Shown here in pieces: positions 1 through 64,000 of a DNA stretch of 64,000 nucleotides (positions are counted from its first letter, which is position 1; every line of letters starts with the position of its first letter). Source of the stretch: Amoebophrya sp. A120 (lineage: Eukaryota; Protista; Dinoflagellata). The notes beneath the pieces are model-generated. The model was given only the letters and a program-made list of their open reading frames with translations, was not told the origin of the DNA and did no database searches. Both the position numbers and the translations under genes were made by a program. The DNA lies in the NCBI GenBank assembly GCA_905178155.1, contig CAJINV010000008.1, forward strand, positions 4,241,420 to 4,305,419. Direction: 5' to 3'.

Positions 1-100
1 GTCACTTTCGCGGCGATGTTTGCAAGACATGAAACAGCATTTGCATTTTTGAAACAAAAAGTACGCTTTCCGGCCCCTCCATATTCTCCACGCCTCGCAG

Positions 101-3100
101 CTGCGCGCTGTCGCACGCTTGGCACTGGACAACGAAGGTTTGATCGCGTCCCACCCAGACCAGGCCGTCCAGGCGGTTGAGGCCGGCTTCAAGTCCCTGC
201 CCCATGAGGACCAGGTTGGTATCGTCCAATGGATCGACCGATCCCTGAACCCGCCCACGCACCCGTGGATGTACTGATTTTGTTTTAAACTTCTTTAGCT
301 GCATATGTCAGACAGTTTCTCGCAGGCCATAAGAAGCGAGCAAAGGGCTGATTTTGTTTTAAAACCCTGAACAAACCTCATGATCACGCATTCTCAACCC
401 TGCGTTCCTACCTCCATGTAAATGCACACTTCACATAGTCTTTTGTCGTGCGCTATTCATCAATCCATGTGTGAGAAGCTGCCATCCAGTCTGAATTTTG
501 GCACATAATCACAAACTCAATCAACACAGCTCGACGGAGTCTGGCGCAGTCCTGGGTGCCCACGACATCGGTATCACCTTGATGATAACAGCCACGGCCG
601 CTCTTTGTTGCCTTTGTTTCCAAAAACCGCGAAGATGAGAATTGATACTCAAATGGCGGGAGCAGTGGCGAAGACAGCTGTGCACGATTTGTCATGCACA
701 ATTTGTCATGGCGTAGTTGGATCATCTTGCGGCACAAGACGCACAATGTAGTTTCCCGACTAGTTCACTGTGCATCCATGATGACGATATTGCAAATGCA
801 TATGTAGGCGGTTCCGGTTTCAGCGGTAGCTTCGTCATGACGAAACATGTTTTCGTTTCGCGGTTTCCCAGTCATGGGTTGTAGGAGAGGTCCGTGAAGC
901 TTCTTTCATCCCCATACCTGTCGGCTCAACCTTCTACGAAATGTTGCAAATATACTGTCTACTGGGTCCTCTGTACATTTCTGATGCGCTTGCGTCTGCG
1001 CAACCAAGGTTACAGCGATATGCTTTCGTTAGTATGGCGAGTGCTCGTTTTTGCGCATGACACCGAGATGAAGCAACGCATCCCCACGGCGGCATCCACG
1101 CATCCGAAAGCCCAAAAATCTGGTGATGGGATCGAAAGTTTTCTTGCAGTATCATTGGGTCCACACGAGTTGCAAGGAAAATGAATACGTGAGTACTACT
1201 CTACAAAGAGCACAGACTAGTACCCTACGACGCGACCTATTTGCAATGCATACTCTTTTCATCGCGATGAACATGATGTTGGCCTTCACCGTTTTCTTCC
1301 TGCTCGAGCGAAACGCAGTGCCCGCCCAGTGGAAGCGGTCCGTCACCGTCGCCATGCTTGTCACGGGCGTCGCGTATTGAAATACAATTTAGATAGATGA
1401 GTGCTTCTTGATTCTTCGCCTCGCTTGTTTCACGCAGGCGGCGTTGAGCCTAGTATCCTCCTTGACAGAGTAACAGAACATTTTGAGGCGGAAAAAGAAA
1501 TGCTACGGGGACAAGTTAGTTGCCCTTTTGGCATAGCTGGAAGTAGCGTGGTTTGCAGCGAGTTTCAGTGTCTCCTAAAACTGTGAGGACTGATGATGCG
1601 TGACATGTGCAGCTCTAACTCAACTAAAACAAAACTACAGGTTCTGGAACTACTTCTACATGCGAGGGGCGTGATATGCAGGGAAGCGAGGTGTTTCGGT
1701 TCTGGAAATCGGTCCTTTACAAGTTCGTCTTGTTTGTAAACTGCCATGTACGACAAGATTCTAATGTCATGCGCAATATTGGAAGTTGAACTTGAAGTGG
1801 TTGTTGAGGGAGCGCTCCGGGGGCTCGATGTCTTTCTCTGTGGCTAATGCTTGAAAGAACAGTTTTTTGTATTCTGGGAGCGTCGCGCTTTTGGGCTTGT
1901 TCATGATACGCATGCGACGCGAGGATTTCGATTTTCCCAGTGAGGTATCTTCCATTGAGCCCAACTAGAATCGTGACCGACTCCTTCCCCTGCATACGCT
2001 GGTGAAGACGCAGCAGAGTATCCGCCACGACACAAAAAGATAAAGGATCCGAGTTTTTGCCATGATAAGTAATTTAGTCGTATAAATTATTTTTTCTACT
2101 AAAAAACATGTTGCTGTTCTGGTGAATTCTGGTGATGATGTTCTCTACCTATGTAATGATTCACCAACTAAACAAAAATTCGTGCTCCACGTGCGAACGT
2201 TTTGGCATTTCATACTCCGCCCAACCGTCTACCGGTACACCGATATCGCACACAGAAGGTTGTAGTGCTGTGACGACCACATCTGTGCTCTGCTGTTTTG
2301 CATTAATTCGATTCCGACCACTGAGGTCGTTCTTTTAATGTTGCGTTCGTGGCAGTAAGGACGCCGGAATTGTAGAGTAGAAATAGGGTTTGTCATGCGC
2401 CTTTTAGAGATGAAGAAGAAACAGGAGGTCAGGCACTATTTTTTTGCAGGGTGCAAGAGAAGAAATGAAGAACCAAAACAACGTATGTGTCTGACCACTT
2501 CTTTGAAATTTGTACTGATGCATATGTAAGAGGTTGCAGTAATACGTCTTTTTCTTTTCATACCTCACTGGCTGATCACCGTGCCGCTCCAGATCGTCGA
2601 GTTCTATCTGATCCTGCAGGTACAAGTGTTTTTCGTTTCGATTGATGCTTTCCCAATGCAGAATAATATCATGAATGATCGCTCCCTAGTCGAAATCCAC
2701 ATCTTTTTGACATGAGCAAGTTGCAAACCTAGATTGCGAAACCGCACTGGAATAATACACACGAAACATCCATTTCCTTTTTGAACTACTCGTTGCTCTG
2801 TGGCACCTACAGCTGCAAACAGTCGTCAAATCATGAAAAGCTGTTGACTGAAATGTAAAAGGAAGGAAGTGGAAGACAACATCCTTTAAAAAAAAGCAGT
2901 ACGTACTGAAAAGTATTTTGATTTCACGTCACTTTCAGGCTACGACCAACGTGTCTGTGATGCTGTTCTGGCGCCTCTTGATTGCTTCCATCGTCATGCT
3001 GGTCGGCGGGTTCTGCGGTGAGGTCGGCGCCTGCTCCGTGTTGGTCGGCTTCGTGGTCGGCATGTTGGGCTGGTTGTACATCCTGTTCGAGGTCTTCTGC

Positions 3101-3944
3101 GGGGAGGCGGGCGCGATCGTATCCTGTGCAAAAGTATCGTACTCGTACTAATTGCAAATATGCATGACAAATCTTCTTCTTAAGGTAAAACAGCATTACA
3201 AATTCGATTTCTCTTCTTGCCATAATTTGTAATGCAATTTATGCTAGTGCGATGCTTTTGCAATGCATAGATCGCCGGCAACGCCAACTCCAAGGCCTGC
3301 GCGTCCGCGTTCAACACCCTGTATCCTGAGTGAAAACGTCCCCACACCAGAGTTGTCATGCAGATTTGCCATGACAGGAACAGTTGTGATGCGCAACCCC
3401 ATGACAGGCATTTTCAATCGTGTTTGGGAACTTTCAGCAGATCGATTTGTGATGCGGCTTTCCTTGCTAACTGCACTACCTTACGGACTGAAACTTGTCA
3501 CGCGTGACTCCCAAAAGTTCTAGGCTTGTGCTGCAAAGTCCCCATCTTGACTCTGGTGTGGGGACGTTTTTAATCAGGACGCCCTGCGCTTGATCGTCTC
3601 CGTGGGCTGGGCCATCTACCCGATCGGCTACTACATGGTCTACTTGGGCCCGACCTTCTCCTACCACGCCGACTCCGTCGTCAACATCATCTACAACTTG
3701 GCTGGTAAGTAGTTAGATAGCGCTACAACAACGTTGCAAGGATAGAATCACGTTGTTGTGCCATGCTCTGCTCTACAATTTTTTGTCGCCCCGAGTTGTA
3801 AGGAGGTGTTTCTTGCGTTATGCAGTGATGTGGGTTCCTAATTCTATGCTTTATTCAGTTCTGGATCAAAAAAAAACCAACACAGATTTCGTCAACAAGG
3901 GTGCCTTCGGCCTGTGCATCTGGGCCGCCGCCTATGTAGTGTAA
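101..3944 (+). CDS. Proteorhodopsin paralog 1 (multi-exon; 5' end probably outside the window, last exon uncertain)
   Basis: Exons ~101-270, 530-570, 921-933, 1257-1373, 1641-1673, 2001-2017, 2219-2242, 2567-2619, 2939-3118, 3274-3320, 3586-3704, 3886-~3930 join to ...HDIVGSTFFIAMNMMLAFTVFFLLERNAVPAQWKRSVTVAMLVTGVAFWNYFYMRGAWVKTQQSPTVYRYTDWLITVPLQIVEFYLIL...GWAIYPIGYY...NIIYNLADFVNKGAFGLCIW. Contains the helix C RYxDW motif and the retinal-binding DxxxK motif. Confidence 0.93.
572..916. mobile_element. Old introner in rhodopsin 1
   Basis: TATC...CATA termini; removing 571-920 joins ATC G|TC GGC (DIVG). TIR is weak. Confidence 0.65.
935..1252. mobile_element. Old introner in rhodopsin 1
   Basis: TACG..TTGCAAATA / TATTTGCAATGCATA ends; removing 934-1256 joins TT|T TTC ATC. 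Confidence 0.7.
1675..1996. mobile_element. Introner in rhodopsin 1 (AT...CT intron)
   Basis: TIR TATGCAGGGAAG / CTTCCCCTGCATA; flanks CGTGA/CGCTG; removing 1674-2000 restores the TG|G Trp codon. Confidence 0.85.
2019..2214. mobile_element. Old introner in rhodopsin 1
   Basis: TATC...CATA; removing 2018-2218 gives A|GC CCA ACC (SPT). Confidence 0.7.
2244..2562. mobile_element. Old introner (family E-like) splitting the Asp97 codon
   Basis: TATC...CATA; flanks ACCGA/CCTCA; removing 2243-2566 gives ACC G|AC TGG (TDW). Confidence 0.8.
3120..3269. mobile_element. Introner, 150 bp
   Basis: TATCCTGTGCAAAAG...CTTTTGCAATGCATA; exact TSD GATCG. Confidence 0.85.
3322..3581. mobile_element. Introner family A
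   Basis: ~30-bp TIR TATCCTGAGTGAAAACGTCCCCACACCAGAG; TSD CCCTG; close copy at 51321-51599. Confidence 0.95.
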
Positions 3945-6900
3945 CCCGTGGTCTGGATCTGGAAGCAAAGCGGGCAAAATTTTCACATTGCGTGACAGCT
4001 GTATATAAATCTTGCCGAAAATGACATTGGTGTTGCTGGTCTCTCGCTCACGAGGTTGCGATTGGCAACATTTCTGCTTGGGCCCCTTCAGGGCTCGTCC
4101 GCTACCGTAACATCATGCAACTTCTGTCACGCACAGTGCAGGTTGAAATTGAAACTGCAAGTGATGCCGGGCATCACAGTGCAGGTTGAAATGAAACCGT
4201 AAACCCTAAACCCCTGTCACGCTCATGCATTGATTGCCGGGCAAGGGCAAACCGCTTTTATGATTTGCTGTTGTACATCAATTGTGTCTGTCAGTATCCG
4301 CTTCCTAGAAAAAACCAGACCCGCTCGTCCCACTGCATACGCGGAAGTCGGACGTGAAGAAGGGCCTCCTGGCTTAAGTGCGCTTGCAGCTCAGCGTCAG
4401 AGTTTTAGTACGCACACCGCCATGAACGAATTCACTAAAATGTAGATGTAGAAACAGAGCAACGTGCAATGTCGCTTTTATTTTTACCACGCACGGCGTA
4501 GAAGTATCTACCATATGAAACAAACCATAACACGTGGCAAAAGCGAAGGACTGCGAGCAACGGCACGCGATGCTGCTCATGACAATATCATGCGGCGGAA
4601 AGGAAATTAGGAGTTGGAAAATAAGTAACCACTTGATAGCACATTACTTTCTCAAGTTTCGTTGATGCGAACAGTACATCAATCAGGATAAGACCCTTTT
4701 TACTAGTTGTAGTTGTTTCTCAACTACCATCCAGGCGGAAAACTACGTTCTCTGTACTTTTGGAACGCCAGAACGTAGAAGACCACGCTCTGATCTACTT
4801 ATGAACCAGGGCACATGCAAACGTGGTCACTAGTGAAAGGGACCAGAACGAGTCAGTGATCAATAGTATCCAGCGGAAAAGTCTCCGTCCCGCCACAGAA
4901 GTAGGTCCGTAATCCGCCGTCCGTGCGGCTAGCAGCACTTGTTTGCAAGACGGTAGAAAAGTTCTTCAGCAGTAGGCCAACCAGCTGCGGAAATTTGAAA
5001 GAAGGGCCGCACTTACTAGGGCTTTTGGGGATGGCGACTTTCGCGCTGGATACACATTGGCAACAGCAAGTCAGCACCTATCAGAATCATTTTACCAGTT
5101 TAGAATCAGGAATAGAACCAATAAGTTTTGTGAAGGTTTAGCAATTAGGTTTCAAATTTTTACACTTGCGCACCTGCAAGAAAAACAGAACTGCGCTTGC
5201 GCAAGTCGAAGTTGGGCATCAGTTATTGGAGCCCGCAGGTGCAGGAAATTTCGAAGTACAGAAACACGCCCACACCTGTCGCTTTATCGGCCGACAATTT
5301 TATTACACTGCGCCTCTAGGACTGCATGCAGACGCACTGGAAGCATAAGTTGATGAGACGAACCTGCATCACGCTACACAGTCGGGACGGGAGAAGAGGC
5401 ATGATAGGCAGCGTGTGCGGTATTTTTACCTCTCGAAATTTTCTCGTTAGACAGTATGGGTTGATGATTATCATTAAGCACAACTACAGGATAATTGTAA
5501 GGGATCCTCATTACGTTCAAATCTGGAGGACCATATCCTCATCTCATGTAGAATCACAGTATCATCTATATCGGACCGCATAGCAGAAAAAGAAGGACCC
5601 TGACCCGTTGCTGCGGGAGGTACGCAAAGCACTCATACACCCCCGCCTCTTTCAGACTGGTCTTGGCACTGTAGGGATGAGAATGAATAACAAGTAAACC
5701 TGAAATGTGTGTTGAACCGATCATGCTGAAATTTTTGTACAGAAGAAGTGCTGGTGACTCGCAGCCATCTGTTAAAGCCTGCGCAAAGTTGCAGACAAAT
5801 TTGCACCACAGCAGTCGGGGCAATCATGTTGCCAGCCTCTCATCTTGCATGACGACAATGTAGGCGGGGGTATGTTTGTCAATCATACAGGATACGCCAT
5901 ATGTAGAAAACATTCAGGGATTCTCGAACACTACTATCGAATGCAAATATACCGGGTTTCGCGACAAGATAGCACCTCGTCAGCATGATCTTGTATTGCG
6001 AGAGAAAAGTTCACATTTGCGATATGCCGATGCAAATTTCATCATACCTTTAGTGGTGCTGAAAACACATGATTTTCTTGTCGGGAAATGAGGCATATTT
6101 TCTCCATGCATAATCAGCAACACACTGCAAAAGTTGTAGCCCATTGCGTAGGCTGACGACGGTTGCAGCCGAGAGCTATGCTACAGGTCGCAGATTTGAC
6201 ACATGCGTGAACATGATAAGTTTTCCGAAACAGCAAACGACGGTAAAACACATCAAAAAACACATTTTTTAATACTTATAAAGAGAGCGCAACAAAGCGG
6301 CGTCTCCTGCAAGAAGTTCCATGATTCTTGCATCGCCCGCTCGAGCACGAGGCTCCTTTGTGGTGCTATCGAATAGTGGCGCTGCACGTTCAACCTCGGT
6401 GCTGTGTTGCTCTTTTTGTGTCAAATACTTGCTTGGCCTCATTGCTTTGTGATTGTCGTATACTGCTTACTGTTTGACAGCGTTTGCAATATGTTTTGCA
6501 TGTAAATGAGTGACCGAAGTCAGACGTAGAAGTGGAATTTTCTTTCGCTCTGTCCCTGCCGTCAGCGTGATATCTCCAGTGGCAAAAAATTTGAGCGTAG
6601 CGGGCCTAGTTGTACCTCAGGGCACTACATCTTCGTCGGTCGCAAGCGCAAGAAATTCGGTTCCAGCAGAGCGAATGAATGAGCGACCTTTTTTTTTCAC
6701 GAATGCGTTTGTACGTACAATAGAAATTCACTTTCTCGGTGATGCCTCCTCTGTCAACGTCGGTGCGCGTTTGTTTTTCACCACTAAGCGTCCCCTTATA
6801 TCCTGGTTGTACACCACGAGAGACTGATACCACCTAATTTCAAACAATGTTTTTTGTACTCCCGGCTGGGAATTTTTAAATTGATTTCGTTGTATCATCC

Positions 6901-7454
6901 TGGTGACCAGTGAGGGACAAAATTTTTGTTTATCCGCTTCTCATTCACACCCCCGCCTCGTAAACTCCACCCAGGGCCCAAGGAGAAAACCCGAGAGAGA
7001 CAAGTAGACCCACCTCAGCATCTGTGGAGAGTGCTGTTTAGAAAAAGTAAAGCAACTAGCTTTTGAACAACTCTTGTTGACAATTCCAGTACCGTAGGAA
7101 GAAGAGAGAAAGGCTTGAAGGTCGTAGGTGTAGTATCCACGGCAAAAAACATGTCTGGTTCTGGAAAAGTGCCGCTGTTTGATGTATGCATGAGCACAGA
7201 ATAAACAATGAAATGGTCGGGACCTTTTTTCAGACGCATTGCTGCAGTGAATGCCCAGCAGCGGATTGCTTTGCTTGCAAACGCAATCCACCGTTTGCAT
7301 GACATGATATACCTCTTAAAACAGTTTGGGCGACCACGTGCATTCTCCCCACGGTTTTATCAGTGCACTTTGTGAAGAATTGGCGCTTTCCAGGGTTGTA
7401 CTCCAGACATGTTTGCATTGCATCTGTGGTCTTAGAAACGTTTTTCCAGAGAAG

Positions 7455-10084
7455 ATGGTGATTACGTCCGAGCAGATCGGCGCCGCCGAGGGCGCCTTCG
7501 AGAAGATGCCGCTGTCCGAGAAGATCGATGCCATCAAGGCGCTCGCCCGCGCGGAGCGGTCCGCTGCCGCCAACCCCTACGGCTTCCCGCTGTCCAGCAC
7601 TGGTACTACTTTAAAATAGAAGTGTATGTTTTTTCGACTGCTCAAAGGTAGGGATTATGTTGGTTGTTGCAGGTGGAGATGTTGACAAGTGGTATTGGAA
7701 AGCACCAGATTTCATTTCGAAAGCTGTACACTATTCTGCTGAACATCGAAAGGGAAAAAGAATCGCGGAGCATGATGATCATATGATTGTTTTGCAGAGA
7801 CTTTTTAGAGACAGAAACAGTCATCTGGTACTTCCGCATTGACTTTTCACGACGCTTCTTGAAAGTGCAGATGGAAACGTACCTACACTCAGGTATCCCG
7901 ATCGTCCAGGGCATGAACGACGACAGCGTGTTGGGCTCCCACGACATCGTCGGTGTCACCTTCGTACGCGCTGTGAAAGCTGCCCTCTCTTGGTTCTTTC
8001 TCATCGGTTCTTTAAAGTAACTGTCCCTGTCTGTTGTTTGTAACGAGAAGTTGCGAAATAGTAAGTGCGGACCGGCGCAGTAAGTAAGTAATCATGCTTG
8101 TCGTTGTGGACTGGTACAATAATAAGTTCACGTGCTGTATCACAGAGGGGCTTTTGCAACAAGTGCATATCGGTGGATTGCGTGCGCGTCCATGTTGGCG
8201 GGTTCCGTGTTCTTCTTCTCCGAGCGGGCCACCGTCCCAGAAAAGTGGAAGACCTCCGTCACCGTCGCGGGTCTCGTTACCGGCATTGCCTTCTGGTATG
8301 AAAGTTTAGTTTCTGTAAAAACATGACTCATGAACATGATGCAGATGAACAACAAACCTAGCGAACTTCGATGAGGTCGTGACTTGATTTTTTCAAGAAC
8401 ACCCTGGCACAATCAAGAAGATATGTGGACAAAATAATCAGGAACTACTGCTTCATGCGTGAGTCATGGGTCGAGACCCAGACCTCCCCAACGGTGTACC
8501 GGTACACGGACTGGCTGATCACTGTGCCACTGCAGATCATTGAGTTCTACCTGATCCTGAAGGCCGTCCTGCCCAACATCAGCTCCGCACTGTTCTACCG
8601 CCTCATGGCCGAGTCCGTCCTCATGTTGCTGTGCGGCTGGGCCGGCGAGACTGGAATCGTCTCCGTCCTTTGCGGCTTCATCCCGGGTAATAGCTGGTTT
8701 TAGTTTTTCTGACAAGCAGTAGTTGAGGAACTGAAGAAAATTTCTCTCCCTTGTCGTGCGATGCATCGTCGTATTTATTAGTCTCAGAGTAGAATTGCAG
8801 TTGCATTGCAGTCATGTTTAAAGTAGTAGCCGCATTAGTAGCTTTAGATGGGGAGTACGCAATGAAAGCTACACTTGGATGGGTGCGATGAAAAAAATTG
8901 CAACGACGGCACAAAATCCTCGACATTCACAGGTATGCTGTGCTGGTTCGCCCTCATCTACGAGATGTTCACCGGTGAAGCTGGTCAGTTGGCTGCTGTA
9001 TGAGATGAAACGTCGGCGCGCTCGCACATGGCTACACCACCGAGTGAAATTGTTAGCAGGATAGGATTTTAGTTTGCATTGCAATCATCGACTCGGCGGA
9101 TGTTGGGGGCATGTGAAAAAACCGGGCACATTGGCATTTCTACTCCGCTTGTCAGAAACACGCTGCTCCTTGCGCCGACCGCTTATGCTTGAAGCGGAAG
9201 ATGTAATCTGGTAACTTCTGGCTTTAAATAAACGCATGGTGGTGTCCTGCTATCCATGTGCTCGCGACCTCATTTTCCGCTGCATAGCCTGGCTGCGGGA
9301 ACAAGGCGTGCCTCTCTGCCTTCAACACCATGCGCCTGATCATCACCGTTGGCTGGTATCATCATGTTTCTTTTCCTATGGTGCCAATAGACACGTGTAA
9401 TAACTGGAGAAGACCACATGCTATTGTCTTGTCGACGACACAGAGTTCGTCCTGCACAAACAAATTTGGTATCAAGAAGTACTTGTGAGAAACTTTATAA
9501 TTGAATCAAAACAGGGCCATCTACCCGTTGGGCTACTACCTGACCTTGTTGGGCCCCTTATGAAAGATGACTGGACCCCCCCTCTCTCCAAGATTGATTC
9601 CGAGGGAATCATTGAGCACCGCGTTTATTGAGCTCTGGTTGGGCATGCCGCGGTGCAAAAATCTGCAGAACGCTGCCTTTGAACTAAAGCATTCGAACTA
9701 CCGTTTGATCTTTCTGCATGTGAGCTAAAAGAGATTTCGGGGGAGAGGGCTGCTGTCCACTGGCATATTCCACCGCCACCTACCACGAGCAGTCCGTCAT
9801 CAACATCATCTACAACATCGCGGACTTGGTCAACAAGCTCGCCTTCGGTACTCTAAAGATTCAGTTGCTCTCTGTGCAACAGTGACATTTTCATGCCTTA
9901 CACTTTGACTTTTTGCTTGCGAGTAATAGTATTACGTAGCAGCTCGTTTTCAATCATCAGAAACGTGCGTGGTTGAATTGTTATTACTTTCATACCAATG
10001 TGTTGAAAACAAAATTACAATTCCACGAACCAACTTCCAAAAACAGGCTTGTGCATCTGGGGTGCCGCCATCTCTGACAAGTAA
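7455..10084 (+). CDS. Proteorhodopsin paralog 2 (complete, 9 exons, ~65-aa N-terminal extension)
   Basis: Exons 7455-7602, 7893-7963, 8174-8295, 8442-8686, 8933-8997, 9291-9355, 9515-9557, 9772-9847, 10047-10084 give MVITSEQ...DIVGVTFWIACASMLAGSVFFFSERATVPEKWKTSVTVAGLVTGIAFWNYCFMRESWVETQTSPTVYRYTDWLITVPLQIIEF...NIIYNIADLVNKLAFGLCIWGAAISDK*. Confidence 0.95.
7965..8169. mobile_element. Old introner in rhodopsin 2
   Basis: TACG...GCATA; removing 7964-8173 gives TTC|TGG (conserved FW). Confidence 0.75.
8999..9286. mobile_element. Old introner in rhodopsin 2
   Basis: TATG...CATA; flanks TGCTG/GCCTG; removing 8998-9290 restores the frame. Confidence 0.7.
9559..9767. mobile_element. Old introner in rhodopsin 2
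   Basis: TATG...CATA; removing 9558-9771 gives CCC|ACC (GPT, as in paralog 1). Confidence 0.75.
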
Positions 10085-11738
10085 ATGTCGGATCTGATCG
10101 AGATCGACGCCATGACTCGCCTGCTCCTTCAAAAGTAGATAAAACTGTGGGACGAGCTGCGCGGTAGTAGATTTTGTCAACAACACGGCCACCACCACCT
10201 TGGAGAAGGGACACCGCAGCTCTGAAGAGTTCTCACAGTGACGTGAATTTTAGAGCAGTCATGGAACAAGTCGAGGAAGACTTTGTACAGAGACAAAGAA
10301 ATGCAAAACTTTGTCAGGCACAGATGCAAAACTGCAGTTGTAGAAATATCTATCAAGCTCGTGTAAAAATTGTATAGACAACTCGAATAGTAGACACGAC
10401 GGCACAGGTTGCTATTGATACTCAATAATACAGGTTTCATCATCAGACAACAGAAATCAGGTGGAAGAGAGCAATTCGTACGAGAATTGCATTTTTTATC
10501 AATCAGTGTGAATAGATTGCACATCTATTACGGTACGATACAACGACCAAATACAGTTTCGAGGAAAATGTTGTTTCCTTGATTTTTGTACGGACAAAGG
10601 TATGTGGACATACTAGATAGGCGGATGAAGCGCAAAGGCCGAGAGTCGGAGGATACTATCTAAAACACAGAGTCAACAGAAAAGCTTCCACGGTTGTGAT
10701 GTAGTTTCATCACAAGTCGCTGCCAGTAGCAAAGTATCCAGAAATGCGCTACTCGAACACAGTAGAAGGTCGGCTTTTTGTGACACTATCGAACAAGCAG
10801 AGCGCGCCTAGAGGTTCACATCGGCACACTGCTAGAACAATGTGGTCGGAAATCAGAATATCGAAAAGTTTACTGAAAAATGGGAATCAGACTAAATAGG
10901 TTTTAATAGAATCACATCATGTTTTATGATTAAGTAGAAATTGCCACAGAACCATAATAGACATATCTCTCAATCGGACGCATCTATTCAAAACACGACC
11001 GAATTGCATCTGTCTAGGGCAAAAAATATCGTCTGCAATGCATGTCGCGTCGAACTCTATAACCACTTTGCCGTAGGGCGATGCTGTAAAATTATTTTTC
11101 TGCAGTCGCAACCAGCCCGTTCGCGCGAAAGTAGGCGAAGTCACCAGAAGCAACTCCTTGTACGTATTGCAAGCGTTGTGGCAGTCAGACAGAAGGTGTG
11201 GTTTTTGATGTTGTGCAGGAAGCAATTTTCTGTGAACAGCAGAGATGAACATGAATAACTTTTTGAAAATAAGACATTGTCGGAATCCAGCTTTCCCACG
11301 GCAAGCTTCATCGAAGCAGGCCTGAAAGCTGTGAGCAGTAAAATCAGTTTTTACAGAATGAGAATCACACGAAATAAAAACAAAAATTTGCAATGCAGTA
11401 AGCAGGCATTGTATGGCCACCACAGTGCAAGTACCTTACCAGGGCTTTGTTCTAGTACACACCAGGCTCGCAGTCTTTCGAGATGACCACGTATGTTGTC
11501 CACCCGTTGACTGTACAATTGTGAGGATGGAGAGAAGATGGAGATGGGACGAGGAAGTTCTTTCATTGAAATGAAAAATGAAAACAAAGACGCGTGCTAC
11601 TGGCTAAGTCATCCACCTATTATTTTCATGATTATGCGCGCGAGTCTGATGCAATGCAACCCCAAACCGATTGTGACAAGTACAGACAGTCCAATTCAGC
11701 GTTGAAGCAAGTGAGTCGGTTCATACCTGTATGCGAAA

Positions 11739-12158
11739 ATGGCCTTCGCGATTATCAAGAAGCTGCTGCTTGCTATCGCTGCTTTCGCAGCGGGCGCGGT
11801 GCATGCGCTTATCCCGCCTCCGCCCCCCGGGGTGGAGACTGAGTTTGCGGACGAGGCAGGAGCGCAGGAGACCATGGTGGGAAGTGATGGACGCGTGGTG
11901 TCGGCGATTCAAATGAAACTGGGGCCTTACGGGTGCTCTTGCAAAGGTACCTCCTGGACGCACCCGTGCCGGTGGAACAGGCCAGACGTGCTGGAACAAG
12001 CCGCGTTTGCCAAGGCCGGCGAAATCGATCCGCCGTGCGAAGGGCCGGGGGGGGCTGTTTGGCGCCGGGGTAAAACAGTTTCCTGGCGTCGGGGGATGCG
12101 CGGCATGGTGTGGAGAACAAAAACTGGCGAATTGGGGGATCAGCGAAACGGCGTATGA
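11739..12158 (+). CDS. Small putative secreted protein (139 aa)
   Basis: GC-rich ORF with a signal-peptide-like start (MAFAIIKKLLLAIAAFAAGAVHA), acidic segment, 4 Cys and an Arg/Trp-rich C-terminus. No family recognised. Confidence 0.6.
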   Translation: MAFAIIKKLLLAIAAFAAGAVHALIPPPPPGVETEFADEAGAQETMVGSDGRVVSAIQMKLGPYGCSCKGTSWTHPCRWNRPDVLEQAAFAKAGEIDPPCEGPGGAVWRRGKTVSWRRGMRGMVWRTKTGELGDQRNGV

Positions 12159-13786
12159 CATCGTGAATTACAACTAGCGTGCTGATGTGATGCGTTTGCT
12201 TCTAGTGAGATACGAAAATAAAAAATCTTCAGAGATGATTCGCGCTCTTCTTTTCTTTTGGTGTTTCATTTTACGTTCGAAGTATAAGCACCGAAAGTCA
12301 GAACTAAAAAGCGAGAGGCTGCAGTGGACAAAATACAACTTGATAGCTTGGCCATGTGTAAAAATATCTTCGCTGGTTCGGTGAGAGTATCAGAACTACC
12401 ACAAAGCTCGAGCATCTGCCTTCCAAGAAGGCTAGCTGTAGATGCTGAACGTCGAGTATCCAAGCTCTCGAAAAACCGTGACAAGCACGGAAAATATGAA
12501 GGAGCTCGCTGTGTATGATGGATGAAACTCAAATGTGTTGAGACGCTTTTTTTCGTTACTGGTGAACCTGATACAGTAGTCAGTAACCATTTCTGATGTG
12601 GAATTCGAATCTGCACGGAGTGGCCACTAGATTGTGGCTCCGTCCTCGAGGTTATAATTTATCATTTGTTCATCTTTTTTTTCAAACTCGAGCCCAAACC
12701 TCCGCACGCCCCCCCCCCCCTAGTGCAGGATAAATGATGGTGGTGATTTTGATCACCGTGATCAGCAATTATCTCAGTTCAGGTTATCGTGTAGAGAAGC
12801 AACATGTAGTGAAAGTTCAAGTTACCGATTTTTTTCGGTTGCATCGATAGATTGCACATTGGAGTCTTGTTGCGGATCTGGATGGGCACATGAATTGTAA
12901 TTGTAATTCGCAGATCCTCAGCGACAAAGCTAGCATTCGAAATCAATGCCAGCATTGTTTCTAAAATTTATTAGTAAACCGTGGAAGTTTTTTGAGTTAG
13001 AGATTGAATTTGCCACATCTTGTTGCTTCTTTGTAGTGTGCCATTCAAATAATTTTGGATAGCAGAATGGGTTGTGTGAAAAGTTCCCAATTTTCTACCA
13101 CACGCGCCGTGAAGTGTAGTTGCATGATGACGTCCTTCAGCAACTACACGATAATGGATTGATTGATTGATGATTTTCAGATGTGGGTCAATCTTTCCTT
13201 TTCAGGTCTTTCCCTTCCGAGTGGCATGTTTCTTAGATTATGCCCGCCATCGCCATTTGCCTTTCGCCAGAACTCATGGTTTGGCTTAGCACGACCCCGG
13301 TGGGGTTGTTTCACGCCGAGTATTGACTCGTCGTTATGTTCTTCCTGCGCCGACCTCTGCCGAAGCAAGTGGCTGAGTGATTGGGTTGTGCCACCGCGTA
13401 TTTGACGATCGAACGGGAGATTGCCGCGACAATGAAGCGACAAGACCGCTTCGTATACGTGTCCCTTCCCGTTTATGGAAGTGTCATGATCGAAATCGTC
13501 AAAGTTGAAATAAGTAGTTTGTCATGCATACAATGCAACGCAAGAATTGCCTCTATATTGCAGAGGACGCAAGGCAGGGAGACTGTAGTGGTGGTAAGGG
13601 TCGAGAATCGGGCTGCTGATTAGCATCACAGAGGGGAACCCCTTTGCTCTAGACCGCATGACAAACTGGCTTCCGGTACGGACAAAATTCGCCACGCATC
13701 GACTAGAAAATGTGCGCCCCATTGGTATCGATTTTATGCATTGCGACGCATTTCAACTTTGTCGATTTCGATCCTGACGCTTCCAT

Positions 13787-16700
13787 ATGGTTCCAAGCGC
13801 CGAGGTTGACACGTGGAATGTACACGGTTTCTTAACGTTGTTGGCACACTATGGGCCCGTGCTGAATCGCCCACAGACACAAATCGATCCGACGCTGCCG
13901 GAAACCTCAGCACCCATTGGGGAACTGCGCGATGGGACCAGCAACAGCGGTGATGTCTTTTCGGAGACCGCAGAAAATTATGGGTTGGTCATCCAGCGCG
14001 GAACGGAAACCAGTACTCGAAAAGAATTTCCTCCCGCTCCGGACAAAAATGGCGTATGCGAGCTGGATGCTCACTCTGACGGAACTTCGGCCCGAACCGC
14101 GCTGTTGCCGGAAGCCGACGAGGCTACGCTCGGCAACTACAGTGCCGTGGATAACGAAGAGGAGTGGGACGACCACGTGCACGATGAGCCTGCTCCCATG
14201 TGTCTTGCATCTTGCGAGTCCTTTTACGAAAAGTCCACCGCCAGGTCCGCCGAGCTGAAGGCCGAGGTACGTGTCTTTGCAGCAAGTAGATAGAATCAGC
14301 TTCATTCGCAACTGCTTCAACAGGGAACAAGCGCGAAATATTGTGTGAGGAAGTAAATTTAAGCTGGCAATAGTATGTTTCCTCTTCACGAACGTACATG
14401 CATTCCTAGCCCGTTTGCATGAGCCATATGGGTAGCACCTAGGTGTGGCTACGACAAGATGAAGCAAGTATTAGGCTGAAGATGCACATTCGTTATCGTT
14501 CGACGAAAATATTCTAACAGGTCGCTCTTTTTATCCAGAGGAAAAACGTACCTTCCCCATACTTGGTGCTGTCACTATGGGTATTCTGCAAGGTAAACCG
14601 CGAATTTCTTATGTGGCTATGCGGTGTAGCCGTACCAGTTTATCTTGTGTCCGGATGGATGCAATATCAGTATGAGTGGTTTACAAATTTGACGAAGAGT
14701 TTCGTCCCGGGCAGGGGTATACCAAAGATGTTTCGGGCATGCAATTCCAATATGCACGACAGGTCTGGAAAGTAGATAGGGACGTTTTTATTCAGGAGAT
14801 TTTTGCTGCAGAGGAAGGCGCAGTTGCGCCGCGAAGGTGGTAGAGCTGTGCAACGGGTACTAGGTGGCAGCACAACCGGAATGGTAGCGAGCCCTGCAAA
14901 CAACTCCTTGAATGCAGAAAGGGGAGTCGAGATTTTTGCACCACCCACGGCTACTCGCGGGAAACGCGACGAAGTGGGTTTTGAGGACCACGACAGCAGC
15001 ACCGACAACTTCTTGGTGGCAGAGTTGCAAAAGCGGCTACAGCAGTGTCTCCTGGAGCGGCAGCGAGTGCAGTCGAATGTGGATTTTGTGCGGAGCGTGT
15101 TCTGGCCGAAGTTGCGAATCGTCTCCGTCGCGGACGAGGAGCATGAGCCAGCCCGAAAAATTGCCGCTCTCCTGCAGGCACCAGGCTCGCGTTTGCAAAT
15201 CCAAAGTGCAGCTGGCTCTCCCACAGATGTGGAAGATGCAACTTCGGTCGGGCACAAAGGCGCTGGCACGGACGAGCTGCACGTGAGCGAGACGGAAAAC
15301 AAAGGTGCAACCGCCAACGCATCATCTCCGTCAACTACATCTTCCGCCCGAGCCAAAGCGCTCTTGCTGCAGCCATCGAACCGAAGCTCCCACCTGAGCA
15401 AGCGGCTGTGCGCTCGCAGCTCCGCCGGGACAGCCGCGGCTTCTGCTGGTGGAGTAAGCGCCGTGGTTTCCGGCACCAATCCAGCTTCTTCGTCGAGTGC
15501 TATCAGTAAACCCAGGTGGGCCGGCTCCCAGCGATCGCAGCGGCCGCAGGTTTTTCCCACAATTGCCCCGCAAGTGTCCGTGGCCTTCGTCGGAACAGAC
15601 GGTCGCAAGTATCTCTACGGCACATCTTTGTCTGCCAATCGGGTTCGGGGCGGATCTGGTGCACACAGCGGCCACCGGTGGAACAGGAACATGTGGTCTG
15701 GAGGTAGTTCTACAAGAACTTGTGGTCCGACCACCCCTTCTCCACCAGCGCGGGTAATTGATGTCGAAAAGGAAATGCTGGAACAAGATATGGTGGGCGA
15801 AGTCGACACTTTCTGTTCCTGGATCGTGAACTTTGAACGAACCAACTTGATGTCCATGATGTCGCATCTGGACGCCGATGCGCCGAGTGATGTTCCTGCA
15901 AAAGTCGTGGGCGAACCTTCTGGTACAACAATAAACGGCGGTGGACCCTTTGTGCCTACTGCCGGCGCTCCTTCTTGTTTCGAGGTTCCACCGGCAGGAA
16001 TAGGAGCGCTTGTAGTTATTCCGGAGATCCTGTTCGCGATTGCACCCAACCGCGAGGAGACCGCGTTGCACTTCGAAGTCTGCCAGCTGCTGGTCGCCTA
16101 CCACGTAGCGAAGCGGCACGGGATGGAACTGCAACAGGCCCTGGGCATGACGGGTTGCCAATTTGCAACGGTTGGAGGCAAGCTCCGCGAAGCTGCTGCA
16201 AGCGCGACGATCGGCGCTGGAACATCAACACACTTGAAGCAACAGCTACTGAAAGAGGAAGCGGGAGAAGGGGTAGCGGGGGTGCTGATCGAGTTCCACG
16301 GGAGAGAAGAGAATGGTTTTCAACAAGAAGCCACAACTAAAGGGTCTCGTGGTCCTGCTGAAGATAATTTGTTCTCAATTTTAAAGGAGAAGCTGCAGGA
16401 ATCGCTTTTCGCGGAGGACATGACCGCGGTGGAAAGCATAGAAACCAACGCCGCGCCTTTGGGGAAGATGAAGTCGTTGCAGGTTTGGGGAGACAAGGCG
16501 TCTGGCGCTACTTCTTCTACCAGCGCTCGCCCCTTCGAACAGCACACCGGCGTCGATTTGCTGTGCGAAATGGCGGCCAAGTCGCCGTGGTTCGCCAACT
16601 ACGGCCGCAGCTTCCGCTCCACGGGACAAAGCCGACGGAGCCGCGCCGTGCAGCCGTTCAATTCTGGTTCAGTGGCGGGGGCGGTAGCGGAGTCAACATC

Positions 16701-19700
16701 TGGAGTAGATGCTTCTTCGCCTCTTGTGGATCAACATGCGGAGAATGAAAGAACCCGCCGAGAGACCTTCTTCGAGAGCAGCCATGATCAGGCAACAAAT
16801 CCTGGGAAAGAAAATCATTTCCCGTGCGAGAACATCAACAATAGCGAGGGTAGCATGCTGGTCAACAACGCCAAAAACGATGCCCAGACTCAGATCGCGC
16901 TGCACTCCGGCCTGTTGCTGCTGGGGCCCATGATCATGGAGCGGCACTTCCACACGCCGACAATGGAGGCCGTTTTCTGGCAGCGGCATTGGCTGAACAC
17001 GCGCCGAAAGCGGGGCATCTGCTTGGAAGAATCACGGGATCTTCCGGATCGGTCAGGAGATGGCGAAACTCCCGTTCAAAATGCGCCACAACTAGTGCAG
17101 GTCGACGAAAATAGACCAGAGGCGGCCGACGATAAAGAGTGTTCGCCCCCGGACGGTGGCACTGACGCGGCAGATACGGGCGCGGCAGACGAGAACCGCC
17201 AGAACAGTAGTTGTAGGAAGAGGCTAATCATGGAGCAGCAACACTTTCTCCGTCTGTTCAAGCTGTATCTGGCGGAGCAAACGGCGATGGCCACAAAGGA
17301 CGCCTGCAGCTGCTTCTCCAAACGGGCCAGCTGCAGCGCATGGATCACGTTTTTCCTGCAACGCTTTGCTGCTTTTCATGCGGATGAATTGTTCACCTCT
17401 CGAACTGGTTCTGGCGCGACTGTGAGCGACAGTGTCGGAGCTGACTCAGACTCGGACCGCAGTCCATCCCCACCTTCGCTCACGACTTGTGTCTATTACC
17501 TCGAGGAGCTGAAGGTCCTGATGAGTACTAGGAGCGGCCCGCCCGCCGGCTCCCCTGTTGCCACGGAGCAACTCCAGCACCAAAGAGAGGTGGAGGGCAC
17601 GACGACATCACAGGGCCAGGAGCCTGCGGTTGAAAGAAATAAAATCGCGCAGGAAGACGAAGTGGAAGAGCGGCGCGGGGCAATAAAAATGCTAAAGTTA
17701 TCAGCCACTTCCGAAGACAACAACTCGGCCTCCGAAGATCATCTTTCGCGACCACGACTTGGTGACACCGGTGACCACGGTAGCTCGGCTCGGTTGCCGT
17801 CTTCAGAGGTACCAGTCCGCCCTAACGTGGTGGAGAGAAGTACAACTAGCAGCAGTTCCTGCGGGGGCCCGAAGTGTGGTAGTACATTGAACCCGCCGCA
17901 GCCGCCGTTCTTATTTCTCATCGCGGGAGACCGCGCGCGCGACCGGGAGCTGGACCAATTGGATTTTCTCTTTTGTTCAGGGTCAACATCATCTACGGAC
18001 GAACAAAAGAAGCGCACTGGCGAAGAAGAAAATGAGTCTGAAAATGAAATAAATCATGATAAGAGACCGGCTCGCTCTTGTCGTGTCTGGCTTGACACGA
18101 ACGTGGAATACGAACTAAAGGCCATCGTCACCGCCCGGGCAGCGTACTTGCGACTCCCGAAAGCTTCCAGCGGAGAGGAGCGAGAACCTCCAGCGGGGAT
18201 GAGCAATGACACACCACCACCATCAAAGGACGACAGCGGCGGCGAAAAACTGGTCTGGCACTGCTTCACAAATGTGTTCCCGGAGGCGATCCCTCTGGCC
18301 GATTCGTTTGACCCGCGGCAACTCGCCGCCACGGCGGAATTCTACTTTTTCGTACGGACGACGTCGAACTTGGGAACGAATGCAGCTCCTACAGGTACTA
18401 GCGCAAGAACGGGCACTAGCAGTCCAGCTCCGAGCACTACGAAACGACCAGCGCCGGCAGCTGTGGCGGGGGACCTTCGTGGCGCCTCGGACAGTGGTCC
18501 TTGTGTTCTTGAGAACAAAGAGGTCGCCGAGCGACAAGGGTGTGAGCGGGCAGCGACAGGTGCAGCTGCTGCCAAGGGAATTGCGTGTCAAGACGGCGGT
18601 GAAGAAGTCAAGGCAGCCAATTTCCCCGGCAGAGGGTCGTCGTCCTTCAACTTCAGAGCAGCCTGGCGAGAAAACTACTACGCAAGAACCGCCTCCTGGC
18701 TATTCTCCCAAGCAGGACGGATTATGCACACGACGCCCAGCGGGCCTGCAGGAAGTTTGTCACCCCGCGACGAGCAGGACCAGTTGACGCAAGGTCCAAA
18801 ACCTGCCTGTGTTTCCGGGCCGGAAGATGGCGAACCGGAGCAGTTGCAGCTCCAGCGTCGGCGAGTTGGAGGTCTGGCGACGCCTTTGTCCGATTTTGAA
18901 CAAGATTACTTGGATGACGCGTTCTGCGGCCTTCGCGCCTTTACTCTCCACCACGGCAGCACTACCAGGCACGGCCCCGCCTGCAAGCGGCTGTTTATCG
19001 AAAGGAAAAATCCCCCCTCCCCATATCGAAAACGAAATTTGTGATGCTGTATTTGAGGTCACAAATCGACTTGTCATGCTAGAAGGCCAAGAGCCGCAGT
19101 CGTGGCCTCGTTTGCAGGCAATTTGTCATGCTGTTTCCCGCTCTCAGCTGCCTGCTATCATGCTGAAGATGCAAGGCTTGACCACGGCACCCAGCACTTC
19201 CCGTGTAGCATGACAAAGCTGATTTGTGACAACAAATCTGCATCACAGATTTCCGTTCTGATATGGGGAGGGGGGATTTTTCCTTTTGATACTGTTCGCG
19301 CGCCCACGACTGTGCCCGATCAGCCAACCGGAGAATTTCGTCCGGCAGAACCAGCCGGGGCTGGGCACGACAGGCGAGGTGGACCTCCGGTATGTGTTGC
19401 GCCCGGAGCTGCACGAGGAGGTGGAAGCCTTTCGAATCAAGTACCCGCTCTACAAGCGTAGTCCCGCGTGTCTGGAGCTTTGCGTATTGGTGGAGCACGA
19501 GCAAGATGTTGAAATTGTGCCGGAACCTGTACACGACGGACGCGATCATGGTGCGCTGCGAGGCCAGCCGGACTACGCGCAAGTGAAAGCGCACGGCACC
19601 ATCGAAAAGATCGTGTATTTCCCCGCGGACAAGCGGGTCGCGGACCTGGTCAAGTTTCTCCAGAAGCGAAATTTGATGGCGCCGCCCGCCGTGGAAGCCG

Positions 19701-21711
19701 GGGCCACCGGTTCTACCGTGTCGGGCGACGTGCTCCTGGCGTGCACCGGTCCCACGTTTGGCCTGGCAGACCACACGCAACCCGAGTGGGCTTCGCACAC
19801 CCTCTCGTTTCAGCACATGCTGCCCGAATTACCAGACAGAAAGATGAGGCTAGCAGACGGACGTATCACGTTTGACATGGAGTAAAGATCATAAATACGG
19901 CAAAAATGCATGCACATCTACACGGGGCGCGCCCATGACAGATTCTTTGTTTTTGCATAACGGTGCTGCAAAGGTTTTTGATGCGGTGCAGCCGGGTATG
20001 CGTTGCGCGGAGGTCTACTCTTAAGCATTACAAATAGGTCCTGCTGTCCTGCTAGAAGCTTTTTTGTCTTGGATGCGAATCCGTGGTTGCAGACTTCTTC
20101 CGGGACGCCCCGCGAATCGCCTCGAACGAGCTTGATACCCACATTTGGCGTGAGGAACCCGCTTTGGCGCCCCCACCGTCTCCTGTCCCCGCCCCGGGCG
20201 AACGGGGGCTGCACTACGAAGTGCCTGGGGAGACGAGTCATCGGGCAGTTGTTGGAACGACTACGAGTGAGGCCCACGAAGCCGGGCATGCGGAAGCAGA
20301 AAATGCAGCGGGGACGGCGGCGCAAGAAAGTCAGCAGCTTGACACCGCGCAGAGCGTAGCTGCACTATCCCTGTGCCCGGAAACGCCCGACAGCCACGAA
20401 CTTACCGTGTGGCAGCAGTTGCACTGGGGAGTGGCCGGGACGCTGCGCGCGCCGACCCCAGCAGACGAGGGGGCTCCTTTGAGCGAGAGCTTGCTACAAC
20501 AACCCAACAGCAGCTCCGCACATGCAGAAACACGCGATCTTGGAAAAACAGGACCAGTCAACAACACTGGTTTTACTACGGTACCAGCAGCGCAGAGCAA
20601 CTGTAGCGCCGTGCCGACTGCGACCGAGGAGTTCTTCCTAGCACAAAACAGTACGAAGCAAAAAATGTCGCAGCAACCATTTACGTTTCCCTTCCGCCTG
20701 ACGCCTTACGCGGTGGTGGTTGACGAGCTGGAGCACCAGAATAGTTGCAGGAGTACAACTACATCAAGGTGTCCTGCTGATATCAAGGACATCAAAGTAG
20801 AACAGCCACCAAGAGCACCACCCCAGTTTCACGTGATTGACTTTTTCAGCAAGAAGCATGGGAAAGCGTGGGTGCGGCAGCGAGACGAGCCGCCGGTTTC
20901 ATTTCAGAACCCGGCGCGGATGCCGCAGCTGCCGGCAAGCGAAGTGGTCCGCACTGCAGCGCTCACGGAGGTGCTGGCGCGGCAGGAGAGGAGCGTCGTG
21001 TTGGTAAAGAAAGCAGGCCTGCCGCCCGTCGTGCTAGACAAGGCTGCTGCGGTCTTCACTCGCGCGAAGAATCAAGAGGACCGGGGTTCTACTTCGCGTA
21101 GAATGTTGTTGAAAAGCAGTAAGCCTGGTGGCTTGAGATCCTTGGCTGCCGGAATTGACGAGCGACTGGCGATCGCGAAGTTCGCACTCGACAACCCCGC
21201 GACTCACAGCACTCACTGGCGCGCGATCTGGGTCCGCATCTACGTCCCGGCGCACTGTGTCGCACGACGCGCAGAAATATTTTCAAACAGTACTGCTCTG
21301 AACGGGAAATTTCTATATCGCCGCGAGGATAAAGATTCGATCGTGCCAGCACGTAGTTGTACAGCAACCACCTCCGTGCTATCCACAACGCAAAGTGTGT
21401 TGATTTTTGTTGACCTGAACAAAACCTGGCACGAGAACCTGTGGCCCGTGGTGACGCGCGTGGTCCTCGGCAAGACGAAAAGTGGTCCTCCACCTGCTGA
21501 AGCTGCGCCGGCGACAAAAACTACAGGCCGAAATATGAGGGAAGACCGAGAAAAACAGCTACAGCAGCAAAAGCAACCCCGTCGTGCAGGGCACCCCACA
21601 GTGAATCACCATGCCGAAGATGAAGAAGACCCTGGCTTGTTTTCTTTATGCCTGTACAAGGAGGTAAGTAAAACTAAGAAGCACCATGCTGATGCTATTT
21701 GTTCAGCATGA
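13787..21711 (+). CDS. Large hypothetical low-complexity protein (multi-exon)
   Basis: Long ORFs 13787-14293, 14803-19044, 19286-19885 and 20083-21711. The 2nd and 3rd join (CKRLF-ARPRL) after introner removal. Gene ends and other junctions are uncertain. Confidence 0.65.
18996..19291. mobile_element. Introner family B
   Basis: Long TIR TATCGAAAGGAAAAATCCCCCCTCCCCATATC...; TSD CTGTT; no GT or AG at the boundaries. Confidence 0.95.
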
Positions 21712-22133
21712 TGGAGCTTGTAGTTCTTCAACAAACATGTTGCACACCTTGTTTGATGTCTACGAATACAGTGTGTGTTTGACTCACGACTTCTCTCCCG
21801 CAAGAATTTATTCGGGCAAAACAAGTTGTCGCTAATCATAACGTTGTTCCGACGCAATAGGATCGAAGTCAAATATTGTATACAATGCAAAGGTAGCATT
21901 CGACCTCCAGCGTGTGGAAGCCAGGAAGCCGGGTGAGGAGCCAAGGTTTTTCCCCGAGAACGTGTGCATGGTGCCATCCCTTGTCTGCCGCGTCGAGCCG
22001 TTACACCGGTTTTTCTATTTTATTTTTTTTGAAATCGTGTAGTCTTGCGTGTTTTTCAGCAAAGACACTCAATTAGCATACCATCGTGGTCCAATGCGAA
22101 TCACGATGGTATGCTTGCGACGAACGAAAAGAG

Positions 22134-23739
22134 TATAGTTGGAGCTGAGTCCGTTACGGTTCGTTCCGGTTCGTTTCACCGTAACGAACGAATTTTCGTT
22201 CGTTCGTTACGGTTCGTTATGGTTCGTTTCACCGTAACGAACGAATTCCCGTTCGTTCGTTACGGTTCGTTACGGTTCGTTTCACCGTAACGAACGAACT
22301 TCCGTTCGTTCGTTATGGTTCGTTACGGTTCGTTTCACCGTAACGAACGAGCTCGTCACGAGCCGGCACGCCGGAACGAACGAATCTGATTATGTGAAAA
22401 AGACGTCCGTGCGTGAACACTGCAAAAGGTGAAAGCTTCCTCGTCGTCTTTCCACGAGATGGCGAAGAAGATTCGGCGGCTCGGCAGTGTTGTCGTCGTA
22501 TCCGGTGCTGGCTTTGTGCTTTTTTCTTACTTTAGCGAGCAAGTCCGTTGAGAGCTTCGGGCAGGCGGTTGCTCGTCAAAGAGAAATGCGGCGCCATACT
22601 CGTCTCCGTGGTCCGAGCGGGGCCCTGGGCGGCCGTCCGAGTATGGCGAGGTCATACGCGTGCTCCTCGTGTTCTTCTAGGCGGGGCCCTGGGCATCCGA
22701 GTGAGCCGGCCCGGCTCGGTACTAGTGTGGGGGCCAAAAAATCCTGCAAGCGTGTCCTCCACGCGGGCGGCCCCGAGGTGCGTCGTGGTTGCTGCCTGTT
22801 CTTGGCGCACGTTGCGCAGCTGACGGTCATGGTTAGTGGGCGTCGAGCATATAAATCGAGAATACCCTCCTGCGGAATATTTCCCGCGGCGGTATCCTGC
22901 ATTTATAAACTTGCTCGGTACTAGTGTGGGGGCCAAAAAATTCTGCATGCGTGTCCCCCACGCGGGCGGCCCCTGGGTGCGTCACGGTCGCTGCCTTTTC
23001 TTGGCGCACGTTGCGCAGCTCACGGTCATGGTTAGTGGACGTCGAGCATATAAACCGAGAATACCCTCCTGCGGAATATTCCCCGCGGCGGTATCCTGCG
23101 TTTATAAATTTTACTTTGGTCTTTTGTGGATTGGTGTGCGCCGATCACGAGCCGGAACGGGCGACCGAAAGCCCACGCGTTCGCTCGTTTGGTCGTTAAC
23201 GGACCCCGCGAAGCACTTCGTTCGCCCGTTCGTTCGTTACGGGAAAACGAACCATAACGAGCTCACGAAAGTCCGTTCGTTCGTTCGTTCGTTTGGTCGT
23301 TAGCGGACCCGCGAAGCCACTTCGTTCGTTCGTTACGGTGAAACGAACCATAACGAACGAACGAATGAACGCAAATCCCTTCGTTCGTTCGTTCGTTCGT
23401 TTGTTCGGCTGCCAGACCCGGACGCGTTCGCTCGTTCGTTACGGGGAAACGAACCGTAACGAACGAACGAAAATGCATTCGTTCGTTCGTTCGTTCGTTC
23501 GGATGCCAAAGCCAGTGCATTCGTTCGTTCGTTCGTTTGTTCGTTCGGATGCCAAAAACGGACTCGTTCGTTCGTTCGTTCGTTACGGTGAAACGAACCG
23601 TAACGAACCGTAACGAACGAACGGGAATTCGTTCGTTACGGTGAAACGAACCGGAACGAGCCGTAACGAACGAACGAAAGTTCGTTCGTTACGGTGAAAC
23701 GAACCGGAACGAGCCGTAACGGACTCAGCCCCAACTATA
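22134..23739. mobile_element. Non-autonomous foldback-type DNA transposon
   Basis: ~165-bp near-perfect TIRs (TATAGTTGGRGCTGAGTCCGTTACGG...) built of ~52-bp CGTT/AACG-rich subrepeats; possible TA TSD. Confidence 0.9.
22714..23111. repeat. Tandem duplication of a ~199-bp unit inside the foldback element
   Basis: GCTCGGTACTAGTGTGGGGGCC...TTTATAAA starts at 22714 and 22913. Confidence 0.9.
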
Positions 23740-23976
23740 TTGGACGAAAATTTTGAAATGCTGCAACAGTCACGCGAAGTCGTCATTTTCGTCGGAATCA
23801 AATACGCATAAACGCCACTATACCGTCCTAGTTCGTTTTACACAAATTTTGATCCGTTGTAGGTAAAAAATGTAGATAAAAAATGTTCAATGTTTACGTG
23901 TATTTATAACAATTTTGATTTTCTTTTTTGTCCCACGCACCAAACACAAACAACTACTCACTCGCAATTCGCATCA

Positions 23977-26900
23977 ATGCCGATCAGTCCGAATCTTACC
24001 GAAGTGGATCCTCAGCACGAAACCCGAGATTGTTTGCATGCAAATTTCAGGTACCGTTGCGAAGTGCAACAGGTGAAAGATCGACGAAAAATCGCGACGG
24101 AGGACGAGGGTACAACGAGTCTCGGTGGCACTGACCCTTTCTCTGCGACCGGTGGAGCGGCCGCTGGAGGTCCCGTGAATACACTGGTGCCGCCGCCCGT
24201 GGCTCGCAAGAAGAAGCGGAAAAACAAAAAACCGAAAACGGCAGGCAGTGGCGCAAGTGCTGTCGAGGAGCTTCTAGAAGAGGCTGATAGAGCAGATCTT
24301 GAGGAAGTGGAGACCTCTCCTGTCGCGGCCGGCAAAGCAGAGGGCCGCGATGCCACCAGAGATGAAGGAGGCGACTCTAGTTCTGTTCTTCCAGACAAGA
24401 CCAAGAGCCCCCGGTCGAGGCTGACAATCAGAGAACCGGACGCCGTCGACAGCAGTTGCGACGTCGGGAGTGCGGCGACACGACCCTTGCAAGTGACCAG
24501 GCTCGATGCTGAAGCTGAAGCAGAAAATCTTCAGCGCATAGTACAAGAACAGGCGAAAAATCTCGTTCGTCCCGAGGAAGTAGTTGCAGGTGTGACTGAG
24601 ACGCAAGTGTTGACAGGTCTTGTTCCACTTCCCGCGGCCGGAGCACAAGAAACCTGCGGCGCCAGTTCACGGGGCTCCTTGTTCAGCGACGAACAAACGA
24701 GAAGCACGTCAAAGCAAAATATTCAAGGGGGACCAGAAGAGGACGATGCAGGAGATGAACAACCGCCGCACGAACTAAAACAGATCCGACCCCGAAAACT
24801 TCCCATCGCACTTTCGTCGCCACCACTGTGTCTGGACTCGCCGGCCGTGGTCCTGGAGGCCGCTTTTGAGGGCGATACTGAAGGCGATTCGCGGCGCGCG
24901 CAAGATCGAGAAGAAAAAAAACTCGTCGCGGACTCTACAGCCGAGGGCAAGGAGGAAACGAAGAAAGCCGCCGTCAAGGTGGAAATGCTGCCCGGGAACT
25001 CTGCGGAGTCGAGCGTGGATCCGGCCCCGAAGTCGAATCTGAACAAAAGTGGTTGTGTGAAAATCACTTGTGCAGGACCTATGGCGGACAGGCAAAAGCC
25101 TCAGTTTGTGCAGAAACAAAACGTCGAAGCTAATTGCCCGGAACGACGCGGAACTGAGGCGGAAGGCGAAGGAGGACAAGTCGGAGCGGGTCGGGCGAAG
25201 GACAAGCACTCTGTGGCCACACAATGTGACCACGAGCTTGACGGCCGTTCGGGCGTCGTCGGGTCTTCTGACGTTCTTCTAGGACAAGATTCGGGAGAAC
25301 AACAGGTAGTTCTTTCCAGCACCACGGAGTTGTTACCCGCGAGAAACACGCCTCCCGTCCGTGAAGATTCGCCCGCGATACGGTTGGTGACGCCAGAGGG
25401 CGGTGGACATCAAGATCCTCCTAGTCGATCTACAGGTAGTTCTTCCACAGCAAGTAGAGCCCACGACGTTCTTGAGGATTCTTTACCAAGCGGGCGGGCG
25501 GCGCTCCATATAATTACCGCCAGTACAATCTCCGCGGACGACTCGACGGCCGTCCTCAGTGCAGAGCAGGCGAAGGAAGAATCTCTGAGTACCGGAGACG
25601 CGGGGAGCTCCAGCTGGAGCCCGGAATCGGACGTGAATTCGGAAACTGGAGCAGTTTTGTCGGACAATCCGGCGGAGGCGGAGGTTGTTCAAAGCACGAC
25701 CGCAGTCCTGACAACAACTTCAGTACGACATCGAGGACTACGTGAAGATTCGCAGCGGCAGCCTGCGAAAGATCTTGATCTCGAAGAAAGACCACCACTT
25801 GATGTTCTTCCCTCCACGACAGTACAAGTGCCGGTAGGAACTACTACCGCTAAGGAGGACGCGACGACGAGACATTGCAGAGGGCTGCAGCAGGTCGAGG
25901 AGAAAGCGCTGGCTCTGCATGGAGTGGGCCAGCACCTGTCAGCCCCTGCAAGAGCTGCAGCCCCGGCCAGTAGTACTTCTAGGAACCCTCCGCGTCCTCG
26001 CGCTGGCAGCACTACAAGTTCTCCTACTCTGCTGCAGGAAATGACGGCAGAAGTTGTTCTTGACAGGAGACGTGCAGCTCCATCTGCGCACAAAAATTGT
26101 GCTGAAAAGGAGTTACAACTTGCTCCACCCGACGGGCGTAGCAATTCCTGTGTGGTAGAAGACCTACCCGCCACTGGTTCTTCAGAAGTCCAGCGTTGTT
26201 CGGTTGTGGTCGACGATCGGAATACCACGACCAGCAGAAGGAGCTGCTCATCCGAAACGGCGGATATAGTGATGAAAGGTAGTTGTACCAAAAGAGCAGA
26301 AGTTGCCAGTACTTCTTCGCCGAGGCAAACTCGGACTTTTAACCAGTCCGTGATGAACTCGGATCGTGGGCAGACCTGCACGACTGCAACTTCTGGTGGG
26401 GCTTTAAGTGCAACGCGGAGTGGCGAGTCGCTGCCGTCGCTGCACTATCAAAACATGGTGCGCAGCCGGAGCGGCTTGGACTTCGAAGAGTCTATCGTGT
26501 CTCGGTCCGACGCCGAGGAACTACTGCCGGAGGTCAGCACGACCTCCCACCGGGACGACGCACCTTTTTTGCAGGTACAAGTTTGCTTGTCAAGTGGCGG
26601 GCGCGGGCCTCCTATCGTGCACAAGGAGCAGGTCTCACTTGCGAGCCTTTGCAGAGCCCGCATCGCAGGTGCACGTCGTGTTTGTGATGCCGACACCCAG
26701 ACTGAGCACATTACAAAGGTAGAGGAGGTCCCGGCAGAAAATCGCCCTGGGTGCGGCATTTCATCGACACCTGTTAGCTGTTCCACACCGCATGCACGCC
26801 CCGAAGGTGATTGCGCTTTTGATTTTGTCCCCGAAGCGCTTGCGGGCGCGGCAACATTGAACGCAGACAGGGGGAAGCCCTTCGCGGCAGACGCAGAATT

Positions 26901-29900
26901 AGTGGGTGGGGAGAAATTTGTTTTGCCAACGACCGGAACGACCCAGGGTGTGCTGCAGCAAACCCGGACTTTCGAGATCACCTCGTTGCACACCTGGAAC
27001 TTACTCTTTCAGGCCCCGCAGGTCGCGCAGCGTGGTTGGGAAGGAAAAGGAGGGAAGAAGAATGCGACGAATAATAAATGCAGCAACGGAGGAGCTATCC
27101 CTCGAAAGAACTATTTCACTGTGATGAATGTTGCAAGATCTGCGTCACAAGTCTGTTACATATGACACAGAATATTTGCCATGCGCGCTTCCCAAGGGAA
27201 ATAAGCACGCCGGCAAATCCAATGCTTTGCAGATGTAGTAAAGACAGGATACACTTTGGCGCTCCTTTTTCTCCATCACAAGTTCAGAGTGAAACTGCAG
27301 TTTTTTCTTGCGATAGGAGCAGCAGCTACGTCTTCAAGCACGTCGATCGGTGGTGTGCAGTCCCTGCAGCATCCACCAAAGACGACCAAGAAGTTTCAAA
27401 AGTATCTTCGAGACTATAAGCTGGAATTGAATTCCAGTTCCTGCCCGGCTCTCTCCTCCTCATGTGGTGCTTTCGCAAGAAAAAATGCAGCAATCGCGAT
27501 GAACTGCGGTGGAGCTGCAAAGCGGGATAAAAAGGAAGGCACGAAGATGAAAAAGGGGCCTGCGAACAGTGTGAAAACGGTTTTCAGCCAGAGCCAGGCG
27601 GGCGTGACTGCGTCCACCGTGCTTTCGGAAGCAGAAGGAGAGACCTCCTCGCAGGGGGCCCACCTCCCCGCGGAACGAACCGAGGGTAAAAATGAGCTGA
27701 CTCTCACGATCACCGGCAGCGAGACGGACCTGCGACAATTTGAGCAGAACGTCCTGCAAAACGAGTGCAGATTCGAAACGTTTCGGCTCCGAGGCGGCCA
27801 TCAAAGCGTTCCTCTCTCCCCGAGAAGTAGATCCTCCGAGTTTACAAGCACTCTAAAAATATCAAAATGAAAATAAATTCCTCCCGCTCCTTGCCACATA
27901 ACGAAATCAGTGACGCCGAATTTTCTGCAGCGTATAAAAATCATCTTTATTGTCTTGCAGCCGGGAATCGCAGGTTGCACGCTGGTATCAATCATGGGGA
28001 TTCTTGCGTACGATGTGTGTTATTTCGCATGGCGGGCGGCTGCCATCATGAAAGTCTAACATCAATCAGCCGCGCAATGTATGCGACGGACATCTCTGGC
28101 ATCGCCTTCTTCTTGCAAGACAGAGGCGAAGATTTGTGGTCCCGGATGGGCAGCGCAGATTTCCGCTTCGGGTATGGGGAGGGGGAAATTTTCCCGACCA
28201 TGCACTCCACCTCACGACCAGCAACCGGAGCAAGACCACGAGGGACCAGGAAACAAGCAGAGCGAGCTGCGTCTACAACCCGGTGATGAAGATCCTGATA
28301 CGAGTAGCAACATTGCGGAATATCAAAAAGGAAAAGCCACCCCTTCCCACACAAAAAACAAAGCCTCTGACGCTACGGATGGGATCTGTATTGCTGGATG
28401 GAACTGCAGCCAGATGCTCGGCCTTACCGGGCATAGTGCACCCCTTGGATCCTGCACCCTCCCGGGCACGGTAGCGCAGTTTGTTAAGCATGACAAATCG
28501 CCTCCATAATACGACGCATACATACCCCTGCGCTTGCCTTCTTGCAAGGCAGAAGCGATGCGTGGTTACTTACAAATCTGCGTCGCGAGTTTTCCTGTCA
28601 GGTATGGGATTGGGATTTTTTCTCACAATATGCAAGTCGGGTTTTTTATGTTCCTCTCCGACTCGAAGGCGGACGCGGAAGGTGCCTTGAATACCATATT
28701 GAGGCAGGTTATCAAATGCACGTATGTCTGGGTCTGGAGGGAGAGTGCAAGATTTGCCATGCATCGCACGGACCACGCACATGGTCTGGAATGCTCACAG
28801 ATGAAGAAGCGTCGCAGATCTATTTGCTGGATCGTCCTCATGCCTATCACCACGCGTGAGATTAGTAATCCGCCTGTTTTTGCCCAGCATGAACTGAGCA
28901 ACATTTGGCGTTCATCCAACACAGCTTTTTGTGATGGAGACCTCGCATGATTGACAAGCTGCATCCTTCCAGATCCAGACATATTTGCAGCCGCCATACT
29001 GGTCGCACAAGAAAATCGATCTTGTACTGGCGGCGAACAAGATCAGGATGCACTATTAAGCAAGATGCGCCAGCAGGACGACGTCGATAAAGTAGATAGC
29101 ACTGCAACAGAAAAAGTAGAACGCCCGACGTTAACCAAGAAGTCGTGTGAAGGCCCAGTGCGACATATCCTGTGTAAAAAGTTCCCCACCGCAGAGCTGT
29201 CATGCAAGTCTGCATGCTCGGGATATTTCCTATGCGACTCTCCATGATGAGAGGTATTATCCAGTGCCGTTTGGGAATCTACTATCATGCGATAATCAAG
29301 ATGATAGCGTGGATTTGCGGTGCGTCTGGACTAGCTAGGCTAGACTACTGTTCTACGTCCACATAGCCAAACCTGTCACGCATAAATTCCAAAAATTCTG
29401 GACCCGCCTCACAAAGGTCCCCACTTACCTCTGCAGCGAGGGCATTATTCTTGTTGAGGATAAAACAAGCCGCGACTTCTACTAAGAGCGCGGTCTCCCA
29501 CTTCCAGATTCGGCTTCTGGCCGACCAGAAGGAAATCCTGCTGAGAGGCAGTCGCGAATGCTGCGCAACAGCAACGGATCTGCTTGAGAGGTGCTTTCGC
29601 GAAAACAAGAAAGAGGTGCTGGCGCGCGGAGCCGCTTTTTTTGCAGGGGAGGCTCGGACCCGGGACGCGAAAAAGTTGTCCGAAGAGGTGCGCAAACGTT
29701 CCACGCTCAACGCTAACGCCCCCGCGTTCTATCCCTCCTCCTCGTCGGGACCACGAACTAGTGCAGCTAGAAGCGGTAGTTGCCATCTGTTCCTCCAAAA
29801 TGGTATGATTCAGGATCATTGCAACCACGCGCACCAGCAGGTGGTACCAGAACAGCTCGCGCCGCAGCTCGTAGACGCTCCACGGGAACAGCAGCATGAG

Positions 29901-32900
29901 GCCAACAAATCGATGTTGAGTGGTGTAATCTTCCCTGAAGTAGGAACAACAAACCGGGCGAAAAACACCAACGGTAGTGTGTGGGGCCCTACTCCCGTTT
30001 CCGATAGTTGTTCAGGGTCGGCAAATACTTCTAGATGTGAAGTGTATTCGGACCAGTATCCGCCTCTCGGAAAATCGATGTCGTCGCAGCTGTTGACAAA
30101 TATGATATTCTGTGTGGAAACGCCCCCACCCCAGCGCCACAATTTGGTGGATTTTGCAACACATCAAAGCCAGGAGTTTTGGGAGTCTTCAACACGCATG
30201 AGATTTTTCTGTTTGTAGAGTAGTGCACCTTAGCTAGTGCAGCCGCATCAGGAATTGATCTTCACCTCATCCTGATAATAGCATGACAAATTACATCAAG
30301 CCAAGATGAGAAAATGGTGTGGCCGCGCACGTTAAAACATGGTAGGCATGCGAACTTACATGACAACTACTCTAGGATAGGGACCTTGTTACTCAGGATA
30401 TTATACTTGCACATTTGTTCTTCCGGACGGTGGAGTTGCAACTTCTGGCGCCACGACCGAGCATTTGATGACAATGGTTCAAGAGCGGTGCGGTCCTCCT
30501 TCTGATACTGTGGGTGCCTCGGTGGACGATCATGATGGACTAGTACACGACCACGAAGTAGGACAACTGCAGCGACAGGAGCAAAGACCACGTACTTATA
30601 TTGATTTTGATCTGCCCAGGCCTTACAATGTTGATCTCAAGCCGCGTCAGAGGTACATAAAGAACAGAATCATTTTGGACTTTCTCTAACCAGAAGAGCA
30701 TGAGAAGCATACAGCGCAAAGTATTTCGCCGGATTCTTCTAGTGACTTTTGATGTCACTCCAGAAAGCTCGTGGCACGCGCACTTGTTCATTCTGTAGTG
30801 CACTTTTTCATCTTTTTGCATCAGAGATTCTAATAAAGAAATGTATCTTCCATCGCTCAATATATTGATCTACTAACAGCGGGGATTGTAGCACCTGAGG
30901 GGGTCATACAACAAGACCTCGTCGTCGACGATGACGCGTCGGGTTCAAAATCCTATGCAAAGAAAAAATGTATACAGTTACACATTGCAGTGTACAACTA
31001 GATATAAGCAAGACAGACATCAACCTTGCAAGCCTCGTCTCAACATGAGTACTTTCCTTTGTGAGCGTGTTCGACACACCGTATAGTTTTCTTTGGCATG
31101 CAGGACAGGTTTGTGTTGCTGAAGTTGCAACTACAAGTGTGTAACTGTATATAAACAGTTCTTTCTTGGGATGAAAAATCCGATGCAGCAGGCGTCAATG
31201 AACACTCTCACGAGCCGCGCTGCGTGGTCACGACAAATACCAGTACAAGTACTTCCGACCATAATGGCACGACATATCAGAATCCTGCTGTCTCGCGCCC
31301 ACCAGAAACGGCCGCCCTGTTCCCGGAGGACCAGCATGGAGCTAGTACTATTAGTGCAATACCTCCAATCCTCGCGGAACAAGCGTCTAAAGATGTTGTC
31401 CCGTCAAAGCCATGCCTCGCGGTGGATGACCAAGTGGCCTCCTCCTCCGCACCTGCGACGGCGTGCTCGGCACAGGATCTGCTGTATGAAGCAGCTGGTG
31501 GAACAGGAACGCGTGCAAGCAAGAGTTCTGGTCCTCGCTGCGCCGGACCGTCGGCTGCTCATGGTCAGGATGAAGAGGAAAAAAGCAGGACGTGCCTGGT
31601 GGGCCAGGAGAGTACTACAGTACTCGCCGCAAGGACAAAGGACAGCTCCCACCTCTCCAGCGCAGAGGACGGGGGAGGAGCCACGACGGACACGGCTGCA
31701 CAGATGAATTCTGCTACAGGGCCGCAAAATGATGATACCACTACTAATTCTTGCGATGATGATCAGAATGCTTTGACAAGAACTCATCTAGCGCCATCTG
31801 CTTGTGGTCCACCTGGCACTTCTTGTACTAGCAACAGTGGCGCGCCCGGCGACGAACAAAAGGACGGATCGGTGTTGTCGTGTAGGAAGACTTTTGTGGA
31901 ATTTGTGCCCGCAGCTTCGGCATCTTCAAATGGTACTACGACAGTGACAAATGGCTATAATGATTTCATCTTCCCATGTGATCTTCCAATATCGAACGTT
32001 CGCGGTACTGTCGGTAGCACCGCGAACGTGCTAGTCCAGCAGGGTGTGGCGCAAGTAGACGGGCTCGGACAGGAGCGCGAGCTCTATCACGACTATGGCT
32101 CCATGTTGGTTGCGGGAGATTGCTCACAGCACCAAGGCCCGCTGTATTACAACTACCCTGGTGCAGCTTCTTATGGGAGCGACGGCAACCTCTACCGGCA
32201 TCAGGACACTCGGTATGCTGAGTGAAGAAATGCCCCTGGCCCCTGATAGTCAAGCTGGCAGGTAGCTTTCCACGCAAGCCACGAAGCTTTGGCTCCTGCG
32301 CATGATAACTTAGCTGGTTGTACTTGGGTCTCGACGTCTAGTGTGCTTACGACTAGTTGGCGCAGGCGCATCACATAAAATACATTGACTTCCTTATCCT
32401 ATGTGACTTTCAAGCACGAGAGCTACTATAGATACCAGCTACCAGCTAGCAACAGAAAATGCTTCATCTCATGCTCGTGGGGCTCCTGTGCATGAGACAC
32501 AAGTTGGTTGGGCATGCAGATTTGCGTGGCAAGTAAAGAGATTATCTCGTGCAGGGGACGTTTGTACTCAGGACACTCGGTTGTGCAACTACGAGATGAA
32601 CTACCAGGACGGGGGTCGCGGAGGTTACGGGACCTCTTTCCTTGACAACCAAAACTTCTACACGGATAACAATTTCTCCGCGTCGACATCCTATAGCAGC
32701 AGTGCGGCTTTCACATTCCCGGGGGACGCCGCCAACTACGTGCAGCCTGGCATGCTACAGATGCAACAGAATGACAGCGACAATCATAGTAGTTCTACTG
32801 CTTTTTCATATGTAGTGAGGTCACGAACGTTCTATCCTAGGTGTTTTTTTGACATGCAGTGCGCAAAACGACCGGCAGTTACTAAGCGGGCGGAAGTGTT

Positions 32901-34586
32901 TTTGGATATAAAAAATTTTCAATTATCAAGCTGGCGGGGCTTTGCCATCAAACAAGCCCGAGCCAATTCTATCGATTCCCGCTTGATAAAACGACGCAGG
33001 GGAGCCGGCAAAAGGGGCGCCCTTCTGAGGCGCCCACCGCCTTGGTTTCTGGCGGTTTTGGGCGCCCAAAAAGGAGCGCCCAAAAAGCAGCAGCCCGAAA
33101 AGAACAGCGAATCCGCATGGTATGGGCCTCATTTTGGCCCACATTCGGGCCCCGCAAGAGACGCCACCAAAATCCGCCATTTCAGAGGCGGGCTAAAGGC
33201 CAGAAGATGCGGCATTTTAACAAAAAAACAAAAAAAAACCAAAGTCCGCCAAAAGCAAAAAGCCAGCCTGCATGTTATGGGCCCGATTTGTGGCTCCCAA
33301 GGGGCCGACCCTGGCGGGGGCCCTGGCAGGTCCATAGCATGCGGGAAAGGTTTTTCGATTCGAAAACAAATGAAGGCCAGCTCTGGATCGAGATTTTTAG
33401 CGACCGCCGTGCCGTTGTGCATAACATTACTCACGATGGCATGCTGGGCAGAGAAGTCGCGTCTTTTTTTGGCGTGAAGACAAAAAAACAGCCATGACCT
33501 CACTGCCCCCGCTGCGGCGGCTATTATTGGTCGTGGCATCAATATAATGCTCGCACTCCTGTTCTCTTCGGTCCTGCGACAGACCGTTTTGATTCGTCAG
33601 GCTCCTTCGAGACGGCTGGCACAAGTACTGCGCTTGGCGGCAGATTTGATGTGTTGTATCGTAAGGAAAAATCCCCCCTCCCCATATCGGAAACGAAAGA
33701 CGCGCGAATTTGTAATGCTGTATTTGAAGTACACAAATCAACTTGTATTGCTAGAAGGCCAAGAGACGAAGCTGCGGCCTAAATTGCAGGTAATCTGTCA
33801 TGCTGTTTCCCACTTACAGTTGCCTCCTGTCATCCTGGAGCTGCAAGGCTTTCCCCCGCTAGACAGCACTACAGTCCGCATCTTTTGCCTTCTAGCATCA
33901 CAAAGCTGATTTGTGACCACAAATCTGCATCACAGATTTCCGTTTTGATATGGGGAGGGGGCATTTTTCATTGTAATATGTTGCCGTGTGCGGCCATAAA
34001 CTTCGCTGAAACGCTGGACCCGCACGAAACCAACCTGGTCGCCGCGCATCAAGTGGCGACGTCTAGTGGTTGCCATGTCCACCTCGCCCAACACCGGTGG
34101 AGAGTGACGCTGCGGCCGTTGGCGGGCGACAATCGAGCCTTCAATGCGGTCACGCACGGTCTGCTTTCCATCTACCCGATTTTGCAGAATCTAGAGGACG
34201 GCCTTCGGTACGAGGAGAGGTGCTTCAAAAACGGATTGCTATACCAGCAGCACGGCGGGGGAAGTAGAAGTAGTGCGAGGAGTCGAGAGGTGAATAATAG
34301 ACGGAAGACGAAAGGAGCGGCCGCAGCGGCTAAAGCAGGAGTAGTTGCCCTGCAGCACCAGCAGGTGGGCACTGACTATTGTAAACCGTCTTTTTCGTTT
34401 CAATCGAATGAAAACGACTACGACCCTCTTCGGTTATCCGAGCACTGCACCAGTAGAACCTCCGTGATTTCCTTCTCATTTGATGAGAATAAGCTGCACA
34501 AACACAAACATACGAGAAAAACGCCCTCTGGTAGATGTACGAATGGTCATGCATCAAGTAGAACGCAGTTGAAAAGAAAATTATAA
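23977..34586 (+). CDS. Large hypothetical low-complexity protein (multi-exon, introner-rich)
   Basis: ORFs 23890-27165, 27256-27870, 28951-29247, 29451-30218, 31224-32225 and 33885-34586. In-frame joins checked across the elements at 27096, 28710, 29166 and 33657. May be more than one gene. Confidence 0.6.
27096..27315. mobile_element. Introner family D
   Basis: TATCCCTCGAAAGAACTATTTCAC...TTTTTTCTTGCGATA; TSD GGAGC; inverted relative at 60986. Confidence 0.9.
27860..28200. mobile_element. Degenerate family B introner
   Basis: Left end TATCAAAATGAAAAT, right end TATGGGGAGGGGGAAATTTT. Right boundary approximate. Confidence 0.6.
28710..28998. mobile_element. Introner family C
   Basis: TATCAAATGCACGTATGTCTGGGTCTGG...CCAGATCCAGACATATTTGC..CATA; flanks CAGGT/CTGGT. 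Confidence 0.85.
29166..29462. mobile_element. Introner family A (diverged)
   Basis: TATCCTGTGTAAAAAGTTCCCCAC...GAGGATA; flanks CGACA/AAACA. Confidence 0.8.
30106..30400. mobile_element. Introner family A (diverged)
   Basis: TATTCTGTGTGGAAACGCCCCCAC...ACTCAGGATA; TSD decayed. Confidence 0.65.
32813..33505. mobile_element. Putative non-autonomous TIR element distinct from the introner families
   Basis: TAGTGAGGTCACG / CATGACCTCACTG inverted ends; interior rich in GGCCC/AAAA runs; no clear TSD. Confidence 0.5.
33657..33978. mobile_element. Introner family B
   Basis: TSD TGTTG; reverse complement of the copies at 57268 and 62706. Confidence 0.95.
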
Positions 34587-35150
34587 CTGCAGAGAACAAG
34601 AAATACGCACACGTCGAAGATGATTCTCTGCAGTTTATTAATTTGCATGAAAGAATGCGGAGGAGTGGAAGTTCGAGGTTCGGGACACTCGCATATCGTT
34701 TCCTTTTGGACTATTTCACGGCGCCCTGTGCCCCACTTTTGGAGCCACTGGACCTCGATAAGGCCTTCTTCGGTGTCTCAAGTGGCAGAAGTGCGAATTC
34801 ATCTTGTTGTGCGACGAGAACTACCACGAACCCAAGTGGTAAAAAACCTGCGTCCACGTCTAATATCCTGAGAAAGAAGTGTTTATACATAGAAGATAGA
34901 GTAGTTTTTTTTTACACATTTAAATGTAACAAGAACTTCAGCAACACAAAAAGCTTTCTCTGCTGGACAGAGAAAAAATAAACGTTGCATTTCCATTTTT
35001 GCAGAGATCCTATAGGAAGCAAAGAAAACACGTAGGAAGAAGCCAATAGGCTCCCCAATGTCGTATCCAGCATCTTGACAGATCTTGTCTGTATTGCTCG
35101 GCCTGCAAGAACACAATGCGTGAGTGTAAGTACACTTTTTTCGTTGCATA

Positions 35151-38100
35151 TTGACTTTTACCCGCGGCAAACAAGTTGTAGAAGGCAAAAAACAACCTCA
35201 GCCCTCCGCCTCGACGACCACGGTGCCAAAAAACAATCGCAACCTTTCCTCGATACTGCAATTTCTGTTGCGGAACGCGCACGCAAGGATCAGTCAAGCC
35301 GTAGAGGTCTGCGGTATGGAAAAGCTCATGACACCGGGCGATTCAACATCTTCTGCGTCCGTAGCGGACGATGATGACCAAGTGGTGACTACAGCAGCGA
35401 AAGACATTCCCTCAACGTGCATGAAGGATCCAGCAGCTGCCTCTAGTACATCTGTGACTGCGGCCGTTCCGTCCAAACAAGGAACGGCAAAAATAAATGC
35501 CAGAAACCGCCACAGCGGCTCCAAAGAAGGTTCGGAGTTGTCGGAAAATAAGAAAAAGTGTGAACCGGTGGAGCGGCAGTTGTTGCCTGAAAATAGCGAG
35601 ATGGGTCATCTTCAATATCCCCCGCGTGCTATTTTCTTCGTGCCCCGTGCTGGGGAAGATAGTGGACAAGAGAAATCCCTGGATAGCTCAAGAACCGGCG
35701 CGATCGTCAAGAACGCCTCCGATGTTGTTGAAAACATTGCGTCTCAGCGAATTCTTGAGAAGGCGCACGCCAAGCAGAAGCAGGAGCAGCATGCACAGGA
35801 GGACACCAAAAAAGCACCGAAAGGAAAACTACCTTCGTCTTCAAGTGGCGACGACGATGAATCAAAAGCTGATAAACCAGGCAGCCGGACGACCAATGAA
35901 GCGACTACTGGAGATTTCGAGGAGCAAGAAGAAAACCGAAGCCGCCCCTTGGCAACATCGCCGTTCTCTTCGCAGCGGAAAAGCCGGAAATTAGTACATG
36001 GCAGCAACGCTGGTATGACGATCGTTCCGGAGCATATCTTCTACGAACCCTGCAGCAATGCGTACAAACCGATCTTCTGTGCGGAGCAGGCAGGCACAGC
36101 GGAAAGAACAAGCGGTGCTCTTACGGATGATGTCTTGTTCTCGAGCGGAACTAGGTCAATCGAGAAAGCGAACAAAACGACCTTCCCTGGTGCTAGTGCG
36201 TCGTCCTCCATATTGGATGACCCCCATGAGCTGCAAAATCGACACTGCAATAGTAGTGCCACCACGACCTGCTGTCCACGACCTACGGCAACAGATGATG
36301 AGCCGAATACGCAGACTACCTGTAGGACGTCCCACCTCCACGGAGCCCCAGGCGGGCTATTCTACTCGCTGACGTGTTTGGTGCTGGAAGTGGAGGAAGG
36401 AGTAGCAGAGCATCAAGAAGATATTAACCTGACATCTTCCGTGTCGGCGAAGGACAGAAAGATGGCGAAAAGCACGACCAGTCAGCTTATCTACGCGCAG
36501 CATGCGCAGCAGTGGTTCCGCATTAAGAACGGCACGGAAATCACGCCCAGCACCCTGCAAGAAGCATTGCATCCTGACGAATCGGACGACGAGATTTTTG
36601 TGCGGGAACAAGAAAGCCAGCAGGACTATCAGCAGCAAAGCGAGAGGTGGGTGGTGGAAAACGAGGACTCTTCGATGAATTCCAAAACCGTGCCGGAGGT
36701 CTTCGCAGAGCAGCGATCATCCGCAAATGAAGAGGAGCGGGCGCATAACTCTAGAAGTACTGGTACTGCGACACCTGCGAGGACGATCAGCGTTTTGGCG
36801 AGGGGACAAGGGAAGCAGGGACGAGGTCCAGCGGAGGAAGCACACCTCCACGACGCGCGGTTTGATACTGATCGCCTTGGTGAAAAAAATGAAGCACCAA
36901 GAACCTCCGACACCATCGAGACTGCCAGCGCTAGAAGTTCTCGCCAGGCTAGTGGTAACCCGCGCCTCTCGTTCGAGCAACGCGAAGACCGCCGCAAGGC
37001 CGCGTTGCGCGGCACTCTGCGAGCCCCCGCACAGCAGCGGAATGCTGAAGACATGACGAGCCTTCCGGCGCCAGTTGCGGGTGACGTAGTTGGCAACGAC
37101 CGGTACGAGGTCAAACGAACACAGACGGACGAGCAGCAGGAAAATAATCAAGTCGCGCTTCACGGCGAACAAGCGGCAAAACCGAAATCTCTCGCCCGCG
37201 ATCGCGGATTCTCCCCCAACCTGCGAGGCGCTGTCGCGCCCCAGCCCGAGCGGACGGGGCCCGAAGTTGTCGACAAGAACTTATCAAAATGAAAAATCCC
37301 CCCCCCCCATAGCAAAACGAAACTTCTGATGCTGGATTTGTGTACACAAATCAGGTTTGTATTGCAGGAAGGCATTGCGGCCAGAACCCCGACTAGGTAG
37401 GGGCGTATGGGTCTAGTTGTTCAGCATGGCAAACGGCTCCCCTTTAGGCCCAACAGTGTGGCAAATCAATTCCATAATGGGGCGAAAGCCCCTGCCTTTG
37501 TCTTCTTGCAAGAAAAATATGACTTGCGACCTCAAATCAGTTGGGGGTGAGGGACCCCCGACGTTGGCCTTTGCTTCCTTATCCTTTGCTCGATTACTCT
37601 ATTTGGAGGGGCCGCATCCCCTCTTAGTTAGTTTCTCAACCCGATCCAACGGTAGATTATGTGTGTGCCCGGTATTGGTGTCTGATCTTGTTTTTCATGC
37701 GACGCCAATGCCCCCTTTGTGCCCGGATGGCACGGAGGACACGTTGCATGTTCTGGGACCACGCAAATTCTAGCCTGCGAGGAGGGGGGAGCTAGCAAAA
37801 AAAAAGTTGGCCTACGGATATCATGGGGAACTAAGGCTCAAATCAGCGACACAAATTTTCGAAGTCATACCTTTTCAATATGGGGAGGGGGGATGTTTCC
37901 TTTTGATAGAACTCTGCGGTGGTCTACGACGCACCTGGATCCATTAGCTCCTGGCTCCTCGGCCAGAACGGCACGGAAATCACGCCCAGCACCCTACAAG
38001 AAGCACTGGAACTACTGGAATCTCCTGGCGCCAGCACCGAAGTATGTGCACGGGAAGTGGCGGAGGATGGAGGAGTAGATCAGAAGGAAAAAGACCGCTC

Positions 38101-38185
38101 AGGTCCTCGTCGTGGTGGAAATAGTACTATCAAAGCTTGCTACACACCAACTTTGTTGGTCTACGCGAGCGGTAGTTCTTTTTAG
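35151..38185 (+). CDS. Hypothetical low-complexity protein exons (possibly continuing the upstream gene)
   Basis: 713-aa ORF joins ORF 37919-38185 in frame (DKNSAVVYD) after removal of the 37282 element. Confidence 0.65.
36526..38008 (+). repeat. 44-bp direct repeats flanking a segment paralogous to 63537-64000
   Basis: AGAACGGCACGGAAATCACGCCCAGCACCCTRCAAGAAGCAYTG at 36526-36569 and 37965-38008. Confidence 0.85.
37282..37908. mobile_element. Long family B introner (627 bp)
   Basis: Family B TIRs; exact TSD GAACT. Confidence 0.9.
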
Positions 38186-41100
38186 CTCTGGAGCAGGAGT
38201 AGGGAGGCGGTGGTCAGTAGGTTGTCTACAGTGAAGATGTTGTTGGACGATAAAAATTCGGTGCTGTTCTTAATAGTTCTTTCCACCTGATGAATGTACT
38301 TTACATACTGTCTTATTCGCATAATTTGCAAAAAGTTATGCTTCGCTCGTCGACGGTAGAAATAATGCTCGCTGCTTACATTGAGCTCGTATTTTGCCTG
38401 TACAAAAAAAGACTCGCGATATTTGTATACTCTTCTCGCAGCGAAAAACGCCGGAGGATGATTGTCCCCCTATGGACAACATCTCACCTATACATTCCTC
38501 GAATGTAGTCTGTAGCCTTAATATTTTTGTGACAAGAGGAAACAAATTTTGGCCTTCCTAAAGTCAAAGAATTCTTATGACAGGTACAAGAACTACACAC
38601 AATTATGTTCTTTTGCGCAGCTCCTCAAGTAGTCGGGTGATGAAATGACGTGTCGACTGGCGTCAGGTTTTATTCAAATGATTTGAAGCGGTACTGCACT
38701 TGTAGTAAAATAATTGAACAATCAGTGGTACGAAAATATATCCGTCAGGCCAGCGCGTCTTTGCGTCTCTTGAGGTCAGACCTGCCCAATTTGATGTATA
38801 TTGGCATTTTTCTATCCGGAGAGGAGCTTCATTTCTTCTTCCAAGTAGGCTTCTATGGTCCGCCTATTTAATTTCCAAAGTTCCTCAGTAGTAAATATCT
38901 GCTCGCGATCTCGAAGCGAATGCTATGCGTACGTAGAAACTTACTACGTGGAAAAAAAAAAATTATAAAACTTCTCACTTTTTTTTTCGGTCTTTAGTCA
39001 GCTCAAGTGCGTCCAAAGCAGCAGAAATAAAGTCACTATGTTCTTCCAACAGCGCGGCAATGATGATGTCTCGTCTTGTCTAGTTTCGACAGTTTTGATA
39101 ATATACTTAGGATTTTGGTCTTTATTTCCCTCTAGTACGAGGTTCGTATGTACATAATCTTCTTCTTTTATTTTCGATTTTTTCAATTTTTCAATCAAGC
39201 TATTGGTGCTGCTCTTTCACTCATTAGTTGTACAGGCGACAGTAGCGACAGTGGTGTTGAGTCGATTTGTATTTCGAGTCAATATCTTTCGACTTCTTTA
39301 GATTCTTTGATAATATCTCGCCACCCTGGTTGGCAGTATGTATGTATCATTCGATACATGCACCTTGATTTTCAGGGAAACTTCTACGATTTTTTTTGTT
39401 TCTCTTTCCGTTTCGGATTCTGTTTCAGCAGAACAAAGCTTCTTTTTCTTCATTTATTACTAGTACCCCAGAAACCGGGAGAACTGCACGAGGACACTAG
39501 GCGGACTCATCTGCTGGAAGGGGCTCGCTGTATCTACTTATAATTTTTCACTCCTCTTCATTTTGTGTCTTTCTTTCGACTCAATTTTCCCGTAGCTCTG
39601 TTTTGAGTCCTCACAAGGTCCAAAACTTTGATTGTACTACCTCCTGCCCGGTCTTATTGAAAAGAAATTTCTGAACCTCGGAAAAAAACGAACCTAAGGA
39701 GCAGGTGGAGCTACTTGATTAAAACGAGCGGCTCTGCATAAAAATGAAGCACAGGATTTCGTGTCCTTGAAATATGAAACAAAGGCACAACCAAAAAAAT
39801 CCCGGTAATGAAGTTCAAACCCTGTTTGATAAGTACTTGTTGTCACTATCACTGACTTGTATCTGTACCGCCTCAGAATCAACCTTGATTGTTTGAAGAC
39901 TATATAAAAGTTCTTTGTTGTACTTATGTTGATACAGGCCTCGTCTTCGTACTTCGCTGCCCAACAGTGCTGTACAGTCATCTTCGGCGGGACAGCATCC
40001 GTTCTGGTTTACTTTTTGGAGGTCGTGTTCTACCCTGATCTGAGCAAATTATTGACCCTTTCCTGGATAAAAACGAAGTCAACCCGTGCTCGTCGCGCAG
40101 ATTTGTAATATCCTCAGGAATCAATTTGTAATGCGAATCCCCATAATTAAGAGGCATTGCCCGTCCTCGTGTTTTGAAAATTGTAATGCTGTAAACAGGG
40201 TAAGCGGATGGCTTTGTGATCTTCCGTGGCTGTTCTTGCTAGCCTGCACTACTCTCGACATGGCAGCTTGTCATGCGTGACTCCCGAAACGTGCGGATTT
40301 GGGTCGGGGACCTTTTTGCAGCGCAGGATAGTAAACCTCCGACAAAACACCGCTCTTCACCGGATCCGCCGGATCTTGAAGTTGCATCCTCTAGGTGAAA
40401 AACCAAGATCTTGAAGAATATTTTGATGGCATGGATTTTTTTCCTCCAAGGTGGCAGACAAAGACAAGATCAACAGTATGATATTACCTTTGCGTCGATC
40501 TGCGTTCCCTAGTGTCGTTCTGTTGCAGAAGTGCGGAGGGATCATCGAATAGCTCTATAATTTCCGCCCCGTTGTAGACGTTCTACCTCTACTAAAGCAA
40601 GAGCCTGCACTTGACACATACCAAACGAAATAGCATTTCCAGTTCTAAGTATTTTCTATTCGATCGTTTCATCAGCTGGTGGACTGCTAGCTTGCCCAGC
40701 TTCACTTAAGGTTGTGTCAGAAGAATCGTTGCCTTGAAAATTATTGTCTGCCCGAATTATTTGCCCGAAAAACTGCAAAAATCGTTTCGTTGTGAGAATT
40801 CGACCTCGATATTAGGACGAACTTTCTTGAGTGGAAAAACAGAAGTAGAGAAAAGTTGACACAAATCGCGCTCGCTCGAGACGACCTAGATATGTCGTCG
40901 TCGCTTGCAAATATCATCGTCGTGTTGTACAAAAATGATATACGAATTCGATTTCCGTCTATCAATTGTCGAAGCAAACGTTCGTGTACAGAAAAATCGA
41001 AAAATCGGGCCGAATTAATTTTCACGCATTGCCTTCGTCGTAGTAGGAGCACTAAAAGACCTACGCTTCGTTTCAGTGATATATCATGATGATGATACAC

Positions 41101-41435
41101 CCTTGCCACCCCTTCTTCCTCCCACGTGACGTTGTTTTCGAATGGAAAAATTAGGAGAAGGGAACAAAATCTATTTCACGACATTACATGATACTCACTT
41201 ATGTGCATGTTGTGAAATGAAAGAGACCTTTCTTGTAAACGATGCGAAAACCTTCGCGAATTTTACGCTTCAACCAAAACTTGATTTACCGAATGTAACA
41301 CCCTCGTCCACCACAACAAGCTAGTCGTGTGCTGGATCATCATGAAATGATAAATGCGGCCAATCAATAGTACTTTCGAGACCCACCTGCCCGGATGACG
41401 ACGTTGACCGAGAAGATAGTAGACGAGATTGGTCG

Positions 41436-44400
41436 TTGCGCCGCCACCTTGTAGTGGCAACAACATTCCCACCTCCAGACGAGAGGTCCATTGGCAAGAA
41501 TCCAATGCGGTCGGAAAAAATGCCAGAGCCACCAGGAAGCCCTGTTCCGAAAGCAGGAACGGATCGCGCTGCTTCGAGTTGTTGTAAAGCGAAAAGTCGG
41601 GCTCCGAGCCCGAATGTTGCGGAACAATACCAAAAAGCGGCGAGGCTCTTGATGAAAAAGAAGAGAGACTACAAGTCTACCTCATCATGTTCCTGTCAAG
41701 CGCGCGCGGGAATTTCGTCGTGTCTGCGACGACTGGAAACGGCGAGGTTGAGTATCGGTCTTTCGCGCAGCACCCGTGATCATGTCCTACAAATAGCGAT
41801 GGTCGCAGGAGACACAGCAAGAAAAGCGGTTGCTTTCCATCAACCCGATTGGTGGACAAGATGGAGTTCTCAACGACCGTGTGGTGCTGCGCGACCTCTT
41901 TTACGTAAAAATACCGGGGAAAGCGATGAAAGTGCGGTGGATCTTAAGCAGAACGCCACGACGCACGGGTCGTGCCGCGGCGCTGGGAAAAATAGGAGCA
42001 CCAGACTCTGTGTGTTCATTGGTGAAGTCGTGCTGTGCATCAGTTCGCTCGTGCTCGAAACCATAGTACTTGTACAAGGACCAGGGACAGAACTCCTCTC
42101 GACCACCATGAATCACAGCAGCCGTTGGTGGAAGAAAACGACGGCAGTTGTGGCAAAGTTGCGACGCGGCCGAAAACCGCCGGCCACGGGGCCGTGGAGC
42201 CACTTCGTCGCGGCGTTGCGCAGCCGCCTGGTGTTTCTGCTGGTCTTGCTTCTTTTGCCGACGCCGCTAGTCCTGGTGTTTTTCGACACCACACAATTCG
42301 CCTTCTTCGAGAAGCAGGAACAGCAGATGTTGCAAGACTTCCACATGCGCGAGCAGCACTGGCGGGAGCAGTTTTTGGACCTCCGGGTGGACGAGGAGGA
42401 GGCTAGTACACGAAGAGCACATTTTGTTCAACATCATGAAGATAATTCAAATTCCAGCCCGGATGTTCCGTCCTCCCAGTTGTTCTCTAGAACTTGGCGG
42501 CACAGTCTGGCACAAGGAGCGCGACAGTCTGCAGCTTCCGCTTTATTTGCGAATAAACCTTGTACGACTAGAAGAATCCAAGGCGAGGAGGACGGTCGTT
42601 CTTGTATTTTCGACGTGCCGCTCAAGGAGGAGATCGTGGACCTGATGCAGCAGCGTGATCTCATTTACCCACAGCACATTGAACTACTACCACTTAGGGC
42701 TCTCGCCCAGCCACGGGAGCCGAAGCACCCGCGCAGCTTCGGAGAGGGAATTCTTTATCTAAGTCAGAAACTAGCTGTACTACCTGCTGCAGCAGCAGTA
42801 GAAACTGCTTCATCTACAAGTACAGCCACGAAGATGATGAACAAGAGCCACCTGATCTACGACCCGCGCGGGAGGGGAAGGGCGAGGAGTACAATTGCTG
42901 CATTGATGAAAGGCAGTACTATACCAGCCAATGATCTTCTCCGCCAGGTCCTCGTGAAGATGTCGCAGCTGGACAAAAATTCTTCGTTCCGTACGACAAG
43001 TTCTTCTACTTCCGGAGCTCGACATCCTGCTGCGACATCAAAAAAGTGGTCGTGGTCGTGGTCCTCTCCTTATTTACTCCGGTTGTTCCGTCGCGGCCGG
43101 CCGCGGAAGTTGCTGCTTATTTCCAACGCGCAGGAACTACCGAAAGTTCGACTGCTCGTTTCGCAGGATCCGAAAGTTTGTAGAAAACAAATAGTAAAAC
43201 TATTTGAAAACTTGTATAAAAATCGACCAACAGAGGTCTACCAGCAGAATAAAATATCGATGCCGGACAACAAAGAAAAACTGGAAGAGATTCGCAAAAA
43301 TGCCCACAGGAGTGCTATGCATAGAGTAGCTTCTGGCTTTTATAGAGAATTGACTTTTCAGGAATTCAAAAGCGCTATTACTAGGCTTGAGAAAGAAAAA
43401 TCGCCAGGATATGACAATACTCCGCACGAGATAATAAAAGGCCTGCGAGGCAAAGGGCAAGAACTACTGTACAGACTTTTTTATGTTATTTTAAAGCATG
43501 ACAGCTTTCCCAAAATAGGGAATCTTGCACAACTGGCACCGGTGCAAAAGACAAAAGACCTTCCATTTTGTGAGATGCATTACCGTCCGGTATCGCTGCT
43601 GAGTGTATACAGCAAATTGTTTGAAGCCATAGTCGACACGAGAATGAATCAATGGCTCGAAGGATACGAATGGCTCGGCGGGAAGATCACGCACAAAACG
43701 GAGCCAGTGCTGCCAAGAAACAGCATCGCCTACAGGCAGGGATACTCGAAGGAGGACTCATGCGTAAGACTGTGCGACTTTTTATATGCAAAGATGGAGC
43801 AAAATTTAAATGATCCAAAATACGTGCTGCTGAACGATAACATAGCAGGTTTTGATGTAGTGGAGCATGAGACATTAATAAACACAGCGAAAATGGAAAA
43901 CATGCCTGATGATTTACTGGGGGTGATTATTAGCTGGCTTAGTGGAAGGACGGTGAAGATAAGGGAAGGGTCTAGGGTCTGGGTGCTACGGCCGGGCATG
44001 CCCCAAGGGTCTCCGCTTTCAGGTGGGGTGTTTAACCTGCACCACATCCCGCTAATAAGGTACTTGATGGAGTTAAACCCCAACGGCATAGTAACGCAGT
44101 ATTCCGACGATAATACGCAAACAGGCTTCTTGAGCATGCTGAGCAAAATGAAAAGCTCGCTGATCGATTTTGGTCGCAAGTTTTTTATTTTCTTTGAGAA
44201 GGACAAGAGCGAGACCATCTTCTACAGCCAGAACTACAAAGATGATCCGCAAGAAGCGGGAAGATCTCTAGGCTTCTTGTTCGATGGCACGTGGACGCAC
44301 AACGCTATGTCGGACAAGATCTTGAAAGACATGACAAGGGAAGCTAACGTCTGCCTAGGGTTGAAAACGCTGAGAACTACCAAGAAGGTAGACGTGTTCG

Positions 44401-46253
44401 AAAGTCTTTGCTATTCTGCCCTCTCTAGCACGGGGTCGCCTCAGTATCCCTACTTCTCCTCTGCTGCAAAGTTGAAAATTGAAAATACAGTTTCCAATAA
44501 ATTAAAAGTTTTGCTAGGTCTGCCCAAACGGGCTCCCTCTACCGCTTTATACGAAAGCACGGGGTTAGTTAGGCCTCACATAATGTTTTTGCGCGAGTGC
44601 TTAATGTGTTTTTACAAAGGCCTCGCGAAAAACTTATGGGAAGAAAGCGGCGAGGAACTGACACAAGCTGAGTACGGAATAATAAATAACAACATGGTGA
44701 ACCCGATAGCAGGAGAACCAATAAGAGAAAAGTGGACTTCTATAATGAGAACAATCAGCATGGAAAGACTAAAGGATATTCATGAAGCACTTGTTGCAGC
44801 ACCGCTAAAAATCATCCGCCGCTGCTGGCGGGGAGTCAGAATGTCGGTGCACACTATGGATGATGTAGGACGACAGTGGGGCTACGACAGCCTCACAGCA
44901 ATCAGCAGCGAGGACGAGATCAATCGCACGAGGAAAAGAATATCTTGGAGACAAGACCGAGAAATACGACGAAAGTTGCAGGATGCAGGACATCTGGTAA
45001 TTGCCACCGACGGCAGTGCCTCCGCGGGGGAAGGGCACTATGGCGGCTGTGGAGGAGCGACATGGTGGGCGAGCGATCTCAACTGCGATCATGTGATCAA
45101 TGAAGATTTCGCGGATTGGTACCCAGTGGAGCCGATCTGCACTTCGACTGCCATCGTGGAAACGCCAATAAAAGACGCGCAAGTAGATTCTTTTGATGCT
45201 GAGACATATGCGTTAGTGCACCAAACGAAAAAGACGACGGAGCACCTCAGGATCAACAACCTGTCGCATCTGATAACGAAGGTCAGCTTTTATCTGGACC
45301 CAAACAGTGTGCTCGAAGGATTAGCAAATATGCATGAAAAATCGAACATCATGTTCTTTCACATTATGCACGCCCTGGAAGAATTACGCGACCAGTGCAT
45401 GAAATTCCGATGCAAGTACAAGCATGAAGATCCCATGATGCCTGCAATAGCACCTGAAAACGAGATTGAGTTTGTATTTATTTGGAATGCAGGACATAGC
45501 GGTCTATTTTTCAATGATTTGGTTGACAGCATAGCAGGACAGGCACTTGACAGACACGAAAGAGCACTGGAAAAAGGGGTGACCACGCAAGTATATAAGA
45601 AAGAAATTACAGCATCAATACTACGTAGAATACTTACGCGTCGCATAAGATACTGGATCGGAGTAGCTGAATTCAAGCCAACCAGCGCACCGCAGCTGGT
45701 GGAGCGGGCAAGGGAATTTGGGCCATTCAGACCAAAAGCAGGCACCTTCCCAACAAGATACCTAGAACAGCTCTACTTTTATCTTTTTTCAGGAGTAGTG
45801 CCAAGTGGCATTCTGGGAGCAGGAATGGCAACGCATGAAGATGATGATGATGACCCTGACAAGAAAAAATACTTTCAAAAATGCATGCTATGTGAAGAAG
45901 TAACAGAGGGGCATGCGTCCCATTTGGTTATGGACTGTCGTTGTCCAGCAGCTTTAACAGCTAGACATTTAATTTTAGGGGCTGCGACGATTCCGTTGAC
46001 AATGGAAAACGAAAAAGAAATATTTGCGCAACCGCAAAAAGTATTCCGATTTTTACATGAAACAAACAAGGGGAAAAAGTTCCTGAAAAATTTTGCATGC
46101 GAGCAGATCAAAAAAAACCTGCACTGCATACGGCCCAGGATGAAGGCGGACACGAAAACAAAAAAACAGGAGGAGAACACATATGAAAAACTAGGGTGGC
46201 AGTATAAGAGTATAGAAAAAGAACTTCTGTTAGACCATGAAGAAGATGAGTAA
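41436..46253 (+). CDS. 1605-aa chimeric ORF: host-like N-terminus fused to LINE RT-RNase H-CCHC
   Basis: RT motifs KSPGYD, YRPVSLLS, GFDVVEH, GMPQGSPLS, QYSDD, SLG. RNase H motifs IATDGSA, AETYAL, YLD, WNAGHSG..NDLVD. C-terminal CMLC..HLVMDC. No APE domain seen. Confidence 0.9.
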   Translation: MRRHLVVATTFPPPDERSIGKNPMRSEKMPEPPGSPVPKAGTDRAASSCCKAKSRAPSPNVAEQYQKAARLLMKKKRDYKSTSSCSCQARAGISSCLRRLETARLSIGLSRSTRDHVLQIAMVAGDTARKAVAFHQPDWWTRWSSQRPCGAARPLLRKNTGESDESAVDLKQNATTHGSCRGAGKNRSTRLCVFIGEVVLCISSLVLETIVLVQGPGTELLSTTMNHSSRWWKKTTAVVAKLRRGRKPPATGPWSHFVAALRSRLVFLLVLLLLPTPLVLVFFDTTQFAFFEKQEQQMLQDFHMREQHWREQFLDLRVDEEEASTRRAHFVQHHEDNSNSSPDVPSSQLFSRTWRHSLAQGARQSAASALFANKPCTTRRIQGEEDGRSCIFDVPLKEEIVDLMQQRDLIYPQHIELLPLRALAQPREPKHPRSFGEGILYLSQKLAVLPAAAAVETASSTSTATKMMNKSHLIYDPRGRGRARSTIAALMKGSTIPANDLLRQVLVKMSQLDKNSSFRTTSSSTSGARHPAATSKKWSWSWSSPYLLRLFRRGRPRKLLLISNAQELPKVRLLVSQDPKVCRKQIVKLFENLYKNRPTEVYQQNKISMPDNKEKLEEIRKNAHRSAMHRVASGFYRELTFQEFKSAITRLEKEKSPGYDNTPHEIIKGLRGKGQELLYRLFYVILKHDSFPKIGNLAQLAPVQKTKDLPFCEMHYRPVSLLSVYSKLFEAIVDTRMNQWLEGYEWLGGKITHKTEPVLPRNSIAYRQGYSKEDSCVRLCDFLYAKMEQNLNDPKYVLLNDNIAGFDVVEHETLINTAKMENMPDDLLGVIISWLSGRTVKIREGSRVWVLRPGMPQGSPLSGGVFNLHHIPLIRYLMELNPNGIVTQYSDDNTQTGFLSMLSKMKSSLIDFGRKFFIFFEKDKSETIFYSQNYKDDPQEAGRSLGFLFDGTWTHNAMSDKILKDMTREANVCLGLKTLRTTKKVDVFESLCYSALSSTGSPQYPYFSSAAKLKIENTVSNKLKVLLGLPKRAPSTALYESTGLVRPHIMFLRECLMCFYKGLAKNLWEESGEELTQAEYGIINNNMVNPIAGEPIREKWTSIMRTISMERLKDIHEALVAAPLKIIRRCWRGVRMSVHTMDDVGRQWGYDSLTAISSEDEINRTRKRISWRQDREIRRKLQDAGHLVIATDGSASAGEGHYGGCGGATWWASDLNCDHVINEDFADWYPVEPICTSTAIVETPIKDAQVDSFDAETYALVHQTKKTTEHLRINNLSHLITKVSFYLDPNSVLEGLANMHEKSNIMFFHIMHALEELRDQCMKFRCKYKHEDPMMPAIAPENEIEFVFIWNAGHSGLFFNDLVDSIAGQALDRHERALEKGVTTQVYKKEITASILRRILTRRIRYWIGVAEFKPTSAPQLVERAREFGPFRPKAGTFPTRYLEQLYFYLFSGVVPSGILGAGMATHEDDDDDPDKKKYFQKCMLCEEVTEGHASHLVMDCRCPAALTARHLILGAATIPLTMENEKEIFAQPQKVFRFLHETNKGKKFLKNFACEQIKKNLHCIRPRMKADTKTKKQEENTYEKLGWQYKSIEKELLLDHEEDE

Positions 46254-47936
46254 GTAGTAAGTACATAAATTTTTTGTTTAAGAACTGCAGCTGCGTATTT
46301 CTCACATATGTTGACTCAATATGCTTTATCTCGTTCCATGGTGAAGTACTTTGATTTGCCAGACTACTGTGCAAAGCTAAACAAAATAATTTTTCAACTT
46401 CAAAAAACAAAATAAAATATATCCCTGAGCCAGACTCCGTGCTTCGCTGCAGTCATGCGTTTTAGTGCGCTTGACCGGAATTTTCGAGCAAGGCCGGGCA
46501 GAACGCAAGATCAAATGGATGGACCGAGACATCCAGGCAAAGCTTGCACGGACACAAGCAAAATGCCAAGAAGATACGCAAGTACCGATGGTACGCGAGA
46601 GGAACCGGGCAAGACAGTAGAGCCATGGCACAAGAAGACGGAGAACTGGCGCAGGAAGGCAGCTGCAGAAAAAAAGCAGGGACAAATACCACAAAAGCTA
46701 CACTTCCTCTTAGCATTAGACATGCGAACAGGATGAGTCCATAGTGGAAGATAGCATGAGTGTCTGGATTTTTCCTTATCCTTCTGTATAAGATCTGAGC
46801 TACGGGCTATTGTGTAGGGGTATTTTAGTATTTACAGATTATATGATGAATAGAGCCGGGATGTGGCCGATTTCTTGCCATGACAAAACGCGAGCTATTC
46901 GTAAGGTGCTAGATGATGAATTTTTTTTTATAAAATGAATAAAAGGGACATACACGCATGGAGAACGCAAAAGCATATAAACAAGACATGAAAAATAGAA
47001 GCTCTGCTGCGCAAGCTTCTAAAAAGCAAACTGGAAGTGGGAGCTTTTCCTTGCCATAGGACACAAAAGGACCCCAACGATCGCGAAAGGCTCTTACTTT
47101 TCCAGATCGGAGATCCGGAAGCACCGATATGCTCACAGGAAGTATGACCTTTTGAAACTAGAAAATATAAAGGAAAACAAGATCAGCAGAAGTTTTGTGA
47201 AACGCGAAAAACTAGCTAAGTCAGATCCTGTCTAATTATCGTTCACCAACAACAAGATACTGAGTCTACAAGTAAGATCAGGACAGTTTTTAAGTCCACC
47301 AGTTTTAAGCATGACCTCGCTATGCGAGAAAGAAGAGCCCTTTTTTTTTCGGGTGATCTTCATTTCTATTCCGGCTTAACACGAAAGCACAGATCACAAA
47401 GCCATGCGCCGTATCCTGGATGTGGTTGTGCAGATTGCAGTTCTGTATAACCGAACAGGACGGAATGGTATTTCAGTTTCTCTCTTTCAAAACATCGAAT
47501 GAAGAAGTGTGAACAGTCAAGGCTAAAAAGTGGAAAAGGTAGAGCGACATTGCCGAAGATTTTTCAGTCAGCACCTACGGTCTTAACGATCTGACTGTTG
47601 GCGCTGTATTGCCTTCACCAAACCCCGATTACAGTGGGGGGAGGAGTCGGCAGGCAGTGTCATGGCGGGCGTCCGTTCCACCGCAGACGTGAATGCGAGG
47701 GGCCGCGTAAAAGAGGAATTACGCATTTGAATAAGGACCTGGGAGTTGTTTCTCCAACTGCCAAGAGCAACCCAGCGAGTTCAAATCCAGCGGGCGCATG
47801 CTAAACGAAAGCAAGAGGAAGAACGAAGTACTGAGGACGACAGGAACAGCAGCAGCCAAAGCCATCCTTCTATGTCGTTTTTGGAACTTTTATAGCCCTT
47901 TTGTCAGTAATTTGTATAAAAAAAAAAAAAAAAAAA
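43113..47936 (+). mobile_element. 5'-truncated non-LTR retrotransposon with RNase H (I/ingi/Tad-like group)
   Basis: Composition switches to A-rich at ~43113; RT and RNase H domains; 19-nt poly(A) at 47918-47936; candidate TSD AAGTTG (43107-43112 and 47935-47940). Confidence 0.85.
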
Positions 47937-50900
47937 GTTGATAATTTCCTCGTGATCCACCTATCCCTATTGGGCGGACAGAACGGTGGGAAGAAGAAAC
48001 TTTTGGTGGTCGACGCAGTTGGCAGAATCATGATCCGACACAGAAGTGGGAGTGCGGTTCTACAACTTCTCGCCATCCTCGTGAAAAGCAAGACGCGGAC
48101 CGTTCTGGCCTTTGAGTCTGCCCCCGCGGCGACCAACACAACATCGACATCAAAAAAGCGTAAAAATCTCGCACTTGCAGGCCGAGGTCGTCGTGGGGAC
48201 GGCGGGACTTCTAGTTCTACTACTTCTTCGGCGGGACAAGTCCTGGGGAGCAACTCGGGAGTTGTCCTGGAGAGCAACAAGAAGTCCTCGTCGATCGGTG
48301 GAAAAGATGTCGACTGGAACAAGGAATCAAGCAGACAGCAGGTGGTAAAGATGTCGCTGAGAGCGGCTAGTATACTAGCCGGTGCCGGGCAGCGCGCCGC
48401 CGTTCGAGGTCGAAGGCGATCGAGGTCGACGACGAGGACACCTTGTCAGCACGCCGGTCGTTTTGGCACCTACTCCTCGTGCCGACGTCACCAGTCGCCA
48501 CGTCGTGCAACTACCTCGCCAGCTGGGTGGTTGACGGGGGGCCAGCGCAGGGCTCCACCGTCCCTCCTTGTTTCTGCCGCAGAGGTGCTGGTCGTCGCGC
48601 AGGAAGACGACAGCCGCAACGGCGCGCAGGGAGGTGGAGGACAGAGCGCTGCAGATGTTAAATTTGTAGCAAACGTGATGAAAGAAGGACGCACCTACGG
48701 AGGAGCCGCGCGTCCTGGCCCTGGCGACGCGGCAGCTGTGGAGGAAGACGCAGAGGCCTTCACTAAGTTGAACGCGCCGGCACGGCGGAAGAGAGCGCTG
48801 CAACGAAGGAAAATAAACAGTAGGAGGAGTAGTCCACCTCGTGCCAGCTTCCTGGAAAAGGAGACTTTCGACGGCTTTGACGGTTTTGACGCGACCGATT
48901 TCATGAATAATCTACCAGGTCCAGCAGATAACGACATCGACTGGCACGACGTTGAAGGCTGGGGCGTCGATCGATCCCCAAACAACGCAATCGACCAAAC
49001 GGAATGGGTAAAACATGGCGGAGACCCGAATGTGTTCCCGCTGCTGGCGGGGATTGACGGCTATTTGACAGTGGATGACTTCAAGCCGGGCGGAACCATC
49101 GACCAATATGACTGGGCGGGAGACGACGAAAAGTTTGGGAAAGGGGAGTTTGAATCGGTGGTCTGGGAGGCAAACGTTGCAGCCCAGGGTGGACCGGTGG
49201 AGGACACGAACAAAGCCTCTCACGAGATCAGCTTTGGCGACCTCGACAGCGACATCACGGGAATCGATAAACATCCACACGACCATAAGATTACTGAACA
49301 CGAGTGGAAAGGCAGCCGGGCCCATTTCCTCGCACTGGCGCAAATGACCGGAGTACCCAAGGAAAAAAGTGTTACAGTTACACATTTGTTCTTGGGTAAA
49401 AATCAGCAATACAAACTCGCTCTGCATGACACCAGCCCCAGAAACTTACAATGCAGTGATCATAGATGAGGGAAATAAACACGTATGAAACTAAAGACCT
49501 AAGCATATTCGGCATGACAGACCTTGTCTCTCTTGCTTTGTCTACAACACAATGTGTAACTGTATCACTTTTTTCTTCCCATACTGAGACCCGAACGAGA
49601 TCACCCGCAAGGATATCCAGAGTGCTTCTGTGGACGGGGTCGAGGGTATCCTGAGTAAAAACGTCCCCACCCCAGAGTTGTCATGCAAATCTGTATGCTC
49701 AGAACATCTGTCATGCAGCGGGTCCGCATGGCCGGCATTTTCTGATCGTGTTTGGTAATTTGTCAACATGCGCGGCTCACGATAACAGAGTGGATCTGTG
49801 ATTCGTCCGGGCTAGTAGTACCTAGGCAGGACTATTCTACGTTTCCAAACTTGTCATGCGCCAGCGTCACAACTTGTGGATTTGTCTAGCAGATTTCCCA
49901 TGTTGACTACTTATGGGGCGGCGACGTTTTTACTCAGGATAGTGGGCGTGACCGCGGACGAAATGTTCTGGGCCAGGATCCGCACCTATCACACAGAAAA
50001 AAGCAGGCAGACCATATTTGTAAATGCAATAATAAACGCGCAAAAATAATATCTAAACTGCGTAACCTAAAGAGCATGCTATGGGCTCGCCCATGACAAG
50101 TTTTTCTGTTAGTTATTTTTTGCATTACAGATGAAATGTCCTTCCTGCTTTTTTCTGTACGATAGCACCGACGGCGGCACGCACGGTACGGGTGTGTTCA
50201 CGGACAAATTGTCGCTGAATGAGGTCAAGGACTTCCTTGGCGTCGCACACAACAAACCCATCGAACTGGAGGATTGGACCAAAATGGGCGGGAGCGAACA
50301 TTCGTTTAGTATGATCGCCAGCGCGAGCCATACGACCGACCAACACAAGATTAGTTTGGACGACTGGCAAGTTGCCTTCGGTACCGAAAACAACAACATC
50401 CACGGAGACGATCAAGTGTTTACCCGGGCCAACATGAAGGAACTGTTCAACATGGACAAGCGAGACGGGTGGTTCACGTACGCTTCGCAGAAGGAAAATG
50501 GGCCGAACGGCGACGGTGCCATGTATCAAAAGGAAAAGTCCCCCCGCCCCATATCGAAATGGAACTCTGTGATGCGAGATCTGTGTACACAAATCGGCTT
50601 TGTCTTGCAGTGAAAGACCGCAACCAGATACAGAGCCAGAGTAGGGGCGCTTTGGTGCAGGCGCCTACTAGCAAGGTAGGCGTATCCTCCGCAGGCCATA
50701 CAGCATTACGAATTGCCTGCAGAATGCGGCGGAGTTTTTGGCTTTGCCTTCTTGCGCCACAGAGACGACCTGTGGTCTCAAATCAGCATCGCAAATTTTC
50801 AGAAGTGTCCCTTTTTGGTATGGGGAGGGGGGATTTTTCCTCGCAATACCATGAACGTCTTCTCCTTTTCCGACATGAAGCATTGGGATCAGAACAATCG

Positions 50901-53900
50901 CGACGCCGACACCATCACCATGGAGGAAGCCAGGGACGGCAAACACCCTATGCCCCTCATATTGAGAGGAAAAATCCCCCCTCCCCATATTGAAAAGGTA
51001 TGTTTCCAAAAATTTGTGTTGCGGATTTGAGGTCACAAATCGCATCTGTCTTGCAAGAAGACAAGGGCAGAAGCTTCCGCCCCATTATGGAAGCGATTTG
51101 CCATGCTGTCTGGCCTAAAGGGGGGCCGTTTGCCATGCTGAACGACTAGACCCATACGCCCCTACCTAACCTGGGGATCTGGCCGCAGTGCCTCTGTGCA
51201 ATACAAAGCTGATTTGTGGCCACAAATCAGCATCACAAATTTCCGTTTTGATATGGGGAGGGGGGATTTTTCATTTTGATACCTCAACGCCTTCCACCAA
51301 TTTGACCACGACGACAACGGTATCCTGAGTAAAAACGTACCCACACCAGAGTTGTCATGCAGATTTGCCATGACAGGAACACTTGTGATGCACAACCCCA
51401 TGGCAGGCATTTTCAATCGTGTTTGGGAACTTGTAATGCTGTAAACAGGATCAGCAGATCGATTTCTGATGCAGCTTTCCTTGCTAACTTGCACTACCTT
51501 ACGGACTGAAGCTTGTCATGCGTGACTCCCAAAGCTCCTAGGTTTGTGCTGCAAAGTCCCCATCTTGACTCTGGTGTGGGTACGTTTTTAATCAGGATAA
51601 ACGGCATATTGACCCAGCAGGACTTTGATAACGTACAAAAGGACCTAAACCAGGTATACCCCAATGAAGCCGGCCTGAACACACAAACAGGCTCCGACGG
51701 GCACGCTAAGAAGATGATAAAAAGCTGTGCCCCCAGTTATGATGTATTCCAGAACTTGGAACGAAGAACAAGAAGTCCTCAATTTGTATTTCGAAGGGAA
51801 AAATTGTTTGGTAACACGTTAAGGATGCCAGCAACACAGATTAGTACTAGATTATGGTAGGATTTTGGGAAAATAATGAGATAAATATCGTGAATTTGAT
51901 GTGTTGCAGACAGCCCCGGTACTTACTATGAGGGAGGAAAATTGTGATGTGAGGGATGAGTAGAGTAATGTTTTTCGCGCAATTAGAAGAAGCAACGAGC
52001 TGCAGCAGTCCTCGTGTCCGTCTGAGTCCCTCGCTCATGAAAACAAACAGAAAGCTCTCATGTGAATTAAACCTTGGGCAGCATGAAGGACACTTCGGAC
52101 TTCTGGGGGCGGGGCAGTTTTCATTTTGATACACGCCGTCTTCAACGTAAAAGAACGATATCTGTTGGACGAGCTATTGTACAGAAAAATTCTCCCATAG
52201 TACCAGAAAAAAAGCATGAAAATTCGTTACTGTTTTTCTTTCACAAGAAGCTCTGTGATGCTGATCCGCAAGAAAGGCGATTTTTATCTGTCATCCCAAA
52301 TATCGAGAATGTAACGGGGACTTTTTATCATGACAAGTTCGTTTTCTTTCTGGTATGGGTCGTGTGCTTTTCTGTAGGATACGAGCTGGCTTACAAGCAG
52401 TGGTGATCAGAGGGACTGCTCTGCTTTCGAGTCCTAGCAGGATGCACCTTTCCGAGCTCGGGGTAGGCCCTCCAGCTCGTGGCCCTGGGGTGCCCGTTTT
52501 GGCTTTTGCTTGTCTTGGGTGCTTTTGGCTTGCTCCAGCAGTCTTTCTCGGGTGATGGTAGAACTCGCTCGACTATGTTGCCCAAGCTTTTTTCGCGAGT
52601 GGGCGTTGTATTTCGTGCCCAGAAGGGGCAGCTCTCTACGTCGGCGTGCCGCCATGTGCTCAGGCTCCCTACCTTGCGGGGCTGTTTTTCCAGGTTTGCT
52701 CTTCTCATCTAGCAGGTCGCGCAGACAGAAGGTCGCCGCAGACGTCCATCGGGGATCTGTGTCCTCCAGAGTACAAGTATACGGGTTGGGTTCCCTGTTG
52801 GGCAGGCAGTGGCAGTTCTGAGATAACCAGAGGCGTCAGCCCGTTTTGCACTCGCTCGTAGTCGCAGTTCGCTCCGGGGTTATGAGGATAGTTCGCTACT
52901 TTTAGGTCCTGGGAGATTCCCGCGTTGCTTGGGGGAGTTGTGCGCTTCTGTAGTGTCTGGGGTCGCTTCCAGCCATTGGATGGCTCTGGTACATAAATTT
53001 CCCATTCGTTAATGGTTGCTTGAGGTGGCTTAGTCTCAGAGCTTGGACCACGCGCCCGTGGAGGTGGTTGCTGCGCATGCATATTTACATACAGGCATCG
53101 GGGATCTAGCTGCTCTAGGACTTACTCCCAGATTGGTGCTGGGATTAAACCGGGCGGCTTTTGTTCACGAGGTTGCCGGGGTGGCGCGGCTCGCCGCTAG
53201 TATTGGAAGTGGCTTGCCCGGCAGGCGCCCTCTGCTGCTACTTGGGCACGTGTGGCGCCGATGCTTTTGTCGATGCGGCTCTGACTCGGGGGGTCGGTGA
53301 GTAGGATACTTCTCCCCGAGAGGGAGCTGGGGGATGGCGGGTCTACTGTCACAACTCTTTTTTCTGGCATTTGATGATCTGGGGAACCTCAACGTTGCCG
53401 CCTACTCTCTGTCTACCTTCCCTTTCGCGTGATCGTTTCCGCAAGTTGCCTTACGGATTTGCTGCGCCACCGGTCGCAGAGCCTTTCGTTCCGCAGGGGA
53501 TTTCTGCTTATCTGCAGATGTTCTTGGCCTTGGGGTAGGACGCTTCTGCCAGCATCGCTTCATCGTGCACTAATGTTTCCCCTGATCCGATATATCAGCA
53601 TGAGTCGCCCGGGGTTGGCGGCGCTTCGTTTCGGTATTAGTTGCCCGGCTGTCGGGTGTGGTGATAGAATAGTATGTGCCAGGCTTGCTGGCTGCTTGTG
53701 ATAGCGTGTCTGCGCTTTTGCTGGGGTACTCTTCCTGCGTGGGCCACCTTATCTGTGTCTTCCCTTTATAGGCGAGTGGGGCTGTGCCTGTGCGAGTGGG
53801 CCGTCCCCTGCATGTGCTTGCGAAGGCTAATGCGCTATGCTTGCGCCGAGAGACAAGGGGCAGAGAAAAACTTTCGCTACTTTGGTCGCAACCACTTTCA

Positions 53901-56900
53901 CAACGCTACAAAGACGCAACACCTGTTGCCCGCGCGCGGGCACTGTGTGAAGTTGCGGCCGCCCTAGGTGGCCGCCTACGTTAAGGCGTGGCGCCGCGCC
54001 CCCCCCGGGGGACGCAGAGCGGCGCATGCACTTTGAACAGCCGCCCTGGTCTGCCCTGGAGTCAAAAAAGAAAAACTTGCAGAGGTAGGCGACCTTAACT
54101 TTTAGGCCCTAGCTTTGTTTATTCTTACTCTAAGACACAGGCACTGCGCGCAGGCGGGCGAGCTTCACTGTGCGGGCGGTTCTGGTAGAGGGTCCGGGAG
54201 AGGGTCCCGGAGAGGGTCCGAGAGAGGGTCCCGGAGAGGGTCCAGGAGAGGTTCGGAGAGGGTCGCGGAGAGGGTCCAAGAGGTCCCGAGAGGGTCCGCC
54301 GAGAGGTAGAAAAGAGGTTCCCGGAGAGGGTCGACATAGAGGGTCGCTTAGAGGGTCGCCCTATACTGTGGAACCTCTCTGACCCTCTCGACCCTCTCCC
54401 CCTACCCTCTACTTGACCTCTACTCAACCTCTACGCACCCTCTTCGGGCGTATAGCGCCGCTATACGGTCCCCTATACTGCGCACCCTCTCCCGACCCTC
54501 TCCGTACCCTCTCACTTTACCTCTCCCCGACCCTCTTGTTTTGGTCGACCCTCTACTTTACCTCTCCGACCCTCTGTCTAACCTCTACGAAACCTCTCCC
54601 CAACCTCTATCGGACCCTCTCCGGCCCCAAAGTTTGCCTTATATAAATATATTAATGGGTCGTGTGCTTTTCTGTAGGATACGAGCTGGCTTACAAGCAG
54701 TCCACCGGTGCCTGTGGGGGTCCATGCAGGCTACATGGAGGTGTTGGTGAGGGTTGCTGGGGAATCGTGGGGGCCAATGCGCCCTGGTTCGGGTTCCATT
54801 GTTGTGCCGGGGGGGGCTGCTGTGGTTGAAAAGTGTTCTGCTGCATCAGCGGGCACTGCGTGAAGGCCTGTTGTCCCGGCGCCCCGCACTGCTGCTGCGT
54901 CTGTTGCATTGGCAGTGGTGGTTGCGGGGCCTGCTGCATCTGTGTGTTCTGGAGCCCGAACTGACTAGCGCTTGGCATGCCGCACTGCTGATGTAGCTGC
55001 ACTGTCTGTCCCCACTGCTGTTGTCCAGGTCCAGTTGCTGTCCCGAGCGGAAGCTGACCCTGCGGCGCGAAGCCCATCTGATGCGGGGGTCCTCCCATCG
55101 GGTTTGTCGTGTGCTGCTGCTGTTGTTGATTCTGGGCAAAGGGTGGCAATGCGGGCGGGGGACTATACTGTGGGCCAGTTGTTGGCAGCTGCGCCTGCTG
55201 CTGCTGCGGCTGCAACTGCTGACCTGGTGGTCCCTTCCCTTGTCCTGGCGGCCCGCTTGGCCACTGCTGGAAGTGCGGTTTTCCACCGCCTTTTACGTAC
55301 ATTTCCGATTTCGCCGTAGCTGCTATCGGACCACAATTACGTCTGGATGTGGTCCATAGTCCCGTCCGGGTGTGGGTGATCGAGATCGATCACCTCGCAA
55401 CGCTTTGATGTAAGGACCGGGGACCAACGAGACCATTCTTTGCTTCTTGTTCTTCAAAAAATACTTACACTCTTTCTCTCTTCAAAAAAAGCCCAAAACC
55501 ATGGGCCCCACACGATGTGGGGACGGCAATTTTCAGCCATCATATAATTAAAACATCATTAGATCCAAACAGTGATAAAAAATGCATCAAGCAAAATGAA
55601 AACTTTGGGTCGTGTGCGTCAAGCAAAATGGGTCGTGTGCTTTTCTGTAGGATACGAGCTGGCTTACAAGCAGTCGCATTCGACCGTTTTACTCGATGCT
55701 CAGGAGATGACAGATCCGAAAGTGGCCATCAACAATCTATGGAAACCCACTGAAGCAAATGGTATTATCTTCATGCACTAGAAAATTTATCTTTCCTTCC
55801 TTACCCTGGCGATTCAGCACGACTGGACGACCTTGGTTGTATCTACTAGTGCAGATGATTTTTTACGTTCGCTGTACTTGGTGTCTTTATTTAAGTATTT
55901 ATTAAGCTTATTTTAATTTATTAAAATTAGAAGGAGTTTTTTCGTTTCCTAATTCGGTGATGGCTGCTCGGTTTTCCGGGCGAAAGCGCTGCAGGAGTTC
56001 TGTCGAATGAAAATCGACGGAAGTTCGATTCTATTAAAAGAATTCGTCCTACTGCTTGCGAAACGTTTTCATTGGCACGCTGGGATCAACAAAAAACAAA
56101 AACCACAGGAATTGAGGCGACGACGAACAAGCTGCTCGGCGACGACAACGTGTTACGCATTGCAAATATGTCTGGGTCTGGAAGAATGCGTACTTGTGAT
56201 GCGCATTTCACAACACACAAAAATCTCTCATACCTAGGCAGGAAAAGTTGCCCAGAGTGTGCGATCTGTCATGCGGATTAGGCATTGCGGACGCTCCTTC
56301 TCAAAACCTGTGATGCAGCTAGGGCTCTCATTCCGGACCTTCTGTGTCATGCGAAAACAGCATGACAAAAATCTGCGTTCTCCTTCCTGACCCAGACAGA
56401 ATTGCATTTGATACTTGCTAAAGTACGACGATCTAGCGAAATTCAAAACGGCCAGTGACGGCTATCCTGCAAAAAAAAACGTCCCAGCCTAAAGTCAAGT
56501 AGATGGGAATTTGACTGCACAAACGCCCATGAGATTTTCTGTGTTGTGCATGACAGCTTTGGCGGCGTAGTGTAGTTGTAAAAATCGAGTTTAGTTGCAA
56601 ATGTAATCGCGTCACATCAAATTGATCGCCTCATGATCCTGGTACAGGTTCTTGTTCTTCTAGCTTTGCATACATAAATTTCCACGCACCAGTGGACAAT
56701 CAATGCTACCACGAAACAAATGGATGCGCATGAAAATAAAGAACATTTTAGGCTTAGGCACGCAGATTCGCATGAGAAGCGTGAGGTGGGGACGTGGTTG
56801 CACAGGAGGACGCCGAAATCACTTACCAGGAGTGGGAGGCGGGAGGCGGGATTTTCGCGCCCAAAGGGGGTGCGTATCGTAAGGAAAAATCCCCCCTCCC

Positions 56901-59900
56901 CATATTGAAAAGGTATGTTTCCGAAAATTTGCGTTGCTGATTTGAGGTCACAAATCGCATCTGCCTTGCAAGGAAGAAGACAAGGGCAGCAGCTTCCCCC
57001 CTATTATGGAAGCGGTTTCTCATGCTGTGAAGCCTAAAGAGGACCCGTTTGCCATGCTGAACAACTAGACCCATACGCCCCTACCTCGCCTGGGGATCTG
57101 GCCGCAATGCCTTCCTGCAATACAGAGTTGATTTGTGTACACAAGTCCAGCATCAGAAACTCCGTTTTGATATGGGGAGGGGGGGTTTTTCCTTTCGATA
57201 GTGCGGAAAAGAACGGCCCCCCAGAACTCGACGAGGATGTGTTCGAGATGTTAGCTGGAAAGGACGGTATCAAAATGAAAAATCCCCCCTCCCTATATCA
57301 AAACGGAAATTTGTGATGCTGATTTGTGGCCACAAATCAGCTTTGTGATGCTAGAAGGCAAGAGATGCGGACAGTAGTGCTGTCGAGCGTGGGAAAGCCT
57401 TGCAGCTCCAGGATGACAGGAGGCAACTGGAAGTGGGAAACAGCATGACAGATTACCTGCAATATAGGCCGCAGCTTCGTCTCTTGGCCTTCTAGCAATA
57501 CAAGTTGATTTGTGTACTCAAATACAGCATCACAAATTCGCGCATCTTCCGTTTCCGATATGGGGTGGGGGCTTTTTTCACTTTGATAGACGGCGTGCTG
57601 AAACGAGAGGACTTCGAATCTGGCGGAGCCGCATACAACCTGGGAGATCCGAAAAACCACCACCAGATTACCAGGGAAGTGTACGACCAAATCCGTTGGG
57701 AAGCAGAGGCCATGGACCTATCCTGTGTAAAACCGTACTTGTTATGTTATCCATCTTTTCCGACAGAACTTGTCATGCATACTTGCTGCATGCCCAGAAC
57801 GTCACTCATGCGGCTTCGCTGTAGGGGTGGCAACATGTTCTCGCCGTGATTAGAAAAAATCCGTCGCACACTAAAAATCAGGATAAGCAAGAACAGGGTC
57901 GTCCTCTGTGGTGCAACGGGCCTAGCTACGCGCGAATGCATGCACATGACCACCAAGCTCGTGAGTCTCAAAGATTATCGACCTTTCTTGCAGAGCGAGA
58001 GTGCCCACCTTGCCTGTGGGATTGTGTGGGTTGTGCTATCGGTTTTTTTGCTAAGGATAGGACCACGATGGCGATTCAGACGTGTTGTCTGTGAACGATC
58101 TGTTTTATCAAGTGCAAACATGTTTATTTTTGGGCCTGGAAAAAATTATTTCTCTACGCAATTTATTTCGGATGATCGGGTGCACGCAGGAGGCCTACAA
58201 GCTTTTACATAGAGCATTGTACTAGCAAGGTCTGCAATGAGGACCTCTCGATGCCTAAGTAGCCCGCGTGAGAAAAAGTGGCCTTCTTCGAATGATAAGA
58301 AGCGCACATCTGTTTCTACTCTGGACCAGCGTCACACGCTTTGCATCTCTCCAAACGAACCACACATATTTGCAACGGTGCATATTTTTCCGACACAAGA
58401 CCAATCTGACGGGCAGGCCGGCGCGTATCAACTGCAAATTTGCTGGGTCTGGGAGGTTGCGAGGCTTGTCATGCTAGTCTCGCATGACTCTGAACTCTGT
58501 ATTGCGTGGCCGCGAGGAGCTCCTCTTGCCTGTCATGCAAAAATGGAGTTTCTCATGCGGAATACGCAAGCCAGAACCACGGAAAAAATTGTCATGCTTG
58601 GAAGCGCATTGCAGTGTGCTATAGTAATGCCTTCCTTGCATCACAAGTTTCCAGACCCAGACATATTTGCAATCCATAGCGCTCGCACCCAGACGATGTC
58701 CATCAACGAGTGGCACGGGCGTATTGCGAGGAAAAATTCCCCCTCTCCATACTAAAAAGAGATACTCCTGAAAATTTGCGATGCTGATTTGTAGCCAAAA
58801 ATAGTCTCTGTATTGCACGAAGGCAACGCCAGAGACTCCGCTGCGCTGTGCACGCAGTTTGTAATGCTGTACCGCCTACAGAAGATATGCCTGTCTTGCT
58901 AGGCGCCTACACCAAAACGCCCCTACTCAGGCTGTGCACCTGTCTGCAGTCCTCTACTGCAAGACAGATTTGTGTACACAAATCCCGCGTCACAGATTTC
59001 CATTAATTTTGATATGGGGAGGGGAGATCTTTCATTTTGATAGGCCGCCCGTCCGACTTCTACGCGCTAGCGGGCAGCACAGAGCTATCCTGTGTAGAAA
59101 CGTCTCCAACTACCCAGAGCCAAGGTCGTGCTGGTAAATTTTCTACACAAATCAGCAAGGTTATTACGCGATGCAATCTGTTGTCACGCAACGGGCGTGG
59201 GAACCCTAGAATGAGAAGAACATTTCCATTTTCACCAAACGATGATGAAAAAAGATTTGCTACAAACACGAAGAAACATGCTGCTCCTACCATAACAAAC
59301 TCCAATGTAAGATTAGAAAACGCCCCTCACGCGGCAGCGGATGACACACATTTTAGGAATACCAAATTGCATGACCCATTTTGGGTGGGGACGTTTTTAC
59401 ACAGAATAGGAGCCGGCTGACCAACTCGAGCGGGACGACTTCAAGAAGGCGAACATCGACGGTATACCAGGCGTATCCACTGCAAATATTTCTGGGTCTG
59501 AATATTTTGCGTTGCTGCGATTGGCTTGGCGGCGTGGCGACTCGTACGGCATGACAGCATGAGAAGTTTATTACCGCCCGTGGCAGCCGCGCATCATTGA
59601 TGTAGATTCATTATCTATCATTTTCATTCTTCTTCGCGCATCACAGATCTTGTCCTACCTCGCATCTTGTGTCGCAAATCCAGACCCAAAAATATTTGCA
59701 ATTCATAAGGAGTGACCCGGGACGAGATCTTCATAAAGAGCCTGTACTATTGACGATTTGTTTTGAAGAATGATGAATTTTTGCTTTAATAAACTTCTTG
59801 TCGCGACACCCACATCGATCACGCAACACAGTGGTGTTTGTGTTGCCAGACATGCAAGAAATGGGAGTTTCTTCCATGTTTTCCCTCGGAAAACGCGCAT

Positions 59901-62900
59901 TGCAGCTGTACTGAGTTCTTGATACAACTTTCATCTCGATTTTCTTCCTTCGCTAGAGCATTTTTGTCTTCGATCTGTGCAAATAATAAATCAATTCACA
60001 GCATGGAGGGTGGGTTCGACACGAACCGCGCGATCGCGGATTCGGCCAATGGTCAGGAGACGCTCTCGTGGAACGATTTCAAGGATGCTGGACTTGTCGA
60101 TAGCGGCAACAAAGTTACCCTGAAATCGTGGACGGACCATGGGGGCACGCCCGAACAGTTTCACGCGCTTGCCGGAACAGAACAATCGGAAAATGTGTTG
60201 ACGGAAGGCGGGTTCCACAAGCTGAGCACCGACGGCGGGGGTGCGACGGGGAGTCCGAACGTGCTAGACTCCAAGGAGCTTGAGAGAATCTTCAACACCA
60301 ACGAGGGTGACGGCTGGGCCGGGGATGCAGCAAAAGAATCCGGGGATCACGAGCAGCTCGACTTCCATGACTTGCAGAAATACGTGGAGAAGCATGACGA
60401 TGATAATCATCCGTACAATGCGAATCACCCGCACACGAAGGTCACTTGGAGGGAAGCAAAACGCGCAGGCATGCCTTTGAACCTCTGGAACCAACTGCGC
60501 GTATCAAATGCAAAAATATCTGGGTCTGGAATGTTGCCGGGTTTGTCATCATGCATATTTTGCATGACCCAGGATATCTGTAATGCGCGACCTAGCATCA
60601 CAGATCTTTAGAGGGCTTCCTGATGTCTACTCCGCATGACAAAAGCCCTCTCCGCGTAGCACAAACGAGACTCCTCTTGGTGGTCATGCAATACGGAATC
60701 GACCAGAACATGCTGCCACTCTAACGAGTCCTCACCTCGGGTCCGACCCGCGTTAGAGCTTGACCCAATCCCCCCGAGGTCATGCCCAGAGGCATCGGTC
60801 GTAAAGGGGGTGACTGTGGTCGAGGGGTAAAAAAGGTCATGCAATACAGATTTTTTTAGAGTCCAAAGTTAGTTAGCATCACAAGTTCCAGCCTTCCAGA
60901 CCCAGACACTTTTGCATTTGATAGCACGGTCACAACGACGAAATCACCGCGGGCGACTTCACCAGATTAGCGGACAACCCGCAGCTATCGCAAAAAAAAC
61001 TGTTTCACTGTGAACTTGTGACGCAGAAAATGGAACACAGAACTATTTGCTACACCTGCAACACATTGGATTTTCAAGCGTGATTTCCCTTGGGAAGCGC
61101 GCATGACAGACTTTCAGTGTCATGTGTAACAAGCTTGTGATGCAGATCTAGCAAAATCATCACAGTGAAACAGTTTTTTCGTGGGATAGCAGCTGGACGA
61201 ACACAAGTTTCCGGGCGTCGACAGCGATCACACATCGTTGTCCGAATGGGAGCGCGACCGTCTCGACAACGCCGGTTGGGATCAAAAACCGGAACCCAAC
61301 GATCCTGCGAACCAGCTACCAAACCACGACTCGCCAGTAACAACGCGAAAAGCGGTCCGCCTTACGAGCAAATCAGTGAAAAAACGTTTGCAGTAGCAAA
61401 AAAGTTCTTCGTGACGAGTTGTGGACGTAATTACTTATGCCCGCATCGATGAACATTTTTGCAGCACACTTCAGCAATACACAAAAAATCCATTACAGCT
61501 TGGCAAGCATTTGCATTCTACATCGGGGCCTCCCTGCATAAAAATTATAATCGCCATCATACATTGGATGTTGATTCCTACAACGATGAGTACAGAATCC
61601 AGATCAAATTTCGTGCAGAACGAGAACAAAACTTTTCCAGTTGCGACAAGGTATATCGTTTAGCGCAAACATTTTTTCCCGACCCCGAGGGCGGAACGCC
61701 TTTCACCGTGATAGCCAGAGGCTGATCTTCTATCACACAGAAAAAAAGCTTGCGCATCGCGTTTGTTGTACCAATAGCAATACTACATAGAAATGAAAAA
61801 GAAGCATCCAGAAAAGCCCACCGCGCAGCGGGTGGTAAGTAGCACCGCTCTAGTATGCTGAGCTCCGAAGTCCTTGCATTCGTTTCTGCATGATGCATCA
61901 AATGCGGTGTACTAGCGTCTTTCTATCTCATAGGTTCCGCACCAAGCTGTCCCGAATGACAATGGTGGTGGTAGTGGTGGTGGTGGTGGTGGTCTGATAA
62001 CACCAACAAACCTTGCGATCGCGGGTGTATCAACCGGAGCGCTTGGGTTTGTTGGCTACAGAGCGTTCGCCGGAGGAGGACCTATCCTGAGTAAAAACGG
62101 GACCCACGCACGATACTTAGTGAACAAGATGAGAATTACTTATTTGGTCAAAACTTTTGCGAGTCACGCATTAATACGCGGAGTGTACGAGAACCCTGAA
62201 TGATGCCTAGCTAGTCCAGACGCATCACAAATCCAGTGCAACACTCTGGCTAGCACATGGCAGATTTTTGTTCCAAGAAACAATTCTAGCGAAATCCTCG
62301 CCGCATGAAAAACATCCTCCGGATGCACATTTGCATGGCGAGTCTGGCGTGGGCACGTTTTGACTCAGGATATGATGCGAACGTATCAAATGCAAAAATG
62401 TCTGGGTCTGGAAGAATGCGCGATTTGTCATGCATATTTCTCATGACCCATGATGCCTGTAATGCAGGACCTGGCATCGCAGACTTTTGGAGGGCTTCCT
62501 GATGCACCTTCTGCATGAGAAATGCCCTGTCCGTGTAGCACAAATTGTACCCCTCTTGCTGGTCATGCGAATACAAATTTTTTTAGAGTCCAAAAACAGC
62601 ATGACAACTTGCAATCTTCCAGACCCAGACACTTTTGCAGTTGATAGAGCGATCCCGGGCGCGATACGTGGAGTCGAGCGACTCGGGTGAAGATAGCTCC
62701 CAAGCTATTACAATGAAAAATGCTCCTCCCCATATCAAAACGGAAATCTGTGATGCAGATTTGTGGTCACAAATCAGCTTTGTGATGCTAGAAGGCAAAG
62801 GATGCGGACTGTAGTGCGTTCTAGCGTGGGAAAGCCTTGCAGATCCAGGATGACAGGAGGCAACTGGAAGTGGGAAACAGCATGACAGATTGCCTGCAAT

Positions 62901-64000
62901 TTAGGCCGCAGCTTCGTCTCTTGGCCTTCTAGCAATACAGTTGATTTGTGTACTCAATACAGAATCACAAATTCCCGCATCTTCCGTTTCCGATATGGGG
63001 TGGAGACTTTTTTTACTTTGATACAAGCGCCTGTGCAGCCGCAGCATGAACCTGTCGTTTCACCTCTCTACCCACCGTCCCCTCCGGTCGCCGCTCCAAA
63101 GACGGAAACCCAAGTCGAGGTACACGTCACGAAGGGGAAGAAGAAGCATCGAAGCAAGTCAAAAAGGGGCAAGAAGAGCCGATCAAGGAACGACGATAAT
63201 GACGGCTACGGCAGCGAGTTGGAATCTTTTTTGCAAACCAAACACCAGGAAGATCCGAGTCCCACAACTGGAACTGCGGGAGTTTTTCCTCCCGGTCCCG
63301 CCGAAGTGGAGACGTTGACGCCGCGTAGTACCCATGCAGAGGGCGGAAAGGAGCAGGCCTCTCTTACGACTTCCTCTACAACGCGAGGGTCCGAAGTAGA
63401 ACTGGCGCTGGACGACGGCACCTCCGAGGTTGGGCGGTGGCGGAAGCAGGTGCTGCCGCCCACGACTTCTTCTACGAGCACTGCTAGTGCTACGAAAACG
63501 ATGTTGACGAAGCAGAACGAGGCTGGCTCTCCTAATTTGCATCCTGACGACTCGGACGACGAGATTTTTGTGCGGGAACAAGAAAACCAGCAGGAACATC
63601 AGCAGCAAAGCGAGAGGTGGGTGGTGGACAACGAGGACTCTTCGATGAATCCCAAAACCACGCCGGAGGTCTTCGCAGAGCAGCGATCCGCAAATGGAAA
63701 TGAACGGCCGCACTCTCGAAGTACTATTGCGACACCTGCGACCATCAGCGTTTTGGCGAGGGGACGAGAGAAGCCGACACGAGGACTGGTTGAGGGATTA
63801 AACCAGTACGACGCGCCGTTTGAGACAACTGCTCGCGCCAGTGACGATGAAGCACCCAGAACCGACACCGTCGAGACCACCAGCGGTAGAAATTCTCGTC
63901 AGGCTAGTGGTAAGCCGCGCCTCTCGTTCGAGCAACGCGAAGACCGCCGCAAGGCCGCGTTGCGCGGCACTCTGCGAGCCCCCGCGCAGCAGCGGAATGC
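47937..64000 (+). CDS. Large EF-hand-like repeat type I membrane protein (more than 20 introns; start uncertain, open at window end)
   Basis: Spliced frame contains FDHDDNGILTQQDF, WDQNNRDADTITMEE, MDHDGDSD and repeated F-x-x-LAG-x-DG-x-L units, then a Gly linker, TM-like LAIAGVSTGALGFVGY (~62010-62060) and a low-complexity tail. Several junctions were not resolved. Confidence 0.75.
49354..49583. mobile_element. Introner (separate family)
   Basis: TIR core AAAAAGTG-TACAGTTACACATT; flanks CGGAG/CTGAG. Confidence 0.85.
49647..49941. mobile_element. Introner family A
   Basis: TATCCTGAGTAAAAACGTC / GACGTTTTTACTCAGGATA; flanks GAGGG/GTGGG. Confidence 0.9.
49987..50164. mobile_element. Introner family E
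   Basis: TATCACACAGAAAAAAGCAGG / CCTGCTTTTTTCTGTACGATA; TSD GCACC. Confidence 0.9.
50524..50848. mobile_element. Introner family B
   Basis: TSD CCATG; inverted relative at 58722. Confidence 0.93.
50960..51281. mobile_element. Introner family B
   Basis: TSD CCTCA; close relative at 56875. Confidence 0.93.
51321..51599. mobile_element. Introner family A
   Basis: TSD AACGG; highly similar to 3322-3581. Confidence 0.95.
51707..52131. mobile_element. Diverged B-like introner
   Basis: TSD CACGC; right end CAGTTTTCATTTTGATA. Confidence 0.75.
54187..54622. repeat. Inverted minisatellite: (AGAGGGTCC)n followed by (GACCCTCT)n
   Basis: Short ~10-11-bp units switch strand at ~54365. Confidence 0.85.
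54691..55302 (-). pseudogene. Gln/Pro-rich ORF fragment truncated at a 47-bp repeat
   Basis: 203-aa Q/P/G-rich ORF whose stop codon lies inside repeat copy 2. Confidence 0.5.
56154..56413. mobile_element. Introner family C
   Basis: TACGCATTGCAAATATGTCTGGGTC...GACCCAGACAGAATTGCATTTGATA; flanks CGTGT/CTTGC. Confidence 0.85.
56463..56809. mobile_element. Introner family A (diverged)
   Basis: TATCCTGCAAAAAAAAACGTCCC...GGGACGTGGTTGCACAGGAGG; flanks ACGGC/ACGCC. Confidence 0.8.
56875..57200. mobile_element. Introner family B
   Basis: TSD GTGCG. Confidence 0.93.
57268..57588. mobile_element. Introner family B
   Basis: TSD GACGG. Confidence 0.93.
57719..58059. mobile_element. Introner family A-like
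   Basis: TATCCTG...AAGGATA; TSD GGACC. Confidence 0.85.
58426..58678. mobile_element. Introner family C
   Basis: Family C ends; flanks GCGCG/GCGCT. Confidence 0.85.
58722..59042. mobile_element. Introner family B
   Basis: Family B ends; flanks GGGCG/GGCCG. Confidence 0.9.
59086..59408. mobile_element. Introner family A
   Basis: TATCCTGTGTAGAAACGTC / GACGTTTTTACACAGAATA; flanks AGAGC/GGAGC. Confidence 0.85.
59474..59707. mobile_element. Introner family C
   Basis: Family C ends; flanks AGGCG/AGGAG. Confidence 0.85.
60502..60923. mobile_element. Introner family C (long)
   Basis: TATCAAATGCAAAAATATCTGGGTCTGGAA / TTCCAGACCCAGACACTTTTGCATTTGATA; flanks GCGCG/GCACG. Confidence 0.92.
60986..61188. 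mobile_element. Introner family D
   Basis: TSD GCAGC; reverse orientation relative to 27096. Confidence 0.92.
61731..61932. mobile_element. Introner family E (diverged)
   Basis: TATCACACAGAAAAAAAGC...CTCATA; flanks TCTTC/GGTTC. Confidence 0.7.
62083..62372. mobile_element. Introner family A
   Basis: TATCCTGAGTAAAAACG / CGTTTTGACTCAGGATA; right TSD decayed (GGACC/TGATG). Confidence 0.88.
62384..62646. mobile_element. Introner family C
   Basis: Family C ends; flanks GAACG/GAGCG. Confidence 0.92.
62706..63023. mobile_element. Introner family B
   Basis: TSD CAAGC; near-identical to 57268-57588. Confidence 0.95.
63537..64000 (+). repeat. Paralogous block matching 36567-~37045
   Basis: Shared TTGCATCCTGACGA..GACGACGAGATTTTTGTGCGGGAACAAG through GCACTCTGCGAGCCCCCGC, in the same reading frame. 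Confidence 0.9.

Follow-up and report, generated by a model that had tools for sequence, protein, structure and literature searches.

The window analysed here is a 64,000-nucleotide stretch of the Amoebophrya sp. A120 genome in which genes are interrupted by introns of two kinds, conventional GT-AG introns and small repeated elements, and all features given below lie on the forward strand. Rhodopsin 1 (PF01036; 101..4378; database protein P0048) starts upstream and contains eight element introns and four GT-AG introns in the stretch, and the coding region of rhodopsin 2 (PF01036; 7455..10084; P0001) contains three and five, respectively. A further gene of unassigned function (47994..64000) runs off the window and has a 1554-aa frame with 25 element introns and two GT-AG introns; its last 857 aa are identical to P0122. 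We counted 52 elements between 572 and 63023, more than the roughly 40 of the preliminary description, whose size range held (150-627 bp, median 295 bp); three further candidates near 30954, 32809 and 40109 are uncertain and stand outside this count. The real sequence yielded 58 candidate pairs of terminal inverted repeats (TIRs), against a chance level of 3, 1 and 5 in three order-3 Markov simulations. The TAY..ATA termini described earlier are present in 44 of the 52 (TAT..ATA in 39, TAC..ATA in 5), with TAA..ATA in two and an altered right end in six. The 5-bp target site duplication (TSD) is intact in 19 copies and matches at 4/5 positions in 13, giving at least 4/5 in 32/52, but falls to 3/5 in six and to 2/5 or less in 14, so that the duplications reported before are clear only among younger copies.

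Assembled RNA contigs skip the elements, as had been anticipated, and a DNA-like run does not. Removal is RNA-backed for 33 elements, 26 through junctions resolved at base level and seven by length, and each time takes out the element plus 5 nt in a fixed register, the intron being 1 nt, the element and 4 nt; for the remaining 19 the intron is predicted from the reading frame only. The spliced evidence consists of assembled contigs throughout, X1 and X4 being taken as RNA by guess and X5 and X6, from a second study, being on record as RNA; two raw-read runs from 2026 proved to lack this strain. In rhodopsin 1, two old elements at 572..916 (intron 571-920, GT..TG, TSD 1/5) and 935..1252 (TAC start; intron 934-1256, CT..CT, TSD 2/5) are backed by RNA loose-end letters and the register. 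They are followed by 1675..1996 (intron 1674-2000, AT..CT, non-sliding; X1, X5), by 2019..2214 (intron 2018-2218, GT..CC; X1, X5) and by 2244..2562 (intron 2243-2566, AT..TC; X1), whose removal restores an RYTDW motif. RNA support is by length for a young 150-bp family 3 element at 3120..3269 (intron 3119-3273) and a family 2 element with right end ACG at 3322..3581 (intron 3321-3585), both with X5 pieces, and for 3933..4339 (intron 3932-4343), which precedes the last coding exon. Four elements lie in untranslated regions, three of them in the rhodopsin 1 3′ UTR at 4867..5052 (intron 4866-5056; X1, X5, X6), 5621..5887 (TAC start; intron 5620-5891; X1, X6) and 5935..6112 (intron 5934-6116; X1, X6), and one, with right end ATC, upstream of the rhodopsin 2 start codon at 7134..7424 (intron 7133-7428; X1). 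Rhodopsin 2 itself is interrupted by an old element with TSD 0/5 at 7965..8169 (intron 7964-8173, GT..GG, non-sliding; X1, X6) and by 8999..9286 (intron 8998-9290) and 9559..9767 (intron 9558-9771, TT..CC), the latter two seen in X1, X5 and X6.

The 47994..64000 gene begins its series with three elements supported by RNA length, at 49354..49583 (TAC start; intron 49353-49587, X4 pieces), 49647..49941 (intron 49646-49945) and 49987..50164 (family 8; intron 49986-50168). Introns predicted from the frame follow at 50523-50852 (family 0 element 50524..50848), 50959-51285 (family 0 in the opposite orientation, 50960..51281), 51320-51603 (family 2, 51321..51599) and 51706-52135 (51707..52131, TAA start, TSD 5/5). 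The right end of the element at 52175..52381 is present in triplicate (52381, 54681, 55654), and the frame stays open only with a predicted intron of 52174-55658. Both the frame and P0122 support predicted introns 56153-56417 (family 1 element 56154..56413, TAC start) and 56462-56813 (56463..56809, right end AGG). From here to 62646 every element is spliced in X1 and X4: 56875..57200 (family 0; intron 56874-57204), 57268..57588 (family 5; 57267-57592), 57719..58059 (57718-58063), 58106..58384 (58105-58388, TT..TT), 58426..58678 (family 4; 58425-58682, which rules out register 0), 58722..59042 (family 0; 58721-59046), 59086..59408 (59085-59412), 59474..59707 (59473-59711, which rules out registers of 2 and above), 60502..60923 (60501-60927), 60986..61188 (family 6; 60985-61192), 61338..61713 (TAA start; 61337-61717, then a 12-nt exon), 61731..61932 (61730-61936), 62083..62372 (TSD 2/5; 62082-62376, CT..AT, non-sliding, then a 6-nt exon) and 62384..62646 (family 1; 62383-62650). 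The last, 62706..63023 (family 5; intron 62705-63027), is supported by RNA length. Applying the register improves gene models, joining P0122 with about 700 more upstream residues in one frame.

Between these genes, introns predicted from the frame lie at 13473-13791 (element 13474..13787), 14531-14803 (14532..14799, right end AGA), 18995-19295 (family 5, 18996..19291), 27095-27319 (family 6, 27096..27315), 27859-28206 (27860..28202, right end ATG), 28320-28634 (28321..28630), 28709-29002 (28710..28998), 29165-29466 (29166..29462), 30105-30404 (30106..30400), 32213-32579 (32214..32575, right end ACA, TSD 5/5), 33656-33982 (family 5, 33657..33978) and 37281-37912, the last around the longest element (627 bp, 37282..37908).

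Clustering of 45 window elements placed 17 in eight multi-copy families and left 28 unclustered, bearing out the earlier impression of several families. Sixteen families have at least three copies, copies in a second assembly are up to 96.6% identical, and the four largest families use both orientations (28/24, 23/14, 11/13 and 11/9), as the symmetric element ends allow. Among 229 oriented copies, TIR positions 1-3 are TAT at 0.98-1.00 and positions 11-12 are A at 0.86 and 0.91, with similar arms in the window, and 210 of 282 exact-terminus copies carry a perfect 5-nt direct repeat that overlaps the exon/intron boundary. Short, bounded by TIRs and a TSD, and forming multi-copy families with common ends, the elements are non-autonomous TIR DNA transposons (MITEs). 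A search of 493 kb of loci plus the window found no autonomous copy with the same TIRs and no transposase, and the elements would presumably be mobilised in trans by a DDE transposase. They share TA..TA termini and TIRs with IS3EU/GingerRoot DNA transposons, but the TSD is usually 6 bp there (PMC10045372) and 5 bp here: in a scan of the window and 111 loci that did not require particular terminal bases and from which overlaps were not removed, repeat length 5 gave 284 matches against 20 for length 6, TAT..ATA accounted for 272 of 332 matches with a perfect 5-nt repeat, and TAT was absent from the listed top starts for 6-nt repeats.

Every RNA junction fits one cut rule, which we did not find described in the literature. 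Register 1 fits 26/26 base-level junctions, whereas registers 0, 2 and 3 fit 16, 19 and 11, and no GT/GC-AG placement is possible at any of the 26, in line with the earlier view that the boundaries are not GT-AG. Three junctions (introns 1674-2000, 7964-8173 and 62082-62376) allow no slide at all, and the register persists where decay has left only 0-2 of the 5 TSD bases matching. With the target duplication written N1-N5, the intron is N5, the element and N1′-N4′, so that four bases from upstream and one from downstream, of any identity, reconstitute exactly one copy of the target. That removing the element plus 5 nt restores frame and rhodopsin motifs had been proposed, and splicing by this rule indeed reproduces two database rhodopsins, P0001 in full and P0048 over 297 residues; any other register alters residues conserved in the orthologues P0004 and P0043, including a stop at a Trp.

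A hairpin flanked by a direct repeat is a classic setting for template switching, and the reliance on assembled contigs, with X1 and X4 assigned to RNA by guess, leaves room for another source of the joints: reverse transcriptase skipping over hairpins between direct repeats, or DNA alleles that lack the element. We consider this very improbable, because the three non-sliding junctions share no base and two of them recur in the second study (X5, X6), GT-AG introns are absent from the same contigs, and the DNA-like run X14 is unbroken over 200-3144 and 3553-10150, with 0/15 listed joints. Moreover, the lengths of the 52 element introns spread over the three frames (19/17/16), so retention would wreck conserved proteins.

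Relative to the TIR ends the position of the cut does not vary, and this part of the earlier proposal that removal is defined by the TIR hairpin stands. A strong end duplex (z < -2) forms in 29/33 RNA-backed copies, including most of those with decayed TSDs, against 0/13 canonical introns. These observations would suit a cut dictated by geometry alone, in which every closed stem would be severed 1 nt and 4 nt beyond its base and the terminal sequence would count only in so far as it pairs. We regard this as quite unlikely, since the register holds even though in 13/33 copies the outermost three pairs are predicted to be mostly open and end-pairing does not exceed that of shuffles in two RNA-spliced copies (introns 2018-2218 and 58105-58388), and where the left end is TAC or TAA the right end is still ATA, uncompensated. 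What is constant instead is sequence: +2T, +3A and -7A occur in 33/33 RNA-backed copies each, and are kept in 12/12 copies with a TSD of 2/5 or less. Bases vary freely at +1 and at the last two positions (21 different terminal pairs among 33 introns), and +4 is T in 28/33. All 13 canonical introns start GTA and so share +2T/+3A with the element introns, but only 6/13 have A at -7.

Changes are also asymmetric between +2/+3/-7 and their mirror positions, which again speaks against geometry alone, although modestly. The counts are 0 vs 15 among the 52 window elements, a comparison biased by left ends having been found partly by searching for TA, 6 vs 17 among 312 oriented copies in the second assembly (one-sided p 0.017) and 0 vs 7 among its 90 older copies; a first pass gave 11 vs 6, strict orientation gave p 0.06, and a tally from family alignments gave no asymmetry. 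Six young second-assembly copies, not RNA-backed, change +2, +3 or -7, as a purely geometric cut would permit. In the arms, G-U changes are about as frequent as A-C changes (86 vs 81; 202 vs 214), so young copies give no sign of being selected for RNA pairing. Overall, it appears to be the sequence at +2U, +3A and -7A that is recognised, so that the hairpin probably makes up only part of the code.

We favour, at a probability of about 0.55, removal by an ordinary U2-type spliceosome with relaxed ends, guided by the hairpin together with the terminal bases. Paired TIRs would bring the intron ends together, the 5′ end would be read as N|UA, which has +2U/+3A in common with the canonical GUA donors of the window but leaves +1 free, and the 3′ cut would be measured from the terminal AUA rather than from AG; we speculate that branching occurs at the A in position -7. 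It speaks against this reading that known spliceosomes check intron +1 and the last two bases, which are free here. More tentatively, the A120 spliceosome may have dropped the GT/AG check, with the transposon end as the whole code (N|UA, a branch A in the right TIR and a fixed 3′ ruler). If so, any TA..TA element with a 5-bp duplication would yield a scarless intron at any site and in either orientation, and the TT-starting introns of strain A25 would obey the same N-U-A rule. The nine commonest A120 motifs in Table S4 of Farhat et al. all begin NT and the nine A25 motifs all begin TT (PMC7789003), which, with A25 inverted repeats starting TTA, means that both strains fit N-T-A.

The same elements and register could instead be handled by machinery separate from the spliceosome, a structure-guided endonuclease plus ligase of the kind proposed for euglenid nonconventional introns, which would read the stem and short terminal motifs and set the intron free as a circle or a linear piece. 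Neither terminal dinucleotide is constrained, as such a machine would allow, and a short inverted motif with fixed spacers parallels the tested Euglena code N3-CDG / CH′G-N5-6. No intron with one TIR end and one canonical end was seen here, and in Euglena the rarity of such hybrids has been taken as a sign of two machines. U1 snRNA was found in neither Amoebophrya strain (PMC7789003), which also fits, but most spliceosome proteins and U2, U4 and U6 were found in both and, like the handling of TIR-derived introns by a U2 spliceosome in Fritillaria, speak for the U2-type reading. We think a separate machine less likely: the 5′ cut places +2U/+3A just where the 13 canonical donors have them, end-pairing is missing from two spliced copies, and A25 fits N-T-A despite different TIRs, which a separate machine need not respect.

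The single register bears on how Amoebophrya removes the more than 60% of its introns that lack GT-AG, a question left open in the literature. A120 introners have been described as repeated families whose inverted repeats begin TAT-N7-AAA, with direct repeats at the intron boundaries and removal backed by RNA (Farhat et al. 2021, PMC7789003; Gozashti et al. 2025, PMC12130899). The window elements match them in host, TIR pattern (TAT-N7-A run), boundary repeat and non-GT-AG removal, and exon 8443-8682 is 100% identical to P0001, an A120 rhodopsin. The roughly 50 small transposons acting as introns here are therefore the introner elements of Farhat et al., so that the earlier link to Amoebophrya introners and the transposon origin were both well founded, the window being the A120 system itself. 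Farhat et al. reported no clear splice signature and sites variable relative to the hairpin (PMC7789003); in the portion of the Gozashti et al. material considered (PMC12130899), automated splice calls vary by family among 38 of 58 rows, family 38 of Dataset S2 is noted as '5-bp TSD, TA/TA Termini', and row fam160 gives the same -1/+4 numbers, uncommented. In contrast to these accounts of variable sites, one register fits all window junctions, replacing 'variable, unknown borders' and naming the bases +2U, +3A and -7A and a putative branch-point location. It also accounts for insertions doing no harm, whatever the target sequence and in whichever orientation they sit.

Euglenid nonconventional introns (Nomura et al. 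2025, PMC12501133) resemble the window introns in their proposed MITE-like origin, terminal pairing, fixed spacers, free terminal dinucleotides and coexistence with GT-AG introns, and circles are reported for them. They differ in using CDG/CH′G with spacers of 3 and 5-6, the cut being followed by a purine, where the window introns use UAU/AUA with spacers of 1 and 4 and their usual T at +4 leaves the euglenid CDG at +4..+6 unmatched. The introns of Fritillaria borealis are likewise TIR/TSD transposon-derived, non-GT-AG and genome-wide (bioRxiv 10.1101/2025.08.15.670264; PMC11282704). Their sites are mostly AG-AC/AG-AT and U1 is conserved, whereas the window introns leave +1 and the 3′ dinucleotide unconstrained and U1 snRNA is undetected in Amoebophrya; for these TIR-derived non-canonical introns, dependence on the U2 spliceosome has been shown (10.1101/2025.08.15.670264; PMC11282704).

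Between 572 and 63023 we counted 52 inserts bounded by terminal inverted repeats (TIRs), 150–627 bp long and covering 15.5 kb including the flanking 5 nt, a count that leaves out three uncertain extra candidates. A scan for TIRs with target-site duplications (TSDs) returned 58 candidate pairs in the window vs 1–5 in three simulated sequences; an ad hoc gene finder was too rough and was trusted for candidate elements only. The ends read TAT..ATA in 39 of the 52 elements, and TSD identity ranges from 5/5 (19 copies) down to 0/5 (one copy), with no Rfam match in the window. The preliminary description of TIR/TSD mini-transposons is borne out as to the class, its figure of about 40 being low. Because exon 8443–8682 shows 100% identity to the database rhodopsin P0001, whose label is Amoebophrya sp. 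A120, and introners of this strain were described by Farhat et al. 2021 (PMC7789003), the window elements are a rediscovery of the published A120 introner class. The accessible portions of that paper give inverted repeats starting TAT-N7-AAA, direct repeats of 3–5 nt, no clear splice signature and sites that vary relative to the hairpin. The class is thus already published, and what we add is a sharper rule open to direct test.

Assembled RNA contigs support removal of the elements. One contig, from runs X1 and X4, which were taken as RNA by guess, lacks every element from 56875 to 63023, and in the rhodopsin region contigs of X1 and of X5 and X6, recorded as RNA from two other studies, lack both the elements and the GT-AG introns. 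The DNA-like run X14 is unbroken across 200–3144 and 3553–10150, with 0 of the 15 joints listed present, and X1 also has unspliced contigs at low depth (19–53 vs about 1900); we consider it very improbable that the junctions are an artefact. Raw-read runs X18 and X19 (2026) gave 10 and 0 reads, the strain being absent from both. The contigs resolve 26 junctions at base level, 7 further junctions are consistent in total length by arithmetic on contig pieces, and 19 predicted introns are supported by reading frame alone. Tiny exons of 6 nt (62377–62382) and 12 nt (61718–61729) are kept in RNA between adjacent elements. No GT/GC-AG placement is possible for any of the 26 junctions, in agreement with the earlier claim that most boundaries are not GT-AG.

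A single register, in which the intron starts 1 nt before TAT and ends 4 nt after ATA, fits all 26 junctions, compared with 16, 19, 11, 7 and 6 for offsets 0, 2, 3, 4 and 5. The junctions cannot slide freely because many duplications have diverged, as at three exact junctions (1674–2000, 7964–8173 and 62082–62376) with TSD identities of 2, 0 and 2 of 5. Since the register holds despite this divergence, the direct repeat is not the guide of the cut, which is set by position relative to the element ends. Splicing by this register yields all of P0001 and 297 residues of a second database rhodopsin, P0048, so that the earlier proposal that excision of the element plus 5 nt restores the frame and conserved rhodopsin motifs holds; other registers change residues conserved in the orthologues P0004 and P0043. 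The two rhodopsin genes form a tandem pair of microbial type (101–10084), and the word ‘rhodopsin’ is absent from the main text of Farhat et al. 2021 (PMC7789003). The same register turns 47994–64000 into a single 1554-aa frame over 27 introns, whose last 857 residues are identical to P0122, a database protein of unknown function, and, judged by frame, opens six consecutive predicted introns at 27095–30404. Within the 1554-aa frame, a hybrid intron suspected at 51919–52135 was rejected, the true left end being 51707. At 52356–55674 a 46-nt stretch (the right TIR of element 52175 plus the start of the next exon) is present three times, flanking two inserted blocks of about 2.3 and 1 kb that contain a minus-strand Gln/Pro-rich ORF (54691–55389) with no Pfam match. 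The copies give the donor at 52174 a choice of three right ends (52385, 54685 and 55658); from the sequence, only the last copy preserves the frame, which would join the upstream gene to P0122.

In 29 of the 33 copies backed by RNA, compared with none of 13 canonical introns, the first and last 35 nt pair more strongly than shuffled sequences do (z < −2), which agrees in part with the earlier suggestion that the TIR hairpin defines removal. In two spliced copies neither the 35-nt nor the 90-nt ends pair in this way, although one of them reaches z −2.0 when 60 nt are used. Folding predictions leave the outermost three pairs mostly open in 13 of the 33, and it seems unlikely that hairpin geometry alone sets the cuts. 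Counted from the intron ends, +2T, +3A and −7A occur in all 33 copies, including the 12 whose TSD identity does not exceed 2/5; GTA opens every one of the 13 canonical introns. Changes at +4, −5 and −6 vs the mirror positions −7, +2 and +3 number 15 v 0 in the window, a tally biased by the manner in which left ends were found, and 17 v 6 (p 0.017) among 312 oriented copies of a second assembly, a value reached only by a later, more sensitive search after a first case-by-case tally of 11 v 6. The strict set gives 11 v 4 (p 0.06) and older copies 7 v 0; family alignments gave a null result for this asymmetry, and G-U vs A-C changes in the TIR arms showed no G-U bias. Table S4 of Farhat et al., in the part available, agrees genome-wide with the terminal-base pattern, as the nine commonest motifs all begin NT in A120 and TT in A25, whose inverted repeats begin TTA (PMC7789003). 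Canonical introns (e.g. 14267–14520) carry A-rich runs before CAG and no pyrimidine tract, and in one a CTAAC motif abuts the AG, a hint that branch points may lie very close to the 3′ end.

The elements behave as a mobile unit. A TIR pattern search of the second assembly gave 111 loci (493 kb, overlaps included), with families shared with the window at up to 96.6% identity. A scan imposing no terminal bases recovered TAT..ATA in 272 of 332 matches with perfect 5-nt repeats; of 302 distinct copies, exact termini are found in 282 and a 5/5 TSD in 210 of those, and target bases show little preference. Sense/antisense counts in the four largest families are 28/24, 23/14, 11/13 and 11/9, with orientation assigned by a codon model; in hold-out tests this model misjudged parts of the rhodopsins, so some orientations in the second assembly may be wrong. 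On either strand, the TAA..TTA ends of an element at 3277–3495 of locus L057 match a canonical GTAAG donor. The autonomous copy whose search had been proposed was not found in the window or the 493 kb of loci; 10 long TIR pairs mostly resemble ends of neighbouring elements, and the best candidate (L078, 1126 bp) has no long ORF. Pfam, applied to 123 of the 131 ORFs that passed filtering (out of 170 unique ones of at least 200 aa), gave no transposase or integrase, a Copia-type reverse transcriptase in L004 being the sole finding, and two TIR patterns had no match in viral contigs. Farhat et al. likewise report no A120 transposase in the portions available (PMC7789003).

Other repeats and genes accompany these elements. 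A 700-bp repeated element at 32809–33510 (81% to L055), with a left TAT end and a decayed right end, is a candidate intron, and a 1.6-kb inverted-repeat element within an intron (22134–23737), with long subterminal 53-nt tandem repeats but no 5-bp TSD or Pfam match, is of another kind. An open frame of 1635 codons (41346–46253) carries a reverse transcriptase domain (PF00078) and no element introns; it is probably LINE-like and continues the reading frame of the coding sequence upstream of it. Two genes share a duplicated coding segment (36567–37045 and 63537–64000, 94–95% identity), and a short frame at 12150–12210, broken by an in-frame TAG, presumably resembles a glycosyltransferase motif.

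We favor removal by a relaxed U2 spliceosome, at a probability of roughly 0.55. The stem would bring both intron ends together, N|UA would mark the donor, the 3′ cut would be measured from the terminal AUA, and the A at −7 is a candidate branch point. Fritillaria offers a precedent for this reading in the parts of the sources available (bioRxiv 10.1101/2025.08.15.670264; review PMC11282704). A separate Euglena-like machine (cf. PMC12501133, seen in part) is a more tentative alternative; the available text of Farhat et al. records that U1 snRNA was not found (PMC7789003). The published texts searched contain no statement of a single register or of an N-U-A/AUA-N4 code, although Farhat Fig. 3 and S19–S23 and 20 A120 rows of the Gozashti dataset may show more. 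Both are partly implicit in the available parts of Farhat et al. (a repeat ‘four nucleotides upstream’, Table S4) and in the Gozashti fam160 row, which sets the splice sites at −1 from the start of the TE and +4 from its end (PMC12130899). As to the elements themselves, a TA-duplication (Tc1/mariner) reading was rejected, the repeat outside TAT..ATA being 5 bp. The TA..TA termini resemble those of IS3EU/GingerRoot, for which the text available (PMC10045372) gives a 6-bp TSD as usual, compared with 5 bp here. Among 38 of the 58 A120 rows of Gozashti et al. 2025, one family is entered as Ginger with a 5-bp TSD and TA/TA termini (PMC12130899). Strains AT5 and Kv, which according to the available part of PMC12005148 use canonical introns, Kv also having U1, provide a natural comparison for A120 splicing.

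Follow-up and report, generated by a model that had tools for sequence, protein, structure and literature searches.

A fixed 1+4 splice register for the non-canonical introner introns of Amoebophrya sp. A120

[quoted passage not shown] Such introns make up 65% of 66,565 RNA-supported introns in A120 (Farhat 2021, PMC7789003). In the portions of that paper available to us, their mode of removal was posed as an open question, their splice sites were called variable with no clear splicing signature, and the legend of Fig. S23 had the inverted repeats lying 1-5 nt away. The locus lies at the start of a 64,000-nt stretch of A120 DNA (GCA_905178155.1 CAJINV010000008.1:4241420-4305419), called the window here. 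An initial annotation of the window, made from sequence alone, had proposed that elements such as the one at 1674-2000 are cut 1 nt before the left terminal inverted repeat (TIR) and 4 nt after the right one (1+4), independent of boundary sequence and measured from the base of an RNA stem. Comparison with transcripts, proteins and related elements indicated that the register is real, and that its anchor differs from the one proposed.

The first 10 kb of the window contain two microbial rhodopsin genes in tandem, with close homologues in strain A25 and other strains (Table 1). Both genes aligned exon by exon with A120 proteins (P0048 for gene 1 and P0001 for gene 2), and one exon of gene 2 was 100% identical to P0001. 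All nine canonical introns of the two genes (271-10046) had (A/T)CAG acceptors, mostly behind an A/C-rich stretch without a pyrimidine tract. The other introns are accounted for by introners already published for A120 (Farhat 2021, PMC7789003), which prove here to be small transposons with TIRs and a target site duplication (TSD) of 5 bp. They lie in genes for A120 proteins, form RNA-supported introns outside the GT-AG class, and match the published description of an 8-20 nt inverted repeat starting with TAT (16 nt at 1674-2000) and a direct repeat of 3-5 nt (5 bp here).

Table 1. Features of the window, with the kind of evidence for each
Feature	Position	Strand	Evidence or remark
Microbial rhodopsin gene (host gene 1; PF01036), codons 11-311	89..4377	+	First exon beyond window; spliced translation equals A120 protein P0048 from residue 11
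Canonical introns of gene 1 (four)	271-529, 1374-1640, 2620-2938, 3705-3885	+	
Introner intron, GT..TG; 1+4 or 2+3 possible	571..920	+	cDNA loose end in X3
Introner intron, CT..CT; 1+4 or 2+3 possible	934..1256	+	cDNA loose ends in X3
Introner intron, 327 nt, AT..CT	1674..2000	+	X3 and X9 cDNA joint, just one cut possible
Left TSD copy, CGTGA	1670..1674	+	First four positions exonic, the fifth being intron +1
Left TIR, begins TAT (intron +2)	1675..1690	+	Inverted-repeat search; terminal stem in fold
Right TIR, finishes ATA (intron -5)	1981..1996	+	Inverted-repeat search; fold
Right TSD copy, CGCTG	1997..2001	+	Positions 1-4 intronic; position 5 exonic
Introner intron, GT..CC; 1+4 or 0+5 possible	2018..2218	+	cDNA joint
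Introner intron, AT..TC; 1+4 or 0+5 possible	2243..2566	+	cDNA joint in X3
Young introner, perfect TSD GATCG, any register equivalent	3119..3273	+	Protein map to P0048; family match
Young introner, perfect TSD CCCTG, right TIR end TA changed to CG	3321..3585	+	Protein map to P0048; family match
Introner intron, CT..CG; 1+4 sole fit	3932..4343	+	X9 record 8 and X3 record 4 pieces begin at 4344
Introner intron, 3' UTR (past gene 1 stop codon)	4866..5056	+	cDNA joint in X3 and X9
Introner intron, gene 1 3' UTR	5620..5891	+	cDNA joint in X3
Introner intron, gene 1 3' UTR	5934..6116	+	cDNA joint in X3
Introner intron, 5' UTR (before gene 2 ATG); 3' TA decayed to TC	7133..7428	+	cDNA joint in X3
Host gene 2, microbial rhodopsin, 290 aa	7455..10084	+	Spliced translation identical to A120 protein P0001
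Canonical introns of gene 2 (five)	7603-7892, 8296-8441, 8687-8932, 9356-9514, 9848-10046	+	
Introner intron, GT..GG; 1+4 sole fit	7964..8173	+	cDNA joint in X3
Introner intron, GT..CT; four equivalent cuts	8998..9290	+	cDNA joint in X3 and X9
Introner intron, TT..CC; equivalent cuts at three places	9558..9771	+	cDNA joint in X3 and X9
Young introner, TSD CTGTT perfect; excision unites long ORF	18995..19295	+	TSD/ORF scan
Young introner, perfect TSD GGAGC	27095..27319	+	TSD/ORF scan
Young introner, perfect TSD TGTTG	33656..33982	+	TSD/ORF scan

The element at 1674-2000 is informative about the cut; its two TSD copies have diverged, with 2 of 5 bases still shared, and lie outside a 16-nt terminal inverted repeat (1675-1690/1981-1996) that begins with TAT. 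The flanks CGTGA and CGCTG and their coding consequence were borne out by translation: keeping the whole left copy (0+5) produces a stop, and 1+4 produces Trp139 of gene 1. Transcript contigs in X3 and X9, each a run of a different study, connect 1673 to 2001-2017 and then to 2219. The initial annotation had named cDNA at elements with diverged TSDs as the check, and the junctions at 1674-2000 and 7964-8173 each had one possible cut, at 1+4. The stability of the whole-intron fold (1660-2015) was not unusual (z -0.83). X3 also contains an unspliced record over 1644-2596 at a depth of 52.7, alongside spliced forms at 1890, which may be pre-mRNA, retention or DNA.

Four public runs were compared with positions 1-14,800 of the window. 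Spliced joints came from X3, which is RNA by guess, and from X9, which is on record as RNA and belongs to a different study; the raw reads of the other two runs (X12 and X13) gave scattered, diverged exon matches with no usable junction and were omitted. The joints listed (15 of 34) showed the removal of 10 non-canonical and 6 canonical introns, and loose ends or record pieces added three more, 571-920, 934-1256 and 3932-4343; for 3932-4343 the left boundary was deduced from record length and P0048. All equivalent cuts were enumerated for each junction, since direct repeats let cuts slide. The 1+4 register was admitted by all 13 cDNA-supported non-canonical junctions, which come from assembled contigs of the two rhodopsin genes, and at three of them (1674, 3932 and 7964) it was the sole admissible cut. 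The alternatives were each ruled out by several junctions: 0+5 by 9, 2+3 by 6, 3+2 by 11, and both 4+1 and 5+0 by all 13. Under uniform choice over six registers the probability of this result is about 2e-7. When offsets were left unconstrained in a matrix of 11 junctions, TA stood at both +2 and -6 in 10, the next best cell held 6 and most cells 0; the exception was 7133-7428, where the closing TA has decayed to TC. Because four of the 13 junctions are in UTRs, coding constraint does not account for the register. All six junctions in the initial annotation, and their boundary dinucleotides, were correct on recomputation. Apart from the two with one possible cut, the remaining four (571, 2018, 2243 and 9558) each have 2-3 equivalent cuts and singly are just compatible with 1+4, although jointly they leave 1+4 alone; at 2243-2566 the codon restored (G/AC, the slash marking the joint) is presumably Asp97. 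Seven cDNA-supported introns beyond that list also fit 1+4 (934, 3932, 4866, 5620, 5934, 7133 and 8998).

Proteins gave the same answer. Both P0048 and P0001 were reproduced with zero differences under 1+4 alone, other registers introducing 2-8 and 1-3 changes, respectively, and orthologues of another strain were also nearest to the 1+4 translation. The A120 proteins are not fully independent of the transcript contigs, as they were probably derived from RNA of the same organism. Homology extended the rule to two more genes. At one locus (L026), 17 elements lie within one gene; its homologue in A120 (P0121) is continuous, with the elements falling at the breaks between aligned blocks. Six TSD-mismatch elements were available at this locus and at another (L021), of which two are synonymous and one is outside reliable alignment. 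Among the three at L026, one rules out 0+5, one rules out 2+3 and beyond, and one is synonymous; one of the three at L021 rules out 0+5. The fixed geometry without need for GT or AG stood, with 13 of 13 junctions compatible and two proteins restored exactly. As a splicing rule for an intron class already known, it is both real and precise, and is based on 13 cDNA junctions in two genes and homology in two more. Three introners lie in the long 3' UTR of gene 1 (4378-6116) and one in the 5' UTR of gene 2 (7133-7428), all of them cut at 1+4.

The sum of the two offsets matches the duplication made by the elements. Ten perfect 5-bp TSDs were found among 77 TAT..ATA pairs of the window, compared to 0.1 in shuffles, and there were none of 4 or 6-10 bp among those pairs. 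A family motif with 14 matches in the window and 0 by chance retrieved 137 loci of one assembly. The window and 129 non-redundant loci, 614,598 bases in all, were scanned for elements whose TSD copies agree at 4 or more of 5 positions. This yielded 456 unique elements with strong TIRs, and in 356 the TSD was perfect; shuffled sequence gave 1 in 181 kb. When TA was not required, 107 of 123 inverted-repeat pairs having a perfect 5-bp direct repeat still started with TAT. Elements were about 150-420 nt in size. TSD sequence was random (302 distinct 5-mers among the 356) and insertion phases were even (146/140/170). As 1+4 adds up to the length of the TSD, excision leaves the target exactly as it was before insertion, whatever the site, phase or orientation, which accounts for tolerance of the invasion.

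Strand could be called for 187 of the 456 elements from an ORF of at least 450 nt across the joint; these are young copies identified by ORF evidence. Their ends are free at +1 and in the last four bases. G was present at +1 in 64, an AG end in 19, and 59 boundary combinations occurred; a GT/GC-AG intron was readable in 11 of the 187 over all registers, and GT-AG under 1+4 in 2. G at +1 and C at -4 showed no sign of selection (64 and 65 of 187), and the base after the intron had no purine bias (G61 C47 T41 A38). The ends were symmetric, with TATC-CATA in 24 and TATG-GATA in 23 of the 187, and the orientation bias hinted by the old introns of the window was gone in these copies. Eight of nine families occur in both orientations to transcription, the minor orientation accounting for 60 of 166 copies, which agrees with a symmetric, hairpin-type signal. 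Within the roughly 0.6 Mb of sequence compared, blastn matched 2 of the 15 rhodopsin-gene introns to the 187 young elements, and 1674-2000 had no match among them; folding indicated that the terminal inverted repeats have decayed in several old copies. An internal GTCATG/CATGAC motif, possibly a transposase-binding repeat, was present in 346 of the 456 young elements, 8 of the 15 rhodopsin-gene introners and 2 of the 9 canonical introns. G at +10 and C at -13 were also conserved, in 149 and 145 of the 187.

The two cuts were fixed relative to TA. Every joint tested (17 of 17, canonical introns among them) had TA at intron +2,+3, and the canonical donors of both genes start with GTA in 9 of 9, as do two donors at L021. 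Independence from boundary sequence held in that neither GT nor AG is needed, but the boundaries are not sequence-free. Since N-U-A equals the canonical G-U-A donor register, the "1" of 1+4 sets the TAY of the TIR in the donor register of the host. The proposal that the cut is measured from the stem base, set by the junction of single and double strand regardless of sequence, fared less well. Young copies do fold at the register, with a median pair probability of 0.86-0.98 in the 60 of 187 sampled and long TIR stems from +2:-5, and canonical introns had a predicted stem at this register in 0 of 9, as a stem ruler would have it. At 3 of the 13 junctions (571, 2018 and 4866), however, the stem is predicted to reach outward by 2, 3 and 1 pairs, with P of 0.99 or more, and the cDNA cut does not shift away from TA. 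Young copies whose target permits outward extension are not depleted (44 of 187, compared to 49.6 expected), and folding (predicted, no probing) found the register stem in 8 of the 15 rhodopsin-gene introns and not in 7, six of which keep other predicted pairing between the end regions. With TA at +2,+3 in every joint as well, a pure stem ruler is improbable, and the comparison with predicted folds indicates that the terminal UA motifs, and not the physical base of the stem, anchor the cut.

The reading favored here, at a probability of roughly 0.5, is that an altered, hairpin-assisted spliceosome removes introners at 5'-N-TAY…RTA-NNNN-3', the leading N being +1. The 5' cut would use the ordinary donor register of the host, the TAY of the TIR substituting for +2 to +4 of GTAY, and the 3' cut would be counted four bases beyond the closing UA. 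A hairpin formed by the TIRs would unite the two ends, replacing U1, U2AF and branch-site scanning; it is a natural way to do so, because young copies are symmetric and both orientations occur. In old copies, as the stem decays, the short end motifs would likely be sufficient. The A120 spliceosome is reported as nearly complete, with 83 of 89 proteins and with U2, U4, U5 and U6 found; U1 snRNA was undetected in the published data available to us and is present in Amoebophrya sp. Kv, a relative with canonical introns. The A120 gene list has two SF1 and three Brr2 entries (PMC7789003 Table S6), which are leads to a specialised spliceosome, and the altered U2-type spliceosome described for Fritillaria is a precedent (PMC13326754). 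For snRNA genes, a short-motif scan of the window and loci gave chance matches alone, and Rfam gave 0 matches on window positions 1-46000. Against a spliceosome, coincidence of TA with donor +2,+3 would have about a 1-in-6 chance under any other mechanism, a classical branch site is not evident, and young copies lack a strand-specific signal, having symmetric ends and both orientations. Standard second-step docking also conflicts with G at +1 in just 64 of 187 and AG in 19 of 187 young copies. In addition, the analogous introns of Euglena were described as released as full-length circles, not lariats (PMC11282704).

A possible though doubtful alternative is a second, non-spliceosomal mRNA splicing pathway in A120, in which the UA/UA-closed hairpin end alone fixes both cuts: a dedicated endonuclease would read it and cut 1 nt before and 4 nt after, and an RNA ligase would rejoin the exons. 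Fully symmetric signals that work in both orientations, the absence of any need for G at +1 or AG, the folding of young copies at the register and the Euglena circles are all consistent with such a pathway, but it leaves the identity of the 5' register with the canonical donor register as a coincidence, and 7 of 15 introns that are spliced have no predicted stem at the register. Folds showed no conserved exon-intron pairing such as bulge-helix-bulge, nor consistent pairing across the junction; exon-intron pairing of that kind is not to be had from a direct-repeat TSD of random sequence. No enzyme stood out as a candidate, the Tpt1 gene at L021 being unspecific. That locus contains, at 5966-6370 on the minus strand, an exon of the gene for Tpt1/KptA RNA 2'-phosphotransferase, a tRNA-type ligation enzyme, and the gene is full of introners.

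A variant of the spliceosomal reading, in which the closing ATA supplies the branch adenosine (its A at -7) and this A is the point from which the 3' cut is counted, is unlikely. It would fit the A present at -7 in all 15 rhodopsin-gene introns and in 183 of 187 young copies, the C at -8 (13 of 15 compared to 53 of 187), and the fixed branch positions known in Entamoeba, diplomonads and parabasalids (bioRxiv 2022.06.08.495308). Old rhodopsin-gene introns also have a 3' TGCATA in 7 of 15, compared to 14 of 187 young copies (p 2e-4), with the mirror 5' TATGCA in 1 of 15. This bias could be a branch-site-like signal recognised post hoc, a drift toward TGCATAC that could pair with U2 with the A bulged. 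However, the paired 3' versus 5' test gave p=0.05, the bulge would be two positions off the usual one, and older families may simply have carried such ends. The mismatched-TSD classes showed no age gradient of 3' CATA (20 versus 18 of 39 with 4/5 matches, and 6 versus 8 of 33 with 3/5 or less, the latter class noisy at 11 hits per 248 kb of shuffles). The U2 pairing hexamer used here is a general one, and A120's own U2 may differ. That the joints are not splicing at all is scarcely credible. A hairpin with direct repeats is a known substrate for template switching by reverse transcriptase, element-free alleles or retrocopies could imitate splicing, and X3 is RNA by guess and includes the unspliced record. 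Yet joints with zero or one shared base (1674, 3932 and 7964) agree on a single register in two studies, joined depth far exceeds unspliced depth (1890 versus 52.7), frame-shifting lengths are removed with conserved proteins restored exactly, and the same contigs also skip canonical introns; the artefact was rejected on these grounds. The altered spliceosome remains the preferred reading.

The elements are known, and the rule N1-TAY…RTA-N4 is apparently new: a fixed register for Amoebophrya was not stated in the literature searched, which included few subscription journals, and Farhat figures 3, S14 and S19-S25 may show a 1+4 peak or snRNA sequences. The published introners share with those described here the organism, inverted repeats starting with TAT, direct repeats of 3-5 nt, a proposed hairpin and MITE-like families; unambiguous junctions now give one register, tied to the 5-bp TSD and the donor register, in contrast to the available account (PMC7789003). 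In Farhat Table S4 the nine top A120 non-canonical ends all have T at +2, and the nine top A25 ends all start with TT, the A25 inverted repeat beginning with TTA (PMC7789003). If the A25 repeat starts at +1 (an inferred offset of 0), two strains would have different offsets and a shared U-A at +2,+3. U2-type introns differ from A120 introners in their GT/GC…AG ends (absent here in all but 11 of 187 in any register) and share the U+2, A+3 donor register (17 of 17).

Similar systems are known elsewhere. The Euglena code 5'-N3CDG…CH'GN5-6/R (Nomura et al. 2025, PMC12501133; the slash marks the cut), as described in the parts available to us, also has fixed spacers to a paired trinucleotide with inner pairing, and was likewise revealed by discarding slidable introns. 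The A120 code differs in its spacers of 1 and 4, its TAY/RTA motif, the lack of a requirement for a purine after the intron, a spacer sum equal to the TSD of still-active elements, and its occurrence in an alveolate, an unrelated lineage. Membership of the euglenid nonconventional introns was rejected, as the N3-CDG…CHG-N5-6 motif and purine bias are missing; the introners work alike without belonging to that class. Introns of Fritillaria borealis are also TIR/TSD-derived, outside GT-AG and attributed to an altered U2-type spliceosome, but prefer AG-AC and AG-AT ends (PMC13326754; PMC11282704), whereas +1 and the last four bases are free in A120. IS3EU DNA transposons have the same TAY…RTA termini, and membership was rejected on the TSD, which is reported as 6 bp in IS3EU (PMC12730594) and is 5 bp only in the A120 elements.

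A single register makes the removal of introns published as variable testable, tells which bases to mutate, fixes where lariat or circle junctions should be sought, and would allow correction of annotation. Together with Euglena, it suggests that hairpin-based, fixed-spacer splicing codes arose more than once. If the non-spliceosomal pathway were true, any TAY-ended transposon would be a perfect intron anywhere and in either orientation, one rule would serve tens of thousands of introns, and a Euglena-type code would have had an independent origin in an alveolate.

Three other features of the window were observed. The right TIR of the element at 3321-3585 ends in CG rather than TA, although the annotated protein requires its removal, which provides a natural test of the 3' motif. 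An AACG/CGTT-rich repeat array at 22100-23700 has many inverted pairs and is unrelated to introners. At 41346-46253 there is an uninterrupted frame of 1635 codons with a reverse transcriptase domain (RVT_1), likely a retrotransposon.

What the first reader, a model, noticed from the sequence alone, without database searches (positions are those of the whole stretch)
52355..55674. Repeat-insert-repeat-insert-repeat array with identical 47-bp repeats
Three perfect copies bracket two unrelated kb-scale inserts, both with minus-strand coding-like fragments cut at the repeat. A partial copy (TGGGTCGTGTGC at ~55606) and a duplicated TCAAGCAAAATG precede copy 3, suggesting template switching. The array lies inside an intron starting with TATC at 52159. 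Possible explanations: serial insertion at one site with 47-bp duplications, att-like cassette accretion, or a capture array for foreign or TE fragments.
Basis: partly seen in the sequence, partly recalled or inferred. Interest (0 to 1): 0.75.

Follow-up and report, generated by a model that had tools for sequence, protein, structure and literature searches.

The report
Jumping-DNA chain inside a spliced intron
In a marine protist parasite gene, two unrelated pieces of mobile DNA sit between three identical copies of a 47-base stretch of the host's own intron-exon border, the 3.5-kb chain is missing from a likely RNA contig of the gene, and a second locus has the same layout with a different repeat, so this is likely a recurring insertion process that copies its landing site each time, not a memory array.

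Summary
Observation confirmed: three identical 47-bp copies, a partial copy and the duplicated 12-mer. The repeat is host sequence: the last 27 bp of a 207-bp introner (52175-52381, not 52159) plus 20 bp of exon. A likely-RNA contig skips 3,485 nt, so the whole array leaves as one intron and the frame is restored. Both inserts are single-copy at their left ends and have relatives at their right ends. A second locus (L001) holds insert 1's right end (88.7%) in the same repeat-insert-repeat-insert-repeat layout, with a different 46-bp repeat and the same stuttering between element end and target. So the repeat is a long target-site duplication. Best reading (0.5): target-primed, template-jumping synthesis at two nicks 45-47 nt apart, likely by a retroelement enzyme, possibly in one iterative event. 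No enzyme was identified; repair-polymerase capture is the main rival. A fixed-repeat capture array is not supported, and misassembly is unlikely. This scan already noted single inserts with 35-60-bp duplications elsewhere in this genome (e1-10627074).

The parts
52132..52174 (+). host exon upstream of the array (…KERYLLDE…)
   Evidence: joints 51701->52132 and 52168->55654 in an X4 contig, depth 97.5; translation
52175..52381 (+). original 207-bp introner (TAT…ATA ends, CGAGC direct repeats at 52170-52174 and 52382-52386); its left arm starts the enlarged intron 52175-55654
   Evidence: 3,480 + 5 = 3,485 nt skipped
52355..52401 (+). repeat copy 1: last 27 bp of the introner + 20 bp of exon; left copy of the target duplication
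52402..53844 (-). body of insert 1: mostly single-copy, T-rich on + strand, broken minus-strand frames, no protein match; a ~150-bp stretch at its left end is shared with element B of L001
   Evidence: depth 24.4 in X1 and 45.7 in X2 = single-copy level; blank; similarity to L001 reached by 0 of 500 shuffles
53845..54656 (-). right-end module of insert 1: dispersed repeat with a fixed AT-rich right terminus
   Evidence: 88.7% over 813 columns to L001 9825-10626; summed contig depth about 1,027 at 53975-54006 against 42-46 single-copy; an X7 contig stops aligning at 54656 and runs on for 28 other letters
54056..54128 (-). predicted 73-nt GT-AG intron retained in the module
   Evidence: signals conserved in L001; a related X4 contig has 57 letters where the window has 139; splicing inferred
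54170..54630 (.). fold-back array of GAGGGTC / GACCCTC units
   Evidence: z = -9.6, 0 of 100 shuffles fold as well (partly a consequence of the repeat make-up)
54655..54701 (+). repeat copy 2 (middle copy)
54702..55605 (-). insert 2: 5' region with a GTAAGT donor-like site at 55468 and a Pro/Gln/Gly-rich ORF 55302-54703 cut at repeat 2; low-copy family
   Evidence: single-copy contig 54673-55530, a paralogous contig near 55246-55267, raised depth at 55401-55546
55606..55627 (+). junction filler: repeat positions 2-13, then a re-copied piece of insert 2's own sub-end (55587-55598)
   Evidence: present in contigs of X2, X3, X4 and X7
55628..55674 (+). repeat copy 3: supplies the introner end used in splicing and the start of the working exon
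55655..55766 (+). host exon downstream (…LAYKQSHSTVLLDAQEM…)
   Evidence: X4 piece 55654-55766, depth 141; open frame when joined at the RNA joint

Best explanation
The 47-mer is host intron-end plus exon sequence that was likely duplicated as a long target site when pieces of two different mobile-element families were written in, and the enlarged 3.5-kb intron is absent from a likely RNA contig of the host gene. Inferred mechanism: two nicks 45-47 nt apart on opposite strands free 3' ends. A polymerase that jumps between templates, most likely a retroelement reverse transcriptase working by target-primed synthesis, copies an element template with one fixed and one ragged end. It then jumps onto the single-stranded target and copies it to the nick. 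That step would rebuild the very primer it began from, so a second template can be added with the same borders, giving repeat-insert-repeat-insert-repeat. Aborted jumps leave the partial target copies and re-copied element sub-ends. I put one iterative event slightly ahead of two separate insertions (about 55:45). The direction of synthesis and RNA versus DNA template are not settled. The insertion is tolerated because the duplication carries the introner's right end, so the third copy re-creates the splice border.
For: Shown: repeat = introner end + exon. Joint 52168->55654, skip 3,485, 30 letters on the short side, depth 97.5, in 1 of the 4 runs; frame open. L001 has the same three-copy layout with another repeat: outer copies 100% over 46 bp, middle copy 93%. 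Stutter occurs at 3 of the 4 right-hand junctions of the two loci. All 3 partial target copies at those junctions begin at target positions 1-4 and end at 13, 18 and 22; two junctions also re-copy the element's sub-end. Insert 1's module ends at the same place in 3 of 3 copies seen (window, L001, one X7 contig), while left ends are ragged: L001's copy stops at window-equivalent 53845 and insert 2's ORF is cut mid-frame. In L001 the outer repeats are identical and the middle one differs, as expected if the middle copy was newly made by an error-prone enzyme. Established knowledge: long duplications from distant nicks in non-LTR elements (126 bp in R9, >50 bp in Dualen; PMC9977147 passages); re-copied target at R1 junctions (PMC2718515 passages); intron retention, terminal palindromes and a proposed antisense template in Penelope elements (PMC3846280 passages).
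Against: No reverse transcriptase or endonuclease is encoded by, or linked to, either insert: Pfam gave nothing above cut-off for 12 of 12 read-through frames, and searches found no homologue. Neither end has a poly(A) tail. Insert 1 keeps a predicted intron and a TATA-like end, which fits a DNA template as well. No source copy of either left part exists at >=80% in run X2. One of the 4 right junctions (insert 1 / repeat 2) is clean, and one left junction in L001 also stutters. L001's middle copy runs about 70 bp, beyond the 46 bp of copy 1, and could have come from a related donor. Only two loci were examined and no empty allele was seen. X4 is RNA only by the tool's guess, so the joint could in principle come from an insert-free allele, though X4 also holds both insert/repeat junctions at low depth.
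Confidence: 0.5

Rival explanations
1. Host repair capture: a staggered double-strand break with 3' overhangs was repaired by an end-joining or repair polymerase that copied DNA from element ends, with rounds of microhomology switching. No retro-enzyme is needed.
For: Breaks with 3' overhangs mostly give tandem duplications of the overhang, some with templated inserts (PMC5730883 passages). Short microhomologies sit at the switches. A retained intron and TATA-like end fit DNA.
Against: The inserts quoted in those passages are templated in cis; kilobase pieces that start at one fixed element terminus in 3 of 3 copies are not described there. The two targets resemble each other more than random window 45-mers do (4 of 20,000; 12 of 3,000 with free ends; post hoc, two loci), which suggests a targeted nick.
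Confidence: 0.25
2. One-ended or rolling-circle DNA transposition (Helitron/Replitron-like): the fixed right end is the transposase's start site, the left end is ragged by early termination, and repair adds the long duplication.
For: Fixed end with hairpins, inward-facing gene start, retained intron. Replitron-1 and some Chlamydomonas Helitrons give variable duplications and fuzzy ends (PMC10288648 passages).
Against: The fixed end is where the stutter lies, whereas a strand-transfer joint should be clean. No Rep/HUH match. Insert families share no terminus.
Confidence: 0.1
3. The repeat is part of the mobile elements (a short terminal repeat), so the array is a tandem of element units.
For: In L001 the repeat lies within diverged ~90-99-bp repeats at the left end of element B, which resembles insert 1's left end, so there the target may belong to a kin element.
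Against: In the window the 47-mer is introner end plus in-frame exon; the same module has other flanks in L001 and in X7.
Confidence: 0.06
4. A dedicated att-like or CRISPR-like capture array that stores foreign or element fragments.
For: Geometry only: each insert comes with one more repeat copy, at two loci.
Against: The repeat differs between loci and is ordinary gene sequence. Only two kilobase inserts. No integrase or cas-like gene was found among 20 window ORFs scanned. No Rfam match at gathering level.
Confidence: 0.05
5. Misassembly, or insert 1 is a separate circle.
For: No laid record spans the whole array; short-word contigs collapse a 47-bp repeat, and X1/X2 may be the assembly's own data.
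Against: All six repeat borders occur with 0-2 differences in contigs (29-30 letters inside the repeat, just under the tool's 31-letter bridging rule), both inserts sit at single-copy depth, and one X7 contig spans repeat 3 whole with 48 and 86 letters on its sides. The same layout occurs in an independent record.
Confidence: 0.04

Closest known systems
Non-LTR retrotransposons with long target duplications (R9 of rotifers, 126 bp; Dualen-4b of Chlamydomonas; R1 of Drosophila, 14 bp) - PMC9977147 and PMC2718515, passages
   Same: Target copied on both sides of the insert; one fixed and one truncated end; re-copied target and microhomology at a junction.
   Different: Here unrelated families are chained at one site, the genes lie so that their 3' parts are lost, there is no tail, no RT/endonuclease in the inserts, and the site is a single-copy gene border.
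Penelope-like elements (Penelope, Chlamys, Athena) - PMC3846280 and PMC8557442, passages
   Same: Terminal palindromes, retained 5'-UTR intron, partial tandems, capture of unrelated sequence; an antisense template has been proposed.
   Different: Duplications reported in the passages are 8-10 bp; no second terminal repeat, no hammerhead core, no PLE RT or GIY-YIG seen.
Amoebophrya introners / non-canonical introns - PMC7789003 (passages, section 10), PMC12130899 (passages)
   Same: The host element has TAT…ATA inverted ends, a 5-bp direct repeat, and is removed with one repeat copy.
   Different: Its right end is present three times; the RNA contig uses the farthest one although the first pairs better with the left arm (-32 against -22 kcal/mol).
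Tandem duplications with templated inserts at staggered breaks (cNHEJ/TMEJ) - PMC5730883, passages
   Same: Overhang-sized duplication, microhomology switches, repeated rounds.
   Different: Inserts here are 0.5-2.3 kb and begin at element termini.
CRISPR arrays and casposon tandem insertions (mechanism recalled; PMC4779613 seen only as a search listing)
   Same: One more repeat per insert.
   Different: No fixed repeat, no leader, no Cas1-like gene found.

Membership tests
Non-LTR (TPRT) retrotransposon insertion | target-site duplication flanking the insert | tested here: met
   45-47 bp in the window, 46 and ~70 bp in L001; empty site inferred from the open host frame, not seen as an allele
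Non-LTR (TPRT) retrotransposon insertion | one fixed end, other end variably truncated | tested here: met
   same right end in 3 of 3 module copies; left cuts in L001 and insert 2
Non-LTR (TPRT) retrotransposon insertion | poly(A) or simple-repeat tail at the primed end | tested here: not met
   junctions; only an AT-rich end on insert 1
Non-LTR (TPRT) retrotransposon insertion | RT and endonuclease in a full-length family member | tested here: inconclusive
   none in these fragments; no full-length member could be fetched
Penelope-like elements | pseudo-LTR at both ends or partial tandem of one family | tested here: not met
   the module occurs once per insert; the two inserts are unrelated
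Penelope-like elements | retained 5'-UTR intron | tested here: inconclusive
   GT-AG signals conserved in two copies and a shorter related contig; splicing not shown with reads
Penelope-like elements | hammerhead ribozyme in the terminal repeat (absent from most Chlamys/Naiad) | tested here: not met
   Rfam and a core-motif scan found none
Penelope-like elements | PLE-type RT with or without GIY-YIG | not testable with these tools
   no genome held
Amoebophrya-type introner (host intron) | inverted ends with short direct repeat | tested here: met
   12 of 14 terminal bases, CGAGC
Amoebophrya-type introner (host intron) | removed from RNA with one direct repeat | tested here: met
   skip of 3,485 = 3,480 + 5 in an X4 contig; run is RNA by guess only
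CRISPR-like / att cassette array | same repeat at all arrays | tested here: not met
   29 of 48 columns between window and L001 repeats
CRISPR-like / att cassette array | linked integrase or Cas1; processed small RNAs | tested here: inconclusive
   none among 20 ORFs scanned; small RNAs not testable
Helitron / Replitron | HUH Rep transposase and shared terminal motifs | tested here: inconclusive
   no match in the fragments; no terminus shared between insert families

The most novel reading that the evidence does not exclude
Amoebophrya has an undescribed target-primed insertion system that nicks a loosely conserved site (GGGTC…CAA.CAGT, 45-46 nt apart), rebuilds its own primer by copying the overhang, and so strings unrelated element transcripts into repeat-insert chains in one reaction; by landing on introner ends it hides the chains in self-removing introns.
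Probability: 0.2. Interest if true: 0.8.

Novelty: new variant of a known kind. Interest (0 to 1): 0.5.

Why it matters
Two things. (1) It records an insertion reaction in unusual detail: two loci show chained inserts and aborted switches anchored at one edge of the duplicated site. That gives junction-level predictions about how nicks, primers and templates are used in a lineage whose mobile elements are mostly unclassified (PMC7789003 passages). (2) It is a natural experiment on the unexplained non-canonical splicing of these introners: one left end, three identical 27-nt right ends, and the product seen uses the farthest, weaker-pairing one. Deep RNA reads at this locus would tell whether the choice is made by pairing, by distance, recursively, or by decay of the wrong products. 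It is not evidence of an immune-memory array.

Tried and rejected
No whole genome is held and L001's record is not searchable, so genome-wide counts of the 47-mer and full-length relatives could not be made. Raw RNA runs X10 and X11 laid 0 reads: no test. 8 of the 12 listed runs were laid; X5, X6, X9 and X12 were not. No listed holder is on record as RNA. Low-depth contigs over the inserts in X3/X4 were not taken as expression. X8 (estuary metagenome) holds short pieces of insert 1 (151 nt, 0 differences, depth 3): too thin to say more than presence. Pfam: 20 ORFs and 12 read-through frames gave nothing above cut-off for the inserts. The Atlas did not answer. Four exact-pattern scans of viral contigs found nothing. 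Rfam: no match at gathering level; no hammerhead core. Insert 1 body against L001 element B beyond the first 150 bp: not above shuffles (491 of 500 reach the score). Right ends of the insert families are not alike. A shared 10-mer near both right ends was treated as chance. The RT gene at 41-46 kb could not be tied to the array; no duplication around it was found. The fall in summed depth leftwards along the module was not used as proof of truncation, since diverged relatives give the same picture. Literature: searches listed no paper on chained inserts with long duplications in dinoflagellates; the library lacks most subscription papers, and I did not open the supplements of PMC7789003 or PMC12130899, which may annotate this intron or these families. 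The R9 paper is not held and is cited through PMC9977147. PMC12857005 (passages) added nothing.
Full report
1. Observation. The three 47-bp copies (52355-52401, 54655-54701, 55628-55674) are identical and unique in the window. The partial copy at 55606-55617 and the duplicated 12-mer (55587-55598, 55619-55630) are as described. Insert 1 is 2,253 bp and insert 2 is 926 bp; they do not match each other.

2. Setting. The window's genes are cut by TAT…ATA elements with 5-bp direct repeats, the introner pattern published for Amoebophrya (PMC7789003, passages and section 10). Earlier notes on this genome name the same organism (unchecked). The organism is therefore inferred, not looked up.

3. What the repeat is. 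The 47-mer is this introner's last 27 bp plus 20 bp of the next exon. A contig of run X4 (RNA by the tool's guess, depth 97.5) joins 52168 to 55654 and skips 3,485 nt, which is the enlarged element plus one CGAGC. Joined there, the frame stays open; joined at repeat 1 it stops within 8 codons of the joint. No joint to repeat 1 or 2 was among the 5 joints listed, but contigs drop rare forms. The first right arm pairs better with the left arm than the third (-32.2 against -22.1 kcal/mol), yet the third is the one seen in use.

4. Is it real DNA? In X1 and X2 the flanks and the left parts of both inserts sit at single-copy depth (18-25 and 42-46) with no differences. All six repeat borders appear in contigs that reach 29-30 letters into the repeat, just short of the tool's 31-letter bridging rule. 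One X7 contig spans repeat 3 whole. No record spans the array, and X1/X2 may be the assembly's own data. A single-copy circle of insert 1 is the only other graph path, and I rate it unlikely.

5. What the inserts are. Insert 1 has a right-end module (53845-54656) with a fold-back array, an AT-rich terminus and a predicted minus-strand GT-AG intron. Summed contig depth there is about 23 times the single-copy level (a rough guide, not a copy number). Its body is single-copy at >=80% identity and has no recognisable protein. Insert 2 has a minus-strand gene start cut in mid-frame, with one or two relatives near its right end and no homologue among longer proteins. Both look like the heads of inward-reading element genes with the tails missing.

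6. A second locus. One metagenome scan with a conserved 23-mer of the module returned one locus, L001, with the same introner families. Its bases 9825-10626 match 53846-54656 at 88.7%. It has the same layout: repeat (9196-9241), insert A, repeat (9758-9803), the module cut at its left, repeat (10646-10691), then element B. The repeat is a different sequence. The outer copies are identical, the middle one is 93%, and copies 2 and 3 share about 70 bp. At A's right junction two partial target copies and a re-copied piece of A's sub-end precede the full repeat, as at insert 2. The module's right junction also stutters, and so does A's left junction. The two targets share their left 5-mer and 7 of 8 bases at the right edge. 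The alignment score was reached by 4 of 20,000 random window 45-mers, 12 of 19,957 in the reverse comparison and 12 of 3,000 with free ends. This is post hoc and rests on two loci. L001 was found through the module, not through repeats, so the recurrence of the layout was not selected for.

7. Mechanism. Shown: duplication of host sequence, recurrence, fixed right and ragged left ends, partial target copies anchored at the target's left edge, removal from a likely RNA contig. Inferred: two nicks 45-47 nt apart, priming from a freed 3' end, and template jumps between element and single-stranded target. A complete copy of the overhang would re-create the primer, which explains identical borders without a second cut. 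L001's pattern (outer copies equal, middle copy different) fits this better than two insertions far apart in time. The target similarity instead favours a sequence-preferring nickase that could act twice; the two ideas are compatible. The junctions read equally well leftwards or rightwards, so the primed end is not known. If the fixed end is the primed one, the template was antisense to the inserts' genes, which would explain the kept intron, as proposed for Penelope elements (PMC3846280 passages). I give a retro-enzyme 0.5, repair capture 0.25, rolling-circle or one-ended transposition 0.1, and the rest 0.15.

8. Comparison. It works like non-LTR insertion with distant nicks (R9, Dualen: PMC9977147 passages; R1 junction rearrangements: PMC2718515 passages) and shares traits with Penelope-like elements. 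Membership in either is not shown: no tail, no pseudo-LTR pair, no hammerhead, no enzyme. Staggered-break repair gives similar duplications (PMC5730883 passages), and Replitrons give variable ones (PMC10288648 passages). It fails the fixed-repeat test for a CRISPR- or att-like array. Within this scan, e1-10627074 noted single inserts with 35-60-bp duplications, and e1-10589590 and e1-10627526 noted LINEs landing in introners; I saw only their short summaries. Four literature searches listed nothing on chained long-duplication inserts in dinoflagellates.

9. Verdict. A real feature and a new variant of target-duplicating insertion, made harmless by the introner it landed on. It is not a capture array on present evidence. 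Interest 0.5.

Noticed in passing
window 36526-36570 and 37965-38009: A 31-bp exact, about 45-bp near-identical direct repeat 1,439 bp apart in coding-like sequence; possibly an older long duplication or a partial gene duplication.
   Followed up: partly
window 41346-46253 (+): 1,635-codon open frame whose later part has an RT domain (Pfam RVT_1, E 1.6e-9) followed by RNase H-like and Cys/His motifs seen by eye; no endonuclease match, no flanking duplication found; an A-run lies near 47918.
   Followed up: partly
window 22152-23721: Element with inverted arrays of a 53/106-bp satellite at both ends and a 199-bp tandem pair inside.
   Followed up: no
window 55580-55760: An X7 contig (depth 19.7) includes insert 2's right end, repeat 3 and the exon, has downstream introns removed, and ends at 55580, while X7 has no cover on the upstream exon 52132-52174: a weak hint of a transcript starting in insert 2 or of a splicing intermediate.
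   Followed up: no
L001 9242-9711: A third insert family with three 98-bp hairpin units containing GACCC motifs; no match to the window's inserts.
   Followed up: partly
L001 9150-9200 and 10692-10910: The L001 target sits among diverged ~90-99-bp repeats at the left end of element B, so these elements may insert into their own kin.
   Followed up: partly
L001 3860-7800: A gene broken by many introners that reads by eye like a UDP-sugar dehydratase (name recalled, not searched).
   Followed up: no
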